Below, piece after piece: positions 1 through 64,000 of a DNA stretch of 64,000 bases. The notes below the pieces were generated by a model. That model was not told the DNA's origin. It saw only the letters and a program-made list of their open reading frames with translations, and ran no database searches. Source of the DNA: Tubulanus polymorphus. Lineage: Eukaryota > Animalia > Nemertea. Both the position numbers and the translations under genes were made by a program. The stretch is from positions 16,128,655-16,192,654 of the forward strand of contig NC_134033.1 in NCBI RefSeq assembly GCF_964204645.1. The letters run 5' to 3'. Every line of letters begins with the position of its first letter. Positions within the stretch are counted from its first letter, which is position 1.

Positions 1-725
1 GTTTGCGTGCCTTCAAACGGCACTCGCTTAAGCGGAATCTATTAGACAATGCAAACAGATACCGGCCGCGCCGTCAAAATACATCGAAATATATCGACGA
101 TAACAATAAAATGGAAACTGTGTCTTCTAAACAAAATTGATAGACATGAACTAACAAACTGCCTTAGACAAATATAGATCGAACTAAAATATTTGAAGTA
201 GACTCCATTCGAATAGGTTCTAAGTTACGTCAAATAGGTCAATTTTGAAAGCTAGAATTATGAAACTTTGATGAACGTAAACGCTTTGGTTTTGACTGGA
301 AAATTAAGCGAAATTATCCTTTACAAAATTAAGCTTATTTTTAGTAAATAAACTCGGTAATGCGGTACCGGCACCGTTACAGTGACAAGCGAAGATTCAG
401 TGATAATTCACCAGGATCGCTAGTGGCACTGTGGGTCACCGTGCTTCAATTTCCTTATACATTTTCATTAAATTCGAATCTAATTTCATCGAAAATGAAC
501 TGATTTTCACAACGAACAGCCCAGTGTTTTGTTGCGCCATCTGGTGAGTGCCGGTTTCCCATTATCGGTTGCAAACAACCCGCGATTTTAAGACCAGTTG
601 TTCATAAGTTGGTTAAAGTAAAACGGTACAAAACTGTCATAGTCATCATTACATGGTTACTGTGTTTAATTATTAACACGCTCAGTCTAACCAACATTTG
701 ATGAGCAACTGGTTATTTTACAGTT

Positions 726-999
726 AAGCTGCGATCACACGAGCGTTTTGGCCGTTAACACGGGTGCCAAATAGACCCGTGCCTGTTTCGCCAGACCAAA
801 AACGTCAGACCAGGACCGGGCCCAATTCTAGCACGGAAGTAATGACAGTGTTTGCAACTGTTTCCAGAAATGACTCACTTCGTTTTGTTCTAGTATTGTT
901 TAGTATCGAGTGAGTGGTTTACGTGTTAGCACTCTCTCTCTCGAGCCTGGTCCGTTCCAATTTGACCCGGGCCAAATCGTCTCCGTGCGATCGCGGCTT
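726..999. mobile_element. MITE-like element, family A (second copy at 23174-23382)
   Basis: Terminal inverted repeats AAGCTGCGATCACACG...CGTGCGATCGCGGCTT. Internal GGGCC(C)AATT(C/T)TAGCACGG and GCCAAATCGTCTCCGTG segments are shared with 23174-23382. No coding capacity. Confidence 0.7.
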
Positions 1000-1235
1000 T
1001 AGAGACAAGTTTAGCTCCCAAGAGCTCAGAAAGTTAGTTGAAGTTAACCATTGGATAAATAACATGATAACACAAGTTTTATCGTCACAGTGTAAGGTGA
1101 GCTTTAACCAACTTTTGAGAAACACTGATGGTCAACATGGCATTTACCGATTTACGTCATATCGGCCGTCGAAGTTGGGTATTTGAACAGTCCGCCACAA
1201 AATGGCGCCTTAGAAACTAGAAACTTGTTTATTTA

Positions 1236-2294
1236 CTAACTATTTAAAGTATCCCCGAAAGCGCTGGCCGCGTGTCTGTTCGAATCGGTAGCCGTGGACC
1301 GATTACAGCTTAGAATCTGCTTGAAAGCTCGACGAAACCCAGAGCTGCCCAACGCGTACAGCACCGGATTCACTGCCGAGTTGGCGTGACTCAGCAATAT
1401 AGCCGCCATTAGGATCTCGAACGGAAATCGAACGTCTGGCCGTAGGACGGTTAACGAATTGAGAATATGTAGCGGTAGCCAGCAAATAGCGAAAAAAACG
1501 CAGATACCGGCGAGAGATTTCGCCGCTTTACTGTGACGAGTGACCTTCCCGTTGGCGTTATTGTGTCCGGCCATTTCTAGCACGGCGATTTGATGCAGTT
1601 GTTTCTTGACGATAAAGAATATATAGGCGTAAATAGCCAACAGAATCAGCAGCGGGATCAGCACGCATCCGAAAAAATTAAAATACACCATGTATTCCAT
1701 GTCGATAACGTGCATGAAGCTGCACTGGCCGTCGGGTGGGAGGGTTCCGTGCCAGCCGAACACCGGAACCATCCCGATTAGTAACGACGCCAGCCAGGTA
1801 ACGATGATGACTACGACGGCCGCTGTGCCCGAGCACCAGCGTTGATAGACGTACGGGTGCTTGATGGCGACGAATCGTTCCAAAGCGATCGCCAACAGGC
1901 TGAATATAGAACTTTGTGTTAACATAACCACGATCGAATTCACTAGTAAACATCCGTAGAAGTCGTTGTAAGGGAAACCGGTGCTGGCGGCTATTGCGCA
2001 CGGTAACGCCACCAGTCCGACCAGAAAGTCCGCGATCGCCAGATTCACGATGAAATAGTTTGTGACCGTTCGTAGGTGCGAATTCAACATAACGGCCGCG
2101 ATTACTAAACTATTGCCCAGGATAGCGGCTACGGCTATTCCGAGTTCGACAGTAATGTTGACGATGTCGGTGGCGGTCATCGCGGAGCTGTTAGTGGCGG
2201 AGGTCGTCGCGCGAGGCCCCGAGTTTAGTCCGGACTGATTTACCGCGTCTAGCGAGGCGGCCGAGGACGGGGTGATCTCAGCTGTGGTGACCAT
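1236..2294 (-). CDS. AdoR: Adenosine receptor-like class A GPCR (352 aa, CDS in one exon)
   Basis: 7TM ORF with GN (TM1), LAIAD (TM2), ERF at the DRY position, CWLP (TM6) and NPVLY (TM7). Adenosine-receptor signatures: VELG, LTQSSIFSLL, CSF in ECL2, MEYMVYFNFFGCVLIPL, LHILN, LSHANS. Start placed at ATG 2294 because a T9-GCAG splice acceptor lies at 2335-2336. Confidence 0.92.
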   Translation of the reverse strand: MVTTAEITPSSAASLDAVNQSGLNSGPRATTSATNSSAMTATDIVNITVELGIAVAAILGNSLVIAAVMLNSHLRTVTNYFIVNLAIADFLVGLVALPCAIAASTGFPYNDFYGCLLVNSIVVMLTQSSIFSLLAIALERFVAIKHPYVYQRWCSGTAAVVVIIVTWLASLLIGMVPVFGWHGTLPPDGQCSFMHVIDMEYMVYFNFFGCVLIPLLILLAIYAYIFFIVKKQLHQIAVLEMAGHNNANGKVTRHSKAAKSLAGICVFFAICWLPLHILNSLTVLRPDVRFPFEILMAAILLSHANSAVNPVLYALGSSGFRRAFKQILSCNRSTATDSNRHAASAFGDTLNS

Positions 2295-3230
2295 TTTATC
2301 CGACGATACCGAGCCTAGTCGACAACAGCTGCAGCTGCAAAAAAAAAACGCTATCAAAACATCGGTTTCCATAGACACACGCTATCTATATTTGACTTGA
2401 TTAAAAAAGCCCCACAATTAAAATGAATCATTATGATCTTAATAGTTCGACGTTTCGAGTCGATCTAGTCGTGTGATCTATGAGCTGTTTTGAATGGCTC
2501 ATAGATTTTATTGCACGCACGCGTGCGTATATGTGTGTATTTTAGTCAAGGCGTCCCACATTTGCATGAGACTACCTTTCCGGACGGCCTAGATCTACTG
2601 AAGGGAGAACTAAAAGATGGATCGAATAAACGATAATATTTTTGAGTTACAATATCCGGGCCATGTTTCAAAATTGAAGAGCGGGTGCCATTTGCACAGT
2701 CGTGACCTTGACGGCCAAAAGGCGTCTATAAACTCATGACTTTGGGGCTGGTTCTTTATAAGGTTGTCATACTTTCACAGGTTTTTCTTTAAATTGTGGA
2801 TTTTCTTTGATAAATATCATTTCTAATGACATTGCTATAAGTGATTATTTCTTTGGTTCAATATCAAAAGCGTACGGTGTCAGGCTCGCCTGCGCACCTC
2901 TTCAAACCTACAGCGATCTATAACGCGATAGCAAATAACAGGCAAACAATATCTAAATCGTGTCTATTTCGGTGGCGCAATCAGAAAGCAATTTGTGGAT
3001 GAAAGAAAGGTAGAAAATTGATACGCGTATCAATAATAAATGGTTACACGAATAGAGTGAATGGGGAATTGTGTGACTGTAGAGTCTATGAGTTCAGAGA
3101 GCACTTTAATAAATAAACTGACTAGTGTTCTTTAAGAAACAGAAAGCATTAGAAATAAGTATATACAATGGATTTGCAGTGAAATTTGCCGATCTTATAA
3201 TCTTATTTTTGTATGAAATGTCGTATACTA

Positions 3231-3630
3231 ACATCAACATCACCATCAACATCAACATCAACATCATCATCAACAACATCATCATTTCATCAACATCAAC
3301 ATCACCATCAACCTCATCTTCAACATCAACATCAACATCAACATCAACAACATCATCATTAACATCATCATCAACATCAATATCACCACCAACATCAACA
3401 TCGTCATCAACATCATCATTAACAACAACATCAAGATCAATCCTCAACATCATCATCAACATCAACATCATCATCAACATCAACCTCATCATCAACATCA
3501 TCATCAACATCATCATCAACATCAACCTCATCATCAACATCATCATTTCATCAACATCACCATCAACCTCATCATTAACATCATCATAAACAACATCATC
3601 ATTTCATCAATCTCAACATCAACAACAACA
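3231..3630. repeat. Compound (CAT/CAA)n low-complexity microsatellite
   Basis: About 400 bp of mixed CAACAT/CATCAT triplets; it explains the spurious ORFs 3106-3546 and 3125-3589. Confidence 0.95.
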
Positions 3631-5390
3631 TGAACCCTGATGATGGAAAATCTCACACGATCTGACGGTTCAGAGATTCATCTAAATACCCTTTTCAAAG
3701 AATTAGTAATTACTGGAATGTTATTTCTAAAAATTTCTAAGGAAAGGTTTTAAGTATTCGATAATAACATTCATTACTGTTTGTCAGAAGATTTAGATAG
3801 ATCTTCTAAATGTCAAAGATGAATAAACTTTGAAACATTATCGTTGTTAGATTATCAGAAGATGAGATTGAGATAGATCTCGAAACCGTCAGGTGAATAG
3901 ATTTTAAAGTATCATTGATTGCGGTGTTATTCACTACCATCAACAAATTATACATCGGTTTATTCTCGACAGCAACTAATCCTAACATACCAGACGTGAC
4001 ATGCTATAGTGAAATCACTGGTGAAATAGTGCCGTATTTGACTAGTATCCGATACTATGTTACTCACGAACGGCTAACGATAAAAGATGCTCGTTTTCTC
4101 TCGAAGAGAGGTTTAAAATTACTGCACGACCGGTTACTGGAAATTCACCGCTCATCATTAGTTCAGTTCCCGCTGCCTCCATGGTGCATCCGCGCGTCCT
4201 GATTGGTCGGTTACAATTCTCGATTCTAACCAATCACGTGTAACGATTTCCTTCTAACTCTGATTTGCCAAATATCTACAACTGCGGATAGATTTCAAAC
4301 GTGATGAAATACTGCGAGTCAGCGTCGAACGACGATACGGTTATATCACACGAAGCAAAAGTCGAAAAAGGCTTGTAGTTCATTTCAGCGTTTGCCTTAA
4401 CCCTAATAGTCATCTTCAGTTGAAATAAACTACCATAGCTCAATGAGACCGTTCTGGATTTGTTTTGAAAAGATCAATGAGATTTTCTTTTACGACAGGT
4501 TTCTAAAGAGTCAAACATCGATCGATGAACTGTGTGGAACTGAGTCCTGTGGCAGTAGCAAACTCGGCGCCACCAAAGAATCAACGAATAAATCGTGTTT
4601 TAGTTCGATTTCATTAGTAATAAAACAATAAAAGCTATTTCTATCCAATAACTGTTGTTCGTTCCACTTGTAGATTCTATCAGCGCTAATGGCAAAGCTA
4701 TCATCATTCGAGAACCATGAAATTAACAGATCACGAACCAATTAACGCGGTATCTATTATTCCCTTTGTGTTTATCATCTATTATTGATGCGGAAAGTAA
4801 ACTCATTTTTATCAATCACGGGGTGTGCGCGAGTAACGTGTGGGAAAATCGTTACGGTATTGATTTCATCGATGCCCGTCCGTTTCGTCAGAAAAGAATT
4901 CTCGGTGACCTTGACCTTGAAATGGAATCGTCTGCGCGTCGCCGTCATCAATACACAATGCGGCCTGTGTTTATCGGCTGTCAAATCGTTACAAGTGACT
5001 TGTTTAGATTCTAGTTGTTACACGAGGCAGTAAAAAAACATTGTTTAACGCCACAACTTACCGCGAGAAAGGCGTACAACTAACATTATGGATTGTGTCC
5101 TGTAACTGGGACAGGAAACCGTTGTGTTCTACGCCGAACACGCGATTCGGCTTTTAGAGAAAATAGAATTATCTATCATGAATAGAGAGCAGGCTGATGT
5201 GTCGACGGTCGTCAAAATCGGAGCCGTTTTCATAAACTGTGTCAGTAGAAGTCCATAAAATATTTGTCGAACCATAATAACTTCGATTCAGACACTTACA
5301 ACCTATGTTGGGGATAGAAGGGGCGGAAAGGGGGAGTTGTAATTTCCTCATATCGCCCACGAAACGGTCTAGTGATTATTTTACATCGAC

Positions 5391-5640
5391 GCGGGCACCA
5401 GTCATCTTAGATACACACCCCAGGCACCAATCAACTCTGATACTATCTTGGGTCTACTCAGCTAAACACGCGCGCGGGCACTAGTCTACTCTGATACACA
5501 GTCGGGCATCGGTCTACCTAGCTAGACACGCAGACACGTACGTACCACGCAAACGTGCGGGCACCAGTCAACTCATGTACAAACCTCCGGGCACCAGTCT
5601 ATTCCGATACGCACACGCGGGTACCAGGCTCCTACTTCCG
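5391..5640. repeat. Degenerate ~30-35 bp minisatellite
   Basis: Recurring CGGGCACCAGTC(T/A)ACTC-GATACAC motif, roughly 7 diverged copies. Confidence 0.6.
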
Positions 5641-7309
5641 ACCCGGTGTATGATAGAATTGATGCTTTTTTCCGACGAGAAACGATTTGATCGCTGGAAC
5701 CCGAATCAGAGCACGTCGACGATAGACAGATCAGGAAGCGACATCCAATATGCTGGACGACAGATCGTTTCCTCGACGATACGAACCCGGAATATGAGAT
5801 GAGAGAGGATGAGAGAGAGATACATCAACCCATCCAAACAACGCATAACCACGCGAATATTAATTACCCGTAGAAAAAAGAACTATTCAAATATCGTTCG
5901 TTTAAAAATTAGCCACTTCTCTCTCTCTCTGATGTGTACTCTGATGCTTACAATGAATGCATACATTCTCAACGATCGTCGGACTCCAGCTGAAATATGC
6001 ACGAAGATAATTTCTAATTTTCTAATATATTTCACAGTTCCGTTATCTTCCAACAATGTTTATATACTATTCTTCCCGATTCAAGTTATATGATATTCTA
6101 TTAAATTCACCCCTATAACTCTAACGATCCTAGCGACTCTGCGCGAGTCGCAAACAAGCGGGTTATATCTGTTTGCTTAATTAGGGCCGTATTTGGAGGG
6201 CGGACAGGTTAGTGGTTAGTAGGCAGAAGCAGTTGCCCCCAAGGATTTTCGGTAAATTTGCCTTTTTTTGCATACGCGTGTGCCCTTTTTGAAAATCTTA
6301 ATATATTATCGTTATATCCAATAGAAATTTAATATAGGATCCTTTTCTTGGGACTGGCAAGCATTTTGTTATAGGCCTCACAGATTTTTTGGGGCCTGTA
6401 AGAGGAATCGTTGTTTGACTCTAGGTAACTGCGCCAGTTTGAGAGTTTCTCTGAATCTATTTCCACAAAAGTGTGGGTTTAATTCGATACTGGATCCAGT
6501 TTCAGCTTCTGGATCCAGTTACCGTACCAGTCTGGGAGTTTCTCCGCCCCCCCCGCAACATCCAAACGCCGGATACTGCCCTGGTAACATCAACGCAATG
6601 TAACAACTATACGCCTATCCGAATAGAGAGTTTGGTAAGCGCCGTCCGGTAACGAGCACGAATTACAAAGAAATACAATCATCGCCGGTTTATTTTGTGG
6701 AAATAATTGCGAACGAAATATCCCGACGGTAAATACGACGAGAAAGCGTGGAGAACGCTCTCAAACTGCGCGGTGTGATGATTTAACACTGACACGGATG
6801 TAACGGTGGATACACGATTTATCTCGTGAGTGATACAGTTGACTGAATGGCGCGGCTTTCAGTAATTCCGTCTCCAGAAATAGAAAAACCTCTCTCGCAG
6901 TCGGCGACGCATAAGAGCGTGCACAGCCTCCGGGATACATCTGCTGCTATATCACCGTGTAATTCGTCACGTTATTGAATTAATCAAACCGACAGAATAG
7001 AAAAAGAACAACGCAATTTGTAATTTGATTGCGAAGCTCTGAAAGTTGATCCAGATCCACTTATTCAGTTGTGTAGATTCAATCGGGGCCCAGAGTTCTG
7101 CTACATGTCTCATAGACTAACTCAGACGACTTACCTGTCGTCCATCCAAGATTCTGTAAAAACCATTTCGTGTTTATATTATTTGTGTATTTTATTGAAT
7201 AAAAGGGAAATCAATATATATCACAACGTTTTAGTTCCACACTGTGACTTGGATTTATTTGACTGCAGTGTTCTACGGATTCAGTTACACAGAACTATTG
7301 CTTTTTTAC

Positions 7310-7650
7310 TGTAGACCCAGTTCCACAGTGTTGAGTGGGTTTGATTTTACTGTGGACCCAGTTCCACAGTTGGGTGGGTTTAATTTGACCCCAGATCCAG
7401 TTCCACAGGAGTATGGGTTTAATTTGAGTCCAGATCCACTTCCGCAGTTCTACAGTGTCCTACGGATCCAGTTCCACAGTTGAGTGGGTTTAGTTTGACT
7501 GTGGATCCAGTTCCACGGAAGTATGGGTTTAATTTGACCCCGGACCCAGTTCCACAGGAGTATGGGTCTAATTTGACTGTGGATCCAGTTTCACAGTGTT
7601 GTGCGGGTTTTATTTGACTGTGGATCCAGTTCCACAGTTGGGTGGGTTTG
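7310..7650 (+). repeat. ~40-bp minisatellite array (GGATCCAGTTCCACAG family)
   Basis: Tandem units of about GACTGTGGATCCAGTTCCACAGTTGGGTGGGTTTAATTT. The same core recurs near 6470, 13600, 21650, 22560, 40073 and 60050. Confidence 0.85.
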
Positions 7651-8127
7651 ATAATTTTACTCCTCATTCATAGGTATGACAGTAAACACTATAGCCGCAT
7701 CTTGGAGGCTACTGGATTTAATTTCAATCTTCTCCACACAATTAAATGTCTCTCCGATAACAGGCGGTATATCTACAGTTCTGTCAATCCCTTTGTGGTT
7801 TCTGAGAAAGGCTGGTCCACAGGTACCCCACACCCAGCCTCCCGAGATAAACACCGTTCCCCTCAACCACACGTAGCCTACGGGGGAAGCTCAAGTTCAT
7901 ATACATAGAAGCAAATAATTGACACACGGGGAAATTCTACCTGAACAGTGTTTGATAAAGTGTATCACGAGTGTCGTTAATATAGCAGCGAAACTGTAGT
8001 CGGTGTGTACATTTGTGTGCACCGGTGACAAAAAGTCTGCAATTACCGGGACATACGAACCCTACTGAAATATAGTTATTATGATATCAGTTACGAGTCA
8101 TGTCCATTTAATGCAGTTCAAATCATT

Positions 8128-8300
8128 GCAGTACTACTATCACGCCTATCAGGGGAGAGGGTTCACCGAGAACCAGTGTATGTTGCTCATATTGCACTAC
8201 TGTCACGCTCACAGGGGGAGAGGGTTCACCGAGAACCAGTGTATGTTGTTCATATTGCAATACTGTCACGCTTACAGGGGGAGAGGGTTCACCGAGAACC
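8128..8300. repeat. 63-bp tandem repeat, ~2.7 copies
   Basis: GTTCACCGAGAACC starts at 8161, 8224 and 8287 (period 63). Confidence 0.9.
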
Positions 8301-11300
8301 CGTGTTAGTTTAGACTAACGCACATAACGTAGGGAAACACAGAAACACGCAGATAGAGAAACGTGTTACCGAGAGTTCGCGTGTTCGTTTACGAGAAACG
8401 TGATTTCGGGAAATAATGTTTCCAAGATTGAACACGTTTTAAGTCTTATGTTTCTGAGTTTTCTGCGTCGTGCGCGCGTTGGGCTTAAGGTTTAGCGCGT
8501 CAGCTGTACAGGGCACTGCAGTGCGGGCCCGCGAGGATTGAGCCATTGCTGAATGGAACCTCTAGGGAACGAGCCAACGTCGAGTAGGATTCTGGGGAGT
8601 GGTTTGCCATAGCGGCCTCTGGCGAGGGAGGGGGGGTGTAGCCAGAAAGACGTTTACCTTAGTAGCTGAAGTACCTCGGAGAGTGAAGTACCTCGGAAGT
8701 CCTAATCGTATGAAGGCGTGGTTGAGCGCCGGGGAGTGGGAGCGCCTGGAGGTCAACTTTGTCGAGAAACGACCTTCAATGTAAAGAGCTTTTGACCGTA
8801 AATATTCATTATAGCTCGACGCACGTATCGCTGGCGAGGAGGGGGAGAGAGAGAGAGTCAGCAGCTGAGACCCCGGTCGAAGCTGCCGGGTCACGTATTC
8901 CACCCCTTATATTCATTATATGATACATATTCATGGCGCTCGCGACGATGACAGAAAAACGCCGAACAGGAAAATTAGATAGGAAATTCACACCGGAACT
9001 GCGTAGATTGATGATGGCGCACGCGCACGGCGATCATAAAGTTATGATATGAGGTGATTGAAGTGAGATAAAAGCAAATAGAATCGATTAGTATGAATTA
9101 TAAATGGCGAACGGAAAAATGGGGTTGTTGCATAAGATATAGTCACGGCTTAGCGTACGACCTCATGTCTGAGACCATAGTTTTATAGACAATTTAAGAA
9201 CTATATAAAGACTAGACGATCTTACGCCGGTTTTTCTGTCGCGTATTGGCAAACGTGCCCTGAAGCGGAGTTACGATCTAAGAAAAATGAAATAGTTGGG
9301 GTACGATGTCCTGTGGAAGGGAGTTGGGGCCAATTGGTTGGGGGTTAGGTGTCCTCCTCAGCCGGGGAAGATGTTAGGTGGCATAGGGAATCAATATACG
9401 GGGGAGGGGGGGGGGGTAGTGGGGTAAGTATATTCTAAAATCGCTGTTAAACTCTCACTCCCGGCGGGTCCGAGTCTCGACCTTGTCGGCGATGTTGTTA
9501 GCTTTACACTTTAAAAACCAACGATAATCACTCAGCAGCGGCTTATCTTAATGCGTATAGAAAACCGGCTCCGTTTTCAGCAGCGAGAGTCGACGATAAT
9601 CTCGCGAGACTAAAATCTGCAGGAAAGCAGGCGAATGAAATATTTACTAAATCGATTAAACAAAGTTGGTGTCGGCTTTCCTCTTCAAGTCGCGCGGTGC
9701 GCGGGAGACTGGTTTGAAAACGTGTTAAAAGTACTTCGCGAACACTATACTTTTCGATACTACTTTATCGGACATTGTCGGAGACAGTAGAAACAAGAAA
9801 CTAAGTCGAAAGATTATTGACGCTTGAAAAACAGCATATAGCTTAGGGTTATCGAAGGTGAACAACTCAACGATAGATATATAGCCGCAAAGCAGCGATT
9901 ACGGTTTTCTGACCTTCACTTGTGACGCGAAGCGAAACGGAAAAAATCATTACCGAGGATTCTAACCAGAAACTATGGACGGAGAAATGAAACCTGAGCA
10001 AGTTTGATGAATCAAATAATATTCTTATAGTAGATGAAAATGTGAATTGTAGATCTGAGTTACTCAGTGAAACGATGATTCTAGTCTAGTCAAGGGCTAT
10101 TGATGAACGCAACTGCAACCATGCTATTCTTTTGATTAATGAGCTAGACATCTAAACAATCTGGTACCGGTCCGAAGATCTGACCTATAGGACCCCAAAT
10201 AATGCATTGTAAAATGTGTTGAACGAATGTAAACGATATCTGGACCAGACTGAACCGCGGTGTATGGCGTTCGTACTACTGTTAACACCGGCCTCACGAC
10301 CGCCGATCACACCATCTGTCTGTACTTCGATTTCCGATTTCAAAATCAAACCCCTTGTTTCAATCCCGGCAGGTGTGGTGGGTTTGTAAGGGTCAACAAA
10401 TCAAAGAAAACATTAAACGAAATCTACCGATTAAATAAATAACAGGTTAATCTCTGTTTCAAGATAAACAAAAGACACTGGACTCACATCTCGCTGGTCA
10501 CTTATTGCATAGGTTAATTCAGGGGCCACTTAATTGACCAAAAAATTTGTTATTCATTAAATTCGATTCCATTGAAAATAATTCATATCACGAATTTATT
10601 GTATTCAATGTTCTTGCGACGCGTTGAATTTTCATTTCAACCGCATTTTCATCATCAGGCGTTCAATGAATCATACACTACACCGATCAGTCATTAAATC
10701 AGTAATAGTCTGGAGCAGCTTGTAATCTGTTTTATTACTCAGAGCCAGAGGTTCCTCTGAACTTCGCCTGAACTTCACGTTACATTCTACCCGGATATGT
10801 AATAACTATTGTTATTGATATTTCTTTATAACAAACTCAACTGTAGATGCTGAAACCTAGGAGGTGAATTCATCGAAACATACTCAATTCTGAGTACCCC
10901 TTCGAGTATACTACTCCACACATACTCAATTTTGAGTACTCGTACTTGCCTTATCGTGCATGGTAACCCCGAGGGTATACCCGATAAAAAATGGCGGCAG
11001 CTCATTTGCAGTGCGGCCATATTCGTAGCAACGAAAATCAACATAACTCATTTATCCAAAAAGGATCACTCCAAATCTGAGTTGCCTACGTCAAGTCACG
11101 TATCTGGAATTGGGCACGTTTCGATAGATATTCGCATTGGTCCAGAAGTTTATGTCTCTAGTGGCGCTAAAGGATTAGGTCATTCCAATAGTATATTTCT
11201 TGTTGCTAAACGTTTGGTTTAAAATGCTTTAATTTCTGTTATTTAGTTTATTTTAGATACTCGTTTTTCTCCCCTAGGCCTACCATGGGAATGGTTAGAG

Positions 11301-12361
11301 TCGATTCTCATAATTCTATTCTATTCCATTCTATTATGGTAAGGTCAGGTATAAAACTGAGACCTAAATTGCAGTCGCTGCGGGCTCCTTTATCCACCAC
11401 CAATAACTGATTCATTTTAGATCAATTTTTGATTTACGTTTCTATCGCTTATTCGTGTAAGATCTTAACCGTCACGTGCTGCCCCTATACACAACGTTGA
11501 CGGTCAACGCGTGAACTAATTTACACTCGCATGCCGCAGTTTGAAATATCCGGCTGTGCGTTAGTTCACATTTTTACCGCTACTGTTATATATAGGGGCA
11601 GCACTTTACGGTCACGATCTGACAATACTCAGTTGAGTACCGGGCCGAATCCTGCCCCTGATAAATTCTGCAATTCTTGAAAGAGTATCGACACTATAAA
11701 ACAAACGTCTAAGTATCTATTTATAAGTAAAAAGGAGAACATTTCCTGTTAATTTTTATTGATTTTATCATGTAAAGGGTGTACAGCCAAGATGTGGGTT
11801 AAGTCTAGTACCAACCTGTGTATGATGCGAGTTATGATTAAGAGCTTATCTTCAATCTTCCTTAATACAAAACATCTTTATATTCCATAGCTTCAAATCA
11901 GCAGAGTCCATCATTCATTATAGACAAAGTTGAGTCGATCCTTTTAGGTATTATAGGTATTTATATAGCACATAAAGACTGAATTTTATCGGCGTGATGT
12001 CATCCCCGACTGACACTGGAACTGACAGATTGGAGGGTTCGTCTGCGTAAAACGCGATGAATTAAAACATTATCGAAATGATTTAATAGAGCGCGCAAAA
12101 AACTCAGCCGCTACTAATGGATCTTTTAGCGTAGTTATAGGTAAATATAATGAGTGGTCGGGGAGGTGGGGGGGGGGAGAAGGGGATGCAAATGCGGGTG
12201 ATGGATTTAGATGATACTATTGCATCGGGTCCGAACAATACTATTTTATCTTCCTGCTTATTTCATTCAATGACGTGTGTTTATTTACGATTTGAAGCGA
12301 TCGTGGATTCAAAGGGTTCTTGATAAACTCGAATCGATTTTGATTCCGTCGGGAAATTACA

Positions 12362-12705
12362 ACCACACAACTGTGGAACTGAACCAAGAGTCAAAATAAA
12401 GCCATTACGACCGTGGAAGTGGATCCTAGAGTCAAACTAAACCCACACAATGGTGGGACTTGGTTTAGAGTCAAATTGAACCCACACAACTGTGGAACTG
12501 GGTCTGGAGCCAAATTTGACCCACACAACTGTGGAACTGCGTCCCGGGTTGAATTAGATCCCTACGATTGTGGAACTGGGTTCACAGTCAAATTAAAGCC
12601 GCACAACCGTGGAACTGGGTCCAAAGTCAAATCGAACCTACACAACTGTGGAACTGGATCCAGGGTCAAAATAAACCAACACAACCGTGGAACTGGATTC
12701 AGAGT
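12362..12705 (-). repeat. ~40-bp minisatellite array, same family as 7310-7650 but inverted
   Basis: Units CCACACAACTGTGGAACTGGATCC are the reverse complement of the 7310 array. Confidence 0.85.
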
Positions 12706-12870
12706 CGAATACATATTTTCAGCCAAAAATTCACACGGACGCATGATACAAAATATCAATGAATTTCACCTACTTGATTTGTGTTCAACATTAATCAGCA
12801 ATCGATGATTAAACAGAACTGCTACATTTCGTATAACACGTCGTGATGATGTTTTCGATATTTAACTCAC

Positions 12871-12945
12871 CGATTGTAAATCGATCATTTTTCGGCACTA
12901 AGCAGGAAGTGATTTCTCTGTAATCCGCTGATGACGCGATTTATA
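12871..12945 (-). promoter_or_regulatory. Candidate core promoter and non-coding first exon of the adenosine receptor gene
   Basis: Minus strand: GAGA-rich tract near 13000, TATAAAT at 12945-12939, Inr-like TCACTT at 12912-12907, donor CG|GTGAGT at 12870. It could splice to the acceptor at 2335. Motif-based only. Confidence 0.35.
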
Positions 12946-13217
12946 CCGTCTGTTTGTTGTCTGTTAGTCTGTGTGAACATCGCTCGCTCGCGCGCGCTCT
13001 CTTTCTCTCCTCCTCTCAGTCGATGTGACCGTTACCATGGGTCTGCAGTTTAAATGTTTTGCGTCGCGACGCTTTCTATGCTCGACTCGCCGGCCTTGAA
13101 CCCCAGCCCCAACTCCCCTCTCCGTATTTTCAATAAAGAATGATATTAGAAACATGGCGTAATTCTCTAAATACTGATTAGAACAATATAATTCATAGAA
13201 AATAGAAGCTATCGTAT

Positions 13218-13446
13218 CAGGGGTGGATCCAGGTTTTTGAAAATGAGGGGCCCACATTGGATTGAGGTCACTGCTTACACATATTTATTTGCGCCGTGTA
13301 GGATAGGATTCTTCCCCCCAAAAAAAATTGAATTCACTTAGATGCATTTTGAGCACTTTCTTGGTTGAAGTTAGGAATGAAATGGGCGAGGGGTTGAAAA
13401 CCTTCTATGATTCGAAAATTGGGGACGCCCCCTGGATCGGCCACTG
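13218..13446. mobile_element. Non-autonomous DNA transposon with CAG...CTG termini (hAT-like)
   Basis: Imperfect TIRs CAGGGGTGGATCCAGG / CCTGGATCGGCCACTG; no clear TSD. Confidence 0.55.
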
Positions 13447-14488
13447 CGCATCTATTGAATTATCAGAAACATCTAAAAGCTAAAACATTCTAATATTCTG
13501 TTACAAGATCCCGAACCGTTATGAAAAAGAAATCTCGTTTTTCTTTCTGGCCCCCCTCTCTCTCTCCCTGCCTTAATCGGGAAAAAAGGAATCTCCAACG
13601 TCCCAGTTCCACGGTAGTGTGAGTTAGAGTCGAGTCTGAGTTGTGAAATCAGTTCGTTTCAGAATTTCTAATCTGGTCTGTTTCCGGCACTGCACGCAAA
13701 CTGCGGATTAATACGAACCTGATCACACACGCACACACACGCAGACTTCTAAATACTACTTTCATTTACTAAGTGCTTCCGATGCTAAAACAAGATCTGT
13801 ACCAGCTCCGTGACATTACGTGTGTGTTATTTATCAATTATATTCATGTAATGTCTCATATTTGTTGCATTTGTTGCTCTCGACATGGAAGGAGTAATTT
13901 GATGCGTCTGGAGATAGTGAATTTTATATCCCCGTTTCGTTGCTACACGTAGCTGGTCTCAGAGGTGCCTTTGCATTCCGAAAATAACACAGAAAAAATC
14001 GAAATGATAAAGGCAAAATTCAGAGGGGCTTCGGAAGCAATTTTCGATTGGAGCGGCCAAGTAATCAGGGAGAGTCAGTGCGAGAAAGTGGCGTGTGCCT
14101 TTAGTAGATTATGGAATTTCAATAGCTTTACGACGGCGCAATTTGGGGCCAGTAGAAATCTTGAGCCTGTACCGGCTGAACACGAGTCAGTGATACAGCC
14201 GCGATACTGGGCTCCAGACCCTGTCAAGGGAAGCTTGGCACAACTGTGGAAATATCCCGATTTACAAACGCAAACAACAGAATTGGAACCCAAAAGTTTA
14301 TTAAGTTATGTAAAAGTGTAACTAAAGATATAATTACGACACCCCAGCTGTTACAAATCTGTGCCGAGACCGATGTGGTCGCGCCGCCGCCTGCCTGGAA
14401 AGAGAGCGAGTCCCACTCGCCGTCGCCTTATATACCGGGCTGACAATAGAAGTAGATCGACTGTGCATTCTTTTCATGACAGACCCGA

Positions 14489-14720
14489 ATCCTCGCTTGC
14501 CAGGGTTTGATTGCCTCTCGCCGATGCTCACGCCAACTCAACCCTGGCCGAAAATTTCCTTCGTCGGTCTATTACACCGCTCAAGATTCTTGGGCGGACG
14601 GGTCACCTTAACGGCCACCAGTCTATATATCAAGCCAATGAGATGCGTTGTTTCTCAAATTAGATTCGCTCTATCGTCAAAACCACGCATCTGATTGACT
14701 AGACGACTGGTGACCGGGAT
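14489..14720. mobile_element. Left half of a foldback MITE related to 63121-63413
   Basis: ATCCTCGCTTGCCAGGGTTTG terminus, plus GGTCT-TTACACCGC and CACCAGTCTATATATC-AGCCAAT segments, match the 63121 element. Confidence 0.7.
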
Positions 14721-14816
14721 GACTGGTGACCGGGACGACTGGTTACCGGGATGACTGGTGACCGGGACGACTGGTTACCGGGATGACTGGTGACCGGGAC
14801 GACTGGTTACCGGGAT
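14705..14816. repeat. 16-bp minisatellite x7 with 32-bp higher-order alternation
   Basis: GACTGG(T)(G/T)ACCGGGA(T/C) units start at 14705, 14721, 14737, 14753, 14769, 14785 and 14801. Confidence 0.95.
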
Positions 14817-14911
14817 GACAAGTGACTGGTGAATTATCATCGACGCCAAAGAAATTAAAAAAGAAACAAAAACTATTCGAGAATTATTCCATACGTGTAT
14901 TCAATGGATAT

Positions 14912-14917
14912 TTTATT
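14912..14917 (-). promoter_or_regulatory. Polyadenylation signal (distal 3' end)
   Basis: AATAAA on the minus strand, about 160 nt after the stop codon at 15078. Confidence 0.6.
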
Positions 14918-15077
14918 GTGTGTAAAGTGATACTGACGTCATATACAAGTGTGTACTACGTGTGGGAAATCGACGACTAAAAATGGTCTCGTTCATTCTC
15001 GTTCCTATCGCGCGTAGGGAAGGAACGGGATCTTTGTGAAATTAAACTTTTAAACATTCGGTATAAAACGCGGTTAA

Positions 15078-15364
15078 TTACGCGTTTTTCTGTTGCGGTA
15101 CGAGTGCTCCGGCGCGGTTAGCTTCCTCCAGCGTCATCGGGGCGGTCGTGTTCTTACCGGCAGCCGGCGGCGCGGGCGGCGCTGCTCGTTTAGCGCCACC
15201 AACGGTTGGTGTTGGTACAGCAGCGCCACCACCGGTTGGTGTAGGTACAGCTGCACCCCTATCGGTTGGCGTTGGTACATCAGCGCCCTCACCGGTTGCT
15301 GCTGCTGGTACTGGAATAGTATCGGCTGGTTTAGGCTGCGGTTGTAGTGCCGGATTACCAATCC
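15078..15364 (-). CDS. Terminal exon of the Cys micro-exon array: Pro/Ala/Thr/Gly-rich tail
   Basis: Acceptor TTTCAG| at 15365, phase 1. Encodes GIGNPALQPQPKP...(GAAVPTPTGG)x3-like...PQQKNA*. Confidence 0.85.
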
Positions 15365-15569
15365 CTGAAATCAGAGATGATACAAATATCATTATATCGA
15401 GTATTTCACACGACGGATCGTAAAGAATCTTATTCAAAGGCGAATCACAAGGCAATGTGATGTTGTCATAAGGGGAATTTTTTTGGTATTTTTTTACTGT
15501 AAGGTTCTATCGATCAAGCTTTACTTCAAGTAGTAACTTGATCGATAGAAAATTACGGAGTCCTAGCAA

Positions 15570-16000
15570 TTTGATGATGTCATAATGGAATTTGTGTAGA
15601 GACAGACATCATTATTCGGAGGTGTTATAGATAACACGGTATTTTGATGATGTCATTAGGGGACTCTTGTGGAGGTAGCCATCTTTATTCGGATGTTCTT
15701 TAATTTGATGACGTCATAAGTAGAATGCCCCGGAGGCAGCCATCTTTATGCAGAGGTTCTTAGATAACTGGGTATTTTGATGATGTCATTAGGGGACTCT
15801 CGTGGAGGTAGCCATCTTTATTGGGAGGTTCTTCAATTTGATGATGTCATAAGGGGACTCTCGTGGAGGTAGCCATCTTTATTGCGAGATTCTTCAATTT
15901 GATGACGTCATAAGGGGACTCTCGTTGAGGTAGCCATCTTAATTGGGATGAGGTTCTTCAATTTGATGACGTCATAAGGGGGACTCACGTGGAGGTAGAC
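15570..16000. repeat. Intronic ~60/73-bp tandem repeat, ~7 copies
   Basis: Unit TTTGATGA(T/C)GTCAT(A/T)AGGGGACTCTCGTGGAGGTAGCCATCTTTATT...; it runs right up to the donor of exon 16013-16060. Confidence 0.9.
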
Positions 16001-16012
16001 TATATAGCTTAC

Positions 16013-19000
16013 CGACACAGTTACCGTGGAAAACCTGTGAACCAGGAGGACAGTAGATTCCTGCGAACAAAAGCAAAATAAAATATCGATAAACGAAGAA
16101 ATACATGATTATGATTGATGGGATTTTTCTCCCGGGAATTTGTTGTCGAGTTTGCGGCCAAATCACCTTCAAACACGAGCTCAGAGTTATTAACTATCAT
16201 AAAAACAGCTGCCTTTTAAAACAAACACACACGCGACGGATTAATGACCAAATTACTAAACGCTGAACAGAAGAAAAAACGTTGAAATAACAAGTCGTTT
16301 TAGGGAACTAATCAGAAACAAAGCAGATACTGCGTACAAATTTACGAATTTTAACAGAAGTCAATGGCGTCGCAGGAGATCTTATAAGTGAAGACGCTCA
16401 ACGCGTGTTCAATGCAGTGTTCGGGCGCCACAATTGACCTTGAACTTGAATTACGGATGTGGATTCGTATCTACCGGAACTGAATTAAGTGTAGACGCTA
16501 CTCGAGTACGAAAAGTGGTTTTCGTCGAACCGGCCGCGTCCATCGACACACGGGTCTGACGAGCTCGTTTACACGTAGCTAATATAACGATTTCCGCAAT
16601 GCAGTGTTAGTCTTAATAAGCTCCTTCAAATATTCAGCGTAAACCGCGCAAAAAAAACGCTCAAGCGGAGTTGGGCGAGTTATAAATAAACGTACAAAGT
16701 AGTTATATTTTTAAGGAGGAACAGTCGTGACGCGTCGACAGTAGTTAGACTTATGAATAATTGAATAATTTAAGCGTTGGAACGAACGACCGACGCCATT
16801 AGAGATAAGTCTGAGAGAACTCTCCGTCAGAAATTGATCGCTCTGAGAATCTCCGCGCAGAGATCGGTTTAATTGCCTTATTATGTTTATAGCTGAATCG
16901 AAAAAAAGTCGAACGTAGATAAGATATAACGTCTGACGCGTTTCAGAACTCGACTGCCATGTATTGATAACAGATCTTAACGGCGAGATTGAGTATGACG
17001 GGTTGTTAAGATTTGATTCTCAGAGTTCTGATTGAAAATGATCTGATCTTGATAGTTGTCGACGAAAATCCCCTGGCTAAAAAAATCAAATGAAATTTAC
17101 CAACCAAATAAATAACAGGGACAATCCCTATTTTAAGATTAAAAAAACCCCATAGGTAAAAATCCCCAAATCTTCGAATTAGGTCTTAATCTGATGAATT
17201 TGAACTAGACTTACGAATGCATCTGCCGTGAGAAACGAAGAATCCGGTGGGACAGTGAGACACTGAAAATAAACAACCACATCGTATAGATCACACAATG
17301 AAATCTATAAGGACCGGGTAAATCGAACTCTATCGTACAGAAAGTAATTTGTAAGGTTTTACTGGCATGTAATACATTGACGTAGCTGTAGCAATCATAT
17401 AAGGTTGGAAACCCGTCAATAAAATATTTTTTCTTTTCTCTTCATAAACCCCAAAGGTTTGCAGATCAATGATACTGCTTGGCAGAAAACCCATTATCGC
17501 TGCTTTGCGGCTATATTCAGGTTTGCTAGGGTCTACGCAGGAGCTGTGGTTCTATTTACTATACTTACATTCACAACGTCCGTTTTCAAAAGAGTAGCCG
17601 ACCGGACAATGCATAACTGAAAATCGATTCAAGAAGAACATATCGTTAGGATAGGATACACCGAGCGGACATCTGCGATTATGATGAGAGGAAGTACGAC
17701 TTGAAACAAAACTTGTTTCCTTTAACAAAACGGACAAAATCTAGCGTGAATTCGTCAAAACATGTCGTGTACCCAGGAGTCGTTAACTTATCGCGTGCCC
17801 CGCGATTTTTACTTATAAAATCCGATTTTGGAAAAAGTGAAGGAAAAATCGTGGCAAACACAAGCTATTATCCGACTTTCGCCGATCCGACATACGCGAG
17901 ATTACTGTATCAACAAATATTTAAGGAAAATATGGCGGAATGTTATGATTCGATAAGGATTTATTTTCTTTTCGTAAATCAGATGGTTTAACGCTAACCT
18001 CCACACTTGTTGTCGACTCGCACGAACGTATCCGGACACGACTTCACTATTATTGAAAACAACACGCAAATAATCAAATTAGAAATTAGAATTTCAGAAT
18101 TTCTTCTAAACGGCGTTGGTTAGGCATACGTACGTTTACATTGGAAGCCGACACTGATATATCCGGGCGGACAATTCAATTCTGTAATATACGATATGAA
18201 TAATTTATGAAAAAAAGAATTTCCTCCAGGTGTCAGTTTCACAAAAACGATATCTCATAAATCGATTTAGATAAATTGAATTTATGAAAAAATTGAATCT
18301 ATAAATAGTTGAACCTTCTTATGAAACTAGAACCCGGTAGAAGTAGAATTTGCATATTAATGCATACATTTGCATACGATTAAAAGCTGAAAATGGTTGT
18401 TGTCATTTTCTCTAGATGCCAGATTGCATCGCGCGCCTAGATATCTATACTAATACTATTTTCTGATAAACTTACTGAAACATTTTCCGTTCCTGTTCTC
18501 CCAGCCTTTCGGGCAAGTTTTCGCTGCAAAAAAAAAACAACGATCGAAATTTACCGAATCACGAAACGTAGAAATAGGAAACTTATCGACGAATCGTCAT
18601 GGAATATTTCCTATATTATTCACATCTATTTATCATTACAAAAAGTGAAAATAGGAAACTTATTCAAATTTAAGTTTCCTATTTTCACTATGAAAACTTG
18701 TTTTGGAATATTTCTTTATAACATTTATATCTATATAGTTATAGATATAAATGTTATAAAGAAATATTCAAAAACAAGTTTTCATGAATAGATCTATTCG
18801 TTCTAGGCTCAGTATGGCTCGGTAGGCTCAATAACTTATCTCACAAATTAAGACTGTAGTCTCAGAGAGTTCGTGTTTTACACCTTAACTTAACGTACCC
18901 TTGCAATGCCCGTCTTGATGAATGTAGCCGACCGGGCAGTGAACCCCTGTAATACAAAATACAGCAATTAATTAGGCTTTTCTTTTTCTAGCCCTGGTTT

Positions 19001-22000
19001 TCCCATTTATAGCTCTTGGGGAAATTTGCCTCGTCGATTGTACAACGAACAGCCGCATGTTTTCGCATAGATCAATCATTTACTTACTATAGCAGTTACC
19101 GTTTTCTAGTACAAAACCAGCGGGACATTGACGAACTGTAGAAATAGAAAATTACTCTTTTCGTACAAGAATCAAGTAGAAGGCATCAGATGTTTTATAG
19201 TCTAGAAACCTACTGTGGCAGTTGTGGGAGTGGGGGACGGGCGTGTGCCAATCTGAACACATTACATCTGCAAAACGAATGGATAAAGTTGAAAAAGTCG
19301 AACTAAACTTCGTTTTCGGTGAATTCAAGATCAGATAAATAACTTACGTAGGCATTTTCCATCGCTCTTCCAATACCCAGCAGGACAGTGAATCACTGTG
19401 AAAAAGAAATCCAATGTGAATTTACGTGAATTGAACTCTTACCATGGAAATTTCAGAATAAATGGAAATTATTTTTGGAACAAAGACACCTACGGACGCA
19501 ATGGGAGTCGACTGCTTTGTAACCAGGCGGACAGTATAACGCTAAAACCATCGAACGAAATAAAATCATTAAAACAAATTGAATAGAATTATTTCGTGGA
19601 CAATAAACAAACGCGTTTTGAATGCTTTAAATACCTTCGCAGTGTCCTAATTTCCTAACCTCACCGGCCGGACATGTTCCTGCGATAGACAGACATTTTC
19701 AAAGTATCACCAATATGTATTAAAAAGACCCAAAATATTGAATATAACGCTCAAGATTGGGTAGAATTTTTCGCATCTTCAGAGATCTATTTTAATAACA
19801 ATAAATCCCCGAAGATGTCCTGGGTAGATGCATTCCACCCGAAACATCAGGGGCCGGTTTTACTGACTGGTATTACCTTCAACCCGGAGGCTAACTCAAT
19901 TCATTATCAATTGAGTTAGCCCCGGGCTAAAAGGTAATACCAGTCTATAAAACCGGCCTCAGTACAACAGATTTTCGTCGTTAAATCTTTAATATTGTGG
20001 GTGCTTTGAATAGACTACACAGATTGCGACTTTGTTAAGTGATTTTGGCATCAAAATATCATCAAACATTCTCAAGAAAATTCATTCATGAAATGAAGTT
20101 CTAAATATCGCGGGTCGAACTCACTGCTGCATTGTTGGCCGATCTTCTCATAACCGGGCGGACATTTCTGAACTGTAAATTGAGAGAACATATTTTTCTA
20201 TCACGTATTTCAAGCTGTATTTTCAAAAAAGAAACCTTTCATATACTAACTCTTGTTTTTCTGGTCATTCCACCTGATGATGGCTGTTAGTCAACAGCCG
20301 AAACGTTGTGGTTTCGTAATAATAAATTTGATAGTATAATTTCAAATTCGAAGTGTGGGATTTCTTCATTTATCTCATTGTCATGTTGTATACTTACGTT
20401 CACAGTTTTGGTTGACAATGACGTAACCCCACGGGCAGTTCAAACCTTAAACATATGAAGCAAACATAGAAGAGAAAACATAGTCTGAGAAATAACACAT
20501 CTACAGGTCTAGTTAACATTATCTCAGTGACCTGTTACTCAAAAGTTGAATATATGGAAGAAGGTTGGTACCAGGGAGGTCTCTGGGGCCGGTTGCATAG
20601 TCATGGCTTAGACTTAAGACCAGTCTAAGACCAACTTACTTCCATAGCAAATCTAACAACTTCAGACCAGTCTTACGATTTAAGACCATTTTTGGTGCAA
20701 CTGGCACCAGGAGTTTACCAATGGATATTTGGCATTTTAGTGGAAATCCTTTTGAGCAACCTGGCCTAGAGTTCGAAATATGTAATTCAAGCAATTTTCT
20801 CCACAGGAAAAACTTACGGACGCATCGATTTCCATCTTTCGTGAAACCGCGAGGACAACTTTCCACTGGATGAGAAAGTAGAAAGAATTCATTGGGATTC
20901 GAACCCAATTGAAATATTTCACAAAAAAATCCGCTATCGAAAATAGAAAACATTCTATTATTACTTACATTCACAGGTTTTATTGTGAGGGTCGGGTATG
21001 TATCTATGGGGACATTCCAAAACTGAAAATAAAAAAGAAAAGTCGAGGTCTTCAAAACCATCATCTGTGATTCTTATTGCTAATCTCGCTTTCTCGTCTG
21101 GATGGTAACGTAGCAACTGTTTCGGTGATCAGCGCCTAGCAACGCCGAACTCAGAACTACCGAAAATGAAAGGCGCAGCAAAATGACTGGGAAATCCAGA
21201 CCGATTCGAATCCAGAGAAAACAACTCTCAGATACAGCCCTGTTAGTTCCCAGAAAACGAAAAACATGCGATGAGTCTATGGACGAGATTTGTATCGGGA
21301 CGAAACGGCACCGACAAGACGAGACGGTGAAAGATATCCACATTTACCCGAATCCGGACCGCACAATCTGTTCGCTTTATGACCAGTGGAACGTGCCATG
21401 CGCTAGGCGGTCGCCTCTGAGAGGTACACAGTGCACATCTATAGCTGTAAGTATGTCATATAGAGGTCACGTGACGTCATATTTTGTTTTCCGGTCGGTT
21501 CAATTCAATTTATCTTCAAACAAAGCATGATACAAGATTTGTCAACCAGTGCTGGAGTCTTTCCGCCATACAAAGTAACAAAAGATATTCTGTGGATTTT
21601 CAAACTTCGTGGTCTGTCATGTCAGACTCTCGTAGTTTGTACTCTCCCAGTTCCACAGTTGTGAGTTAGAGTTAACTCTTGAGTTAAAATCAATTCATTT
21701 TCAATCTCTGAGTCAAATTCAACTCACAACCTGTGGAAGTGCTGGATCCCGATCAATTTTTGCAAGAGGCGCAGTGGCCGAGTGGGTTAAGCCGCCGGTC
21801 ACTGGTCTCGTCAATCCAGGGTTTATGGGTTCAAACCCTGGTGGCGACAGAGTTTCTCGGTCGAAGGTTCTTCTCTGGTCTCTCCCCCATTGGGAAAAAG
21901 AAACGTCGAACCGCTCGTCATGCCCTACGTGGCGCTTAGCGGGTTGAGGGTGTTAAAAAAAAAATCATTTATTGCTGTTATGTACGGCAAGTTTTTAGCA

Positions 22001-25000
22001 CTGGTTAGCAAATAAACTACTATGACGTCACGTGTCAGACCACACTATACATAAAGGATATTAGGAAAACAGAGCCATTTGTAATTTGTATTTTCAATCA
22101 TCGGATATATTCACATTTCAAAATCTCTTCTCGAATATTCTGTCGTCGCAGGTACAGGCGGTTATAGCTTCGATTTTTAAACCGGTAAACCGTTGGAACA
22201 GCGACGATTTGGATCTAATTCTCTGCGACGGACACAAACTACACGTATCGGCGATCAGACAACTGAACGACCGATGTATCTATCCGCAGGGGAACTTCTT
22301 AATGCCCAGCGATATACCGACTGAGTTGATCACAACGGGCGTACCCCCGGGAAAAAAGGTTTTGATAAGCGTCGTTCATTAAGTGCTGATGCCAGTTTTA
22401 TACAGTTCGAGTTGGATAATGTAGCCTAACCTACACATTGGTCGACAAAAACTATAAAACTGGGTTCAGCGGTAAATTACAGAAAACATAACAAATGAGT
22501 CTTTTTCAAGCCAATTTCGAATGAGTTTCGCAGTTGTGTTAAATTTGAACTCAGGATCGAGTTTCCCACTGTTGTGAGTTAGAGTAAACTCATAACTCTG
22601 GATCCAGTCCCACAGTTGGATCCACTGTTAAAGCTAGCTCTGAGACGAGCGAAGTCCGCTGAACTCACAACTGTGTACTAGGCCTGGGCAGAATTGTCTA
22701 ATTCCATAAATAAAATCTAGGTGGTATTTGGCGAAGGTTTGGTCGGAATGATTTCATTAGAGGAGGTCGCTGAAGAGATCGCCGATTTCGTGGACACATT
22801 CCCGTGCGCTTTCCGGAAGGCGATGGCTCCTAAATACATAGGTATTTCATCCGTTGATGCGTTCTTCAGAATTTCGAATCTTTGATTGATTGGAACAAGC
22901 TCTAACTGGTTCTCCTCTCTAGGTGCCATTTTGACGGCGAATGACGAATCGGTGGCCATATTGAAATCACGTGATCGACGCTATCCGTATATGGTGTTAG
23001 ACTCGCACAGACGAGATCGTCACGGATTGTGTAGACCGACCGGTCACGCGGTGTTACTCGCGTTCGAATCGACCGATCATCTTATCAGGTAATCAGACAT
23101 TCGATTTAAGATTTAAGATAATTCAAGGCTGCAGACTGGATACCTATGGTGTTGTGCTACGAACGTGTCACTGAAGCCGGGATCACACGGGCATTTTTGG
23201 CCCGGGCCAAATTTTAGCACGGTTCAAATTATTGCGTGTGAAATGCAACTGGTTCCGCGTTTTCTGCGTGGTTTGCGTGTGTCTGTGAACGCGTTCTCTA
23301 AATAAGCGCGAGCCAAATTTGACTCGGGCCCGATCCGTGCAAGTTTGGCTCATGCCAAATCGTCTCCGTGTGATCGCGGCTTCGTCGAATATATCTGATT
23401 CGGTTTGTATCTGCCAGCCATTTTGTTTCAGATATTACCGGGAACTGGACGAAGAAAACCGACGGCAATTTCAACTGACCCCCGTCTTGATAGCAGACGA
23501 TTTCGACGAGAATGAGTGAAAAAATAGAGAAAAAATCAAAAACATGTTTCGTTTTCAAATAATTCGAGGAGCCTGGTATAAAATCGACAAACGTGAGAAC
23601 GGGTAGTTCTGTGTAGGTTTTAACTGATTCTGTTTGAAATTACGAGCTTTCGCTACTACTGCATAGTAGCTTTATTGACCTAAATCTACTAGTTTATTAC
23701 ACAGTTATATCTGTCTTTATGTGTATCGATTTCAAATGATTCACTGAACTCACCGACACAGTCGTTTCCTTTCATTTCAAATCCAACTGGACATTGCACT
23801 CCTGAAATTAAAAAAAAAAAATGTTTATAGTATTAAGGCATCGTATTTCGAAGAATTCATTCTCATTACTTTCAAGCCTAACCCGTTCCCTTTCAAGCCT
23901 AACCCGTTCCCTATAGCACCCCTCTACTTACTGTGACATCTCATGCCGACCAAATGGTACCCAGGAGGACACATAATCTCTGAAAATGGTTCACGATGGT
24001 TTTGTAAATGAAAAAAACGTAGGATTTGATATCGATGATTTACTACTAACAGTGACACAACTTACTCAAACAGCGGTTCTTGTGAAGTTTATATCCTTGC
24101 GGGCACCGGATTCCTGATTAGAAAACAAAGAACATTAATATCTCAGAAATGATTTCTAATATCGTTCAAAACTCAACGCAATTTCTCCGATTCAGCTGAA
24201 ATACTCACGGATACACTTGTTGCCTTTGATCAATTTGAAATCTTTCGGGCAAATTATTTCTAGAAAGAATAGTACGTGATGAAACGTTACATTCAGTCTC
24301 ATTTCATTGTCTATAACAAATCCTTTCCGAAAAGACGGAGACATCATAAAAATTTTATTTTATTTTCCGACTGATTTGAAATTAGTTTTTACGATTTCAC
24401 TTACTGTAACATTTATCGTTGAGTTTTGTATATTCCTTTGGACAATGGTCAACTGAAATCAAATATATAAATCAATCTTGAATTACGACCAAGCGATGAT
24501 CCTAAGGATTGAACAATACACAAATATTACATTCTGTTTCTAGAAAAAGATAAAAGGAATTCGTGTGAAAACTTACGAACGCATCTGTCATCTTTAAGTA
24601 CGTAATATTTCGGACAAGTTATTTCTGAAAAAAAAATGAAACAATATTCAGTGATTTATGTGTTCATAACGATACAACAGCGCACAGTTGGGTCCCGCAA
24701 TAAAATAATCACTCAGGAACGCTTGAAGAAAAACGCTTAGTTGGAGGGGAAAAGCTAAGACAGCATTGATGTTCCGAAAGTCTTTGAAAATGTTTGAAAA
24801 TGGCTCATAATACTTGAGTGGAAACGTCTGTAGTTTTTTGTTTTTCTATTTCATCGTGGGTTTTCCATCAAATAAGAATATAGACACTTACGTATGCATC
24901 TGTGACCAATTTTCTTGTAACCTTTCGGGCAATCCTTCACTGAAAATGACGATGATTATACCGAAATAAGTGAGAAGGAAATGAATTCTAGATAACTCAG

Positions 25001-28000
25001 AATCGTGAAACTGGGTCTTGGCGGAAGGAATTAATGATCAGATACTCACGGATACATTCCCCGTTGACCAGTTGTGATCCAGGCGGACATTCGGTCCTGA
25101 TACAAGTTTCGTTCACTTTCTTGTAGCCAGTTGGGCAGTGTATAACTACAATACAAACAATATACACGAACGATATTACTTTCATTATAAATTCCTGAGT
25201 TGCTCAACTCTACAGGAAACTCTTACTGTGACAAATTTCAATATCTACATAATATAATTCACATGGGTTTCACGGCATTTGTAATATTTCACCAATTTTT
25301 AAATTCTGAACTGTAGATGTTACTGAGACAATTAATGATCTTCAACGTTTTTCTAAATTTTGTTTTCAAGAAGATGAGTCTACACAAGCTACCGTGTGTC
25401 TACTTACGTATACAGATTTTCCCATCTTTGCTCAGCATGTGACTCGGCGGACAGACATAACCTTAAAAGTAAATGAAAATAACGGGGAATGTTTTTTACC
25501 TCAGTAAATCTGTTGACCGTACTTTTAAAAATCATGATCAGGCTAACCACAACAGACCTAGGATATCAACTGATTACAAATTTCATTGCTGTTTACAAAA
25601 TGACCCGGGAGATTAGGAGAAACAACCTTTCAATTTTTTCTAGCCTTATTATAATATTTTCTAAGAAGTGATCAGGGTTGTTCTATATCTGATACTCACG
25701 TGTACATTTACCGTGTTCCATTACATACGACTCGGGACAAATCGCTGAAAAATGCGCATAGAATATTCATACGTTATGAAATGAACAATGTTTCATGTGA
25801 ACAGAATTTCAGAATGATATAATATACACTTACGCGCGCATTTGGCACCCTTGATTGCGTAACCGACAGGACATTTTATGCCTAGAATCAGAATCAGGTG
25901 ATATTAGAAATAAACTATTTTCTATTTATGTCGAGGTTATTGAGTGATCGGTGAAAACCAGGAACCAGTTTCAGCAGTTCTTGGTTAGAATTTGACCCGC
26001 GCGTTGAGATATTATTGGAATAAACGAATTTTAACACCAAAAAAGTCAAAAAGTGGTCGTAAATCTTATCTGAAGATTGATCTTATGTCATTAGATTGGC
26101 TATAAAACTAAAATGAGCTCAGACTGGTCACAAGTTGTTAGATTAGCTATAGGGTCTTAGACCGGCCTTTAGTAGTTAGTTTGGTTATAGAACTAAAATG
26201 AGTTTGTAAAATGGAGTTGTTAGATTGGTTGTAGAACCATTATGAGCTTAGACCGGTCTTAAGTTGTTAGATTGGTTGTTGAACCATTATGAGCTTAGAC
26301 TGGTCTTAAGTTGTTAGATTGGTTGTTGAACCATTATGAGCTTAGACTGGTCTTAAGTTGTTAGATTAGTTGTTGAACCATTATGAGCTTAGACTGGTCT
26401 TAAGTTGTTAGATTAGTTGTTGAACCATTATGAGCTTAGACTGGTCTTAAGTTGTTAGATTAGTTGTTGAACCATTATGAGCTTAGACTGGTCTTAAGTT
26501 GTTAGATTAGTTGTTGAACCATTATGAGCTTAGACTGGTCTTAAGTTGTTAGATTAGTTGTTGAACCATTATGAGCTTAGACTGGTCTTAAGTTGTTAGA
26601 TTAGTTGTTGAACCATTATGAGCTTAGACTGGTCTTAAGTTGTTAGATTAGTTGTTGAACCATTATGAGCTTAGAGACTGGTCTTAAGTTGTTAGATTAG
26701 TTGTTGAACCATTATGAGCTTAGACTGGTCTTAAGTTGTTAGATTGGTTGTTGAACCATTATGAGCTTAGACTGGTCTTAAGTTGTTAGATTAGTTGTTG
26801 AACCATTATGAGCTTAGACTGGTCTTAAGTTGTTAGATTAGTTGTTGAACCATTATGAGCTTAGACTGGTCTTAAGTTGCTAGATTAGTTGTTGAACCAT
26901 TATGAGCTTAGACTGGTCTTAAGTTGTTAGATTAGTTGTTGAACCATTATGAGCTTAGACTGGTCTTAAGTTGTTAGATTGGTTGTTGAACCATTATGAG
27001 CTTAGACTGGTCTTAAGTTGTTAGATTAGTTGTTGAACCATTATGAGCTTAGACTGGTCTTAAGTTGTTAGATTAGTTGTTGAACCATTATGAGCTTAGA
27101 CTGGCTCTAAATTGTTATATCGACTATAGAACTAATATGCCCTAAACTGATCTTGAATCTAAGCCATGAATGTACAACTGGCACTCCTCGTTTTTGAAAC
27201 TTACGGACACATTTTCCCATAACGCTTTGGAATCCTTCCGGACAAATTCCTGCAATCAAAAATTACAATCAACATCTGTTAATCGATGTTAATTAATGTT
27301 AATAAATTCGTAAATGTAGTTCAACTGAGATATAAATGGATGAATGAATGAATGAATGAATGAATGAGTTGATATTGTGAAGAAAATCTTCCCCGAGATT
27401 TCTTACGTACGTGTACATCTTCCTGTAGAGTTCAACTTCTGTCCTTTCGGGCAAGAGATACCTACAAATAGAACGCCAGTAAATAATAGCAATTCCGTTG
27501 TTGGTCAATTTCGATAGATATTGTTCAGATGATTTCTCTTAGTACGTACGGACGCAAGTTTGACCATTTTTCGTGTAACCAGGTGGACAGAAAACAACTG
27601 TGGAGAAACGATGAAAAAAACATAATAATACCCAGCCAGACTTTTTTATCAGTCAATAGTACAAAAATACCACTCAGGGGTCAGTTACTCAAAATTTGGT
27701 TATAGTTAACCAGCGGACAGTTGACTTAGTCACAATTTAAAGTTCATTGTTACTATGGTATTTATCCGCCGGTTTCCTTTAACTAACTTTCGAGCAACTG
27801 ACACCGGAATTGTTTCATGAACTAAATTCATGAGCTACGTTTGAGGATTTAAACATATGTTCTACCATTTTCAAAGCTACATTAGGATTAGATGATAGTA
27901 TCTTAAGTTGTTCATGAGTCAGGTTTGTTTGGAATACACACATTATGCACATCCATTAAAAAAGATGATGTTCTACTCACGTGTGCAGTTGCCCTGTTCG

Positions 28001-31000
28001 TTTAACTTGTAGCCTTTTCGACAAATATATCCTTGATTTAGAAATAGAGAAAAACATAAAATATGATTATCACATATATCTATTTATCATATCGTCACAC
28101 CTTATTACATTGATCTCATGATCATGTTGAACTTACGGATACATTTGCCGTCTTTTTGATGATACATTTTCGGACAGCGAACTGCAATGGAATGGATATG
28201 ATCGGATTATTACGCATAGACGCAAACCGAGTCCTTCCTTATCAAGGAAGGCAAGTAAGTGAAGCATTACAGGAGATGACTATTAAGATTACGTCGAAAG
28301 ATAGATATTACCTCAAGGAAATTTTCGGACCCTTTTTATTCTTAGGTGTAGGATTTTATAAAACCCTACCAACCCATAGTCCAATCCCTCGTTACCAAGA
28401 TATTTCAGAAACTATGGTAATCGTAAACTATCAAAACTATCTCGGACATGCTCTTACTTACCCACACAACTCTGTCCCATTAGGAAATATCCCTTGGGGC
28501 ATTTTGTAACTGAAAAAGAACAGAAATAAATTCGAATCTGAAATTGTAAAGGGTCTTAAGTTTCAGTGGTCAGAGGTTATTTAGGATATACTAACGGATG
28601 CATTTTTTGCCGATTTTCTTGTAGCCTTCCGGACAAACGACTAAAACATACGACAAAAATCAACCATTTATCATAATTATTTCAATCTAATCAGAATTCA
28701 TTTCTATGCATTGATTTTCAACCTAACGCGCTAACCTGTACATTTTCCTTTGATAAGAACCATTCCCTTCTTGCACGAGTATCCTAGGAAATAGATAATA
28801 GAAATATTCTAGTACATTGTACAAGCAACAAAAAAGGACTTTTAACCCTATCCAGCTAAAATAGGAGTCCTTTATGATCGAGGAGCTCTGGTCTGACATT
28901 TCCCGAGCCGATTGGGGTAAAAGATCTGTGGCTACTTACGCACGCATTTGTTATCGGAAATCCTATATCCCTTCGGACACGAGTGAACTGGATAATTAAA
29001 AGATAACAAAATCATTAATTTGATTTTGACATCGAAAAAAACTACATAGATAAAGTTAGTAGAGTTTGTTTAAAAACTTACGAACACATCTGTAATCTTT
29101 GGTTAGGATGTAGCCTTGTGGACAAGTGTAGTCTACAAAATAATTTCGTTAGATTTTGTTTATAAAGGAGAAGTGATGGAGGAACCGTGTTAACCTGGTG
29201 TCGAATCGGTAAAACGTAAAGACAGGATTGGTTATTTAGTTTGATTTAAGATACGAGCTTTTAGCTACTAATATAGCTTCATCAGGCAAATGAGCTATTG
29301 AGCTTCTAAAATACAAATTAATACCGAAGATTCTATCTTAGATTTTATAAAACGAATTGATTCTATTTTTTCAAAGTTGATGTTAGAACCTGAAAGTTAA
29401 CTTACGAACACAGAACGCGTTCTTCGGCATGTAACCTACGGGGCATTTGGCTGAAAAATTCAAATCATATGCGCATAGATTATGTAGATACGCATATCGT
29501 CAAGAACAAGTGATAACTGTATAAGTGAAAGGTTTAAGTTTAATATGTCGAATGTGAACAATACTGTGACGTCATTTGCCGAGTCTCGGAATGTTTCGTC
29601 TCTGAAGTTTTATTTTTTCAATCTAATGAGATCAGATGAATACTTTGTGATAGTTTCGACTCACCGACGCATTTGGTTCCCATTAAATGATGACCTTTAG
29701 CGCAGATGACTCTGATGCACTGTTTACCGAACTGTTTGAACCCAACCGGACATTGAGTAACTAGAAAAACAAAAATATGTATCACGACAATATGTTATGT
29801 TATGAATTTTATCGCATTAAATTAGAGATTAATTGTAAGTAATCTAATGCAGACACATTTTAAAGTGTCCTATTCAGTGCCAGTCATTGCTTTAAGGCAC
29901 TTGCAACATTTAGAAGTATATTTACAGCCAAACCCGCTTAATCCGGATCGGCTTAATCAGATTTTAGTTCATTCTGGACATTTATTTGCGGTCCGTTTGT
30001 TCATTAAAATACGAGAAAATGACTTTCTATCCGGATTTTCCGTAAACCGGACGAATTTCGTTCGTCCCAAACGATCCGAATTAAGCGGATTCTACTGTTT
30101 TCAAAAATCCTATATTTGTTAGAAACAGTACCGGTATAAAACATAACTAAATAAGCCATTATGCCTGGCTAAAATCATAAGTCTTGAACAATTAAAAATG
30201 TGTATCATTTCTAAATCATTTTAAAGTTTATAGGACCACATTCTCCCCCTCACTTACTGATACATTTTCCTTCTTTCGTCATTCCTTGAGGACAGTGATA
30301 ATCTGAAAATTTAGAAATATATCTTTCACCTCTTTTGTTCCGCTTTCAAACACGTGGCACGCAAAATATTTGGGATAAGATATCGATACTTACGGATACA
30401 TTTTCCGGCCAGAAGTTGGAATTTTTCCGGGCAGGCAACGACTGAAAAGTGCATGAAATATTTCATCAGCAGAAAGAATTGAAATGAGATTATTTTATGG
30501 GAATATAAGTGTAGCTCTTGATACTTACGGGTACATTTTCCAGTTGAATCTAATTTGTATCCGGGATGGCAGGTGTATCTGATACAGATACCGTCGCTGA
30601 TTCTGTATCCGGGCGGACAGGTCACTGTGTAATAATAAAACCATCGAACATTTATGAATTCATACTCAGTGAAATATACAGGGTTGAATGAGACTGAATC
30701 GAGTACAACTTCCTTGTGGGGGATTTACTTTAATATGTTTCCACAGTATATCAGAAAAGAAAGATCCTCCCTGTTGACTTTGAACAGTAAACCTTGCATA
30801 AGTCGGATCGGCGAAAGTCGGATTAATCGTTTGTATCGGATGAATATTGATTTTCCCCATTTTCCCGTCTATTTTTCAATTCATAATCCAAAGTCGAGTA
30901 CTTTTATTGGCCACAAAATAAAAAACTATAAAAACCGAAATTTTGAGTGATATATTCTTCCCATTGCAGTTTGATTCCTCTTCCAGGCCTGTCCCGGGTT

Positions 31001-34000
31001 TGAAATCGACGATACCTATCAGCGGTCGTTATTTCAGTTGTGGTTATTGTATTAGAATAAGAAATGAACCCAAAATATTTCAGCGTTTTTGAATCATTTC
31101 TTGTTCCGACGTTACGCAACGTTTAAATGTGCTACAATTTTCGATACTTACTGACACATTTCTCGTTCAGCACAACGTAACCTTTCGGACATTTTACACC
31201 TAAAAAACAGATATAATCCATTAATTCAATGGGTAAAGCGATAAATGTTGAAAACGTCGCTAGATTTTTTAAAAGCTTTCGAAATCTTTGAGACACGATT
31301 GCTGTGACTGTTTCGGGCAAACTTTCACTTACGCACGCATCTTCCAGCACGTTTTGTGTAACCTTTCGGGCAGACAGCTGAAAATGGAACAAATTTTCCG
31401 ATGAGTCTGATAACATCCAATGTCTATTTCAAGTAAAGCGAGACGGATAGTACTTTAACAAAATTCTCTATTTGAAGTACAAGCTTTAGCCTCATCGGGT
31501 AATTAATGAGGTGAATTATTTCAACCCTATTTGTATGTCGGGTGCCATCGTCAATTTTGCGGAACCTTCGAAACGATATAAAATCTTTTAGAAATGGAAT
31601 GCTTTAGTCCAGCTTCCAATCAGCGCTGGTAAAATTGTAAGACCTATATACGGATATGTACTACTGATATTCACTGAGTTATGGCACCTAACACTCGTTC
31701 AAACAAGTTGAAATAGTTCATGGACACGAATCCAATTTCAAATCGATAATCGATCACTTACAAACACATTTTCCATCTTTCGTTACAACTTCTCCTTTCG
31801 AACAGCTATGCACTGCAAATTAAATAACAAATAGTTTGAAATAGATTTGTTTCTCGTTACAAACAATCAGCTCGAAACCGAAGAAAAACTTGTTCAACTC
31901 ACGGACGCATTTGTCTCCAACTTTGATGTAACCACGCGGGCAGTCGACCACTAGAAATGATATCATAAATTTGCATAAATTGTTGCGTAAAATAATAAAT
32001 TATCATAAATTGTTACTTAATAGGGGACTCTATACATGATGAGGGGAGAGGAGTTGTGTTAATCTGTTAATTAACCATCAAAGTAATATCTTTCTTTTAT
32101 GTTTACTGTTGTGTCATGTAAAAGTTCAAATGAATTACGCCATATTTTGAAATAGAACTTACGAATGCACTTTTTGCCTTCTAGTTTATAGTTGTGCGGA
32201 CACAGCATTTCTGTAAATACGTACGTGAAAAATAGAACATTGTCATAACATTGAGGATTCTGGATTATAATCATAATTCGTAGTTCATGAAATACGCCAC
32301 GTCAAGCCAAGTTTTACAAAAAAAGGTTAAAATCATAAATCTATGCGGGGTGAACTGAATTGATAATGAAATAAAAGTTGATTGATCGTGTTGAAATTTT
32401 CTTAACACTAGGACCATGTTTAAAGCTGTTTCTAATTTTCTTTTTTAAATCTTCATGAAAAATAAATTAAAGATATAAATCACTCACTGATACAATTCTG
32501 TGCGAATTTCACGTAGCCTTTTGGACAAATAACTGTAAAAATACAAAAATGGCGTAAAAATCAGAAAAAATCATCGATCGCGACATCTATCGTTCATCGA
32601 ACGCAATTTACTAACCGATACAGTGCCCGTCAGCAGCCATTCTAAAACCTTTCGGACACGAGTAACCTAGCGATAGAAATTCAGAAATCATCACTGAATT
32701 ATATACCGAGGTATTCTTATTTTCGAAGTATAGACACCGGTAGAGCTGGAATACTCACGAATACATTTGTTGTCTTTTTTCATATAACCCTCCGGGCAGG
32801 AACAAACTATCGATTGAGATAAGACATCAAAAAATGAAAATAGAATAATGCACCGATGAAAATAGAATATAGTTAATCACTGTAAAATATTTCTTTCAAA
32901 TTTATGTTGGTTCGCTAGATATTCATCATATGTTATAATATTTTGTCTGCAATCTTGCTGGTTTTCTACTTCTTAATTGCAAATAAACTATTATTATTAT
33001 GTATTTTACTTACGGACGCATTTGTTGCCGACCAATTTGTAATGCTCAGGACAAACCATTTCTATTTACATAAAAGTAGAAACGCATTTCAAAGATTCTT
33101 CGTTGATTTCTGAATTTTCGAAAGTTCAGTTTTCGAGTTGTACATGGATTTTGCTTTTGAGTAAATTGGATTTTTATCGGCTGAACTTACGTAAACAGGT
33201 GTTCCCACGTTTGATAAAACCGGGTGGACATTTTACGGCTAAAAACAAAACAAGAATTAAATTATCGAATTAAAAGACACAACATTTCTACAGAGACCAT
33301 TGTCAGGTGTAAAATATATTCAAAGACTCTCTCAAACTCTGTTGGTCGTCTCCAGAGAGAGTCCAAAACTTTAGGAGTTCGTCTTTTGATTTCTTATTTC
33401 AATTCTTGATAAAATATATATCGTTCTTAATCGTTTGAATTTGGTTTTAATGGGTTTTAATCTTAACTCATGAAATTAATATCAGTAATTTTTTCATAGA
33501 TCTTACCTAGACAGGCAGTGATTTTATCCAGCGGGCACTTATCACCTAAAGACAAATATATTACGTTTACATATACTACAGGAAGATTATATAAAATCCC
33601 ACACTAAGAATAAATAAGGAGTCAGAATTCTTCCTTGAATAGCCATATTCAAGAAAAGGATAAAAAAAATCCAAAATAATTCCTTGAGCTTGTATCTATT
33701 CAACGTTTCGACTATATCCTAAAAGTCATCTTAAAGAACCGATAAGGAAAACAAAAATTCCTAAATGTTTCCTTGAGCTTTGAGTTTATTCAGTGTTTCG
33801 ATAACATCCTAATTAATCATCGTTAGGAGAATGGCTCTTTTAGTCTAAGTGAGGAATTCCGGGATTCTATCATTCATCGTTTCATCGATTAGTGTTTCGT
33901 CGATAGCTATAACTGTAAGGTTTATTGATTACCCTTTGCTTTAAAACTAAGACTAAAACACGGTCCCGGTTACTTACGATGACAGCGAGTTTTTATCTGT

Positions 34001-34235
34001 ACAAACCCGGTCGTACAATGCACTTCTGTAAACAGGAAAATGAAACGAGGAAATCACCGTAAATTCGCAAGATTCGAACGATATTATTAAGATAATATGT
34101 ATAAAGATATGATCATTAAGATAACATTTCATTGTTTGTTCGACTTTTTGAATTTTTGAAAATTGTTTGATTACTTACTCATGCATTTTGCTCCTACTCT
34201 GTGAGTTTTATGCGGGCAATGCCAGTTTTGAGTCG
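16013..34235 (-). CDS. Array of 56 phase-1/phase-1 micro-exons encoding 58 CPxG(Y/F)xxxx(x)xxC two-cysteine modules (2811 nt, 937 codons)
   Basis: Exons, each with AG/GT ends and a length that is a multiple of 3: 34179-34235, 33978-34025, 33507-33545, 33191-33238, 33014-33061, 32759-32806, 32616-32666, 32488-32532, 32163-32210, 31903-31950, 31762-31812, 31333-31377, 31152-31199, 30529-30624, 30394-30441, 30258-30302, 29665-29760, 29406-29450, 29082-29132, 28940-28987, 28736-28783, 28596-28640, 28462-28509, 28137-28181, 27981-28031, 27550-27597, 27411-27461, 27205-27249, 25834-25881, 25700-25744, 25408-25461, 25227-25244, 25050-25145, 24892-24939, 24577-24624, 24405-24452, 24209-24259, 24066-24113, 23932-23979, 23754-23801, 20969-21022, 20818-20865, 20398-20445, 20125-20172, 19635-19679, 19494-19541, 19348-19395, 19214-19267, 19088-19135, 18899-18946, 18476-18523, 18134-18181, 17999-18046, 17569-17616, 17215-17262, 16013-16060. 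Examples: VKCPPGFIKRGNTCL, VCPEGYKKIGKKCI, IYCPPGSQVFHGNCV. Confidence 0.9.
18644..18785. repeat. Two abutting AT-rich palindromes
   Basis: 18644-18689 has perfect 19-bp arms and an 8-nt loop. 18690-18785 has 46-bp arms with one mismatch and a 4-nt loop. Confidence 0.9.
19850..19960. mobile_element. Fully palindromic ~110-bp MITE (Tourist/PIF-like termini)
   Basis: GGGGCCGGTTTTA-GACTGGTATTACCTT...GGCTAACTCAATT / AATTGAGTTAGCC...AAGGTAATACCAGTC-TAAAACCGGCC, with TCA on both flanks. Confidence 0.75.
20270..20311 (+). ncRNA. Minimal type I hammerhead ribozyme (Penelope/retrozyme type)
   Basis: CCAC-CUGAUGA-U-GGCUGUU(AGUC)AACAGCC-GAAA-CG-UU|GUGG: intact core, 7-bp stem II, 4-bp stem I, vestigial palindromic stem III, and AATAAA just downstream. 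Confidence 0.8.
20585..20708. mobile_element. MITE family B (CTTAGACTGGTCTTAAG core)
   Basis: TIRs GGGGCCGGTTGCA / TGCAACTGGCACC; homologous to 43155-43294, 57206-57345 and 25961-27184. Confidence 0.75.
21183..23519 (+). CDS. Nested antisense gene: herpesvirus-tegument-like (peptidase C76/VTD-type) deubiquitinase, 281 aa, 5 exons
   Basis: Exons 21183-21446, 22152-22358, 22721-22841, 22923-23088 and 23432-23519 are all GT-AG (phases 0,0,1,2) and give 846 nt of open frame. Motifs: SLYDQ..RGTQC84TSIAVQAVI..WNSDDLDLILCDGHKLH..GAILT..SVAI..YMVLD224SH226RRDRHG..GHAVLLAFESTDHLIRY..QFQLTPV. Confidence 0.82.
21766..21964 (+). mobile_element. tRNA-derived SINE in intron 1 of the nested gene
   Basis: A box TGGCCGAGTGG, B box GGTTCAAACCC, a non-tRNA body and an A10 tail. 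Confidence 0.75.
23174..23382. mobile_element. MITE family A copy in intron 4 of the nested gene
   Basis: TIRs AAGCCGGGATCACACGG / CCGTGTGATCGCGGCTT; homologous to 726-999. Confidence 0.75.
25961..27184. mobile_element. MITE family B copy expanded by an internal satellite
   Basis: GGAACCAGTT left end, AAAAGTGGTCGTAAATCTTA and TCTAAGCCATGA...CAACTGGCAC right end match family B and enclose the 47-bp array. Confidence 0.65.
26234..27116. repeat. 47-bp tandem repeat, ~18.5 near-identical copies
   Basis: Unit GAACCATTATGAGCTTAGACTGGTCTTAAGTTGTTAGATT(A/G)GTTGTT; starts at 26234, 26281, 26328 ... 27082, with one 2-bp insertion near 26673. Confidence 0.97.
29925..30097. mobile_element. Tc1/pogo-type MITE
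   Basis: TA|CAGCCAAACCCGCTTAATCCGGATC...GATCCGAATTAAGCGGATTCTACTG imperfect TIRs. Other elements with similar termini lie near 17870-17909 and 30785-30840. Confidence 0.6.
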
Positions 34236-34849
34236 CTGAAAATATATGTAAACTTGCTTACTTCATTCTCTCGAGCAGCATCCCGTCACGCTCGTTGGTC
34301 ATGAGGGCTCTGCCGCTACACAGCTTGCATCGTCCTCACATTAACATTTCATAGGGTCCCCTTTTACTTCCCCGGACCAACCCCACCACTACAAAAATCC
34401 TAAATCTGTAAGTTTGATAGTACGCGTGAATAAACATCATGAAGATCTACGTAAATAGGTCTCTGTTAACAAATCTGTTTTATGATGGAAGCTATTTTTT
34501 AGTACCATTTTGTACACAAGGCAAGGGCTCGTAGTATCAGAGTGTTGTAGGTAGTGTAAAAACGGAAATATGTTAATCCAGTGTCTACAATTTACCCTTG
34601 TGATTTTGTATGTAGTTTCCCTACGACGTCATGCATTCAGCGATGTAATTGAAATACCGATGTGTTTTTTTAAACAATGAAAGCTATAGCGTGTGTGACA
34701 TCTGCTGTCGTATGAAGCACATAATCAGCGTCACATTAAATACAACTAATATCCCACAGCATGTGTCCAGATAAAAGATCATTAATCGATTCGACGAATG
34801 TGATATTTGCGCGAGTGAAATTTTCCAGCATATGACACTTATACATCGT

Positions 34850-34921
34850 GGGGGTATAGCTCAGCGGTAGAGCATTCGACTGCAGATCGAGAGGTCCCTG
34901 GTTCAAGTCCGGGTGCCCCCT
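34850..34921 (+). tRNA. trnC-GCA: tRNA-Cys(GCA)
   Basis: GGGGGTATAGCTCAGCGGTAGAGCATTCGACTGCAGATCGAGAGGTCCCTGGTTCAAGTCCGGGTGCCCCCT: canonical cloverleaf, GCA anticodon, T5 Pol III terminator downstream. Confidence 0.97.
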
Positions 34922-35523
34922 CAATTCTTTTAATTAGCTTTTTATCCAGTTACTTGTTTCTATCGAAACATACTTCCTGTTTTTTTTCTTGTTTCTTGAC
35001 GTGCTTTTATCATAACGTTGGTATGTGCAACGAGGGTTGGGGGTATAAATAGGGGGTTTCTTACTGGTGGTTAAGGATGGGAGGTGAATGCAAGAGTGAC
35101 GTGTTGTATAAGTATATATATATATATCACGCAGTAGTGAAATAAAGTTAGTTGAGTATATAGAGAAAAATCGTTATACGTTGAATCGATTGAGTGGTCC
35201 AAGAAGCCCGGTAATATTTTCGTGTTAAAATTACAGTATTTTGTATAGATGTATGCTTTGTCATAAAGGATATACAGAAAGATAGTTTGCTTTCCAAATT
35301 TTCAAGTTAGCATACATTTGCATTTATTGAGCACTCGTTAGAGATTATGATATGCAAATTTATGCGTGACGTTTATTCGAAATATTATTGTTTCTACGGC
35401 TCCGATTGTTAATGATATTCATGCAATTTACAACCGATGTCGTAAAAAGATCAATAATACATCGATAAAACGAATGGAAATTTTCATTTTAAAATTTTCA
35501 AACATCTGGCACGGTTTATAGAA

Positions 35524-35595
35524 GGGGGTATAGCTCAGCGGTAGAGCATTCGACTGCAGATCGAGAGGTCCCTGGTTCAAGTCCGGGTGCCCCCT
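35524..35595 (+). tRNA. trnC-GCA: tRNA-Cys(GCA), identical second copy
   Basis: 72 nt identical to 34850-34921, with T-tracts downstream. Confidence 0.97.
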
Positions 35596-36081
35596 TCCGA
35601 AACTTTTCATTTTTTCCCCAGTTTTTGTTTGTTTTAGTTTTTAATGAATTTCGGTTGTTACAGGGTTCAGGGCTCAGTGAGTAAGGTAGAGTTAAAAGTG
35701 GCAGCAGAAATCCGATGCTACTCAACCTTCAGAAAACCAGGGCTCACGTCCTTAAGAGAATGATCTTCAATCATCAGACCGGATTTAGAGTTTTAGGTCT
35801 CAAATTGTAACGGTTTGACTATTGATGTCCTAAATCATACGACTTGTCTAAAGTTGTTTGACTAAGGGACTTATCGAATGGTCAAGAGATGACGTTAAGT
35901 TATCCAAGACCGGTCTGAAATCTAAGCCTTGAATGCAACTAGCACCAGAAGTCGCGTGTTCCCAAAAAAGCAAAATGAAATAAACATAAAACGAAAGGAC
36001 GGATATCGTTTACAAAATTTCTTCTTATATTTTGTAACATCAGACAATTTTTTTTCACTCGATTCAAAAAAAGAAATAAAC

Positions 36082-36087
36082 TTTATT
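36082..36087 (-). promoter_or_regulatory. Polyadenylation signal (proximal 3' end)
   Basis: AATAAA on the minus strand 105 nt after the stop at 36192, followed by a U-rich tract. Confidence 0.65.
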
Positions 36088-36191
36088 GAAATATAACAAT
36101 TTCGGTTTAAAAAGCCGTTTTCACAATTATCATTGAATGTTCGTTAACCGATAATTGAGATTAGATTGTTCCGTCGATCGTTTGAAAGAGT

Positions 36192-37288
36192 CTATGGTCC
36201 GAAGAAAGGAAGCTGATCCGGCCTACGGATCGGCCTGGCGAAGGCGCGGGCTCGTTGGCGGTATCTGCTACGTTTAGCCGCTTCACTTTGTAGAAATCTG
36301 TGCCACAGCGACAACCTGTTAAACTGTCGTCCGGCGGCGAAAGCGGAATTTCGTGGCCGTTGGATAGCGCGAGGATTAGCTGCACGTCCCCCTAACGATC
36401 CACCAGCAGCCTGGTTAGCTGGTATGTGAGGAGGCGGTTGCGGCTTGACGGGTGGTTCTGCTCCGGCCTGTGAAGTAGCTCCATGAGCTGCAGGTTCACT
36501 AGGCACCTGGGGTTTCATTCCTCCTGGACTTCCAGGAGCCTGCTGAGCATCAGGTTCACTAGGCACCTGGGGTTTCATTCCTCCTGGACTTCCAGGAGCC
36601 TGCTGAGCAGCAGATTCACTAGGCACCTGGGGTTTCATTCCTCCTGGACTTCCAGGAGTCTGCTGAGCAGCAGATTCACTAGAGGGCTGGGGTTCCATTG
36701 CTCCTGAACTGCCGGGGACCGGCTGGCCAGCTTGTTTACTAGGCGCTTGGGGTTTCATTTCACCTGCACCTCCAGGAGCCTGCTGTTGGCCAACTGGTTT
36801 CCCAACTCCAGCACCTCCTCGCATCAATGCGCTCCTCAGACGATAAGCCGCCATGACTGGTGACTCTTGTTTACGTTCCCAGCCACCGGGTGGCATTATC
36901 GGGTGTTCGGTGACCTTTTTTTCCGGATGTAACCACGGTTGCGGCTCGTGCCCGTGACGCATGCGCCATCTCATTCCACCGGGGAACTCCTGCGGTTTAG
37001 GAACCGGAGCGTGTAATCCGACATTCTGGGCGAAGTGTGGAATACCAGAATGGGCTCCTAGGATTTTACCTGGTTTCTTAGGTGGTGGTGGAGGTGGTGG
37101 GGCAGTAACTGGCAGGTGGGTGGTTGTAATTTCTGGTGGATGTGTGGCGGGTGGGCGTGTGAAGAGTGGTTCTGGGGCGGGTGCTGTAGTCGGTGGTTTA
37201 GTCGGCGGTTCTGTTGGTTTCTCCGTAGTGACTTCTGGTTCCTTGTGACAGTTGACTTTTGCTTTACCACACTCGGAGAAAGCCCCGA
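36192..37288 (-). CDS. Proximal terminal exon: PT-rich stalk, 20-aa GSPGGMKPQVPSESAAQQAP repeats, Arg-rich C-terminus
   Basis: ORF 36192-37301 with an acceptor at 37289 and a 60-bp tandem repeat at about 36490-36790. Confidence 0.85.
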
Positions 37289-40200
37289 CTGAAACGACCA
37301 ATTTTAAATCCGATATTTAGCATCAATAAAGTTTATCTTTAATCAACAATTGACGGTTCCACATTCCTTAGTTAGAGTTTATATTAGGAAACAAAGACCA
37401 GAACGACGCAAATCATGACGATATTGAACAATAAACCAATAAACAATTTCATCTTTGGGTTCAGTTTCACGAGAAAAATTGACTTCTAAATCGATCCAGG
37501 ATAAACCGAATCAATGAAGAATTTAAATCGATCTAAAGGTTAAAACTTTTTGTGAGGACTTTTTCTGGGTTTTAATTGACAGTCAATTCTAACCCGGAAC
37601 AGCGGAACCTGGTAAGGTCTATTTTTAGTTTACCTGTATTCAGTAGTATTGACAACCATTTCGCAAATCGGAACAGCCTCAAATTCGGAGCCAGAACAGC
37701 GTGTCTGTTCTTATTCTTCTGATCGAAAATATCTTGACGCGTAGAAGACGACGAGCCGACCGCGAAATAGATGACTCTCAGACCCTCGCGTAGCGCCACC
37801 TCAGCCTGGCGGACGGTGGCCGCTGTCTCTTTATGTTGACCAGCGCCGATGATGACCAGCAGTTTCTTGCAGCTGATGCGACCTCCCGAACGCGTCGCGA
37901 ACGAGTATTTCCTAGCTACGTAGATCCCCTGAGCCGCGTTGGCGAAGCCGCCGCGATACTGTACTCGTTCTATGGCCGACATCACTTTCATTTTACTGCT
38001 CGAATCTTTCAGCCACATGTAAGTGGTGACGCCTTGGTGATAGGTGACTAAACCGACTCGAATTAACGACATTCCGACGTTGATTTGACTGACGACTTTT
38101 TGCACGAACGTCTTCACGATTTCGAGCCTCATGCGACCCATATAACGCGACGTGTCGATCAGAAATACGACGTCTAATTTGACTTTGTTTGCTATAAAAA
38201 AGGAGATAGAAATATCAAATAATCTGTACAATGTAATATAATATTTTCTCAATTCAAAATTCTAATCTTTGCTATTCTAAATGTATAACGACATTATTAC
38301 ATAAGGGCATTATGACTATAGCAATGTTGACTGCGTCCATGTCCTCGGATTGTATGAAAATGCATGTTAATGTTTTCAGCCCAGTACCCCTCAACGCTTA
38401 GTTGTGTGCTCTTCGGAAAGTTGCCCTTCTCATTCATAGTAAACCTTATACCCCCTCATAGAACTCTAGATCTGCCCAAAACTTACGTGGATTGTAGAGT
38501 TTGAAACATTTCTCGCCTATCTTTGTTTCGCTTGGTTTGCAACGTGGCCCTGTAAATATAAAAAAAAACAATATGTATATGTTAACACGTTTGTACGAAT
38601 TTAATGCTGTAAATTTATCATTATTTCAGGACTTGACCATCTGGTACTATTCGGTTACAAACTGAGGAAGCATCAAAACATTTGGGGCGTTATATATTAC
38701 ATTAAATGTTGCCTTATTTCAAAAATAAAATTTATCGAACAGTTTTTTTTTAGATTGTCGTAAGATTATTACCTGTAGGTTTTATGTGCGGTCCATTTCC
38801 CCATGAACACTCGAACGTAGCTGGAAAATCGAAAAATAAAACATGAAGACATTCTATAGACATCCTACATAAACTTCTCGGTAAGGATTGAGATATTTTC
38901 AGGGACAGGGGTCAGGGGTAGTTGTTGCTAATTCTTAAAATCTTTAGGTGTTATACGTGTTTGTGACACTCAGTGAAAAAGAAATTGATTTTATAACGTA
39001 TTCGCAAATGGCTCCATTGTAGTCTGTGAAAAATCCCTCTAAATTCCCGCGTATCACCAAAAGATTTCGCAATGCGCATACAACTACACCACGCACCCCT
39101 TTCGTCGGCCTTGGCCTTTATAAAAACAAGTGACTGATGAATACCGGTAATACTCACCCCGCATAAAACTTAAAATGTTCCGAATTAGCAAAATCCACGA
39201 GAAAAAAGCGTCGCGTTGTATGGGCATTTTATAGTGTCAACATTTGCTATAAATCGTTTAATGTATAAGACTACAATGGAGCTAGCGAACACAAAATATT
39301 GCCACAAAGACTGGTCCCGGGACTAGAGGGGATTGATGACCCAATCAACGAAGGAGACTGGTGCCCGACCCACTGGCGATACCGGTACCTATTTACCGAG
39401 ATTTTCGCGACGATTTTAATTGAATATAGTCATACACAGTTAGAGTTAAGATTATTTCGTTTCATCGAGTTTACTCTGAATCTAATCTAAATTTAGATCT
39501 GTGGAACCGGGTCCAGTTGATTACAACATTTTTCCCATTCCAGATATCCACACATAAAATGCAATTCCTATAATTCAACGTGATCACATAATTTCGCTCA
39601 CCTCGTATAATAGCCGTCTTCAATTTAGGCACGGCGCTTCGGAACTGCATGAAACTGTTCAAGAACGCCACCTGGTGACCGATGCCCCACAACTCCTTGC
39701 GGTTGATATTCTGCCCGATGCCGATGACGAACAACCCGATGCGCAAAGATCTGGCCATGTAAGCCTGATGGATGGCCTCCTCGTTGTTGATCGATTTTCC
39801 GTTCGTGATCATGATGGCGAGTTTCGGGACTCCGGGTCGAGCGCCATTTTTCGGCGAGTAACAATCGACCCTCATTACACGTAGCGCCTTGGCCATGTTT
39901 GTGCTGCCACGTTGGTATTTCAGGTTCCTGGGAAAATGTGGAAATTCGTATGAAGTTTATTAGAGCGTTTGGTTGTGTAAATTTTTATAATAATGTGATT
40001 TATATAGCGCTAAAAATTTTGGAAATGACGAACATAGCTTTTTTAAGTTCGACTGATTTCAGAGTTAGATTAAATCCACGCAACTGTGGAACTTGGTCCA
40101 TATTCAAATTAGATCCACACAACTGTGGAATTGGGTCCAGAGGTAAATTAAAAGTTGAATTAAATGCACACACAATGTGGAATCTGATTCACAGTCAAAT

Positions 40201-43200
40201 GAAACCCACAGACCTGTCGAACTTGACCTAGAGTCTTAAATGAAACCCACATAAGTGTGGATCTGGGTTCAGAATCAAATTAAACCCACAAAATTGGAAC
40301 TAGGTCCAGAGTTGTCATGTTGACTTACCTGATTTGTTGAACGACGGCTTTATTACTGTTTGATTGGCTCAGATGGAACGACACGACGGCATTTTTACCG
40401 AACGTTATAACAGCGATTCTAATGCTACCGGTACCGATTTTAAACTGTTGTACGAAGCGAATGAGGAACAGTTTCATGATGTTGAAGTTTTGTGGTCCGA
40501 CGCTGTCTGACGAGTCTAACATGAACACTATATCCGCCTCTCCGTCAAACTCTACAACACGAGACAATGAAAAGCTCTAGAAACTCTAGAAACAACTAAT
40601 ACGTGGAACTGGATCCATTAATCTAGATGTCTGTGTTGATTTATTTTAAGGATTGTGAGAAGTCTATGGAACACTAAGCTTAGCCGGATCCACAAACCGT
40701 ACTTACGCATAGCTGGGAAGCATCGTCCCCTGACGGACATATAACCAGGAGGACAATGGCGTGGTGGTGATACTTCTGGTGGTGATACCTTTTTCGTGGT
40801 AGCTGCCTCTGATGTTATTGTAACTGAAACTGAACGTTATATACCGGTATGTCGCATTGGAATCTGAGTTTGAGTGGAAATGAACGTTCAGAAACAATGC
40901 GCAAAACATTGCCTTTCACAAGAATAATGTAGATGTACCTGCTTCAGACGCTGGCGTAGCTGTTGCTTTTGGTGCCTCAGTTGTCGGTGGCTCAGTTTTT
41001 GCTGCCTCAGTAGTTGGTGGCTCAGTTTTTGGTGCCTCAGTAGTTGGTGGCTCAGTTTGTGGGGCAGCAGTAGATGGTGCCTCAGTAGTTGGAGATTCAG
41101 CTGGTGCGGCTGTAGTAACTTCTTCGGCTTTTGCGGTGACTGCTGGTGGCGGTGGAGACTAATTGAGAAAAATACATTAATATTTATCAAATTTCAATGG
41201 AAATAGTTCATTTTCTTTAAACTGATTGATATTTACCGCTTCGGCCTCCGGTTTCTTAGATGTTCCTGCTGAAGATGGAAAATGTCTGTTAACAGTAGTT
41301 ACGTACTATATCGAATATCTATGGCTTTGAATTGATGACTTGATTCGAAAAAAAACTTACGTTTACCAGCACTGTGGCATAGGAATGATATCCCCTTCCA
41401 TCCCGGTGGACATGAGAAACCTTTCGAGATAAGATTATTTGACGTAATGACGAAATGATAAAGGTTTGGAAGTCTAAGGTCTTGACTATCGAAATCAATT
41501 TGGTAAGTCCATGCTGTGAGGAACGCTACCACACAGTGGAACTTGGCCCAAGTGTCAGGACAGAATGTTTTATCAGGTGGAATGAGCGTTACTTACTGAA
41601 AATGCGTTGACAGTGTCCTTTTACAAGCACCTGACCCGACGGGCAGACGTGACCTGGAATAGACGGAACACCACGAAATAAATAAGCGGTACTTGCCGAA
41701 CGATTGATAATTTTCAATCGGAGATGAATTCCACAGAAGAGCTTACGATTAACGATACACTTGTTGTTGTGGAGAATGTAACCTTCGGGACATTTCTCTA
41801 CAAATAAAAACCGAGTTATGATCGCTTTGGCTAAAGAAAACTTGGAAGAATATGGAGTGACCCAAATCACAAAGCAATTTACTACATTTCATCGGTATAT
41901 ACAAAATGTCTTATATAATATCCTCCTTAATGAAGGTGTATGTTTATGGGTTGATTGTAAATAAGGTTATTATGAAATGAATCTAAATGAAATGGCAGCA
42001 TTAACGAATTTTCGTCTGGAACTTACGTTTGGCCCTGAAACACAAATGCGACTTGTGGATGAAACCAGGTGGACATTTTCCATCTGTTCAGAAATATAAA
42101 ACATACATAGTTTAGTTAAATATACAGTAACATCGAAACAAAACGTAGTTTAGATCATTGTATTTACTTAGTTCTGGGATGCCGGCCATTACTCCATGTC
42201 GGCCTGTGTCAGTCTCACCCTGAGCCGCTTTTGTCGCCTCCTTGCTGGGCTCGGTAGCATTCGCTGGGGCCTCAGTAGCCTTTGGAGGTGGCGCTGATGT
42301 GGTTCCAAAATCGTCTCGTACAGTTATCGCCTCCTGTTTGGCAGCTGGTAGCTTCTTTTCGGCCTCATTTGGCATCTCCGGTTTCAGATGAGCAATATGG
42401 TGTTCTTTGATGTGTGACATATCCAGCTTTTTCTCGGTGTCTGTAGCAATCAAAAACAACATCTATTCAAGTTTCTAGCTTCACATAAGTTGCTGTTTAA
42501 TGTTATAGGAGACTTAATTGCCAAAGTTGACTGGCCTTTCTGTACTGGTGGTATGTAACCATTGCATTAATGATTGATGTTGCATGAACTATTGGGCACT
42601 TGGGCCTCCACTGCACAGCACAGCACTTGATCACTTGGGCTTGCAATACGCAGCACTAGGTATCTGAATATTGCTACAAACTTATGTATGAAGCAACTAA
42701 GCTCGCACTGCGCTGTACAACACTGTGGTCTAAATACTGCTTAACATCTAACTACATGTATTTGCCCCCTGAGGATAGAAACATACGTGTTTCAACTGGA
42801 GCCGGAGTTGTTTCTTCGTGTTTAGCTTCGTGTTTAGTTTCTTCAGGTGCTGCAGCGGTAGTTGCTGGCGGAGCAGCCGATGGAGCTTCTGGTTTTTTCT
42901 CCTCTTTCGCTTCTTCCTTCTTTCCTTTCTTCAACAGGCCTTCTAAAATACAAATGAAAATTCCACGCGTTATAGATCATGGGATTCCACGTACAAAATG
43001 ACTATGACTGTTTTTGTGTTACCTGGGAAGCAGCGATGGGAGACATGAATATAGTGAGGTGGGCAGCGACCAGCTGAAAATAGAGATACAATAAAATCAC
43101 GTAAGTTTAAGACAGGAAAAAAGGCTGAAGATGAATTTTCTTCGATAAATATCTGGGGCCAGTTGCACAGTCGTGACTTAAGTCCAAAAGTGGTCTTAAA

Positions 43201-46200
43201 TCTTAAGACCGGTCTTAATTTGTTAGAATAGCTATAGAACAAAGTTGGTCTTAGACTGGTCTTAAGTCTAAGCCATGACTATGCGACTGGTCCCTGGTGA
43301 AGATTACCAATTCAAGAAGAAACGCTAAGTTCATTTCCGAAGATATACGTTCAACATGGTTCGAGGCATCTATTTATAACCTCTTGGTAACGCATTTAGG
43401 GAAACTTACCTATTTCTGAAATAACTTTCATCGTGCTTTCGTGGCTGACTAACGCTGCTGGTTTTTCTCCTGTATTCGATTTTCCCACTGAAACGAAAGA
43501 AACACCTTTGATTTTCCTCTTAAAAGACAGAAATCCTCACATAGGATATTCTCTTACTTACATTCTATCGTATAATGACATAATTTAGCCTCTAAGTGAT
43601 AATGTGGTGGACACTTTCCACCTGTAACATAGAATTAAGCGAACATCAGTAAGAATTCTCAAGTCAGCGTAACAGCAATAGAGAAATAATAAACCCCTAC
43701 CGATAGGTGGCAGAGTTTTTGGCGGTCCTTGTTCGCCCAATGTTTTACTCTCAGCTGGTTTTTCTGCTGCAGAAGCTGTGGCATTTTCTTCTTTCTTATG
43801 CGCCTCTGCTGGCAATCAAAAATAGACATTGAACGTGCAAATCATAAAGAATGGTAAGATTTATGACCAAGAGTTTATTATAATCACCTGCTTCAGGTTT
43901 GTGTTCCTCTTCTTTCCCTTTGCCCTCTTCCTTAGGTTTCCCAGCTTCTTTAGGTTTCTCTGCCTCCTTAGGGTTTTCTGCCTCCTTAGGTTTCTCAGCC
44001 TCCTTCGGCTTCTCTGCCTCCTTCTGCTTCTCTGCCTCCTTAGGTTTTTCTGTCTCCTTAGGTTTTTCTGCCTCCTTAGGTTTTTGTGCCTCCTTAGGTT
44101 TTTCTGCCTCCTTAGGTTTCTCAGCCTCCGTAGGCTTCTCTGCCTCCTTAGGTTTCTCAGCCTCCTTCGGCTTCTCTGCCTCCTTAGGTTTCTCTGTCTC
44201 CTTAGGTTTTCCAGCTTCTTTAGGCTTCTCTGCCTCCTTAGGCTTCTCAGCCTCCGTAGGCTTCTCTGCCTCCTTGGGTTTCTCTGCTTCCTTTGGTTTC
44301 TCAGCCTCATGTGCCTTATCGTTAGACGTTCCCAGTGGATTTGGAGAGCCAACTTACGAAAAATCAACATTTAGATTGTGTCAAAAAAATGCAAAGAAAT
44401 TACCATAAAAAGAAAATAAATTGACAAAGGAAATACTTACGGCCTTTCCTTACAGGATCTACAAAGGGATTGAATCGTTATTTACGATGAAAAACATTGT
44501 CATTGGAACGAGTAAATTATTCACTGAGCGTAATTTATATACATGTGACTTACTCATAATACAAGTGCCGCTTTGTTCGTGGTAACCAGCAGGACACTTC
44601 TTACCTACAGAAGGAAAGTGACAAGTAAATATGGATATCTCTCGTAATATCTCCTTCAACATCAATCACAATCTCAGACTACTGGAAACTTACCACTTTT
44701 GATACAAGTGTGACCGTGAGTGTGTAAAGAGAATCCTTTTGGACACGGTTCTGTGAAGAACATATACAATACTTGATTCCAATACATTCAAAGGTTAGGA
44801 TCGGGGTGAAGTTCAACCCAGTCCCATCACTCGGAGGCAAATCGCCCGAGAAGAAAGTGGATCAAATTGAAGGACTAAGGTTCATAGTTTAAGTTCAAAA
44901 ATCGCTGACCTGAGTCAAAGTTACCGAGGGTGAATGCAATTTCAGCCCATAAACTCTAACTAGACTCGTCAGACTTAAAGGCAATGATATTCAAATGTTG
45001 TATTGGGACATGTTGTAGAGGGGTATGGCTTAATGCTTACTTTTCGGCTCACGATAGCACAAGTGAGCATGGAGTAGATAATGCGGTGGGCATTTTTCCT
45101 CTGAAAAATAATACGAATATTCAGACGCAGTTTACAAGGAAAAACCCTGACAGCAAATATGTGCCAGCACTGGATTGCTTACCTTTTCCTGTACCAGCAG
45201 GTTTGACAGTTTCTGGTGGTTCTTCCCCGTTAGCCTTGCTCTCTGCTTCTTTTTGTGCCGGCTTTTCTGCTGCAGGAGCTGCGGCATTCTTTGGCTTCTC
45301 AGCCGTCGCTTGTTCTTCTTTCTTGTGCGAATCTATTCAGAAAAGTATATAAAACGACTTTCGTCGCGTTCATTATATTCAAACCTGTCACAAACAATAT
45401 AGAGAAAATAATATATAGCAGAAACTAAATGAACAACAAATAAAAACCTTCTTGTTTTGAATCCTTTTTCTCAGTTAGTACAACTTTAACAGTAGCTTTA
45501 TCAACTGGCTTTTTAGCAGAAGCACTCTCCTCTGGCTTTTTAGCAGGCGCAGTATCTTCTGGTTTTTTAGCAGATGCACTCTCTTCTGGCTTTTTAGCAG
45601 GGACAGTTTCTTCGGTTTTTACTTCTCCTTTGCCTTCGCTCTTTCCACCTTTTCCTATCGGGTGAATGAATTACAATGAAGCAAATATGACCGAGGTTAT
45701 ATGTGGATCATAATCTGAACCCAGGACCGAGTTAACTATCCTAAGAACACAAGTAAAATTTTAAAGCAAGTTTTAAAGCACTACAATTCTACTCGCCAGC
45801 GTCGATACTCTGTAGACATTTCACTAGGCGATAGTCGAGAATAAGAGAAGTAGAGGGGTTTTTCCGAATATATTTATAGTAAAATTCACCAATTTGAAAG
45901 GTTCACCCAAGTTGACCGATAACGGATATAAAGGAGTACAAATATAGGTACGAATATACAGTTTCATGAAAACGAAAAACCATTTGAATTTTTTTCATCT
46001 CATAGGCAAATTAATAATTTCGATCCCTCGTCTTCATGAAACTCACCTCCAACATCAATGCACTCTGCACCAACTTGAATCTGACCTTTCTTACATTTAC
46101 CTCCTAAAGGTTAATTCAAACAGAAAAGAAAAGAAAAACATCTCAATACGAACCGATGCTATAGCTACACGAATTTCCGTAATTGGAACAATGATGTAAA

Positions 46201-49200
46201 TGCTAGTAGTTAGGAGACAAAGCAGCTGAAATTTCAAATTTCAAAAAAATTATAATTTTCCTAAGAGCTGTGCAACTGGAATACTTCACCATGAAACAAA
46301 ATGTACCATGAAGTGAGAAAAAGTACGTGAACATATACTAGGTTCTAGTTCTAGAACATGCGTTTAAATCTGACTCCAATTTGTCGTCAAATCATTTCAT
46401 TTACAGGCCCATGGACAGGGGAAGGGTTCGTCGAAATGCCCTTCTGTTAAAAGAAGGTACTCTTGACTTCTACACATGCTGTTCACTGCAGATTAGTGAT
46501 GGAGTGACATTATCATTTTCATTATTGAGACTTTAACATCTTACTTCCAAACTTATTTGCATTTGTTAGGAAGTACTCTTGATTCGGGCAACGGGCCTGA
46601 AGATTGAACTATTTTGAATAGTCAAAGTTAAACCCAGAATATGGAACTGATCGGGTTCCTGTCAATAATCTTACGTTTGACGCAAGCCCCTGTTTTAAGT
46701 CGTTCTGCGTCCGGTGGGCAGACCTCTGCAATTCGTGAAGAGAAACGTTTTAATAAATATGTACATTCAAATACTCGATGACATTCAATACAACATTGTC
46801 GATGTATAGAAGTTTCAAGTCAGCTCACTTACTCGGGGCACACATCCCGGTTTTCATGAGCATTTCATTGGGTTTACATCCCTGGCCATTAGCTGTAAAA
46901 AACATTCATATAGTGACAACAAGTGATAGTTTCTCAGTATAGAAGATATGATGGATTCTCGGTGTGGTTTATCATCTGGCAGTTTAAAGATTCTCAGTAT
47001 TCCTCTGAAGATGCGATAAAGATAAATCTCGAAACTTCCAAATCCATTAATTGTGGGATTATTCATTATTGATATATTGTTTTTGCACAATCTGCTTGTG
47101 CTTTACTTCTACAGTCATGACATCAATCTCGATTTCATTCCTCTAGTTTATCGAAGCTAACCTTGTGACTCTTTAATACATTTATTGCCGCGTGGTAGAG
47201 TACCGGGTGGGCAAATCAACTCTGAAATCATGGGGAAATCATGAGCAATAAATACATTTCTGAATATCTCGGCATCACGTCAAAAACGAATAACCTACAA
47301 CCTGTAGTAGAGACCTCACCTTTACCGATGCATTTTTTAACTTGCATATTGTATTCAGTTCCCGGATTACACTGGCATCTCTTAGCTTTCTTGTTATACG
47401 TGGACCCACGTGGACAATCGTGCGAATCTATATAGAATTGACAATTCATATCAATGTTTCCGTACGCAATTGGTGGTATTACTACTTAAGAGTGATGATG
47501 TTCCTATTGTGTTCAGTGTTCAATCATAACACTCCTGATTGTCGGTGAATGTATATAGCGAATAAGTACATTCTGCTCAAACAGTTTTTGTAGCAAAGAA
47601 ATTAAAACCACCACCACGCATAGAAGCGAACATAAGTTATCAATTTTCACGATCACAATAACTTTAATTTCACTGCCAAATATTTAACAGATTTTCCGGT
47701 AAATCGAATTGTGAACGGTCGGAGGAGATACAGGGTAAATATTACTTACCCATACATTTGTTATCTCTAACTACCTGACCTTTACTGCACGGAACGCACT
47801 TCTCCCCTTCGACGCCTTGTCCTTCTGGACATTTCTCGGGTACGCAAGTTGAACCGACTAATTTTGTACCATTCTTACAGACGGGAATCTTCGGTTTGCA
47901 TCGTCCGTTTACCAGTTGGAAACCATCCTTACATTCACTTTCGCCTTCGACTTTTTCGCATTTCATGTTGATGAACATGTATCCGGGTCTGCAACGTTCT
48001 TTAACGCACTTTCCCCTCACTAGAGCGAATCCTTTCAGACACTTTTGCTTCGTTTTTTCGTGCTTATTGGGAACTGGTTGCGTATCTGGCATCCTGATTT
48101 GGAAGCACTTGCCATTTCTCTCCACGAAGCCATCGCCGCATTTACCCTCTTTGCTTTCACTTCCACTTTTAGATTTTTGACTGACACCTTTTGACGCTCC
48201 TACTTTGGGCTTATCCTCAGTCTTCTTCGACTTTCCTTTCGTTTCATTATTAACCTTTTGTTTTTTTTTCTTGCACGGTTTCTTAGTCACTTTTGATTCA
48301 GATTTGTCACTAGGTTTCTTAGTCCTTTTTGATTCAGATTTGTCACTAGGTTTTTTAGTCCTTTTTGATTCAGATTTGTCACTAGGTTTTTTAGTCCTTT
48401 TTGATTCAGATATGTCACTAGGTTTCCTAGTCGTTTTTGATTTAGATTTGTCACTAGGTTTGGTCGTTGGTCTTGATTTAGATTTACTTTTAGTTGACGC
48501 CTTACTGGGTTTTGTTTTCGTTTTGACGTTTGTCTTAGCTCCGCTAGTTTTTCGTCTATCACTGACCATTTTGAAACATTTTCCATCTTTCTCGATGTAT
48601 CCTTCACCGCACGACTTTTCGTCCTTTCGTTTTTCCTCCGGTTTCGCACATTTACCTTTGATCAGTTTCTCACCTAGTTTACATGGATTCTTACAGATTC
48701 CTCCTACCATCAATGATCCAGGTCCACAGTCTTTCTTTCCTTTTGTTTCCTTAGATTTCTCGCCTCTTGATTTCTGTGTGCTAGACTTTGCCTGCTCCTT
48801 TGAAGATTTATCATTTTTCTTTGAAGCACCTTTAATTTTCTCCATAGGAGATTTGCTATCAGGCTTTGAAGCATCTTTAGATTTATCATCCGTTGATGTT
48901 TTGTCCTTGTCCTTTGAAGAATCCTTAGATTTATCACCCTTGGACGATTTGTCTTTTTTCGTTGAAGTATCTTTAGATTTATCATCCTTTGCTGATTTGT
49001 CTTTATCCTTTGAAGCATCTTTAGTTTCATCATCCATGGACGATTTGTCTTTTTTCTTTGAAGTATCTTTAGATTTATCATCCTTTGCTGTTTTGTCTTT
49101 GTCCTTTAAAGCATCTTTAGTTTTAGCATCCATGGGCGATTTGTCGTTTTTCTTTGAAGTATCTTTAGATTTATCATCCTTTGAAAATTTTTCTTTGTCC

Positions 49201-52200
49201 TTTGTAGCATCTTTAGATTTCCTTTCGCCAGATTTTTCTATTTCCTTCGAAGCATTTTTTGTTTTCCCGTCTGTAGTAGATTTGCTACTTGGATTTGAAG
49301 CATCTTTAGGTTTTCCGGCATCAGATTTTGCCTTGTCCCGTGGATTTTCGGCACCAAACGTTTTTTCTTTAGATGATTTACTGTCTTTCGCATTCCCTTT
49401 TGCAGTTGCAGAACTTTCTGTCTTGTTTTCTTTCTTATCTCCTTTGGAACTGGTCAAGCTTGCTGTCTTGTTGCCCTTTTCACCTCCTTTGGAAGTGGTC
49501 GAGCTTTCTGTCTTCTTGTCATTTTCACCTACTTTTACAGAGGCAGAACTATCTGTCTTGTTGCCCTTTTTGTCTCCGTCTTTTCCAGATGTTGAGCTTT
49601 CTGTTTTATTGCCTTTCTCGCCTCCTTTTACAGAGGCAGAACTTTCTGTCTTGTTGCCTTTTTTACCACCTTTCGCAGATATAGAGCTTTCTATCTTGTT
49701 GCCCTTCTCCCCTCCTTTTCCAGAGGCCGAACTTTTTGTCTTATTGCCTTTCTCAACTCCGTTCGCAGATGCAGAGCTTTCGGTCTTGTTGCCTTTCTTG
49801 TCCCCTCCTTTTCCAGAGGCCGAACTTTCTGTCTTATTGCCTTTCTCAACTCCGTTCGCAGATGCAGAGCTTTCGGTCTTGTTGCCTTTCTTGTCCCCTC
49901 CTTTTCCAGCGGCCGAACTTTCTGCCTTAGCGCCTTTCTCGCCCCCTTTCGCAGACACAGAATTTTCTGTCTTGTTTCCCTTCTCACCTCCTTTTCCAGA
50001 GGCAGAACTTTCTGTCTTATTGCCTTTCTCACCTCCTTTCGCAGATCCTGAGCTTTTTGTCTTGCTTATCATCCGATGTTTACAGATACCGTTCTCTAAT
50101 TTCGTAAACTTCGGGCAGACTCCGCATTTAAACCTGAACACGCCTTCTCCTGGCTTACATTTAGGAAGCTCTTGACAGATGCCTGCATTCAATGCATACC
50201 CGGTCTTACAGGATTCTAAACACTTTCCGTGCACTAGGTTCGTACCCTTCGGACATTTTTGACACTTTCCCTTGTAGTAACCGAGTCCCTCTTTACATAG
50301 ATTTTCACATTTCTCCCCTTTCCACTCGGTACCCTTCGGACATCGATGTTGTCTACATATCCCGGCTTTAACTTGCAAATAAAATCCTTTCGGACACTTT
50401 GCGCACTTTCCATTCAACAATCCTTCACCGTTTTTACATTTCTGGCCGCATGAGCCACTTCTGTGTCGAATTTCTCCTTGTTTACACTTCTTTACACACA
50501 ATTTACCCATATACAGTTCTTTCCCATCGGGACACGTGCAAACACCGTCTTTTGATTTCATCGTGTTCGGACAGTTTTTCACGCAATGTTTTTCCAATCG
50601 AAATTCGCCTTTTTTGCATTTGATTTCCTTGATACATTCGGTTTTCTCAAACACATACCCCGGTTTACACTGCAGAAGACAGTTTCCACCGATTAGACGA
50701 TAGCCTTTCGTGCAATTCTCGCACTTTCCATTCGCTCCGTATTTCACACAATTTGGCTTTTTCTTGCCTTTTTCTCCAGCAGGCTTTGTAGTATCTTTGG
50801 AACTGGATGAAGAGTCTGGTTTCTTTCCTGGTTCGGTTTTATTACCGGAGACATTTTCAGCCAGTTTAGATCCATTTCCTGACGATGTCATGTTGGTTCC
50901 TGGTGAGCCTATCTTGGCATCAGTTTTTCCTGGCTCTGAAGCATTCGAGGTCTTGTTTGTAGGTTTATTTTGTGCTGCTCCAGTGTCCTTTCCAATTTCC
51001 TTTAACACTGAAATAGCCTTTTTTGTTTGTTCGTGATCACTCAACTTTTTACCATCTTTAGTAGTTGCACTTGGTTTTCCTTTGCTAGACGCTTCTTTTG
51101 ATTTATCACCTGTTTCACTGGGTTTTCCTTTACTGGAAGTTTCTTTTGATTTATCAGCCATTTCACTTAGTTTTCCCTTACTAGACGCTTCTTTTGATTT
51201 ATCAGCTGTTCTACTGGGTTTTCCTTTACTGGATGTATCTTTTGATTTATCAGCCGTTCCATTTGGTTTACCTTTACCGGAACCTTCTGTTGATTTATTG
51301 GTTGTTTCATTGGGTTTTCCTTTACTGGAAGTTTCTTTTGATTTATCAGCCATTTCACTTAGTTTTCCCTTACTAGACGCTTCTTTTGATTTATCACCTG
51401 TTTCACCGGGTTTTCCTTTACTGGATGCATCTTTTGATTTATCAGCCGTTCCATTTGGTTTACCTTTACCGGAACCTTCTGTTGATTTATTGGTTGTTTC
51501 ATTGGGTTTTCCTTTACCGGAAGCTTCAGTCGTTGCACTTGGTTTACCTTTACCGGAACCTTCTTTTGATTCATCGGCTGTTCCACTTGGTTTTCCTTTA
51601 CTGGAACCCTCTTTTGTTTTATCACTCGTTCCACTGGGTTTTCCTTTACTGGGCGCTTCTTTTGTTTTATCACCCGTTTCACTGGGTTTTCCTTTACTGG
51701 AACCCTCTTTTGTTTTATCACTCGTTCCACTGGGTTTTCCTTTACTGGGTGCTTCTTTTGTTTTATCACCCGTTTCACCGGATTTTCCTTTACTGGATGC
51801 TACTTTTGTTTTTTCACTTGTTTTACTCGGTTTTGCTTTATTGGAAGGTCCTTCAGATTTATCATTCGATTCACCTTTTCCTGAAACGGCTACGCACTTC
51901 CCATCTTTGACAGTTTCGCCCATTTTGCATTTGATCCCGGAATCTTCTGATTCTGAACTCCCAGTCAGAGATGTGCCATGACCCGGTTTAGAAGAAGATG
52001 GCAAACACAAGTCATTCCTGGCTATCTCATGTTCCAAACACGGCACTGAAAATGAGCAATTACTTATCTTAAGACAACTCATTGATGAAAATTTTAATGG
52101 TAATTGTGTTAGGCATTGCCACGGGGAGCTAGTTTTCCACTTCAGAATTGATATTCTACAAAGAAAATGATGAGCACTTACTAACACAAGTATTTCCTTT

Positions 52201-55200
52201 TTGTTGGTGAAGTTTTGGACAAGGTGCTGAAAAATTACAAACGCTTTAATTAAAACTTACTACAGATTTAAACAACACTCACGACTGGATATACATTTAT
52301 GCACTATTAGCTAAAAAGACTTACAAATGCAGTGGCCTTCGTGGAAGATATGTCCAGGTAGGCAGATCTTTGGCGCTTCTGAAGATATATATGTCAAATT
52401 TGTATACATTCATATCAAAGAGAAAGAATTGATACTTAAAATCCATCGACACTTACTTTGACATTTGCCTTTGTGGTATGTCAAACCTGGCTTGCAGTTG
52501 ACATCTGGAAAAAGAGTAAAGAAATTTTACTGGCGACGCTATTTATACGTTGTCTCAAGCGAAGATAAATGGTTTTTCCATTACCTGGACATTTTCCACC
52601 CACTTTACGTTCGTTACCAACGCAAGATTCTGCATCTGAAACAAATTAAAAGGATTGAAATATATGTGGGTTTTCACATTAACTATGAACTACGTGACTA
52701 AAATAACTTACATTGTACACACTTTCCATGATGTAGCATCGTTTTAGGTGGACATTTATTAAGTTTTGGTGCTCCAAACCGGGCTCCAGATTCACTTCCA
52801 TCTTTCTTTTCTTCTGGTTTTCCTTCCTTTGGCTTCCCTGCTGAAGTTGCATTCTTTCCTTCAGCTTTCCCTTCCTTTGGCTTCCCTGCGGCAGTCTTAT
52901 TCTTTTCTTCTGGTTTTCCTTCCTTTGGCTTCCCTGCTGCAGTTCCAGCAGTTCCATTCTTTCTCTCTGATTTCCCTTCCTTTGGCTTCCCTGCGGCAGT
53001 CTTATTCTTTTCTTCTGGTTTTCCTTCCTTTGGCTTCCCTGCTGCAGTTCCAGCAGTTCCATTCTTTCCCTCTGGTTTTCCTCCCTTTGGCTTCCCTGCT
53101 GCAGTTGCATTCGTTCCTTCAGCTTTTCCTCCCACTGGCTTCTCTGTGGCAGTCTTATTCTTTCCCCCTGATTTCCCTTCCTTTGGCTTCCCTGCTGCAG
53201 TCTTATTCTTTCCTTCTGCTTTTCCTCCCGCTGGCTTCCCTGCTGCAGTTCCAGCAGTTCCATTCTTTCTCTCTGATTTTCCTTCCTTTGGCTTCCCTGC
53301 GGCAGTCTTATTCTTTTCTTCTGGTTTTCCTTCCTTTGGCTTCCCTCCTGCAGTTCCAGCAGTTCCATTCTTTCCCTCTGGTTTTCCTCCCTTTGGCTTC
53401 CCTGCTGCAGTCTTATTCTTTCCCCCTGATTTCCCTTCCTTTGGCTTCCCTGTGGCAGTCTTATTCTTTCCTTCTGGTTTTCCTTCCTTTGGCTTCCCTG
53501 CGGCAGTCTTATTCTTTTCTTCTGGTTTTCCTTCCTTTGGCTTCCCTCCTGCAGTTCCAGCAGTTCCATTCTTTCTCTCTGATTTTCCTTCCTTTGGCTT
53601 CCCTGCGGCAGTCTTATTCTTTCCTTCTGGTTTTCCTTCCTTTGGCTTCCCTGTGGCAGTCTTATTCTTTCCTTCTGGTTTTCCTTCCTTTGGCTTCCCT
53701 GCTGCAGTCTTATTCTTTCCTTCAGCTTTTCCTTCCGCTGGCTTCTCTGTGGTAGTCTTATTCTTTCCTTCTGCTTTCCCTTCCTTTGGCTTCCCTGCTG
53801 CAATCTTATTCTTCCCCCCTGATTTCCCTTCCTCTGGCTTCCCTGCTGCAGTTGCATTCTTTTTTTCTGGTTTTCCTTCCTTTGGCTTCCCTGCGGCAGT
53901 TCCATTCGTTCCTTCTTTTCTTTCTGGTTTTCCATCTTTTGATGTCCCTGCTGTCGCATTCTTCTTTCCAACAGGTTTCGTAGCTGCAGCTGTCTTTTCA
54001 GCTCCATTTTTCTTATCCACACATTTCCCATTTTGGATAGTTTCGCCTTTTTTACATTTCGGTTTCTTCACACACTTGGCATCTTTTATCACTTGGTCTT
54101 TCTTACATTTCGGAGCTTTGACACACTTTCCTTTTTTGTCTTTCACTTGTCCATCTTTGCACGATTCGCCCGCAGTAGCATTTGTTTGTTCTGCTTTTGT
54201 CGGTTTCACGCAATCGCCATTCTTGATAACTTCATCCTTTTTGCACGTGGGTTTTTTCACGCAAATCGCATCTTTTATGACCTGGTTTTTTGTGCAAACT
54301 GGCGCTTTCACGCATTTCCCGGCTTTATTTTTCACTTTTCCCTCCAAGCAGGTTTGAACGCAGGCACCGTTTTCTAACTTTTCACCAATTTTACATTTCG
54401 GTTTATCTACACACTTTCCGTTGACAATAATCTTGTTCTTTTGGCATTTCGGTTTCTTCACACAAACGTTGTCGACAACTACTTGATTTTTTGCACATTT
54501 ATGACATTTTCCATCTTTCAAACCATGACCTGCTGTGCATAGTGCCTCTGCAAGTTAAACGAGAAATTCATCGAGAGAAGGTACATGTAATGCGTAATTA
54601 TCAAGTAATCGAGCATTCAATGTTTGCTATTCCTCATATCCTGAAGATCCAGTCTCATAGGCAAAGCCTAGTGGTTTGTTTCAAATCATAACTATGTTGC
54701 TCAAAAGACAAGACAGATTCGTCGTTAGTTAATAGGTTGGCTATATATCATGGTCTTAGACCCGTCCTGAGTTGTTAGATTGGCTATATAACTGACACGG
54801 CCTTAGACTGATCTAAAGTCATGACTATGGAACTTTGGTTTCACTGCGGACGTGTCTTTCTTACTTACTGTGTTCACCTTTACCAACACTTTCACAATAT
54901 CCATATTCTTTGTAGGTGTCGTAGTCGAATTTCGTAGCGCACCACGGCTCCTTGCCGTCGATGTTGATACAGTTGAAGTAGTACTTGTTCTTGTATTTGA
55001 ACGGGAATATGCAGTAAGCTCCTTTTCCGGTGCCTCCCTTTGTTCGCGTAGGATCTGTAGACCGAACAAAATCCACGAATAAGATTAAGAAGGAAAACTA
55101 ATTTTCTCCCCTTATTAATCACACGGGGTTTCAGACGAACAGGATATATTTAGACGTTTCCAATTCTGCTATGTCCTTCTAATGCCATCGTGCCTTACCT

Positions 55201-58200
55201 TTGCAGTATCCCCATTTTTTATCCTTGTCCATGTCCTTCGTGGTCGAACACCACGGTTTCTCCTTGTCGTCCATTATACACGTCCAGTGAACGTGTTTTT
55301 TATACACGTATGGAAATTTACACTGTTTACCGTTCGAATTTCCATCAGTTGTTCCAATTTTTCCTATAAAATATAGAATAAAACGACAATATAGCTTGGG
55401 AAGGTTGAACCAAAGCAATGCTAGACGTTCTTTCGGTGACGAGCCTCTTCTAGTTCACTATCAATCAATCCACAGCCAAAGAACAAACCTCCTTAGACAT
55501 TCGACATTTTGTTCACCGCATTCTTCCAATTTTGATCTTCAGACTTTCATGACTATTTTTGTTGTTTCGTTGTTCAATATCTTGAAGATTTGTTTCTGAA
55601 TGTTACGTTACAATGATCTTAAATCCTTTCTTACCTGTCAGTCGTGGAACGCACTTGTTTACAAATAGTTCTTCGTTGAGTTTACAATTAGCTGGAAATG
55701 AAGAAGTACAATTTTTTTCGTTTTTTTACGAGAAGATTGTCATTTTCGGTGACTTCAACGATTCATTAAAACTATTATATTAATATTAATGAAAGATTCC
55801 TCATATTTTCAATATATACTAAAATGCTTACATTTTGACTTCGGGAGACATTCCTTGCCAATTCGCTTCATTCCTGGTGGGCACTTAACTGAAAGTTAAA
55901 CAATTGAAGTGATTTTATGACATAACACGTGAAGGTATTTTTCAGAAATTGGAATGGATACTGAATATTTACGTACTGTGACAAAGAGTGCAAGTCTTAT
56001 CTGTAAGAACGATGAAATATAGTGAAATAAAAGAATAAATGAAAGAGAATTCAAATTCTTTTCATATCGAGTTTAAGTTACTCCAATGTCGTACCTCGGC
56101 AATAACCCCATTTCCTATCTTTATCGTAGTCCGGAGTTGTGGCGCACCAAGCGTTTTTGGCTTTGATCATGACACAATGAAAGTAATACTTGTTCTTGTA
56201 TTTGAATGGGAACGAACAGTATCCTTCTCCTCCGTTACCGTTCATTGTTTTAACGGCTCCTAGTAAAAGTTAATCGATGTTATAGAAACCTTGGGGAATT
56301 TCTGCAGATTAAGGATATTAACTGAAAAGGCCGTGTTCCCGTGTTACAGTTTGAGTAACATCATGATCCAAACGACATTCACAAAAATCAAATAAACAAA
56401 CGATAGTTTGGGTTGTTTTTTACATACCATGGCAGTATCCCCATTTTTTATCCTTGTTGAAATCATGAGTAACAGCGCACCAGGGTTTTCCAGATTTGCT
56501 ATTTTCAGTGATGCAGTACGACTTAGATACGTTATGGTACATGAATGGAAACGCGCAATTTGCTTTTTTTCCGTTGCCGCCGTATGTCTTGACAACGTCT
56601 GAAAAACGACAAACATATTTTACGGATCCACATCAGTTGGGATGAGTGCTCAGTCAGTGGCGTAGTTGGTACATTTCCGTCCTGGTCGTACGGCTCGGAC
56701 CATAACGCATTGAATATATATTCACATATTACAAAAATCTTACCAGAGAATATAACTGTACAATTATTATTGAACATCCACTGGCCGATCGGACATTTGC
56801 CTCCTGTAACGGAACAAACATAGAACATCATACATAGAACAACATGCAACCGTGCGACGATTCTCTTTTTATTTACCGAACGAGCATCATACATATTCAT
56901 TGTTTTAGATTCCGATGAAATCAAAACTTTCTCTTTTTCTACTTACTAGGTTTACACGCGTTGCCGACCTTGACCTCATTTGTCTTGCACGCAACTGCAG
57001 CTGAAATAGGACAGACGAAAACATATATAGATCTGCTAAATTCTGGTGAGAGGGGTGGGCTATTTGTGGTGGGGTACAATACGGTATTTTGATGATTATA
57101 TACACCCGATCACACCAGTTCCCGGTTAAAATTCAAAAGCGACCGACCGACAGGTGGAGCCAGTCGCCGGTTATATGTCACAGATATTCGGAGGCAACAT
57201 CTACAGGGGTCGGTTCCATATTCAAGACTTAAAACCAAAAGTGGTCTTAAATCTTAAGACTGGTCTTAAGTTGTTAGATTGGCTATAGAACTAAGTTGGT
57301 TTTAGACTGGTCTTAAGTCTAAGCCCTCACTATGGAACCGGACCCAGGAGATGAGGAGTCGGGAAACGATCTATTCTGCTCAATACTGTTAGTTATAGGT
57401 ACGATAAAAGTTTAAAGGTAGAAAAAAAAACCCACGCAAAGTTGTAGCTACAACCATTAGCAAGCCGCGTATGAAAAAGGACACTGTGTCACGCAATACG
57501 ATTGGTTTAATGATAATCACGTGTTAGCAGTAAATAAAAATGGCCGATAGGAAGTTAGTGCGGAGTTTGAATATTAATCAGGTTTCGTGCAAATTAAACC
57601 AAAAACATCGATCGACGTAGCACAGTGTTATTACCGTGGATGCAACTGACTGGAGGGTGTTCACACGGTGCTCCGATCTGAAACGATAGTTCACCGAATA
57701 CCGGATGGATTACCTCTCAGGAAGGGAACGCACTAAGACGTGATTATATCATTGATTGCAGCGATTACAGTGTCCACAGTGTGAGGAGTGTGAGCAGCGT
57801 GCGCGCGCAGATCCTTACCCATTGAAGCGTAGCAGATTTTTCCGTTTTTCAAAACGTAATTCTCCGGACAAAATAATCCGAATTCGGGCATCACTGAAAC
57901 GAATAGTGTGAATGTTATTTATTTATTCAGTTCAATTTTGGTTCTGATGAGTTTTCGATTTCTATAAGAGTAGAGACTGAGACGTGTTAACCGGATGTCA
58001 AACCAGTAAACACGAAGACAGGTGATTATATGTAGGTTTGATATTATTCGAAATGCGAACTTTCAGTGATAGTGCTAGCTTTGTTAGGTAAATGTGTAAA
58101 GTTAACGAAGAAACACTGCCTCCCCCTATAGACAGCCTACTTTTGTTTCTTTATTGAACTTATAGTAGCGAAACTAGTAGCGAAAGCTCGTATTTCTAGT

Positions 58201-61200
58201 GGAATTGAGTAACATCATCCTCCCTGGCAGGGATTCGAACCTGATGCATCGCTAGACTCGGTCACGGCACAAACCCTGTCACAGTAGACCGGGTGCGCAG
58301 GTACATGCGCAAGTTCACCGCGCGTTCGATCAGAATGCTCGTTGCATATTCGTTGCAATTTACGGATCTAACTATAAGTGGAAAGAACCCGGGCTAAAAT
58401 GAAACGGGATTTCCAATTGGCTAATAATAACATCATCGTAGCTGCGCAGGTAGCTCCGTACTCGATCTATTGTGGCAGGTTGTCCTACGGTGGCTAGTCT
58501 CGATACCATCAGGTTCGAATCCCTGCCGAGGGAGTACGAGTGAACGTACACAGTATTACCAGTCTTCACGCTACTAATGCAATTAAAGTTAATACGGCGC
58601 TCACACAACGAATATGGTAATTCATTGTTCTTTTATTTAGAGGGCCAATGAAAGACCCGTAATACAAATTTCGATATTGTATATATATATATATATCTGA
58701 AGATCAACCGCATGTGCCGGATTATCTTACCGGTCATTCGGACACATTGTTCCGTCTTGATACGAACGTACCCAGGCTCGCATGGTTTAGCTAAAACAGA
58801 CAATGATAATATCAATCAATCGATTCGTAATCTCAAGTATTATTTGAAAGTTATTTTCAATATAGTTCCTTCAATCAATTCAAAAAGGTCACGAATTAAT
58901 ACTTGGGTAAACTTACGTTCATCGCGGACGCAAATTCCACCAACAACTGTCTCCCCTTTGGGACACAATTTCACTGGCTTTTGAGGTTCGGGCTTGACGA
59001 GGTTCCCTGAAGATTTGAAATCAGTTAGGAAATAACATCGTTAAGACTGTTACGTAACCCTTCCGTCGTGTCCAAAAAAAAACTTGGCTTTATAACGAAT
59101 ACATGTGGCGTTTTGAAGGATGATATTGCGGATGGTATCAGCTTTCTCCGTGATTTAGGGTTACATTTGGCAGACAGAGGTTTTTTGTGATCACTGATTA
59201 AGATGTACCTTTTAACGCGCCCAGCAGCCAGTCGATGTATTCATTTATATCTTTATGTGAACAGCAAACTGATTGATTTCCAGGCGCAACCATTCCTATA
59301 CTTTTGGAATTTGATTTCGGTCCTGAAAACGAAAACTTCTATCATTAACAATCTAATTTGAATACGGGCGCTGATTGGCTTAAACGCCAAACTCCGGTTA
59401 ATTAATTGGCTCATATTATTATTACTCCGGGCACAATTCCGCAGATTGTATATATGTTTTTTTTTTGCTTTACGTCGTTCCGATATTATTTTTCCAAAGA
59501 CTACACATACTACACTGTTAGCAGCAAGCAGGTTTCAAACCCTCTTGTCACTCAGTACTGATCTTGGTTTCCCAACCCTAATGGATTGTTGATTAAACCT
59601 GGCGACTTGACCGCGGCCTTTGAAGTGTTGCACGCCGTAAGCAACCAGCATGACTTACAGTTGTGAATGGTCAGGCCCCACAATATTTGAAATCATTAGT
59701 GCAATACAAGGCATCCTCTAGAGTGTTAAGATCAAACAGTCAATCACTTCTAGTCATCCCTCGTGTCAATCTAGTCTCTGCGGGTCACAGGGGGTTTTCT
59801 TACTCCGCCCCACTACTTTGGAACTCCTTACCAGATGCAATTAAATCTAGTCCTTCTACTGATGTTTTTAAATCGCAACTTAAAACCCATTTGTTCACTA
59901 AAGCTTTTAACTAATGATGTAAATTGTTTTTTCTGTCTTTACGTTTAAATTGTGTCTTAAAGCCAATATGCATATTTTATATGGATTTTAGGCTCAATAA
60001 ATTATTATTATTATTATTATTGTGAGTATAAACGAGTCAGATTTGACTGGCTCCAGAACTGTAGAACTGTGTCTTTCGGGACCCAATTCTACAGGTCGTG
60101 AGTTAAGATTCGAGTCAGCATTGACTTTTTGAAAATCGACTAAATCTAACATTAATTCAAGACTGGAACTGGACCCAATATTCTACGAGGGTTAGATTTA
60201 ATTGGGAACTAGCTCCAGAACTGCGGAACTGTAGAACCGGATTCTATGAATTACCCGTAGATATGTAGATAATTTCTATTCGTTTCCGTTTCGCTGATTT
60301 CGCAGCCGATTTCGCCTTGTGTTTATTCGACACCTGACCGCTGCCGACCAACACCAGATATCGGCGTGTATATCTTCTTCCTCCGTGATTTACTGCAAAT
60401 CCGTGTTTCCACGCGAATTTGATAGCTCTATCCAGTCGACTAGGCCCTGCGAGTAAGACGTGAATAATATACCGAGCAATTCGAATAGGAAGTTTTTGAA
60501 ACGGTTAGGTAAAGCTGCACCGAGGCATCACTCGTAATGCGTCTCAGTGGAAGCCAAGCGCAAGCTGCTGAATGAGGTGACAGCCATGGTTGACAGCTTA
60601 CGTCCAATATGACGCGTGCATAATATGTCTGACGTCCGAGCATTTACCTACGTGTAGGCTTACGTAGATTTTATTAGGGATCCCCACAGCTGCGAAATGA
60701 GGGATTCCCTTCTCAAACAGGGGTGAATCCAGAAATTTTGGGTTTCGCAATTCTGACAAATCCCTCTAACTGTGGGCGAAGCTAAAGCGAAGTGTATTGT
60801 TAAAAATGTTTAGAAAATTAGAGTAGATCCAGTATTGGGAAGCTAGGTTATTGTTTGGAGGGAAATCGGGATATCCAGTGTAGGGCAGCGGGGTTATTCT
60901 GCGGAAAAGCGTGAGGAAATCCAGTGTAGAGAACAGGGGCTACTTTGCAGACGGGAATAAAGAACTCCAGTGCAGGGAGGTAGTGTCCTTACCGCCGTTA
61001 TATTTGATATTATCCAATGATTTCACGGCTCTATCTTTGTTAGTGTTTCTCTTAAACCAGCCGTAAACAGTGGTTTTACTGTGGTAAGTCAATATAGCCA
61101 CAGATACATTCCTCGGGTTGATGTACAATTTCGTCAGGATGATCCGCACGAATTCTTTAGCCGCTTCGAACCCGGGTTTTCCCATTTTTGATGACGCGTC

Positions 61201-63648
61201 AATCATGAACATGACGTCTGCCTTTTCTCTAACTGAAGATAGTCAAATTTTCGAAATATTGGTTCTGATTCAATAAACCATTTTACAGTTACTCCGTCAT
61301 TTTGTTGGGGTAACATTGTCCTTATTGCTGGGTCATTTTTTTCTCTTTTTTAAGAACTATTTATAATATTTGAATATAAAAGATCTATTCTTACCTCCTT
61401 GTGCAGCCTGAATACACTTATTTCCGATTCTGAAGTATCCAGGTTTGCATTTGCCTAAATAAAACCGATTTCAGGGAATATTAGAAAATCTCATGATTCA
61501 GTATATATAGTAAAGCATACTTGGATGTTCTTGTGTAATTTAATTGATCTATTTACCCGGTCTTTGACATTTCGAGTTTTGCGAGACGAAACCTTTCGGA
61601 CACCTTATCTCGGCTGTAAATAGAGAAAGCGTCAAAACTCAAAATGCCACAAAATGGATGGACATATCGTTATTATTTTCTAATGATTTCAGGATTTTGC
61701 TGTGATTTCATCACGGCTTAGATTTAATGCTAGCCTGAAAGCGTCTTAGTTCTATAGCCAATTCAACGATATGAGTCCAGTCTCGAGATTTAAGACTATC
61801 TTATCGAGGTCCAGAAGAAATGGGATTTCTCAGATAAAAAGCCAAGTCAAAGGCTATTAGCGCAGGGCCCACTCTCGGTATGAGATATTTTCTAAGAAAT
61901 ATGGAATTCCCGAAACGATGAATGTCAAATTTACGGGTTTTAATGATCTTTGTCGTGGCGAAAAGGGCAACCTCCGTGGGACCGAGACCATTCCTTGAAT
62001 CTGCCCCTGCGTTTACCATGACTATCCTACGATGGTTTCAGCAATAGTAAAGTTACCTTTACAATAGCCCCACAGTTTGTCCTGATCATAGTATTTGGTA
62101 GTAGCGCACCACGGCCGTTTAGCGTTCAGCAAAATACAAGTATCATAACTTTTCTCTTTATAAACGAAAGGAAAGATGCACAGCTTCCCGCCTCCAGTTC
62201 CTTCGACTGTTTTTATTTTCACTACAAAAAAAAGCGTGACAAGAAAATCAACGTCTAATTTTCAAAACATTGAAATTGAAGACAATGAACTTACGGGGGG
62301 GGGGGGTTACCGGCGGGCGCACACCAGATAGCTAACAGAACACTCACGCACCTGTTCTTTCGTTCGTCACTTTAATACATTTCGAGCCTTCTTTTTTGTA
62401 ATGAACAGGACATTGACCTCTATCTATACAGATATAAACAGACGCGTTAAGAATGTCACTAATTCAAGTCCTGTACCGTCTTGTGTCGCAGTGGAACTGA
62501 GGTTATCAACCAGAGATGATACGATACGTACTGTAGATACGATGACAGATTCCATTTCGTCTTTCAAACCCTTTTGGACACGTGGTCGGTGTACCTATAA
62601 ATATATTGTACATTAATGTTGCATTTCTACTAAATTGTAATATGTTTAACTGATCTGCTTCGTGTTATTCAGCGGGTAGACGGGTGGTTGGTGCAAAGTT
62701 TAAAAGGGTAGACGGGTGGTTGGTGCAAAGTTTAAAAAGGAATGTGATCTAGTTTCGAAAGGAAGCCAATTCTAAAACGTTATGGCAATTTGTAGCCAGC
62801 TCTATAGTCAGTCAGTTCTAGCCAGTTCTAATCAGTACTAATCGGCTAGCCGTGAGAACCAGTTCTCAGTTCTAACTGAATCTTGCCGGTTCTAATCAGC
62901 CAGCTGTAAGGACTAGTACCAGTTAGATCTAGTTAGTTCTATTTTCAAATTCAGACACCAACCGCGGTAACCGAGGATCGATCGAATATCGTTTTTTTTC
63001 TCCGAGAATTATAGTTGAAATTTAATTGTCGGAGAACACCTGTTGGGATCGGAATTAGGAATTCATTAGTAGCGATCGGAACGAACCAATCGATTCGGTT
63101 CTCTGCATCTAGCCGTAGTACATCCTCGCTTGTCAGGGTTTGAAGCTCACCACGCCGACACAAACCCATCATTGGTCTGTTACACCGCCCAAAATTTCTT
63201 GAGCGGACAGGTTGTCGCTCAGCGGTCACCAGTCTATATATCTAGCCAATCAGGTACGTTGTACTGATCTGCCGGCGAAAAATAAACGCTATTGATCGGC
63301 TTAATACATAGACTGGTGGCCGCTGACTGGCAACCTGTCCAAGAATTTTTGGTGGTGTTATACACCAATGAAGGGTTTGTGGCCAGGCAACCAAACCCTG
63401 GCAAGCGAGGATGCCCGGAGTATACGGTTCCAACACTAACCCATTATTTTACTGTACAACCACTGGCTGGATCGTTTCACCTTGACCATAACGAAATTTC
63501 CGGTTCCGGTAACAGCCTTCATTTCACGTTTGTTCACCTTGTCGTTGGCGACCCAGTAAATTTCAATTCTTTTCTTCCTCAATTCTCGTCCGATTCTCGA
63601 TGAAGCTAACATGTTGTTCGAACTGCCAGCTCCCAGTACCACTATTAC
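36192..63648 (-). CDS. Giant VWA/FN2/Cys-module/Lys-rich repetitive extracellular protein, 5'-partial (58 exons, 13635 nt in window)
   Basis: Exons: 63441-63648, 62532-62594, 62352-62423, 62057-62221, 61557-61613, 61395-61454, 60993-61232, 60255-60446, 59209-59322, 58917-59006, 58731-58790, 57819-57893, 56947-57000, 56744-56803, 56428-56598, 56095-56259, 55977-56000, 55832-55888, 55635-55691, 55199-55363, 54869-55054, 52712-54547, 52585-52635, 52457-52504, 52325-52378, 52182-52226, 47750-52045, 47326-47427, 47162-47221, 46833-46892, 46675-46725, 46047-46103, 45448-45654, 45183-45332, 45041-45100, 44694-44750, 44554-44604, 44441-44458, 43888-44352, 43701-43805, 43562-43621, 43410-43487, 43023-43073, 42787-42942, 42168-42440, 42027-42083, 41747-41797, 41597-41653, 41361-41420, 41237-41268, 40939-41158, 40707-40823, 40329-40551, 39602-39927, 38773-38820, 38487-38549, 37634-38191, 36192-37288. 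Splice phases are compatible throughout and the total is divisible by 3. Confidence 0.88.
37634..38191 (-). CDS. VWA domain 4 (single exon, degenerate MIDAS)
   Basis: KLDVVFLIDTSRYMG...IRVGLVTY...YRGG...GGR...LLVIIGAG. Confidence 0.9.
39602..40551 (-). CDS. VWA domain 3 (two exons, near-intact MIDAS)
   Basis: ADIVFMLDSSDSVG...YQRGSTNMAKAL...GARPGVPKLAIMITNGKS...LFVIGIG. Confidence 0.92.
40073..40312 (-). repeat. ~40-bp minisatellite (GGATCCAGTTCCACAG family) in the VWA3 intron
   Basis: CCACACAACTGTGGAA(C/T)TGG units, as at 12362-12705. Confidence 0.8.
43155..43294. mobile_element. MITE family B, full-length ~140 bp
   Basis: TIRs GGGGCCAGTTGCACAGTCGTGACTTA / TAAGCCATGACTATGCGACTGGTCCC. Confidence 0.8.
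43888..44352 (-). repeat. Coding 18-bp repeat exon, (EAEKPK)n, about 20 copies
   Basis: GAGGC(A/T)GAGAA(A/G)CCTAAG units in frame with the flanking phase-1 splice sites. Confidence 0.88.
47750..52045 (-). CDS. 4296-nt exon: Lys/Ser/Gly/Asp repeat blocks alternating with Cys-module clusters
   Basis: ORF 47742-52187. Repeats include SSKGKPSETGDKTKEA, GGEKGNKTESSASGK, KDKSSKDDKSKDTSK and KKPSDKSESKRT. Confidence 0.92.
52712..54547 (-). CDS. 1836-nt exon: Cys modules followed by (TAAGKPKEGKPEGKNK)n
   Basis: ORF 52698-54521; acceptor at 54548 and donor at 52711. Confidence 0.92.
54869..56598 (-). CDS. Four fibronectin type II domain exons (56428-56598, 56095-56259, 55199-55363, 54869-55054)
   Basis: Each matches C-x-FP(F/Y)-x-Y...C...WC(A/S)(T/V)..D(Y/F/M)D.D/Y..(W/Y)GYC. 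Confidence 0.93.
57206..57345. mobile_element. MITE family B copy
   Basis: TIRs GGGGTCGGTTCCATA / TATGGAACCGGACCC; internal sequence as in 43155-43294. Confidence 0.8.
58220..58534. mobile_element. Foldback element whose arms contain a tRNA T-arm/B-box motif
   Basis: CTCCCTGGCAGGGATTCGAACCTGATG... / ...CATCAGGTTCGAATCCCTGCCGAGGGAG; complementarity extends for about 80 bp. Confidence 0.6.
59209..61232 (-). CDS. VWA domain 2 (three exons, degenerate MIDAS)
   Basis: KADVMFMIDASSKMG...VAILTY...YNGGPSRLDRAI...GGR...LVLVGSG...IEIIYIST. Confidence 0.88.
59661..60021 (+). mobile_element. 5'-truncated non-LTR retrotransposon 3' end (L2/CR1 group)
   Basis: ORF2 C-terminal motif APQYL..LRS..RGFSYSAPLLWNSLP..FKSQLKTHLF, a short 3' UTR, AATAAA and an (ATT)n tail; TTGTGA at both junctions. 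Confidence 0.85.
62057..62221 (-). CDS. Fibronectin type II domain exon
   Basis: GKLCIFPFVYKEKSYDTC...PWCATTKYYDQDKLWGYC. Confidence 0.93.
63121..63413. mobile_element. Foldback MITE with long imperfect TIRs
   Basis: CATCCTCGCTTGTCAGGGTTTG / CAAACCCTGGCAAGCGAGGATG; the arms extend about 125 bp. Flanks CCGTAGTA and (C)CCGGAGTA resemble a decayed 8-9 bp TSD. Confidence 0.78.
63441..63648 (-). CDS. C-terminal part of VWA domain 1 (rest lies outside the window)
   Basis: VIVVLGAG...LRKKRIEIYWV parallels LVLVGSG...KRKRIEIIYI of VWA2. Confidence 0.75.
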
Positions 63649-63687
63649 CTGCAATACGTTAAGTAAAACAGCATCAATATTTTTTGT

Positions 63688-63900
63688 ACAGTGGAACTGC
63701 GTTACAGCGAACTTCTGGGCACCAGAAAATCTGTTCGTTATAACCGATAGTTCTATATACAGCCGAACCTCGTTACAACAAACTTCAGGAGACTAGAAAA
63801 TCTGTTCGTTATAACCGATAGTTCTATATACAGCCGAACCTGTTACAACAAACTTCAGGAGACTAGAAAATCTGTTCGTTATAACCGATAGTTCGCTATA
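63688..63900. repeat. 70/71-bp tandem triplication of a Tc1/pogo-like MITE terminus
   Basis: AGAAAATCTGTTCGTTATAACCGATAGTTC at 63724, 63795 and 63865; each unit starts TA|CAG(TG/CC)GAAC(TG/CT)(C)GTTAC. Confidence 0.8.
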
Positions 63901-64000
63901 ACCAGTATGAAATAATCACAATTTTCGTTAAGCGATAGTTCGTTGGATTCGGGATGAAATTGAAATAAATTGTCTTAAAAACTCTTTCGGGATGAAATTG

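Follow-up and report, generated by a model that had tools for sequence, protein, structure and literature searches.

Here, we identify a string of 55 or 56 micro-exons in the nemertean Tubulanus polymorphus (chromosome OZ123234.1) that probably is spliced constitutively and encodes the rod-like C-terminal region of a single, very large protein, secreted and with a structural role in the extracellular space. The exons lie on the minus strand of a 64,000-nucleotide stretch of this chromosome (hereafter, the window), and nearly every one of them encodes a single cysteine loop. The module type is already known; its exon architecture is a rare, collagen-like route to a cysteine-rich rod.

Anatomy of the micro-exon array

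Array exons were called by a scan for phase 1-1 segments bounded by AG and GT, followed by curation. This procedure returned 56 exons with a total of 2811 nt, i.e., 937 codons including 118 Cys, exactly the figures given in an earlier note on this DNA, and it reproduced the anatomy described there, with one loop in 52 exons and two loops in three exons of 96 nt. Exon sizes are 48 nt (32 exons), 45 nt (9), 51 nt (6), 54 nt (3) and 96 nt (3), with one exon each of 57, 39 and 18 nt. The count of 56 is better stated as 55-56: the 18-nt exon is doubtful because it requires a 37-nt intron and adds an odd Cys, and without it the array has 55 exons.

16013-34235, minus strand: micro-exon array, 55-56 phase 1-1 exons (exon list, splice sites, chance control, unit alignment)
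30529-30624, minus strand: double-unit exon, 96 nt (Pfam cEGF, AlphaFold2)
29665-29760, minus strand: double-unit exon, 96 nt
25050-25145, minus strand: double-unit exon, 96 nt
24522-24539, minus strand: doubtful 18-nt exon with a single Cys and donor GTGTAT, needing a 37-nt upstream intron

The unit is a 12-residue loop, C-P-x-G-[YF]-x6-C, plus a linker of 3-4 residues; the consensus x-x-C-P-x-G-[YF]-x6-C-x recurs in nearly all 56 exons, and the introns always fall within the linker, in phase 1. The C-x10-C spacing is exact in 46 of the 57 loops found, and among these 46 loops, Pro occupies position 2 in 43, Gly position 4 in 37 and Tyr or Phe position 5 in 39. In the 96-nt exon 30529-30624, the linker between the two loops is C-x4-C, equal in length to the linkers generated by splicing of neighboring 48-nt exons. 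A few units (33507-33545, 19214-19267 and 20969-21022) are degenerate.

Splice sites are near-consensus throughout the array: the donors of 42 of the 56 exons are GTAAGT (32) or GTGAGT (10), and the acceptors are CAG (35), TAG (18) or AAG (3). In a minority of exons, e.g., 17999-18046, 28736-28783, 19635-19679 and 27981-28031, the sites are weaker. The introns have a median length of 153 nt and mostly span 80-400 nt, with 20 of just 78-110 nt, and GC content is 45.3% in the array exons vs 35.5% in the introns. As a chance control, a strict cassette filter over the array region gave 51 hits on the minus strand vs none on the plus strand, and a mean of 0.36 (maximum 3) in 100 Markov-1 randomisations. 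Across the whole window, minus-strand occurrences of the bare loop motif number 62 and plus-strand occurrences 6.

The proposed larger gene

We suggest that the array is not a gene of its own. It would be the C-terminal part, about the last third, of a gene that spans 47 kb or more and has four FN2 domains, three VWA domains and mucin-like Lys/Ser/Gly repeats, from which the coordinates chosen in that note had cut it off. Outside the array, the following features were found:

15078-15364, minus strand: probable terminal exon (predicted), with a phase-1 acceptor and a 94-residue Pro/Ala/Thr-rich tail
36192-37301, minus strand: open frame holding a Pro-rich exon that contains 60-bp repeats, next to the array on its upstream side
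37572-38252, minus strand: VWA domain exon (Pfam VWA, 3.9e-26)
39471-39896, minus strand: second VWA domain, C-terminal half (Pfam VWA, 4.9e-09)
41361-47427, minus strand: one-loop micro-exons (examples: 41597-41653, 44554-44604, 44694-44750, 45053-45100, 46675-46725, 47371-47427) amid Lys/Glu/Pro/Ala-rich linker exons
47750-52045, minus strand: giant phase 1-1 exon, 4296 nt
52182-52504, minus strand: three to four one-loop micro-exons between the giant exons
52712-54547, minus strand: giant phase 1-1 exon, 1836 nt
54869-56598, minus strand: three FN2 exons, 54869-55054, 56095-56229 and 56428-56598 (Pfam fn2, 1.1e-12, 1.5e-16 and 7.5e-18)
55635-55691 and 55832-55888, minus strand: one-loop micro-exons between FN2 exons
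56744-59006, minus strand: one-loop micro-exons 56744-56803, 56947-57000, 57819-57893, 58731-58790 and 58917-59006
60255-61232, minus strand: third VWA domain, split over 60993-61232 and 60255-60446 (Pfam VWA, 6.8e-13 and 2.9e-04)
61395-62594, minus strand: one-loop micro-exons 61395-61454, 61557-61613, 62352-62423 and 62541-62594
62057-62221, minus strand: fourth FN2 exon (Pfam fn2, 2.1e-17)

The 4296-nt exon alternates Lys/Ser/Gly/Thr-rich tandem repeats with intron-free runs of C-x10-C loops, including about 16 consecutive loops at 50070-50762; the 1836-nt exon contains, in this order, about 10 loops, 48-bp Lys/Gly/Pro/Glu repeats and one loop. The larger gene thus also carries intron-free copies of the array's module, about 40 in the two giant exons. 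Pfam returned nothing above cutoff on the giant exons or the Pro-rich exon. The predicted terminal exon ends in a TAA stop at 15078-15080, with an AATAAA ~160 nt downstream, and its predicted tail has no hydrophobic anchor and no Pfam match. Two tRNA genes lie in the ~2-kb gap between the array and the Pro-rich exon. Gel-forming mucins have VWD-C8-TIL assemblies and a cystine-knot end flanking Ser/Thr/Pro-rich repeats. By contrast, the repeats within the window are Lys/Ser/Gly/Glu-rich, and on the large exons Pfam gave no match for VWD, C8 or CTCK and 15.6 bits for TIL, below the cutoff of 24.5 bits.

Loops, FN2, VWA and giant exons share one strand and one 1-1 phase from 62594 down to 15078, and 1-1 models with good splice sites fit the FN2, VWA-part, giant and upstream loop exons as well as the array. 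Given the shared strand and phase, and with no start or stop exons in its interior, this region would form a single transcription unit, with roughly 4700 or more residues of the product encoded within the window. No convincing first exon with Met and signal peptide was found in 34236-37400 or 62595-64000, and the gene's 5' end was not found within the window. As the signal peptide lies outside the window, it is the domain types that suggest secretion.

It is unlikely that the array and its Pro/Ala/Thr tail are instead a transcription unit of their own, distinct from the upstream FN2/VWA/mucin-like gene. While the gap with its tRNA genes sets the array apart from the Pro-rich exon, whose donor was not pinned down, the first array exon (34179-34235) has a good phase-1 acceptor and no Met, and between 34236 and 37400 just one candidate exon starts with Met, with a poor donor (GTAAAA) and nothing resembling a signal peptide. 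Moreover, the upstream exons share strand, phase and module with the array.

Split codons and the order of splicing

The earlier note saw in the array a potential combinatorial cassette, any subset of which stays in frame. The second part of this claim holds as far as the frame is concerned, because all exons are phase 1-1 and any skip is frame-preserving; however, among 1485 non-neighbor joins, 23 create a stop at the split codon and seven a Cys, and 2 of 54 single-exon skips create a stop codon. One sequence test, with two measures, argues against the first part. First, the entropy of the junction codons is 2.97 in genomic order vs 3.46 after shuffling, and 0 of 20,000 exon-order shuffles gave a value as low. 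Second, a single junction encodes stop, Cys, Pro or Gly vs 7.9 expected (p = 0.0007). All 55 junction codons are sense codons, with a bias toward Arg, Leu, Lys and Val. The split junction codons are, therefore, co-adapted to their genomic neighbors. This demonstrates that consecutive joins are visible to selection, and additional exon skipping is compatible with it. Because the junction codons are tuned to the genomic neighbor, the sequence favors constitutive consecutive splicing over a free combinatorial cassette.

If the symmetric micro-exons were alternatively included, isoforms would differ in length and surface, as proposed for schistosome MEGs. We regard such a cassette as improbable. 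Its exons could be skipped in frame, 98.5% of non-neighbor joins give a sense codon, and the minority of exons with weaker splice sites could be those skipped; yet the split codons fit the genomic neighbor and not any general partner, and random joins would place stop, Cys, Pro or Gly at ~13% of junctions, vs 1 of 55 observed. In addition, the splice sites are mostly consensus, and the 20 introns of 78-110 nt are typical of efficient intron-defined constitutive splicing. Finally, equally long runs of the module lie inside single exons of the same gene, where no such choice is possible. Slightly less probable still is a regulated version, in which the choice among the 55 hairpin exons would depend on gland cell or life stage. 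Were it true, the locus would parallel titin PEVK or schistosome MEG variation in a structural protein, with tuning of the length, stiffness or surface of a secreted fiber or mucus protein, and micro-exon-based diversification of proteins would have arisen a second time, independently, outside flatworms. Alternative use of the array exons would make the locus of sharply higher interest.

The hairpin module, its origin and its likeness to known systems

The loop is probably a single-disulfide beta-hairpin of the cEGF/EB/furin-like kind, and modeling supports the hairpin. The intron-free loop run of the same gene served as a natural stand-in for 4-6 concatenated units. For 231 residues of consecutive intron-free loops, AlphaFold2 predicted paired strands only, all in hairpins (pLDDT 84.8), and for the double-unit exon 30529-30624 a beta-hairpin (pLDDT 80.6); hhalign matched the micro-exon units to the giant-exon loops at 96.6% (E 4.8e-10). 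Foldseek matches, all weak, were only to rod-like cysteine-rich arrays, i.e., NEL/NELL2 and DLL1 EGF strings, CD40/TNFR, the insulin-receptor cysteine-rich region and a Chlamydomonas mastigoneme, and a PDB sequence search with the loop run gave chance-level matches only. The AlphaFold2 models and the FN2/VWA/mucin-like context fit the earlier proposal of a disulfide-beaded rod in a secreted or wall-type protein.

Array exons were searched individually against Pfam, for which the single-unit exons are too short. The model cEGF (PF12662, the C-terminal sub-domain of cbEGF; cutoff 26.6 bits) scored 29.4 bits on 30529-30624, in line with the proposed resemblance to the last loop of EGF, and 16.6 bits on 29665-29760, with no match on 25050-25145. 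EB (PF01683; cutoff 24.3 bits) remained below cutoff, with 23.8 bits on 47745-48143, 18.8 on 25050-25143 and 13.1 on 54015-54521; an EB unit has ~52 residues and eight Cys, the array unit two Cys. Furin-like (PF00757) and Furin-like_2 (PF15913) matched no window sequence. COWP repeats, of type I or type II, have six or more Cys in a His-rich spacing, and no oocyst-wall (COWP)-type family appeared in Pfam scans of window sequences or their relatives; the organism itself is an animal. By phase, all 56 array exons fall into the 1-1 extracellular module class of exon shuffling.

EGF-like domains contain six Cys in about 30-40 residues, paired in three disulfides (1-3, 2-4, 5-6). With two Cys per 16 residues and a consensus shared by all units, the array is not a string of full EGF domains, in agreement with the earlier note. 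A super-repeat was sought at lags 1-8 and not found, unit similarity being flat at 0.28-0.34 vs 0.30 for all pairs; period 3 (EGF) and other super-repeats were rejected on this basis. The possibility that every three consecutive exons make up one six-Cys EGF-like domain, in an ordinary EGF-repeat protein with extra introns, would accommodate the cEGF match and the EGF strings among the Foldseek neighbors. Nevertheless, we consider it very unlikely, given the single consensus and flat similarity, a Cys spacing that is uniformly C-x10-C-x3/4, the lack of any match of the EGF, EGF_CA or hEGF models to the array exons or the 231-residue loop run, and the independent hairpins in the models.

The array is old and under purifying selection, as the earlier note had stated: self-BLAST detected no DNA similarity between units, nucleotide identity between exons averages 46% and is no higher between neighbors, and unit identity by codon position is 53/54/33%, i.e., first and second positions are conserved and third positions saturated. 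Recent tandem duplication is ruled out by the self-BLAST result. That the exons are decayed or unexpressed remnants still open by chance, as the few degenerate units might suggest, is hardly credible with Cys invariant in 50 of 50 aligned units, the codon-position pattern, 55 of 55 biased sense junctions and consensus splice sites retained at every unit.

A HMMER scan of 1.84 billion representatives with the window's intron-free loop run identified 87 relatives with 30-46% identity over 100-200 residues and E down to 6.6e-22. These are tandem CPxGxxxxxGxC-repeat proteins of bacteria, protists, a giant-virus-like contig and oyster, with the same loop consensus and spacing. Nothing in the scan exceeded 46% identity to the giant-exon loops; thus, the gene's own annotated product seems to be absent from the collections. 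Twenty of the matches examined by name are mostly metagenome proteins and include no nemertean, and spliced fragments of the array had among the 87 matches one chance 7-mer only (P0007). A homologous-protein search with the 1481-aa exon (loop region 476-706), covering products up to about 2600 aa, gave 182 word candidates, none significant. The relatives match Furin-like, EB, DUF4215 and cEGF; in an alignment of 29 sequences including the window's run, Furin-like matched 7 and Furin-like_2 matched 6, and the window's own run had no Pfam match. Because their contexts are unrelated, they are module-level relatives and not orthologs. The oyster relative XP_078341419.1 has 1139 aa and a 4.3-kb gene; as a micro-exon gene, the oyster relative (P0089) was rejected. 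Synteny was followed through the Lineus longissimus ortholog of a GPCR, whose gene lies inside a CFAP61 intron with no related gene nearby. In the literature on micro-exon cysteine repeats, nemertean mucus proteins and the EB module, nothing describes this gene or architecture.

We suggest that the product of each 48-nt exon is a two-stranded beta-hairpin with a linker, the hairpin's disulfide presumably forming within its own loop, and that splicing in genomic order would yield about 58 such beads in series. Like tandem EGF or furin-like arrays, this series could act as a protease- and shear-resistant spacer or rod, joined to matrix-binding domains (four FN2, three VWA) and hydrated mucin-like Lys/Ser/Gly/Thr repeats. 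As for tissue and function, our best guess is a structural role, whether in mucus, the tube, the basement membrane or another extracellular matrix. The array probably grew long ago, when a symmetric unit of exon plus intron was duplicated again and again, as fibrillar collagen genes did from a 54-bp exon; the three 96-nt exons would most simply be units after loss of the intervening intron, and elsewhere in the gene the module would have expanded inside exons.

The locus is an unusually clean case of one structural bead per exon, with 48-nt exons predominating among 55-56 in a row, and with the bead also present nearby, within the gene, in runs free of introns. It is, therefore, useful for asking whether repeat arrays grow by duplicating exons or by duplication inside them, how introns disappear (as in the three 96-nt exons) and how very short exons with ~90-nt introns are recognized. 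A single-disulfide hairpin is normally found as one part of an EGF, EB or furin-like domain, and the locus suggests that it can also serve alone as the repeat unit of a long extracellular rod. To our knowledge, nemertean mucus studies have so far been toxin-focused, and this gene gives the phylum a first candidate for a structural protein that is prominent in its secretions or matrix.

Among known modules, cEGF, the Cys5-Cys6 loop of EGF-like domains, is a two-stranded C-P-x-G-[YF]-x-x-x-x-G-x-C hairpin like the array loop. Unlike in EGF, the array loop lacks the N-terminal four-Cys part, is used alone and is repeated about 58 times. EB, furin-like and Myxococcus-type DUF4215 proteins are cysteine-rich rods of small hairpin modules with short linkers that have tandem C-x-x-G-x5-G-x-C hairpins in common with the array; however, their units are larger, with 6-8 Cys or CxxC pairs, whereas the array unit is a single two-Cys loop, and on the window's own sequence all of these models score below cutoff or not at all. 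The CPxGxxxxxGxC relatives differ from the array in having few or no introns.

The earlier note also invoked schistosome MEGs, in which a longer first exon encodes the signal peptide. The array opens at an acceptor, without a Met or signal exon nearby, and is not a small stand-alone secreted protein. There is no sequence relationship, and the comparison stands as an analogy of exon geometry and nothing beyond. MEG exons are described as 3-81 bp long and symmetrically inserted (10.1101/2023.06.21.545858). In both systems, strings of symmetric micro-exons account for the greater part of a region whose product is secreted, and symmetric micro-exons of ≤81 nt hold most of the array's coding sequence, the three 96-nt exons being the exception; the whole gene, however, has exons of 4296 and 1836 nt. 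MEGs are small and stand-alone, their introns are long, they lack a cysteine-loop module and exon skipping is documented for them, whereas the array is part of a giant multidomain gene in which an exon is a structural module, introns mostly span 80-400 nt and the junctions point to ordered splicing. Comparable in organization are fibrillar collagen, with 54-bp exons (45/54/99/108 bp) in phase 0-0 encoding Gly-X-Y triplets, and the exons of titin PEVK, which encode disordered spring segments and are heavily alternatively spliced. Like them, the array has a structural repeat with one unit per short symmetric exon, and, as in collagen, its exons are mostly one unit (45-54 nt) or two units (96 nt) long; unlike them, it is built in phase 1-1 from hairpins that would be closed by disulfides.

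Anatomy of the array and its presumed gene

In all frames of the window, the motif C-x(1,2)-G-[YFWH]-x(3,9)-C by itself was counted 62 times on the minus strand and six times on the plus strand. A scan for AG/exon/GT cassettes with a length divisible by three that can be read through in phase 1-1 and contain two Cys, in which the best splice sites were picked before slight curation by hand, reproduced exactly the array totals of the earlier note, i.e., 56 exons on the minus strand at 16013-34235 comprising 2811 nt or 937 codons with 118 Cys. Strict cassettes numbered 51 on the minus strand and none on the plus strand, compared with a mean of 0.36 in Markov-1 random sequence. Most exons are 48 nt long (n=32), followed by 45 nt (n=9), 51 nt (n=6), 54 and 96 nt (n=3 each) and 57, 39 and 18 nt (n=1 each). 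GTAAGT (n=32) and GTGAGT (n=10) predominate among the 56 donors, and polypyrimidine-CAG (n=35) and TAG (n=18) among the acceptors. The introns have a median length of 153 nt, with 20 of them within 78-110 nt, and a GC content of 35.5% compared to 45% in the exons. The 18-nt exon (24522-24539) is probably not real because it needs a 37-nt intron and brings an unpaired Cys. In A2, an alignment of the 50 single-unit exons, both Cys are invariant and Pro exceeds 90%. Of the 46 loops that are exactly 12 residues long, 43 have the Pro, 37 the Gly and 39 a Tyr/Phe. The unit at 32759-32806 (minus strand) has a third Cys two residues ahead of its loop (C-S-C-P-E-G-Y). With the 18-nt exon left out, this is the only odd Cys of the array, and an intermolecular disulfide could form here.

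Around the array, the minus strand carries the following exons and domains, which apart from the candidate terminal exon are all in phase 1-1 and have good splice sites:

Features of the presumed surrounding gene (minus strand)
15078-15364, candidate terminal exon 3′ of the last micro-exon, encoding a 94-residue Pro/Ala/Thr-rich tail, then a stop and AATAAA
41361-62594, about 25 more one-loop micro-exons
47750-52045, giant exon of 4296 nt
52712-54547, giant exon of 1836 nt
Four fibronectin type II (FN2) domains (Pfam fn2, E 1e-12 to 8e-18)
Three VWA domains
Lys/Glu/Pro-rich linker exons and one Pro-rich exon

The giant exons contain about 40 intron-free copies of the C-x10-C loop, alternating with Lys/Ser/Gly/Thr-rich tandem repeats. 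Profile-profile comparison matched the micro-exon units to these loops with 96.6% probability (E 4.8e-10), and the two are the same module. No Met or signal-peptide exon was seen in 34236-37400 or 62595-64000. Based on the shared strand and phase, the candidate terminal exon and the lack of an internal Met/signal-peptide exon, we infer that 62594-15078 is one gene, the 5′ end of which lies outside the window. The array as a separate transcription unit, which would fit a structural function as well, is unlikely given that the first of these two intervals offers no such start.

Several other elements lie within or beside this gene:

Neighbouring and embedded elements
34850-34922 and 35523-35598, plus strand, two identical tRNA-Cys(GCA) genes, 674 bp apart, within the intron directly upstream of the array
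26215-27117, 47-bp satellite, 19 copies with 98% matches, filling the 1323-nt intron of the array
20612-20673, 62-bp piece related to this satellite, inverted
15636-15998, 61/133-bp tandem repeat directly 3′ of the last micro-exon, in the presumed last intron
7317-7649, 12354-12710 and 40060-40152, dispersed arrays of a 39-bp repeat family, outside the giant gene and in one of its introns
3106-3635, (AACATC)n hexamer microsatellite of about 67 copies, with long spurious ORFs on both strands
1236-2378, minus strand, intronless-looking rhodopsin-type receptor gene

The location of tRNA-Cys genes inside a gene encoding well over 250 Cys is probably a coincidence; the Cys codons of the array are TGT (n=76) and TGC (n=42). 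The receptor matches "adenosine receptor A2b-like [Tubulanus polymorphus]", a RefSeq protein of 444 aa with one 5′ exon beyond 1236-2378, at 100% identity, and this match identified the species. The contig of that gene shares 13,468 identical bases with the window, which places the latter at OZ123234.1:16,128,655-16,192,654 of assembly GCA_964204645.2. T. polymorphus is a palaeonemertean ribbon worm, and the window is neither of human origin nor related to any toxin or virus; in Lineus longissimus, the orthologue of this GPCR lies within an intron of CFAP61, and local synteny is thus not conserved.

Identity of the two-cysteine module

Similarity searches and folding were performed on single exons one by one, and a run of 231 residues of consecutive intron-free loops from the 4296-nt exon served as proxy for joined units. 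Pfam gave no match to this long loop run. The double-unit exon 30529-30624 matched cEGF, the C-terminal sub-domain of cbEGF, with 29.4 bits (cutoff 26.6), and the loop cluster at 47745-48143 reached 23.8 bits for the EB module, below the cutoff of 24.3. HMMER against 1.84 billion representative proteins returned 87 matches to the loop run (best E 6.6e-22, 46% identity), which are tandem CPxGxxxxxGxC proteins of very different origin, i.e., from a giant-virus-like metagenome contig, bacteria (one titled "EB domain-containing protein"), Entamoeba invadens and oyster, the last from a gene with few introns. Pfam identified Furin-like, EB, DUF4215, Furin-like_2 and cEGF in cut-outs of these relatives. 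The closest relative, P0001 (436 aa), is encoded at 10001-11311 of the metagenome scaffold L003 (GROS21-1_SAMEA9561428_METAG-scaffold_9), where its neighbors (mRNA-capping enzyme, SNF2 helicase, T5orf172 and thioredoxin) provide the giant-virus-like context. Because nothing in the protein collections is more than 46% identical to the loops of the gene, they seem to lack even the product annotated for this gene itself.

AlphaFold2 with an alignment of 28 relatives folded the loop run with a mean pLDDT of 84.8 solely into paired short strands, with one hairpin per loop; a double-unit micro-exon of 31 residues (pLDDT 80.6) had a hairpin in its first loop. Foldseek against the PDB gave only weak matches (TM-scores <0.2), which would be expected if the rod is flexible, and all were to cysteine-rich rods: the EGF strings of NEL/NELL2 and DLL1, CD40/TNFR, the cysteine-rich region of the insulin receptor and a Chlamydomonas mastigoneme. 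Altogether, these findings identify the unit as a β-hairpin with a single disulfide, the pairing of which is deduced, similar to the last loop of EGF and to small furin-like/EB modules but used alone. The likeness to the last EGF loop suggested in the earlier note is supported by the cEGF match of this one double-unit exon and the predicted hairpins. A split of complete EGF domains over three exons each is very unlikely.

Age of the array and order of splicing

Self-BLAST of 15-36 kb detected no similarity between the exon-intron units; its only matches were the two tRNA copies, the 47-bp satellite of the intron and inverted repeats of small size. The 48-nt exons have a mean identity of 46%, with neighbors no closer than distant units; by codon position, identity is 53% (first), 54% (second) and 33% (third). 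Amino acid identity between loops is ∼0.30 and flat across lags 1 to 8. These comparisons show that the array is old and kept by selection, as stated in the earlier note, that this selection acts at the protein level and that there is no higher-order repeat. That it is a relic is hardly credible.

The array had also been proposed as a potential combinatorial cassette in which any subset of exons stays in frame. The frame is kept at every skip, but 23 of 1485 joins between non-neighbors give a stop at the split codon. Introns split codons between positions 1 and 2, and free recombination of exons predicts that the last base of an exon is not matched specifically to the two bases that open the neighboring exon in the genome. 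The 55 consecutive joins encode Arg (n=15), Leu (n=14), Lys and Val (n=5 each), Ala (n=4), Gln and His (n=3 each) and few others, with a single Pro and no stop, Cys or Gly. The entropy of the junction residues is 2.97 compared to a mean of 3.46 after shuffling of exon order, and none of 20000 shuffles was as low; stop/Cys/Pro/Gly junctions occur once compared to a shuffle mean of 7.9 (p = 0.0007). Omitting the 18-nt exon did not change the outcome. Four of the six exons starting with C are preceded by one of the few exons ending in G, giving Ala, and only one by an exon ending in C, the commonest ending, giving Pro. Moreover, joining two 48-nt exons leaves four residues between Cys, the same linker length as inside the unsplit 96-nt exons. 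The junctions and linkers show that selection acts on the product of neighbor-to-neighbor joins. Along with the short introns and the consensus splice sites, this favors ordered constitutive splicing, under which some skipping could still occur, and makes a regulated cassette improbable.

A structural reading and known systems

On balance, we favor a model in which a giant secreted protein of matrix or mucus, with FN2 and VWA domains and mucin-like repeats, ends C-terminally in a disulfide-stapled rod of ∼58 hairpins formed by the array. The FN2 and VWA domains would bind collagen or matrix, and the mucin-like repeats would be hydrated. In this model, the array grew long ago as a symmetric exon of 48 nt was duplicated along with its intron, with intron loss as the simplest origin of the 96-nt exons, and in other parts of the gene the module multiplied within exons.

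The module type and its tandem arrays are widespread and not new, and extracellular modules are as a rule encoded by symmetric phase-1 exons. In the literature, we found no description of 55-56 consecutive micro-exons that contain nothing but a lone two-Cys hairpin, or of a gene in which arrays of such a hairpin occur in both intron-rich and intron-free form. The likeness to the micro-exon genes of schistosomes is geometric only. The fibrillar collagen genes, which grew from a 54-bp exon, offer a similar case of growth by duplication of a short exon, here one of 48 nt.

Follow-up and report, generated by a model that had tools for sequence, protein, structure and literature searches.

The micro-exon array of a minus-strand gene in the nemertean Tubulanus polymorphus raises the question of what occupies its largest intron. 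The original prediction, made from a stretch of 64,000 nucleotides (contig NC_134033.1, positions 16,128,655 to 16,192,654; hereafter the window, whose coordinates are used throughout), was that this intron hides an intact antisense gene for a deubiquitinase (DUB) related to the herpesvirus large tegument DUBs, a family that we take to be MEROPS C76, and to their cellular VTD relatives. We have therefore asked whether the exons form a gene, to which family its product belongs, and whether it serves the host or a mobile element. The reading that we favour and consider probable is that the five exons form a host gene of transposon origin that has been domesticated, is transcribed and spliced, and encodes a predicted active deubiquitinase.

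Gene structure within the host intron

Five plus-strand exons joined at GT-AG introns reproduce a stop-free frame of 281 codons at 21183..23519, as predicted, and lie antisense in the host intron (21023-23753, 2731 nt) to which they had been assigned (Table 1). No other of the 32 gaps among the 33 listed micro-exons of the host gene (17215 to 34025) is as long, the runner-up being 1529 nt, and the neighbouring host introns measure 86-145 nt.

Table 1. Features of the nested gene and its surroundings, in window coordinates
Feature	Position	Strand	Description
Host micro-exon downstream of intron	20969..21022	-	54 nt
X-box-like site GTAACG-T-AGCAAC	21105-21117	+	one mismatch to strict consensus; candidate RFX promoter
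Second half site AGCAAC	21138-21143	+	together with the X-box-like site, 40-78 nt 5' of the ATG
Upstream ORF	21166..21186	+	six codons; TGA overlaps main ATG
Exon 1	21183..21446	+	aa 1-88; ATG; 56-aa extension, start of VTD domain; Q68, GTQC84
Intron 1	21447..22151	+	705 nt, phase 0, GTAAGT...GCAG; MITE-like and SINE-like inserts
MITE-A-like hairpin element	21645..21749		very high contig depth
tRNA-type SINE-like element	21762..21965	+	A and B boxes, A tail; labelled by eye
Exon 2	22152..22358	+	aa 89-157; W103, LDLIL, G115, S141-D142-I-P144; 3' end uncertain
Intron 2	22359..22720	+	362 nt; inverted repeat 22378-22477, second MITE-A copy, possible 63-nt in-frame cassette
Exon 3	22721..22841	+	aa 158-197; aligns with ubiquitin-binding hairpin and next helix
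Intron 3	22842..22922	+	81 nt, phase 1; in frame, one TGA; missing from 32/32 aligned relatives
Exon 4	22923..23088	+	aa 198-253; D224-S-H226, R228, G232, G238, V241-L242
Intron 4	23089..23431	+	343 nt, phase 2; MITE-B 23173-23383 with 18-bp inverted ends
Exon 5	23432..23519	+	aa 253-281; last strand QFQLTPV, acidic tail, TGA
7-bp hairpin then CTAG|T	23652..23692	+	resembles canonical Helitron (HLE1) 3' end; raised-depth bin; weak
Host micro-exon upstream of intron	23754..23801	-	48 nt; CPxG[FY]...C repeat

When every in-frame join without a stop that lies no more than 45 nt from its boundary was scored against the profile of the family described below, the GT-AG joins ranked 1/2684 (intron 1), 21/1078 (intron 2), 8/2207 (intron 3) and 1/1439 (intron 4); by this homology measure the splice joins coincide with the best joins. 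The only ambiguous junction is the donor of intron 2, where GT at 22341, 22359, 22371 or 22374 keeps the frame (exon ends 22340, 22358, 22370 and 22373) and yields proteins of 275, 281, 285 or 286 aa scoring 98.9, 101.8, 103.0 and 99.8 bits, respectively; both the donor and the acceptor of this intron are weak under a splice matrix trained on the host gene. A 63-nt cassette exon within intron 2 (22511-22573) keeps the frame, yet its 21 additional residues are absent from the relatives, and it was not adopted. Reading through intron 3 would add 27 codons, at which the MAFFT alignment has a gap of about 24 columns across all 32 relatives. An origin of this intron by tandem duplication of flanking exon was rejected, as 82% of 300 shuffles scored equally high.

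The introns had been described as carrying a SINE and MITEs. High-copy repeats are indeed present, while the class labels are those suggested by visible A and B boxes, an A tail and inverted ends, read without a repeat library; intron 1 also holds a 14-bp inverted pair (21468-21481 and 22021-22034). The sole Rfam match was a sub-threshold miRNA match to the MITE hairpin. At least four repeats have landed in the introns, and the 843 coding nucleotides contain neither a stop nor a frameshift.

X-box-like sites number two in the window (23 of 5000 shuffles); the one before the ATG, noted post hoc, may point to expression in ciliated cells or the male germ line. Two features of the flanks speak against the favoured reading: the short upstream ORF runs over the main start codon, and no AATAAA was found between the stop codon and the end of the host intron, where TATAAA occurs at 23577.

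Membership of the VTD family and conserved residues

The 281-aa model scored 101.8 bits over aa 58-270 against a profile built from 18 metagenomic relatives, and its N-terminal half, which had not been used to find these relatives, scored 52.2 bits, the maximum among 1000 shuffles being 9.6; hhalign gave 99.4%. The relatives' profile in turn matches the zebrafish VTD structure PDB 8ADD (E 1.1e-24), three herpes tegument proteins and M48 (2J7Q), with E-values of 7e-10 to 5e-5 for the herpes tegument DUBs, and all 18 relatives match Pfam PF04843 at E up to 1 (best 4.5e-13). The folded model of one relative, L082, matched 8ADD with E 8e-12 and a TM of 0.73. VTDs have a papain-like alpha-beta-alpha fold with a flipped triad geometry. 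Among 48,161 chains compared with the gene's own exon 3-4 model, 8ADD came first (Z 5.4, rmsd 2.5, 88 aligned), and Foldseek gave E 0.11 for the C-terminal half; both scores are weak and were driven by the family alignment. The Pfam link of the gene runs through the relatives' profile; the Pfam scans covered single exons, none of which matched a family, and no single exon matched a PDB entry. The C76/VTD assignment finds support in the profile, PDB and Pfam matches made through the relatives and, with weak scores, in the modelled C-terminal half of the gene product itself. An origin from an endogenous herpesvirus was rejected because of the GT-AG introns, the D-S-H motif and the 20 scanned window segments, in which no viral Pfam family was found except two weak rows at chance level.

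The motifs originally read from the translation, Q68, GTQC84, W103-x4-LDLIL-x2-G-x2-L, D224-S-H226 and QFQLTPV, are all present, and the motif following the histidine takes the exact form G232-x5-G238-x-AVLL-x-F. C84, D224 and H226 sit in invariant columns, through which they align to C322, D451 and H453 of zebrafish DrT1-VTD2, and both Q68 and Q83 fall in invariant Gln columns. We take the oxyanion Gln to be the one upstream of the Cys, i.e. the Q68 column; the oxyanion Gln is strictly conserved (PMC8123002). Altogether 16 of 19 highly conserved columns are kept, compared with 28 of 145 variable ones, which is similar to other intact long-branch members, nine conserved columns being imposed by the scan pattern; among the 12 conserved positions outside that pattern nine are kept, the changes being S to A88, Y to H119 and E to D142. 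The 56-aa N-terminal extension contains the basic stretches PRKRK (23-27) and KRHR (41-44), and the predicted protein is possibly nuclear.

To our knowledge, all characterised VTD / Herpes_teg_N members cleave ubiquitin. The Helitron/viral-type subfamily, with activity on K48, K63 and K11 chains, is marked by an acidic pair (D376-E377 in DrT1-VTD2), a protruding hairpin and the lack of a C-terminal helix alpha9. The positions expected to contact the substrate diverge in the gene: S141-D142 stands at the acidic pair, the hairpin region (aa about 169-181) is acidic and longer, suitable in position and divergent in sequence, and the spacing from Cys to Asp is 140 versus 129 in 8ADD. E377 is important in DrT1-VTD2 (PMC9741609), and its change to Asp counts against the favoured reading, though one herpes tegument chain likewise has Asp at this position. 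These differences would fit a live gene whose product is not a classical K48-type enzyme, being mainly a deneddylase, an enzyme specific for a different linkage or modifier, or a scaffold that binds ubiquitin and has little activity; PMC9741609 reports that, of three zebrafish Helitron VTDs, two cleave both ubiquitin and NEDD8, and that insect stand-alone VTDs derived from Helitrons are inactive. However, the triad and the Gln are intact here, unlike in the insect proteins; the D376 column is Thr or Ser in most metagenomic relatives too. Moreover, the C-terminal helix alpha9 marks K6-specific VTDs (PMC9741609), and only eight residues follow the last strand, so there would seem to be no room for a K6-type helix. 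We regard a non-classical enzyme as distinctly improbable.

Relatives, copy number and origin

The relatives share 22-29% identity with the gene and are intronless: the domain is contiguous in 42 of 53, and an intron-sized gap was found in none of those inspected. DUF6570, a marker of HLE2 elements (PMC11417382), occurs in 5 of 13 long relative ORFs, and all relatives that could be classified look transposon-borne. Searches with exon 2, exons 3-4 and the family profile found no orthologue, and nothing closer than 29%; single-exon homologue searches returned 4 and then 306 candidates, none of them genuine. A search of 1.84 billion representatives gave a single match, the TPR-repeat protein P0002, which is spurious, as are two viral-contig loci (L001 and L002); the viral contigs contained no match for exon 2 and none for the motif. 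In a tree built from the gene model, 18 locus domains and 33 of the 114 database proteins having a nearly complete domain, the gene lies on a long branch of unsettled placement, where long branches meet. Because of this branch and the 29% ceiling, the conservation of the gene may date from its transposon past.

These observations bear on whether the five exons are a formerly spliced gene, now silent or decaying, whose open frame is a recent relic. The failure to find an orthologue, the long branch, the weak signals of intron 2 and the missing canonical poly(A) signal are in line with a relic, but the coding frame has stayed open while repeats entered the introns, every catalytic residue is retained, and in other samples the contigs covering exons 2-4 have 0-1 gap letters versus 3-18 in mostly non-coding contigs, which is no more than suggestive. 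A relic appears improbable to us.

The gene had also been described as stand-alone, single-copy and free of a nearby transposase, and the contig depths and the ORF search of this one window are consistent with that. X1 contigs over all five exons have a depth of 21-23, similar to their neighbours, and judged from the contigs the exons look single-copy; for X2/X3, the contigs spanning 22014-23120 exceed most neighbours in depth by a factor of about 2-4. With 83 long ORFs of the relatives' loci as queries, no transposase remnant was matched in the window outside the gene, and no long inverted pair brackets the gene there. Within the window and contigs the features of an autonomous Helentron (HLE2), namely RepHel/DUF6570 in frame or adjacent, short terminal inverted repeats and multiple copies, were not found.

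It is unlikely, in our view, that the exons are a spliced accessory gene which a mobile element, whether Helitron-like and non-autonomous or some other DNA transposon, still carries or has lately left behind, and which serves that element rather than the host. Several features do point this way: the hairpin and CTAG|T, the sole plus-strand case in the window under a lenient rule, lie 170 nt past the stop on the same strand, in a bin of depth 228 versus about 30; excision of 21060-23692 would leave about 100 nt, like the neighbouring host introns; and to these may be added the transposon-borne look of the relatives and the raised X2/X3 depth over exons 2-4. On the other hand, this rule was tuned after the site had been seen, and false positives are frequent for ends of this kind; Herpes_teg_N is associated with HLE2 elements, which do not end in CTRR (PMC11417382). 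The X1 exon contigs at background depth, the window clear of transposase remnants and the intronless relatives likewise argue against a mobile cargo.

Proposed function and comparison with known systems

Domestication, expression, nuclear location and activity are predicted properties of the host gene that we favour. In the proposed course of events, a VTD-coding piece of a Helentron-like element would have come into a short host intron and the remaining transposase would have been lost; transcription would have been driven by its own promoter, and four spliceosomal introns would have been gained, later invaded by repeats while the exons were kept open. By analogy with DrT1-VTD2 and M48, D224 would orient H226 and thereby activate C84, Q68 would stabilise the oxyanion, and D142 and the exon-3 hairpin would grip the tail and the Ile44 face of ubiquitin, so that K48, K63 and K11 chains, and perhaps NEDD8, might be cleaved. 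The basic N-terminal stretch may bring the protein into the nucleus, where its targets would be spared proteasomal decay. The least secure step is that the RFX site would limit expression to ciliated or male germ cells, as in male-specific domesticated VTDs. The full account, which we consider doubtful, is that a catalytically intact VTD of Helitron type was domesticated independently and now acts, with four introns and under RFX control, as a nuclear deubiquitinase in male germ cells. If true, this would be the first stand-alone gene of the Helitron/viral type with an active product, and spermatogenesis would have recruited the enzyme class once more in parallel, in addition to ms(3)76Ca, the nematode genes and the insect inactive VTDs (iVTDs).

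Erven 2022 (PMC9741609) already describes domesticated single-domain VTDs and repeated Helitron-derived integrations in animals and proposes repeated domestication of VTDs from transposons; the male-specific expression of the domesticated animal genes is left without an explanation. In the sections consulted, the Helitron-type VTDs that stand alone lack activity, and those stand-alone VTDs that are active come from a distant subfamily. On paper, the gene described here fills this gap, being of Helitron type with an intact triad, a single domain and four introns absent from its relatives, and its small, easily expressed protein would allow a direct test of the domestication idea and of the male-germline pattern. 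Standard searches miss such genes, as no single exon matches Pfam, PDB or 1.8 billion representatives. We found no literature report of this gene, nor of spiralian stand-alone VTDs, annelid ones included; the source data of Erven 2022 may list more.

The gene is a new example within a known enzyme class, not a new kind of system. With the Helitron/Helentron (HLE2) VTDs, such as zebrafish DrT1-VTD2 (8ADD; PMC9741609), it shares the profile family, the order Gln...QC...D-S-H, the motif F/L-D-S-H-x-R and the top structural match. Those are intronless domains in multi-copy RepHel/DUF6570 frames, whereas the gene encodes a single domain with a basic extension at its N-terminus, is split by four introns, adjoins no transposase and is about 25% identical to the relatives sampled. 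It shares the Asp-x-His triad order and the conserved Gln with the herpesvirus tegument DUBs (M48 2J7Q, BPLF1, UL36 and UL48; PF04843), but these are viral proteins of >2000 residues with D-P-H, in contrast to its cellular-type spliced structure, its D-S-H and a window with no viral context. The insect iVTDs (CG32436 and others), as described in PMC9741609, are likewise of Helitron type and outside transposons, but they lack active-site residues, all of which the gene keeps, and are often multi-domain. Drosophila ms(3)76Ca (Dm-VTD) and the nematode single-domain VTDs resemble it in having one VTD domain with an intact triad outside a transposon, and by analogy are likely the model for how it would work; in the same paper they form a highly divergent subfamily of their own, which HHsearch alone detected. 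Given 102 bits on a small Helitron-type profile, compared with a subfamily set apart by its description, the candidate was therefore likely domesticated independently of them.

Gene model and genomic setting

The five exons of the original prediction join, through GT-AG introns throughout, into 281 codons plus a stop, and the VTD motifs lie where it had placed them; this gene model for a predicted Herpes_teg_N (PF04843)-like deubiquitinase is a real feature of the window, which has a GC content of ~40% and resembles animal genomic DNA. The host gene, running on the opposite strand from beyond 62 kb, encodes a very large, putative extracellular protein, with about fifty same-phase exons of 45-60 nt, each encoding one CPxG[YF]...C unit, as well as four VWA segments, Pro-rich repeats and two long exons rich in Lys and Ser, whose open frames span 1504 and 618 codons. 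The repeat units gave a sub-threshold cEGF match alone, and the symmetry of the micro-exons would allow combinatorial skipping. The enclosing intron is the longest among the 32 gaps of the micro-exon run listed; nested genes are common, more than 1/10 of mammalian genes hosting one (PMC11694760). The window also holds an intronless rhodopsin-family GPCR (7tm_1, E 1e-52), two tRNA genes within the host gene and seven CRE-like TGACGTCA palindromes.

Coordinates of features in the window
Feature	Position	Strand
VTD exon 1	21183-21446	+
VTD exon 2	22152-22358	+
VTD exon 3	22721-22841	+
VTD exon 4	22923-23088	+
VTD exon 5	23432-23519	+
Host gene (lower end approximate)	15078-62400	-
Host intron enclosing VTD gene	21023-23753	-
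X-box-like site	21105	
Candidate cassette exon, intron 2	22511-22573	+
Segment of raised X2/X3 depth	22014-23120	
Low-copy repeat bin	23480-23753	
Hairpin-CTAG/T	23652-23692	
Very high-copy repeats, neighbouring host introns	20192-20465; 20466-20739	
TGACGTCA inverted 14-bp pair, VTD intron 1	21468-21481 / 22021-22034	
TGACGTCA tandem array, host intron	15700-15975	
Rhodopsin-family GPCR	1236-2381	-
tRNA-Cys(GCA)	34850-34922; 35523-35598	+

The junctions were assessed by homology, scoring at each all in-frame, stop-free joins up to 45 nt on either side, among which the GT-AG joins of introns 1 to 4 ranked 1/2684, 21/1078, 8/2207 and 1/1439, respectively. For intron 2, four donors keep the frame (275-286 aa) and score within about 4 bits of one another, so that the protein may be a few residues shorter or longer; the four best GT-AG joins share the acceptor at 22720. 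At intron 3, unguided alignment opened a gap in 32/32 relatives. Judged by a splice-site matrix built from 49 host micro-exons, donor 1 is good, as are acceptors 3 and 4; donors 2-4 are poor at the intronic positions, yet AG precedes each GT. Two features count against a clean gene, i.e. a short upstream ORF overlapping the ATG, and the absence of AATAAA between the stop codon and the next host exon. The 63-nt in-frame candidate cassette, whose donor is supplied by the end of a MITE, would add 21 residues near the ubiquitin-binding hairpin.

Upstream of the gene, GTAACG-T-AGCAAC is one base off the X-box consensus GTNRCC(N0-3)RGYAAC (PMC5752003). Two matches to the relaxed pattern exist in 64 kb, and shuffling the 160-nt upstream stretch reproduced it in 23 of 5000 trials (4/5000 with a second half site). 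These figures are post hoc, since the motif was first spotted by eye. Functional X-boxes concentrate around transcription starts (PMC5838959), RFX2 is a driver of spermiogenesis in the mouse (PMC4498915), and the VTDs that animals have domesticated are male-specific (PMC9741609). We regard the site as a candidate regulatory element, and as a lead only.

Family assignment through metagenome relatives

As single exons matched nothing in Pfam, PDB or protein collections, metagenome contigs were scanned with a degenerate pattern of the exon-4 motif, which occurs once in the window and in 0 of 100 shuffles. At least 120 loci were returned; 28 of the 120 listed frames reach 135 or more residues upstream, and in 26 of them QC lies 115-140 residues ahead of the motif, a feature absent from the search pattern. 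A family profile was built from 18 non-redundant domains of these loci, all of which (18/18) match PF04843; it matches the zebrafish DrT1-VTD2 structure 8ADD (E 1.1e-24), three herpes large tegument proteins and the MCMV tegument deubiquitinase M48, and weakly Waddlia VTD. For one relative, a predicted fold with pLDDT 80 aligned to 8ADD at E 8e-12 and TM 0.73.

Scored with this profile, the spliced model reaches 101.8 bits over residues 58-270. Because the search pattern derived from exon 4, a control was restricted to the columns ahead of the motif, giving 52.2 bits, whereas the best of 1000 shuffles reached 9.6 and the reversed sequence -2.4. Among 2028 six-frame window segments, the exon 4 and exon 2 frames came top (46.6 and 19.0 bits; next 10.9). 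When the exon 3-intron 3-exon 4 read-through was folded with 32 relatives, confidence was low over intron 3, and the structural matches have weak scores that owe much to the alignment: 8ADD ranked first in Foldseek (E 0.11) and in VIA-align (Z 5.4, rmsd 2.5 over 88 residues); in the latter, Waddlia VTD came third and M48 fourth. The C76/VTD call, made from motifs, is thus borne out via the relatives, by the profile, PF04843 and 8ADD matches.

Copy number, possible mobility and probable intron gain

In sequencing run X1 each exon block lies under one contig at depth 21-23 (neighbours 21-30), and intron bins reach thousands. Contigs over exons 2-4 contain 0-1 gap letters versus 3-18 in mostly non-coding contigs; the contig that runs from exon 1 into intron 1 carries 10 over its whole length. 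In runs X2 and X3 (one sample) one segment has about 2-4 times the depth of most neighbours, depth not being equal to copy number; the X2 and X3 contigs over it begin and finish at two identical positions. None of 83 long frames from fetched loci matched elsewhere in the window. Behind the stop codon lies a low-copy repeat of some kind (X1 depth 228 versus about 30), whose bin holds the hairpin-CTAG/T. This hairpin keeps alive the reading of the gene as mobile-element cargo, whereas such an end fits HLE1 Helitrons and VTDs are carried by HLE2 (Helentrons).

Among the relatives, the VTD domain is contiguous in 42 of 53 loci having enough upstream DNA, the others being two with a deletion and nine without an N-terminal match, truncated or frameshifted. 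DUF6570 occurs in 5/13 of their long frames; HELIANO reports it as an HLE2 marker found in one frame with RepHel, where Herpes_teg_N also occurs (PMC11417382). Because the relatives lack these introns and some carry DUF6570 in their frames, the ancestral state was likely an intronless transposon domain and the VTD-gene introns were likely gained, in a sample biased toward pattern matches and metagenome content. The closest database proteins are at most 29% identical to the model (114 matches, 1568 candidates), whose branch has 2.5 changes per site without resolved placement. It retains 16/19 highly conserved columns versus 28/145 variable ones; nine conserved columns are fixed by the search pattern, and 9/12 others are retained. 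The metagenome loci L022, L069, L070, L079, L104, L106 and L108 carry VTD domains or motifs that are intact but divergent and fall outside the two main groups; the frames of L070 and L079 (682 and 522 aa) have no other Pfam match.

Predicted activity and comparison with known VTDs

Via the profile, C84, D224 and H226 correspond to C322, D451 and H453 in DrT1-VTD2, all three essential in that enzyme; S141-D142 align with its D376-E377, a pair that contacts the ubiquitin tail (PMC9741609). Deubiquitinase function is plausible by this analogy. The 56-residue N-terminal extension has two basic clusters matching simple NLS patterns, a putative NLS. The three Helitron VTDs of zebrafish show a preference for K48 and K63 chains, two also cutting NEDD8 (PMC9741609), and K6-specific VTDs bear a marker helix for which the model has no room after its last strand; by analogy we therefore predict a K48/K63-type enzyme, whose divergent hairpin may alter its specificity. 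Earlier work describes the VTD family and its origin in transposons, along with domesticated genes of a single domain and recurrent integrations in animals (PMC9741609). Literature searches retrieved no description of the present features together; what is new is their combination in a Helitron-type VTD that has an intact triad, stands alone, contains four introns and is nested within another gene.

Follow-up and report, generated by a model that had tools for sequence, protein, structure and literature searches.

Composite terminal exons, as described for the IgM heavy chain and for CstF-77 intron 3, combine a weak donor inside a coding last exon with a large intron that carries a poly(A) signal, and exons further downstream encode another C-terminus (available sections of PMC3708835, PMC2874999 and PMC10227441); a weak 5' splice site and a large intron form the pattern given in the first of these (PMC3708835). 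Calcitonin/CGRP represents the skipped terminal exon, which is bypassed as a whole (available sections of PMC2874999 and PMC3708835). At the protein level, the available text on coccidian oocyst wall proteins (COWP/TgOWP) describes secreted chains with regularly spaced cysteines and assumed disulfide cross-links (PMC4514997), and that on sea star footprint proteins describes large, modular, cysteine-rich molecules (PMC9382459).

Here we analyse a locus of the ribbon worm Tubulanus polymorphus, where a giant gene on the minus strand, with VWA, FN2 and C-x10-C modules and a translation of at least 3,896 aa, has its stop at 36192 upstream of an array of cysteine micro-exons. We somewhat favour a single transcription unit with alternative 3' ends for giant gene and array together. 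Weak donors and long introns at this locus fit the composite-exon pattern: introns into the array acceptor at 34235 would measure 2,834 nt from a donor at 37070, 1,991 nt from 36227 and 3,398 nt from 37634, the longest other gap being 2,731 nt. The first-pass annotation had likened the locus to secreted versus membrane IgM, an analogy that holds for the RNA logic only; unlike in IgM, a membrane anchor is absent from both tails (highest hydropathy over 19 residues 0.52 for the short tail and 0.92 for the array), and this is therefore not a secreted-versus-membrane switch. The distal part also differs in comprising 56 exons and 1,025 aa rather than a short anchor, up to three donors are candidates, and use of both ends is here a prediction from sequence. 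The 292-codon read-through from 37070 is unlike IgM, whereas the 11-codon tail past 36227 is more IgM-like. A skip of the calcitonin/CGRP type could bypass the exon at 37288-36060 by splicing 37634 to 34235, and its acceptor at 37288 (score 6.2; 20 of 106 at or below) is weaker than that of the array (70 of 106); the presence of donors inside this exon, at 37070 and 36227, instead suggests a composite one. Native IgG ends in SPGK, and the 37070 donor sits in Pro-Gly-Lys codons. The donor at the end of IgG CH3 yields the junction peptide SLSLSPG-QPK (available sections of PMC6816433).

Architecture of the locus

Table 1. Features of the locus, as positions in the window (the whole 64,000-nucleotide stretch analysed)
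Feature	Position	Strand	Remarks
Shared 5' body	37634..63648	-	51 modelled exons, 3,896 aa without stop; VWA domains, FN2 domains, 74 two-Cys modules, Lys/Ser-rich and Pro/Thr/Glu-rich linkers; 5' start beyond the window
Last VWA exon	37634..38191	-	PF00092, E 2.1e-26; weak phase-1 donor CAG/GTAAAC; possible skip route to the array
Pro/Thr/Glu stalk	37070..37288	-	72 codons; possible internal 219-nt exon ending at donor CAG/GTAAAA
Read-through tail	36192..37069	-	292 codons; TAG at 36194-36192
Second internal phase-1 donor	36221..36229	-	TCC/GTAGGC; last exon base 36227, 11 codons ahead of the stop
Proximal AATAAA	36082..36087	-	105 nt past the stop, then a T-rich run; putative function
tRNA-Cys(GCA) copy 2	35524..35595	+	antisense to the gene
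tRNA-Cys(GCA) copy 1	34850..34921	+	72/72 nt same as copy 2
Signal-peptide-like ATG frame	34368..34440	-	24 codons; donor GAA/GTAAAA without G-1 and G+5
Cys array	16013..34235	-	55 symmetric phase-1 micro-exons, 58 two-Cys modules, 931 aa
Distal last coding exon	15078..15364	-	94 aa, Pro/Ala/Gly/Thr-rich; TAA at 15080-15078
Distal AATAAA	14912..14917	-	T-rich stretch downstream; putative function

The length of the 5' body translation is a minimum, six exons with uncertain ends having been excluded from the model. The locus neighbours an adenosine receptor A2b-like gene. Pfam matched VWA at 37635-38189 and 40330-40549 and fn2 at 62058-62219, while four more FN2-like exons and two more VWA stretches were recognised by eye only; there was no Pfam match for either tail or for the two long exons. 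No collagen repeat was noticed among the translated exons, and the product would presumably be secreted.

The landmarks of the first-pass annotation were recovered in the sequence, namely the stop with its downstream AATAAA, the first array exon at 34235-34179 behind a phase-1 acceptor, the phase-1 donor at 37070/37069 after PPPPKKP, the phase-1 VWA4 donor at 37634/37633 and the presence of the same two-Cys module upstream; the long tail, put there at about 1,030 aa, counts 1,025 aa. In-frame joins into the array from 37070 or 37634 were also claimed; both of these joins to 34235, and the one from 36227, are stop-free. Because 50 of the 51 modelled upstream introns are phase 1, this carries no weight as an argument, and frame compatibility, being automatic at the locus, was rejected as evidence for one gene; likewise, the 4.2-kb coding exon contains 12 motifs that resemble donors, and all 12 are phase 1 because they are Gly GGT codons.

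Candidate internal donors and proximal 3' end

Splice sites were scored with matrices derived from our own exon model. The donor at 37070 reaches 2.9 (5 of 106 true donors at or below), much like the 3.0 of the genuine 37634 donor (scored by leave-one-out; 6 of 106). An AG/GTAA motif is expected 0.5 times per exon of such size (4 in 8,831 nt), and its presence in the terminal exon is at chance level; its position at 37070 is not, since the motif is found at 4 of 322 other Gly codons and the chance of a boundary position is 0.012-0.049. The best single composition change point of the terminal exon is residue 72, exactly at this donor, in a test designed post hoc with the site already known, where rival single points score nearly equally (17.4 vs 17.2) and residue 72 is absent from the best two-point and three-point solutions. 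The stalk upstream of the donor resembles in composition an internal stalk exon at 41158 (cosine 0.88), and the tail beyond consists of a Gly/Pro/His stretch, five 60-nt Gly/Pro/Gln repeats and an Arg-rich end.

The donor at 36227, overlooked in the first-pass annotation along with the weak signal-peptide candidate at 34368-34440 and the two tRNA-Cys genes, is stronger (score 5.8; 18 of 106 at or below). Both internal sites are donor-like and phase 1, obey the G-1/G+5 rule of the locus, and lie upstream of the AATAAA at 36087.

The proximal 3' end itself looks real, because the frame stays open for 292 codons past 37070 (against a maximum of 70 past 105 true donors), because GC content steps at 36171-36196, at a point some 3-4 log units better than 36227, and because an AATAAA within 200 nt after the read-through stop is rare in introns (4 of 41 true introns). 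AATAAA alone was rejected as evidence of a 3' end, with 40 copies on the minus strand between 14000 and 64000.

The cysteine array and the distal 3' end

The array micro-exons span 39-96 nt, with 48 nt in 32 of 55, and carry two cysteines each at spacings alternating between 10 and 3-4 residues. Together with the last exon they encode 1,025 aa with 117 cysteines and no internal stop, giving the long tail a net charge of +96. Variants avoid the exons: none of the 40 substitutions listed (of 106) and none of the 12 indels listed (of 29) fall inside array exons, which make up 24.5% of the listed contig pieces (22 clustered variant events, P ~0.002). As the frame is free of stops and variation spares the exons, the array is functional, constrained coding sequence. 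The reading of the array as an orphaned or decaying remnant of an old tail, or as an assembly artefact, could appeal to its more divergent first three modules (mean scores 24, 24 and 17 vs mostly 25-39) and is scarcely credible, being largely refuted by this exon constraint, by 55 exons that retain AG/GT borders, measure a multiple of three and are free of stops, and by public DNA contigs that cross array exons and introns, without difference at 34021-34249.

The three public sequencing runs over 27200-34800 behave as DNA, their contigs crossing introns, and no exon-exon joint is found among the 15 listed of 21 contig joints in that interval. Coverage by X1 is low over 33804-34311 and rises over 34312-34800, which we read as no finding.

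Each C-x10-C module is predicted by modelling to form a two-stranded, disulfide-closed hairpin, in which case the long tail would be a flexible basic string of beads.

A proposed single gene with two 3' ends and its alternatives

The proposal of one gene with two C-termini, already made in the first-pass annotation, stands as the best-supported reading, stripped of its frame argument and with the donor widened to 37070, 36227 or 37634; it is favoured because no leader passes the splice rule of the locus, because a donor coincides with the composition boundary, and because the array is constrained. If the transcript were cleaved past the AATAAA at 36087, the protein would finish with the tail rich in Gly/Pro/Gln and Arg; if a weak phase-1 donor were instead joined to 34235, a strong acceptor, the proximal poly(A) site would be lost with the intron and the protein would gain the array of 1,025 residues. 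As donors, 37070 or 36227 are the likeliest; they lie inside the last exon and would make it a composite terminal exon. We rate a skip from 37634 lower, and splicing may draw on more than one of these donors. We infer both the junction into 34235 and the use of both poly(A) sites.

The array can also be explained without any alternative end, through the 36227 donor. Here 37288-36227 would be an internal exon of 1,062 nt that is always included and joined to 34235, in a single giant gene of at least 5,276 aa with one 3' end, and the TAG and AATAAA past 36227 would be intron sequence, rarely or never used. TCC/GTAGGC has G+5 and is one base off the true donor TCC/GTAGGT at 19494 (the chance of such a donor is 0.059 per 60 coding nt), the join is stop-free, long internal exons (1.8 and 4.3 kb) occur elsewhere in the gene, and the missing leader exon needs no extra assumption. 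Read-through of at least 11 codons is also found past 42 of 105 true donors, and the coding-versus-intron Markov score peaks at 36217, between the 36227 donor and the stop. Against this reading, GC holds at a coding level as far as the stop (0.52 over positions +7 to +35 of the donor), a level that 8 of 106 true introns do reach at their start, with the change point lying at 36171-36196; the placement of the AATAAA is uncommon in introns, and the 37070 donor on a composition boundary is left unexplained. We regard a single constitutive end as possible but unlikely.

The other alternative, two tandem genes, appears doubtful. The upstream gene would end at 36192, and the array would belong to a separate secreted product, some 1,050 aa long, whose own promoter would lie in the 1.8-kb gap; its transcript might open with a non-coding exon that runs to 35065, followed by 34440-34368 as the signal-peptide exon. 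Consistent with this, the upstream gene end looks complete, and the array modules form their own expansion, as expected of a separate paralogue (array modules score on average 29 with one another and 25 with those upstream; the G+5/T+6 donor type accounts for 50 of 55 cases in the array vs 15 of 30 upstream). The donor at 35065 is strong (score 6.8) and lies downstream of a TA run; this run is a microsatellite that recurs at 58680, and was rejected as a TATA box. The first-pass annotation reported no ATG or signal-peptide exon in the gap; a hydrophobic ATG frame does exist, with an 8-residue hydropathy of 3.44 and a phase-1 end 132 nt ahead of the array, but its donor breaks the rule of the locus, none of 106 true donors lacking both G-1 and G+5. 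In control DNA (45,260 nt), signal-peptide-like frames turn up by chance at a rate of 0.16 per 1,825 nt, or in about 15% of such stretches, and this one is probably a chance frame. No leader exon in the gap obeys the donor rule. Chaining one to three exons gave 150 leaders that pass it, and of the 15 with the highest hydropathy (maximum 2.99) none resembles a signal peptide. The tRNA pair could mark an intergenic boundary; in C. elegans, however, 44% of tRNA genes are intronic (available sections of PMC4999229), and tRNAs are therefore no marker of a gene boundary. The last exon of the array occurs in no recorded protein of 166-2,000 aa, T. polymorphus NCBI proteins included (0 of 1,512 candidates), which lends weak support to one gene; since the NCBI model of a neighbouring GPCR starts in a simple repeat, this absence may only mean poor annotation.

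Protein relatives and possible material role

The mechanism proposed for one gene with two ends is a known one, whereas this protein and a swap of this size were not found in print: our literature search did not return the layout of VWA, FN2 and two-Cys micro-exons, and, among the matches listed for Tubulanus and for nemertean mucus, the gene has no mention in titles and abstract openings. A Balbiani-ring search gave nothing relevant, and the available parts of PMC12846013, PMC7897414 and PMC6410017 have no bearing on the locus. The likeness to COWP/TgOWP is one of description, with no homology claimed: the six-Cys type I/II repeats of those proteins (PMC4514997, available sections) are not found in the array, whose unit is two cysteines (C-x10-C, then x3-4), one unit per micro-exon, and which is joined to VWA and FN2 domains. 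Sea star footprint proteins differ in their vWF C/D, C8 and TIL domains (PMC9382459, available sections).

Among known folds, one double module exceeds the cEGF (PF12662) cut-off (29.4 vs 26.6 bits), and EB (PF01683) matched in two of three upstream runs (best E 1.7e-4). Module models show hairpin units. Of the EGF-type repeats only the cEGF fragment matched, and the module resembles only the last disulfide loop of EGF, C5-C6. Fold searches return EGF arrays, furin-like repeats and TNFR domains as weak, fragmentary matches (TM no higher than 0.18 in Foldseek; in VIA a top Z of 3.3, to HER2, with 36 residues aligned at rmsd 3.2), and VIA found no match at Z 5 among 48,161 chains, which does not imply a new fold. 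The module profile reached a best E of about 0.6 against PDB sequences. For the cysteine run, the top ESM Atlas cluster is unnamed (0.90) with low recognition (1,375), VSP and furin-like leads falling below 0.9; there was no usable match for the terminal exon. The terminal exon had two matches among 1.84 billion representatives, rejected as low-complexity, and a metagenome scan gave two loci at 34% identity over 45 residues. Among solved structures, the last VWA domain comes closest to collagen VI alpha 3 and to proximal thread matrix protein 1 (PTMP1) of mussel (E 1e-16); its exon was in none of 1,299 protein candidates (proteins to 2,000 aa).

We infer a role in extracellular material such as mucus or a secreted tube, and in nemerteans the protein is a candidate for a constituent of either; orthologous peptides may be present in the proteome tables for nemertean mucus (PMC12846013, PMC11768458). 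With the long form the material would gain a cross-linkable fibre, with the short form a disordered cationic end. If so, one ribbon worm gene would toggle between two very different materials via RNA processing alone, the choice lying between that cationic end and a kilo-residue bead chain with one module per micro-exon, and textbook RNA logic would alter material properties instead of membrane attachment.

As a long shot, the locus might encode a tunable fibre, in which three stepped donors (37634, 37070 and 36227), in competition with a single poly(A) site, control access to the 58-bead tail, 55 micro-exons skippable in any combination set fibre length, and the tRNA-Cys pair in the gated intron couples the choice to cysteine-tRNA output, either through read-through licensing the tRNAs or through Pol III occupancy biasing cleavage versus splicing. 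Whether a pair of intronic tRNAs is linked to the amino-acid demand of the host gene could be tested at low cost at this locus. Rfam on 12000-64000 returned the two tRNAs and nothing else, and both copies lie inside a duplicated 186-nt unit of 78% identity.

Architecture of the upstream gene

Our model of the minus strand between 63648 and 37634 has 51 exons, each bounded by AG/GT, encoding 3,896 aa without a stop; this length is a minimum, as six exons with uncertain ends were excluded and the 5′ end of the gene falls outside the window. Its introns are in phase 1 in 50 of 51 cases, and it encodes VWA domains (Pfam matches), FN2 domains (one confirmed by Pfam, four further by eye), 74 two-cysteine modules and long low-complexity linkers. 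Among solved structures, the last VWA domain has its best relatives in collagen VI alpha 3 and mussel PTMP1, and the AlphaFold model of a contiguous 228-aa run of modules (mean pLDDT 80, pTM 0.41) features paired short strands in a chain. Two very long internal exons (47750-52045, 4.3 kb, and 52712-54547, 1.8 kb; both minus) contain intron-free runs of the same cysteine module amid Lys/Ser/Gly-rich repeats, so that the module occurs both with and without introns. Modules at 41360-45100 (minus) are His-rich, whereas those elsewhere are Lys-rich, and possibly form a metal-binding segment. Within one intron, an 86-codon frame (59654-59911, plus) shows a by-eye likeness to the terminal part of a LINE reverse transcriptase. 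The stop and AATAAA that the first-pass annotation assigned to the gene's end were both confirmed by direct reading; a 1.8-kb gap separates this terminal exon from the cysteine array.

Features of the 3′ region
Feature	Position	Strand	Remarks
Terminal exon	starts 37288, 364 codons to TAG 36194-36192	-	sequence reading
Proximal AATAAA	36087	-	beyond TAG of terminal exon
tRNA-Cys(GCA), two identical copies	34850-34921 and 35524-35595	+ (antisense to gene)	only tRNA genes in 64 kb
55 micro-exons	34235 to 16013	-	phase 1 at both ends in all 55; three carry two modules each
Last coding exon of array	15364-15078	-	AATAAA at 14917

Candidate donors and the proximal end

We favour one gene with alternative 3′ ends as the likely reading. 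Joins in this gene are all in frame, and the donor-like motifs inside the 4.2-kb coding exon are phase 1 in 12/12 cases because they are Gly GGT codons. As the frame is automatic and an AG/GTAA motif is expected 0.5 times per exon of the terminal exon's length, the existence and phase of the donor at 37070 prove nothing; the motif first annotated there is present and in phase 1, but the argument from its in-frame join to the array carries no weight. More informative is where it lies: when the amino-acid composition of the terminal exon is split at a single point, the best split falls at residue 72, exactly at this donor. The same residue is present in the best four-point solution but absent from the two- and three-point ones, and rival single change points score nearly as high. 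The motif is found at 4/322 Gly codons of other long exons, and the chance of its lying at a change point is 0.012-0.049 in a test devised after the site was seen. With a cosine of 0.88, the 72 residues preceding the donor are similar to one of this gene's internal stalk exons, and the donor's score is close to that of the real VWA-exon donor (2.9 versus 3.0).

A further donor, TCC/GTAGGC at 36227, had escaped earlier annotation. It is in phase 1, stronger than that at 37070 (18 of the 106 true donors of our exon model score at or below it), one base different from the true donor at 19494, and 11 codons ahead of the stop; the chance of such a donor is 0.059 per 60 coding nt. Its use could give the terminal exon a close match to the layout of immunoglobulin genes, ending in a short tailpiece; alternatively, the exon could be simply internal, in which case the stop and AATAAA would belong to the intron. 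One gene with a single constitutive 3′ end, which we consider unlikely, draws on the observations that 42/105 true donors show read-through as far and that the Markov score peaks between this donor and the stop. In favour of a real proximal end, coding-like GC persists up to the stop (equally GC-rich starts occur in 8/106 true introns), the GC change point lies at 36171-36196, a fit ~3-4 log units above that at 36227, and just 4/41 true introns have an AATAAA within 200 nt beyond the read-through stop.

Search for an independent start of the array

Two separate genes, the array having its own start, appear quite unlikely. Exhaustive enumeration of one- to three-exon leaders whose donors pass the locus rule (G at -1, at +5 or at both) yielded 150 chains, and no signal peptide was recognisable in the 15 most hydrophobic (maximum hydropathy 2.99). 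The claim that the gap lacks an ATG or signal-peptide exon goes too far, as there is one ATG frame (34440-34368, minus) with a hydrophobic core and a phase-1 end. In control DNA such frames occur at a rate of 0.16 per 1,825 nt, and the donor of this one lacks G at both -1 and +5, as does none of the 106 true donors. The array's last exon was absent from all 166-2,000-aa proteins of the searched collection, which is weak evidence because nearby annotation looks imperfect.

A strong donor, CCA/GTAAGA at 35065, lies behind a TA run and an initiator-like heptamer (35065-35130, minus, no ATG frame) and possibly marks a non-coding exon or arose by chance. The donor-like GAA/GTAAGC at 34262 (minus), 26 nt ahead of the array's first acceptor, is too near for an intron of this locus, since the shortest array intron is 78 nt. 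The tRNA-Cys pair, located in the gap ahead of the array, is the product of a 186-nt unit duplication, so the copies amount to a single event. One study (PMC4999229) places 44% of C. elegans tRNA genes in introns and describes effects of host promoters on them, so the pair is taken as neither a boundary mark nor proof of a link. Its identity and place are a curiosity meriting a comparative check.

Composition and constraint of the array

The long stop-free cysteine array, first put at ~1,030 aa, totals 1,025 aa, with 117 Cys (11%) and 58 modules; as all micro-exons are symmetric, skipping of any combination of them would preserve the frame. Two Cys per exon suggest one disulfide per module. 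AlphaFold gave a double module (pLDDT 86) a clear hairpin in module 1 and only a bridge in module 2, and the matches from fold searches (EGF arrays, furin-like repeats, TNFR domains) were only weak and fragmentary. In contigs of three public runs aligned to 27200-34800 and extending through introns, array exons carry none of the 40 listed of 106 substitutions and none of the 12 listed of 29 indels. Treating substitutions as 22 clustered events gives P ~0.002 for this avoidance (37/40 listed substitutions within seven listed contig pieces, 24.5% exon, the last piece ended at the final listed position), an approximate value, as the tool selected which variant rows appear. The array is under constraint; that it is a remnant is very improbable.

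Proposed mechanism and products

Under alternative 3′ ends, Pol II would pass 36087 in some cells, and a weak internal donor would pair with the strong acceptor at 34235, removing the proximal poly(A) site; failing this splice, cleavage at the proximal site would win. We judge, by opinion rather than computation and without treating the donors as exclusive, that somewhat under half of the weight falls on 37070, about a third on 36227 and about a fifth on 37634, the skip route from the last VWA exon. The short form would comprise at least 4,261 aa and the long forms at least 4,922 (skip), 4,995 (37070) and 5,276 aa (36227).

The RNA logic of the switch is of a known kind: published work on IgM and CstF-77 describes competition between splicing and cleavage, the intronic site being favoured by weak donors and large introns (PMC3708835, PMC2874999, PMC10227441). 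The first-pass proposal of two C-termini chosen as in IgM holds for the RNA logic only, since hydropathy revealed no membrane segment in either tail. Besides the missing membrane anchor, the locus differs from IgM in how much of the tail is exchanged and in its number of donors, which may be as many as three. We found no description of the protein or locus in literature on Tubulanus, nemertean mucus or domain architecture. Domain content points to an extracellular scaffold or adhesive; Tubulanus species inhabit secreted tubes.

Other features of the window

The largest array intron (21023-23753, 2.7 kb) contains a number of open frames, 74-133 codons long and without annotation, that may be what is left of a mobile element. 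An intronic tandem array of a ~47-nt unit spans about 26200-27100, with similar sequence by eye near 20600, 43200 and 57300. A degenerate tandem repeat in the last array intron (15600-16000, minus) holds three AATAAA (15883, 15822, 15689) that could act as cryptic poly(A) signals ahead of the last exon. Finally, an adenosine-receptor-like intronless GPCR occupies 1239-2381 (minus), of which 1239-2333 encodes 365 residues identical to the NCBI protein "adenosine receptor A2b-like" of Tubulanus polymorphus; the initial 79 residues of that protein apparently derive from a simple repeat at ~3109-3603 and may be a misprediction.

Follow-up and report, generated by a model that had tools for sequence, protein, structure and literature searches.

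Adjacent tRNA genes of one isotype that lie less than 1,000 nt apart are defined as a homogeneous tDNA cluster, and the available part of PMC2888827 describes tDNA clusters as mostly small, close same-isotype pairs as common, tRNA synteny as poor and the loci as turning over fast. In Arabidopsis, a tRNA-Cys-GCA mini-cluster consists of four genes in 0.4-kb units (PMC10701932, available text); the same text gives no match on adjacency, demand or cysteine-rich genes. Tissue-specialised systems are represented by the silk-gland tRNA-Ala isodecoder of Bombyx (PMC10470029) and by the Arabidopsis Ser/Tyr or SYY cluster of root caps, whose deletion impairs an extensin reporter (PMC12308677). As far as the accessible parts of both papers go, these systems rest on measured tissue-specific expression and involve a distinct isodecoder or a tandem expansion. 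In animals, whose genomes average 201–1,539 tRNA genes by clade, tRNA supply follows demand mainly via copy number, according to the part of bioRxiv 10.1101/2024.07.22.604600 that was available, and animal tRNA genes of the same anticodon are described as having upstream motifs in common (PMC3082873, in part).

The window analysed here, which is the whole 64,000-nt stretch of DNA from Tubulanus polymorphus (Palaeonemertea by taxonomy), contains a tRNA pair of the homogeneous type. ARAGORN calls two tRNA genes over the 64,000 nt, both tRNA-Cys(GCA) on the + strand, and Rfam agrees, both copies matching the full model with 66.3 bits against a cut-off of 29. Copy 1 is intronless and occupies positions 34850..34921 (+), while copy 2 occupies 35524..35595 (+). 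Their 72-nt bodies are identical, their starts are 674 nt apart and 602 nt lie between them. The earlier note had taken two identical tRNA-Cys(GCA) copies, spaced by 674 bp, to be the sole tRNA genes in the 64 kb, and both programs bear this out. A permissive Rfam search of the whole window (E ≤ 1) returned three matches and no third tRNA, the remaining match being a weak one to a miRNA family, far below the cut-off of that family. With a gap of 602 nt, the pair falls within the cluster definition given in the available part of PMC2888827, and it resembles the small clusters described there and the Arabidopsis mini-cluster (PMC10701932, available text) in being of one isotype, parallel, less than 1,000 nt apart and flanked by sequence held in common. 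Unlike those clusters, the pair here abuts a gene with 12.6% Cys.

Both genes look functional, because each has the A and B boxes and is followed within 20 nt by T runs, and we infer that they are transcribed by Pol III. Specifically, the two internal boxes, A and B, start at 34857 and 34900 in copy 1 and at 35531 and 35574 in copy 2, and T runs of at least four, of the Pol III terminator type, follow both copies, at 34928..34943 on the + strand (T4 at +7, T5 at +18) and at 35604..35615 on the + strand (T4 at +9, T6 at +15). The Rfam alignments place a U in the last model position, the discriminator, of both copies; a discriminator U is an identity element of tRNA-Cys. Elsewhere in the window, tRNA-like heads with B boxes are seen at 21767–21845 (+), ~58440–58525 (+) and ~58230–58320 (−), the first also with an A box. 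These heads lie in introns of both neighbouring genes, are called by neither ARAGORN nor Rfam, look unlike tRNA-Cys by eye and are likely SINEs.

The flanks of the two genes point to a likely origin of the pair. The upstream flanks, at 34735..34843 (+) for copy 1 and 35412..35520 (+) for copy 2, are homologous and align over ~110 nt, with 74 of 116 columns identical (64%, counted on the printed alignment). With 150-nt flanks, none of 1000 shuffles and none of 1000 control stretches taken from the window reached the score of this alignment; with 600-nt flanks, 1 of 1000 shuffles did. The downstream flanks are at best marginal, their score being reached by 46/1000 shuffles and 24/1000 control stretches with 150 nt, and by 138/1000 and 119/1000 with 300 nt. 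Within the upstream flanks, the motif AAATTTTC-A-CAT starts at 34818 and 35492, 32 nt before each gene and with the same spacing in both copies, and it occurs at these two positions only when both strands of the window are scanned. The flanks had been described as diverged except for a shared motif about 30 nt upstream; the motif is indeed there, but the resemblance extends over the ~110 nt of upstream flank that align. Since these flanks align, the pair likely arose by an old local tandem duplication of gene and flank, with the shared motif belonging to the duplicated unit. In this duplication, the tRNA-Cys gene together with 110 nt or more of its flank would have been copied 674 nt away, whereupon the flanks may have drifted to ~64% identity while selection or gene conversion held the tRNA bodies identical. 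The motif probably sits in the zone where TFIIIB would bind. Additionally, an AATTTT run stands at −31 to −26 of both genes, which we take to resemble the upstream box of silkworm tRNA-Ala.

The neighbour on one side of the pair is an array of 55 phase-1 microexons of 39–96 nt (16013..34235, −), each encoding one or two C-P-x-G-(x7-9)-C units. Its 930 codons are open without a stop and contain 12.6% Cys, 11.4% Lys and 9.2% Gly, in agreement with the 12–13% Cys given in the earlier note. A predicted Pro/Ala/Thr-rich terminal exon of 94 codons (15078..15364, −) lacks Cys, is followed by AATAAA at 14917 and lowers the Cys content of the array to 11.4% when included. The microexons are symmetric and mostly 45–51 nt long, each a divergent C-P-x-G...C unit, as in an exon-duplication array, and could allow combinatorial skipping. 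Assembled contigs from four sequencing runs of one study, none of which is recorded as RNA, were compared over 28001–34800, and contig depth was not taken as expression level. In run X4, a contig of 261 nt connects exons 31950–31903 and 31812–31762 exactly at the predicted borders; six consecutive array exons sum to 261 nt and closely reproduce five depth bins of this contig. The array is real, and the contig is spliced and RNA-derived. Over the first array exons, run X4 gives no cover, and in bin 34584–34800 it gives a small signal (1.66) that may stem from a repeat or from an upstream exon with its end at 34596; nothing is concluded from either. A separate feature of an array intron, at 33697–33732, is a very high-copy repeat, with a summed contig depth in run X1 of ~45,000 (bin 33676–33902) against ~37 for single-copy DNA.

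The array has a counterpart in the Cryptosporidium oocyst wall protein COWP1, a wall-forming protein that likewise contains tandem C-P-x-G...C units. A profile of 44 array exons matches COWP1 with E 2.6e-48 over 30 stretches, second among the 150 matches listed. The likeness may be convergent, because insect, bacterial and unnamed proteins also match among those listed, and short repeats converge easily. By analogy with COWP1, the profile suggests that the product may be a disulfide-linked structural protein. Among Pfam families none covers the array cleanly, one of three double exons passing as cEGF, and a comparison of the repeats with solved structures gave no match. Two further searches gave weak blanks: none of the 150 listed profile matches shares a 10-residue word with the minus-strand frames, and the array terminal exon was found in none of 1,512 annotated protein candidates of 166–2,000 aa.

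[quoted passage not shown] Its predicted terminal coding exon is Pro/Ala/Gly-rich (36192..37288, −), with a phase-1 acceptor and a stop at 36192–36194, and ~490 nt separate a predicted AATAAA poly(A) signal (36082..36087, −) from the 3' end of tRNA copy 2. Between this signal and copy 2, at 35827..35949, lie pieces of a dispersed repeat family that match 20582–20686, 57244–57278 and other stretches. The two biggest exons of the gene contain 3.6–3.8% Cys and 23–26% Lys; its very long Lys/Glu/Gly/Ser-rich repeat exons comprise ~1,430 and ~610 codons. This VWA/FN2 gene is a candidate for a tube or mucus matrix protein. Its repeats were found in none of 62 annotated protein candidates of 2,633–5,000 aa, a weak blank, and their best score in the ESM Atlas, 0.86, serves as a lead only. 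A metagenome search with the VWA exon gave two loci, at 34% over 45 residues and with no tRNA, which were rejected as orthologues.

A candidate first coding exon of the array (34368..34440, −) begins with an ATG at 34440, comprises 24 codons with a hydrophobic core and ends in V-R-G, of the V-x-G type, at a phase-1 donor that is weak; a 132-nt intron, of normal length for the array, would connect it to the first array exon. This predicted signal-peptide-like exon is placed head-to-head with tRNA copy 1 at a distance of 410 nt, which suggests that the array is a gene of its own. An exon of this kind arose in 9 of 1000 shuffles and not once in 55,301 nt of control sequence, with thresholds set post hoc, and looser thresholds give one per ~16 kb of control. 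The phase-1 donor at 37634 of the VWA exon could equally splice to the array acceptor at 34235, as the one-gene view would have it. On balance we modestly favour a separate array gene with its own candidate signal-peptide exon over one gene. With two genes, the tRNAs are intergenic, convergent with the end of the upstream gene and head-to-head with the array start, and the pair would occupy a 1.6-kb gap that separates the 3' end of the giant VWA/FN2 gene from the start of a secreted Cys-repeat gene. The tRNAs had been placed antisense between a proximal poly(A) site and the array; the position stands, whereas the word proximal presumes one gene with two ends. Between the tRNAs, at 35046–35130, we also note three features that may mark a non-coding first exon or be due to chance: a TATA-like word (+), a (TA)n run and, at 35065, a strong donor on the minus strand. 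As an exon marker, this donor was set aside, because no ATG frame lies behind it within 60 codons and because donor-like words are frequent in introns (26 GTAAR in 15,106 nt).

We consider it most probable (about 0.65) that the intact, identical tRNA-Cys pair, likely the product of a tandem duplication long ago and likely a supplier of the common pool, stands beside the Cys-rich array by coincidence. TFIIIC and TFIIIB would load on each gene, and the Pol III product would be exported and serve all mRNAs; any gain from nearby open chromatin would be a by-product. The expectation under chance was calculated from assumed inputs, namely 200–1,500 tRNA genes, a Cys share of 2–4%, 50–300 long genes with at least 10% Cys and a genome of 358 Mb, the Atlantic form of T. 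polymorphus having ~358 Mb by flow cytometry (PMC8468679, available part). The span of tRNA gene numbers follows bioRxiv 10.1101/2024.07.22.604600, the Cys shares and the counts of Cys-rich targets are our own assumptions, and the pair was counted as one event. On these assumed inputs, a genome has a chance of 0.001–0.073 of carrying one or more Cys loci no farther than 1.5 kb from the start of a Cys-rich gene; under a loose definition, which admits loci in a 20-kb gene or up to 2 kb away from it, the chance per genome is 0.007–0.45.

Adjacency is uncommon for an isotype chosen in advance in one genome, which counts for the coupling idea of the earlier note. Several isotypes would make a similar story, because the array contains almost as much Lys and Gly as Cys, and Lys makes up 23–26% of the big upstream exons against less than 4% for Cys. 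Coincidences of such size are also expected somewhere, since the match was picked post hoc, Lys or Gly would fit almost as well, other classes of residue-rich genes offer matches of this kind, and very many windows were scanned. Against coincidence, Cys is the residue of the array most enriched relative to usual proteomes, in which its frequency is ~2%, and both tRNA-Cys copies and the motif spacing have been kept through a long divergence of the flanks.

Of the alternatives to coincidence, coupled supply survives best, although we regard it as unlikely. It holds that the pair stays in place because it and the Cys-repeat gene have a head-to-head promoter region in common, and that opening of the locus in secretory cells raises tRNA-Cys for bulk synthesis of a protein with 12% Cys. 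Since mature tRNA enters a cell-wide pool and acts in trans, with no delivery in cis, such coupling is only possible through shared cell-type activation. The divergent candidate ATG 410 nt from tRNA 1 and the low chance of adjacency under the tight model (0.001–0.073) favour it, as does the AATTTT run, given its likeness to the silkworm box. In mammals, tRNA genes are more often active, or in active chromatin, when protein genes are nearby, as the available part of PMC6961574 reports. The silk-gland tRNA-Ala isodecoder (PMC10470029) and the Arabidopsis Ser/Tyr cluster (PMC12308677) serve as tissue-specialised precedents, and the likeness to them is that the isotype fits the residue that dominates a repetitive structural protein, probably a secreted one; the accessible parts of these papers concern tissue-specific expression, however, not linkage to a client gene. 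Moreover, the locus has two identical copies, and with two copies in 64 kb there is no large tandem expansion of the SYY type.

The window itself supplies further points against coupled supply. It has no Lys or Gly tRNA gene, though both residues are nearly as frequent in the array as Cys, and the match was selected post hoc out of a very large scan. The Cys codons of the array show no bias to TGC: 42 are TGC and 75 TGT, and the resulting 36% TGC is like the intron background of 37% (p = 0.85). By comparison, the Tyr, His, Asn, Asp and Phe duets of the array are together 65% C-ending (Fisher p < 0.0001 versus Cys). In animals under translational selection, the preferred codon is usually NNC. 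Tuning to the GCA anticodon is thus not apparent in the Cys codons, but surplus tRNA with relaxed selection, or a preference for TGT across the genome, would look alike. A literature search, outside which most subscription papers lay, turned up no tRNA-Cys gene described as linked to a client rich in Cys. A possible human case, a tRNA-Cys cluster close to genes for zinc-finger proteins and SCO-spondin, gained no support in a literature search and was dropped.

It is quite improbable that the pair acts as a boundary, in which occupied tRNA genes form a barrier to readthrough or chromatin spread from the upstream gene into the array promoter, the Cys identity being incidental. The position would suit this role, for the pair occupies the stretch 490–1,230 nt beyond the poly(A) signal of the upstream gene and closely precedes the candidate array start. 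Of 272 yeast tRNA genes, 132 act as roadblocks to Pol II, none with readthrough (PMC5052057, available part), and tRNA genes are cited as chromatin barriers in the accessible part of PMC2888827. The likeness to the yeast TFIIIB/tRNA-gene roadblock is that tRNA genes stand just past the predicted 3' end of a Pol II gene. The yeast evidence, as given in the available part of PMC5052057, concerns non-coding transcripts and collisions on the upstream TFIIIB side, with the Pol II peak at TFIIIB, 65 bp upstream of the tRNA, and with antisense-side peaks seen for DNA polymerase and not for Pol II. Here the geometry differs: the upstream gene is on the − strand and the tRNAs are on the + strand, so Pol II arrives head-on at the tRNA 3' ends and not at the TFIIIB side. 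In addition, this evidence comes from yeast, not from an animal.

The weakest explanation, a 3'-end switch, is very improbable. It takes one gene with two last exons, in which intronic Pol III complexes would hold Pol II back and promote use of the nearer poly(A) site, and release would let the VWA exon (donor 37634) splice to the array (acceptor 34235) in a transcript across the tRNAs. In its favour, the donor 37634 and the acceptors 37288 and 34235 are all of phase 1, and exons to either side of the tRNAs have one type of repeat in common; phase compatibility says little, however, because nearly every exon here is of phase 1. With contigs compared over 28001–34800, no transcript spanning the tRNAs was seen, and a signal-peptide-like exon lies one normal intron length before the array. 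Active tRNA genes would also shut off the long form in just those cells where Cys is needed, so that the switch works against the supply idea. The testable evidence leans against both the supply and the 3'-end mechanisms.

Further features were observed elsewhere in the window. An intronless adenosine-receptor-like GPCR at 1239–2381 (−) is 100% identical over 96% of its length to a T. polymorphus protein, the next match being Lineus longissimus at 60%. A 47-nt tandem repeat of 19 copies, 98% alike (26215–27117), is related to a dispersed repeat family present in both orientations, with relatives at 20583–20696, 35827–35949, 43184–43294, 54732–54819 and 57234–57347, which suggests a satellite born from a small mobile element. 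A dispersed 39-nt minisatellite family, also in both orientations, is found at 7317–7649, 12354–12710 and 40060–40290.

As it is most likely read, the locus contains a routine tRNA pair, which matters little. If the arrangement were conserved and co-regulated, it would be an animal tRNA gene physically linked to the protein gene that consumes its product, and such linkage is a candidate new element relative to the tissue-specialised tRNA systems. The ribbon worm would then have an operon-like tRNA–client module, for which we see only a small chance, in which opening of the locus in gland cells activates a secreted structural protein with 12% Cys, perhaps tube or mucus material, together with its limiting tRNA; if true, it would offer a single-locus test of whether tRNA supply meets demand by cell type. 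T. polymorphus builds a secreted tube, and the 55-microexon array and the giant VWA/FN2/Lys-rich gene may be more interesting than the tRNA pair, as candidate tube or mucus proteins.

Follow-up and report, generated by a model that had tools for sequence, protein, structure and literature searches.

The window analysed here is a 64,000-nt stretch of contig NC_134033.1 of Tubulanus polymorphus (Nemertea). Its minus strand carries, from 63648 to 36192, a gene (gene A) for which a model of 58 exons was built by hand, every exon being flanked by AG and GT. Joined together, the exons stay in one frame over 4,543 aa up to the sole stop at 36192, in agreement with the modular protein of more than 4,500 aa described in an earlier note on this DNA; an AATAAA lies beyond the stop, at 36087. 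Phase 1 was found in 55 of the 57 introns. The splicing is predicted from DNA, and the boundaries of exons 2, 32, 48 and 55 are uncertain in places. The 5′ end and the N-terminus lie upstream of the window, where a signal peptide, or else an N-terminal membrane anchor, would be encoded, and the protein-level counts given below cover the 4,543 aa inside it. Candidate exons at 57677, 56000 and 46596 were omitted, being weak or leading to a stop in phase 1.

The model was compared with two independent contigs, whose DNA is exonic to 45% and 26%. Among the differences listed, the tested indels were intronic in 9/9 cases (three rows from high-depth repeat contigs being left out of this count) and in 12/12 cases. 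Since 9 of the 17 listed exonic differences alter the residue, purifying selection on the spacers is weak. It is scarcely credible that the model merges several genes or describes a decayed locus: the composition changes around aa 3000, and reading on from a phase-1 acceptor near 46596 hits a stop 14 codons on, but no AATAAA follows that stop, the 571-nt intron there offers no convincing start exon, the longest intron measures only 932 nt, and 13.6 kb are read without frameshift or stop, with all 21 tested indels intronic. A split into two genes near 46500 was rejected for lack of an AATAAA and of a convincing start exon.

The globular part of the protein consists of VWA and FN2 domains. Exon 1 (63441..63648) encodes the C-terminal half of VWA domain 1, recognised by Pfam with 16 bits (E 0.014), under the curated cut-off of 23.8. 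It is followed by FN2 domain 1 in a single exon (62057..62221), a basic VWA domain 2 in two exons (60255..61232), FN2 domains 2-5 in two pairs with two hairpin exons separating them (54869..56598), VWA domain 3 in two exons (39602..40551) and VWA domain 4 in one exon (37634..38191), the last two domains having one unpaired Cys each. Pfam matches to VWA (PF00092) thus occur in six exons representing four domains, with 49.6 bits for domain 2, 61.4/48.1 for domain 3 and 93.7 for domain 4; three of the four VWA domains reported earlier stand as whole domains, and the fourth is present in the window only as its half. The five FN2 domains (PF00040) claimed before were all recovered above cut-off (5/5, E 1e-12 to 2e-17), and each has four Cys and aromatic positions aligning with those of MMP-2 and fibronectin. 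A scan for furin sites gave a single R-x-[KR]-R match, within VWA 1. Neither VWD nor C8 was found in the 15 exons scanned with Pfam; one TIL match stayed under the threshold.

Collagen-binding VWA domains of the integrin I type have the MIDAS consensus DxSxS...T...D, and this is intact in none of the domains seen. Domain 3 retains 4/5 positions (DxSxS and Thr, the last Asp being replaced by Asn); domains 2 and 4 are degenerate, with fewer positions; the half domain 1 lacks the last Asp, its first half lying beyond the window. The collagen binding evoked for VWA in the earlier note is therefore doubtful, for these domains, in its metal-dependent mode. Among solved structures, the best matches of the VWA domains were collagen VI alpha-3 and mussel PTMP1, the latter ranking second for VWA 4 (E 1e-16).

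The dozens of two-Cys loops noticed earlier amount to 71 modules, all following one conserved pattern and 57 of them spaced C-x10-C; a search of the window for the loop pattern gave 67 instances on the minus strand and 0 on the plus strand. Exactly one Cys pair is found in 30 exons, several of them distant from other Cys. Exon 21 (52712..54547) contains 11 modules, a Lys/Gly/Ala/Glu/Thr/Pro repeat of 16 aa and 22 sequons, and the 4.3-kb exon 26 (47750..52045) contains 27 modules and four Lys/Ser-rich repeat blocks. A neutral region (40707..45654) combines a Glu/Lys/Pro hexapeptide repeat with Pro/Thr/Ala/Glu blocks and 10 His-rich modules (1.9 His per module vs 0.25 upstream), and the last exon (36192..37288) encodes Pro/Thr sequence, a Pro/Gly/Gln/Ala repeat of 20 aa and an Arg-rich end; the His-rich loops and the Glu/Lys and Pro/Thr blocks of the first description are recognised here.

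The modules share the pattern C-P-x-G-Y-x5-6-C with the C-terminal loop of EGF and with EB and furin-like repeats, but differ from EGF in that the loop alone is repeated, without the full six-Cys spacing; no full EGF was found in the exons scanned, and a match to EB remained under its cut-off (23.3 against 24.3). An AlphaFold2 model of 15 modules (50055-50753) displays repeating strand pairs (mean pLDDT 88.5, pTM 0.48), and a chain of beta-hairpins is thus the structure predicted for the C-x10-C modules. Fold searches gave no clear match: for whole domains of the EGF, furin-like and TNFR Cys-rich folds, Foldseek TM-scores were about 0.2 at most and VIA Z-scores 3.3 at most. This does not make the module a new fold. 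In the atlas search the best value for the array was 0.88, with low recognition, and the tail gave no usable match.

The blocks called polycationic in the earlier note are so in net terms, with a charge of +351 across aa 1-2992, but acidic residues make up 9-18% of them, and aa 2993-3764 are charge-neutral. Tyr is absent from the 1,919 spacer residues (1.7% of the whole 4,543 aa), and therefore a DOPA glue is not supported; mussel foot proteins and sabellariid cement, in contrast, have Tyr-rich repeats. The motif S-x-E/D is not enriched overall (42 against 39), a single block excepted, and together these values indicate neither DOPA nor phosphoserine chemistry. Triplets of the type [KR]-P-[DES], a motif also carried by Chironomus sp-I, are enriched (41 against 13). 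N-glycosylation sequons number 56, compared to a mean of 25.2 and a maximum of 42 in 2,000 shuffles and to 20 for the reversed motif; most lie in tandem repeats and hence are not independent, and the enrichment is absent in aa 1-770 and 3000-3760. In one non-repetitive spacer, 6/7 Asn lie within sequons, matched by 0/2,000 shuffles. The protein inside the window contains no run of at least five Gly-X-Y triplets and, as claimed before for the C-termini, no transmembrane stretch, the maximum 19-residue hydropathy being 1.24, in a VWA domain.

Gene A is adjoined by a second feature, absent from the earlier note. This array B (minus strand, 34235 to 15078) comprises 55 phase-1 exons, 52 of 39-57 nt and 3 of 96 nt, encoding 1,025 aa with 58 two-Cys modules followed by a Pro/Ala/Thr/Gly tail, with an AATAAA at 14917. 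One of its two-module exons exceeds the cEGF cut-off (29.4 bits vs 26.6). No convincing first exon was found; a candidate at 34440 was weak, with a short hydrophobic core and a phase-1 donor under the score threshold. Two tRNA-Cys(GCA) genes lie between A and B on the plus strand (34850-34922 and 35523-35598). Array B may either stand as a separate gene or provide gene A with an alternative 3′ end; together they hold 129 two-Cys modules, mostly in symmetrical single-module exons.

The extracellular domain types, the paired Cys, the sequons and the lack of a transmembrane stretch indirectly uphold the secreted structural part of the earlier proposal of a secreted structural or glue protein, while a glue of the DOPA kind is not supported. 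The product of gene A is very probably a secreted structural matrix protein, glycosylated and polycationic. That it is released into tube or mucus is a reading to which we give slightly less than even weight. T. polymorphus itself presumably builds a tube. Secretion of tubes in the host genus (Tubulanus sexlineatus, PMC11167275) raises the tube reading. The protein would then probably act as a cross-linking scaffold of the released material, possibly the self-made tube or the skin mucus. Runs of hairpin modules, each probably closed by its own disulfide, would form extended rods with disordered spacers in between; a net charge of about +400 would condense with polyanions such as acidic mucopolysaccharides; the basic VWA and the FN2 domains could serve as binding nodes for which no MIDAS metal is needed. 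The few unpaired Cys may join chains, and the His-rich neutral zone may react to pH or metal upon release into seawater.

It is tempting to speculate further that A and B are one locus encoding the scaffold of the tubulanid tube, with alternative 3′ ends and about 129 disulfide hairpins, but we regard this as distinctly unlikely. After VWA 4 the transcript would either stop in exon 58 or bypass it and gain 55 more one-hairpin cassette exons, and the number of hairpins could be tuned via in-frame exon skipping.

Several known systems resemble gene A in part. VWA proteins were found in a tubeworm tube proteome and in bivalve byssus, according to the accessible parts of two reports (PMC8476170, PMC12817120). 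The VWA domains of mussel PTMP1 and of the pearl-oyster byssus proteins are of the same broad type, but these proteins have neither FN2 nor hairpin arrays, and PTMP1 is a 454-aa chain of two VWA that retains the TDG Asp in alignment. These and the tubeworm proteome are the precedents for VWA in adhesives that hold; the flatworm one named earlier does not, since flatworm adhesives carry VWD instead in the accessible text of PMC9229212. As described there, Macrostomum Mlig-ap1 and flatworm ap3 are comparable to gene A in giant size (5,407 aa), cohesion through charge, and matrix domains combined with positively charged low-complexity regions, whereas ap1 has C-type lectin, VWD, C8, TIL and EGF domains with Gly-Arg-Lys flanks. 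Gene A has VWA, FN2 and two-Cys modules, with Lys/Ser/Glu spacers and little Arg; in adhesives of the ap1 and sea star Sfp1 type, EGF and lectin domains accompany a core of VWD, C8 and TIL. The Balbiani-ring proteins sp-I and sp185/BR3 of Chironomus, which build an underwater tube, are likewise giant repetitive secreted proteins with Cys-rich cassettes, with a different Cys spacing in the sections accessible. We know of no VWA or FN2 in them.

Among the other roles, it is unlikely that the protein belongs to the internal extracellular matrix (body wall or basal lamina) and links collagen fibrils there as collagen VI or matrilin would, although internal matrix is just as usual a setting for VWA and FN2. 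The top structural match of the VWA domains is of the collagen VI type, in alignments the last MIDAS Asp is frequently missing from the alpha-3 domains too, and the FN2 residues align with MMP-2 and fibronectin in 5/5 cases. On the other hand, these FN2 domains have no GRxDG loop of MMP-2, the triple-helix run of collagen VI is missing from the window, and fast-changing Lys-rich repeats with no detected orthologue suit a lineage-specific secretion better. A proboscis secretion, forming the pseudocnida wall or a sticky coat in analogy to Cys-rich nematocyst proteins, is improbable: disulfide-rich repeats would fit a capsule wall, but minicollagens contain collagen triplets, unlike gene A, and the main text on the Cephalothrix proboscis and mucus proteome mentions no VWA or fibronectin protein. 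Palaeonemerteans do have pseudocnidae, for which an adhesive role was proposed and whose structural compounds are stated as uncharacterised in the accessible part of PMC7897414.

An egg-coat, jelly or sperm-binding protein is slightly more improbable. PDC-109, a seminal protein that binds sperm lipids, is matched by the FN2 pairs with E 3.9e-13, but is outscored by MMP-2, MMP-9 and fibronectin, partly through their larger number of repeats, and Pfam lists no ZP or other egg-coat family on the scanned exons. Also in favour of this role, a disulfide-stabilised casing is proposed in the accessible text of PMC4514997 for the Cryptosporidium/Toxoplasma oocyst wall, whose proteins have evenly spaced Cys and a His-containing subtype as in gene A; these coccidian proteins (COWP) are apicomplexan and have six-Cys units (type I/II) against two Cys per exon here. 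Highly improbable, finally, is a defensive or cell-surface role, whether as a cationic mesh with antimicrobial action or as a type II membrane protein with variant cassette exons like those of schistosome micro-exon genes: the strong positive charge, the module exons skippable in frame (all symmetrical, phase 1) and the N-terminus beyond the window would allow it, but one conserved pattern across the modules is unlike a diversity system.

Weak searches yielded no orthologue of gene A, in line with the first impression that the architecture matches no named gene. VWA 4 gave 0/1,299 candidates among proteins of 325-2000 aa and the Cys array 0/66 among those of 2506-5000 aa. A 50% library returned 84 matches, none reaching E 1e-30; the ten looked up were generic Cys-periodic proteins and one ankyrin-like chance match, three having cluster names (bacterium, Entamoeba, oyster). 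VWA or the loop pattern accompanied FN2 in 0/26 metagenome loci, most of them short. A literature search, in sources partly accessible, found no report on nemertean tube proteins or on the combination of VWA, FN2 and two-Cys modules. Large lineage-specific secreted mosaic proteins are common among invertebrates, which limits the surprise of gene A.

The locus nevertheless provides a concrete target for proteomics of tube, mucus and proboscis, and its 129 two-Cys modules are a clear case of a sub-domain unit multiplied by exon duplication. If gene A encodes a tube protein, the worm would have arrived independently at an underwater film in which charge, glycans and disulfide hairpins replace DOPA. 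Should A and B prove to be one tube locus, it would be a first molecular component of the nemertean tube, an underwater material free of DOPA and collagen whose brick is a lone, exon-sized EGF C-loop.

Gene A, modelled by hand from the sequence, proved to be a spliced gene of animal type, encoded on the minus strand in 58 exons running from 63648 to 36192. The exons give a single frame of 4,543 aa, all introns are GT-AG and 55 of the 57 are in phase 1. The feature is real, and the earlier note describes it correctly; the host and an adjoining array are additions made here. The two-Cys exons were also recovered by a separate splice-site scan, and the loop pattern occurred 67 times on the minus strand of the window and not once on the plus strand. 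The first modelled exon opens partway through a VWA domain, which places the 5' end of the gene beyond the window. Sequence differences were present between the window and the contigs of two public runs. Among the differences listed, the indels tested lay in introns in 9 of 9 cases in the first comparison and in 12 of 12 in the second, a tally that excludes three listed rows from repeat contigs, counts some single events in more than one row and leaves 24 further rows outside it. The 40 substitutions listed in the first comparison included 17 exonic ones (8 silent, 9 non-silent), none of which introduced a stop or changed a cysteine.

The product begins with half a VWA domain, two modules (two-Cys units), an FN2 domain, two modules, a VWA domain and five modules, followed by two FN2 domains, two modules and two FN2 domains. 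Next come runs of modules and Lys-rich repeats over about 2,200 aa and then a neutral zone (aa 2993-3764, about 770 residues); the C-terminal part consists of a VWA domain, two modules, a VWA domain and a Pro-rich tail. The 169 cysteines are distributed over the FN2 domains (20), 71 modules (142) and other positions (7, including one each in VWA domains 3 and 4); the spacing is C-x10-C in 57 modules, and 30 exons contain exactly one module. The net charge is +351 for aa 1-2992, +5 for the neutral zone and +58 for the remainder, and the ten neutral-zone modules carry 1.9 His each versus 0.25 upstream. In a hydropathy scan no 19-residue window exceeded 1.24. An exon-like remnant at 46596-46545 (minus strand) shows the start of a module when read in phase 0 and meets a stop in phase 1; it is possibly a decayed module exon.

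The module pattern is that of the C-terminal loop of EGF. Weak matches to cEGF, EB and TIL were obtained, one of them above the cut-off. AlphaFold2, with an alignment of 33 of 84 protein-library matches, returned repeated two-strand units for 233 aa of modules (pLDDT 88.5, pTM 0.48), a predicted structure of local confidence without a fixed global shape. The output carries no disulfides; we infer pairing within each module, given the layout of one Cys pair per exon and the modules that stand alone, with no further cysteine close by. Comparable periodicity was seen in unrelated microbial proteins, and this type of repeat is thus not unique to T. polymorphus.

The best matches of the VWA domains were collagen VI alpha-3 and mussel PTMP1. 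Scored against the MIDAS consensus, none of the VWA domains within the window has a full MIDAS, domain 3 retaining four of five positions. At the Cys and aromatic positions the FN2 domains agree with MMP-2 and fibronectin, but the GRxDG loop is missing from them. Judging from sequence, binding of collagen or gelatin is possible; because of charge (computed pI 10.6-10.9 for all VWA stretches, 8.4-9.3 for all FN2), binding of polyanions would be at least as likely. Two metagenome contigs, L004 and L026, contain six FN2 domains each, without VWA or the loop pattern.

Gene A encodes 56 sequons, against a mean of 25.2 and a maximum of 42 in 2,000 shuffles and 20 for the reversed motif, most of them inside repeats. 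In the non-repetitive spacer at aa 1790-1875, six of seven Asn residues lie in sequons, which 0 of 2,000 shuffles matched; other regions of A were not enriched. The enrichment and the domain types make it likely that the protein, whose N-terminus with any signal peptide lies beyond the window, passes through the secretory pathway.

Downstream of A on the same strand lies a tiny-exon neighbour, array B (34235-15078), with 55 phase-1 exons, 58 modules and a Pro/Ala/Thr/Gly tail; its product of 1,025 aa is 11% Cys, with no stop before the end. The exon scan gave 53 exons in phase 1 versus 0 and 1 in the other minus-strand phases and 0, 0 and 0 on the plus strand, the remaining two coming from the splice-site scan. 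No convincing first exon for B was found between A and B. Since exon 57 of A (VWA domain 4, 37634..38191) ends in phase 1, in which B begins, and AATAAA is present at both tails, B could, on splice phase and signals, be an alternative 3' end of A; it could equally be a paralogue with an overlooked start. Two plus-strand tRNA-Cys(GCA) genes (34850-34922 and 35523-35598) stand between these two Cys-rich arrays, a placement that may be due to chance. Just upstream of B, the stretch 34388-34262 (minus strand) contains several Cys and Trp codons along with three stops in frame, and has a strong donor; it is possibly a decayed or untranslated exon.

An intron of B holds a 47-nt unit in 19 copies at 98% identity (26215-27117), whose relatives near 20600, 43200, 54750 and 57270, of very high depth in the public-run contigs, resemble a miniature element present in many copies. 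The 2.7-kb intron of B contains, at 21700-23500, an insertion richer in GC that carries short open frames and is possibly a transposon fragment. A 39-nt tandem repeat family is dispersed over 7317-7649, 12354-12710, 40060-40300 and 60100-60230. The GPCR at 1239-2381 (minus strand) matches the RefSeq protein 'adenosine receptor A2b-like [Tubulanus polymorphus]' at 100% identity, with Lineus longissimus next at 60%, and the window is therefore assigned to this palaeonemertean. Upstream of the GPCR, a 6-nt repeat in 67 copies (3230-3635) yields spurious open frames.

In working mode A resembles Mlig-ap1 (PMC9229212), Chironomus tube proteins (PMC2113727, PMC2114959, PMC12817120) and oocyst wall proteins (PMC4514997), a likeness that does not establish membership. 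VWA proteins are enriched in a vestimentiferan tube proteome (PMC8476170). The main texts of two nemertean secretion proteomes (PMC12846013, PMC11768458) do not mention VWA or fibronectin terms, and their supplements may bear on the point; nothing on tubes was found in the excerpt of PMC6410017.

In the most probable reading, the product of A is secreted and acts as a scaffold. Rods of hairpins would alternate with flexible, glycosylated, cationic spacers, VWA and FN2 would form the nodes, charge would drive condensation with acidic polysaccharides, and curing may come from spare cysteines or from contacts between His and metal. With no Tyr in the spacers and no collagen triplets, the product of A does not qualify as a DOPA glue or as a collagen.

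As to the destination of this scaffold, an internal matrix is doubtful. The proboscis pseudocnidae, whose components are uncharacterised according to PMC7897414, or a glue are unlikely, and a gamete coat is slightly more so. A role in defence or at the cell surface is improbable, and that the model is an artefact is hardly credible. We tentatively favour tube or mucus as the place where the scaffold of this palaeonemertean, itself a tube builder, may be deposited.
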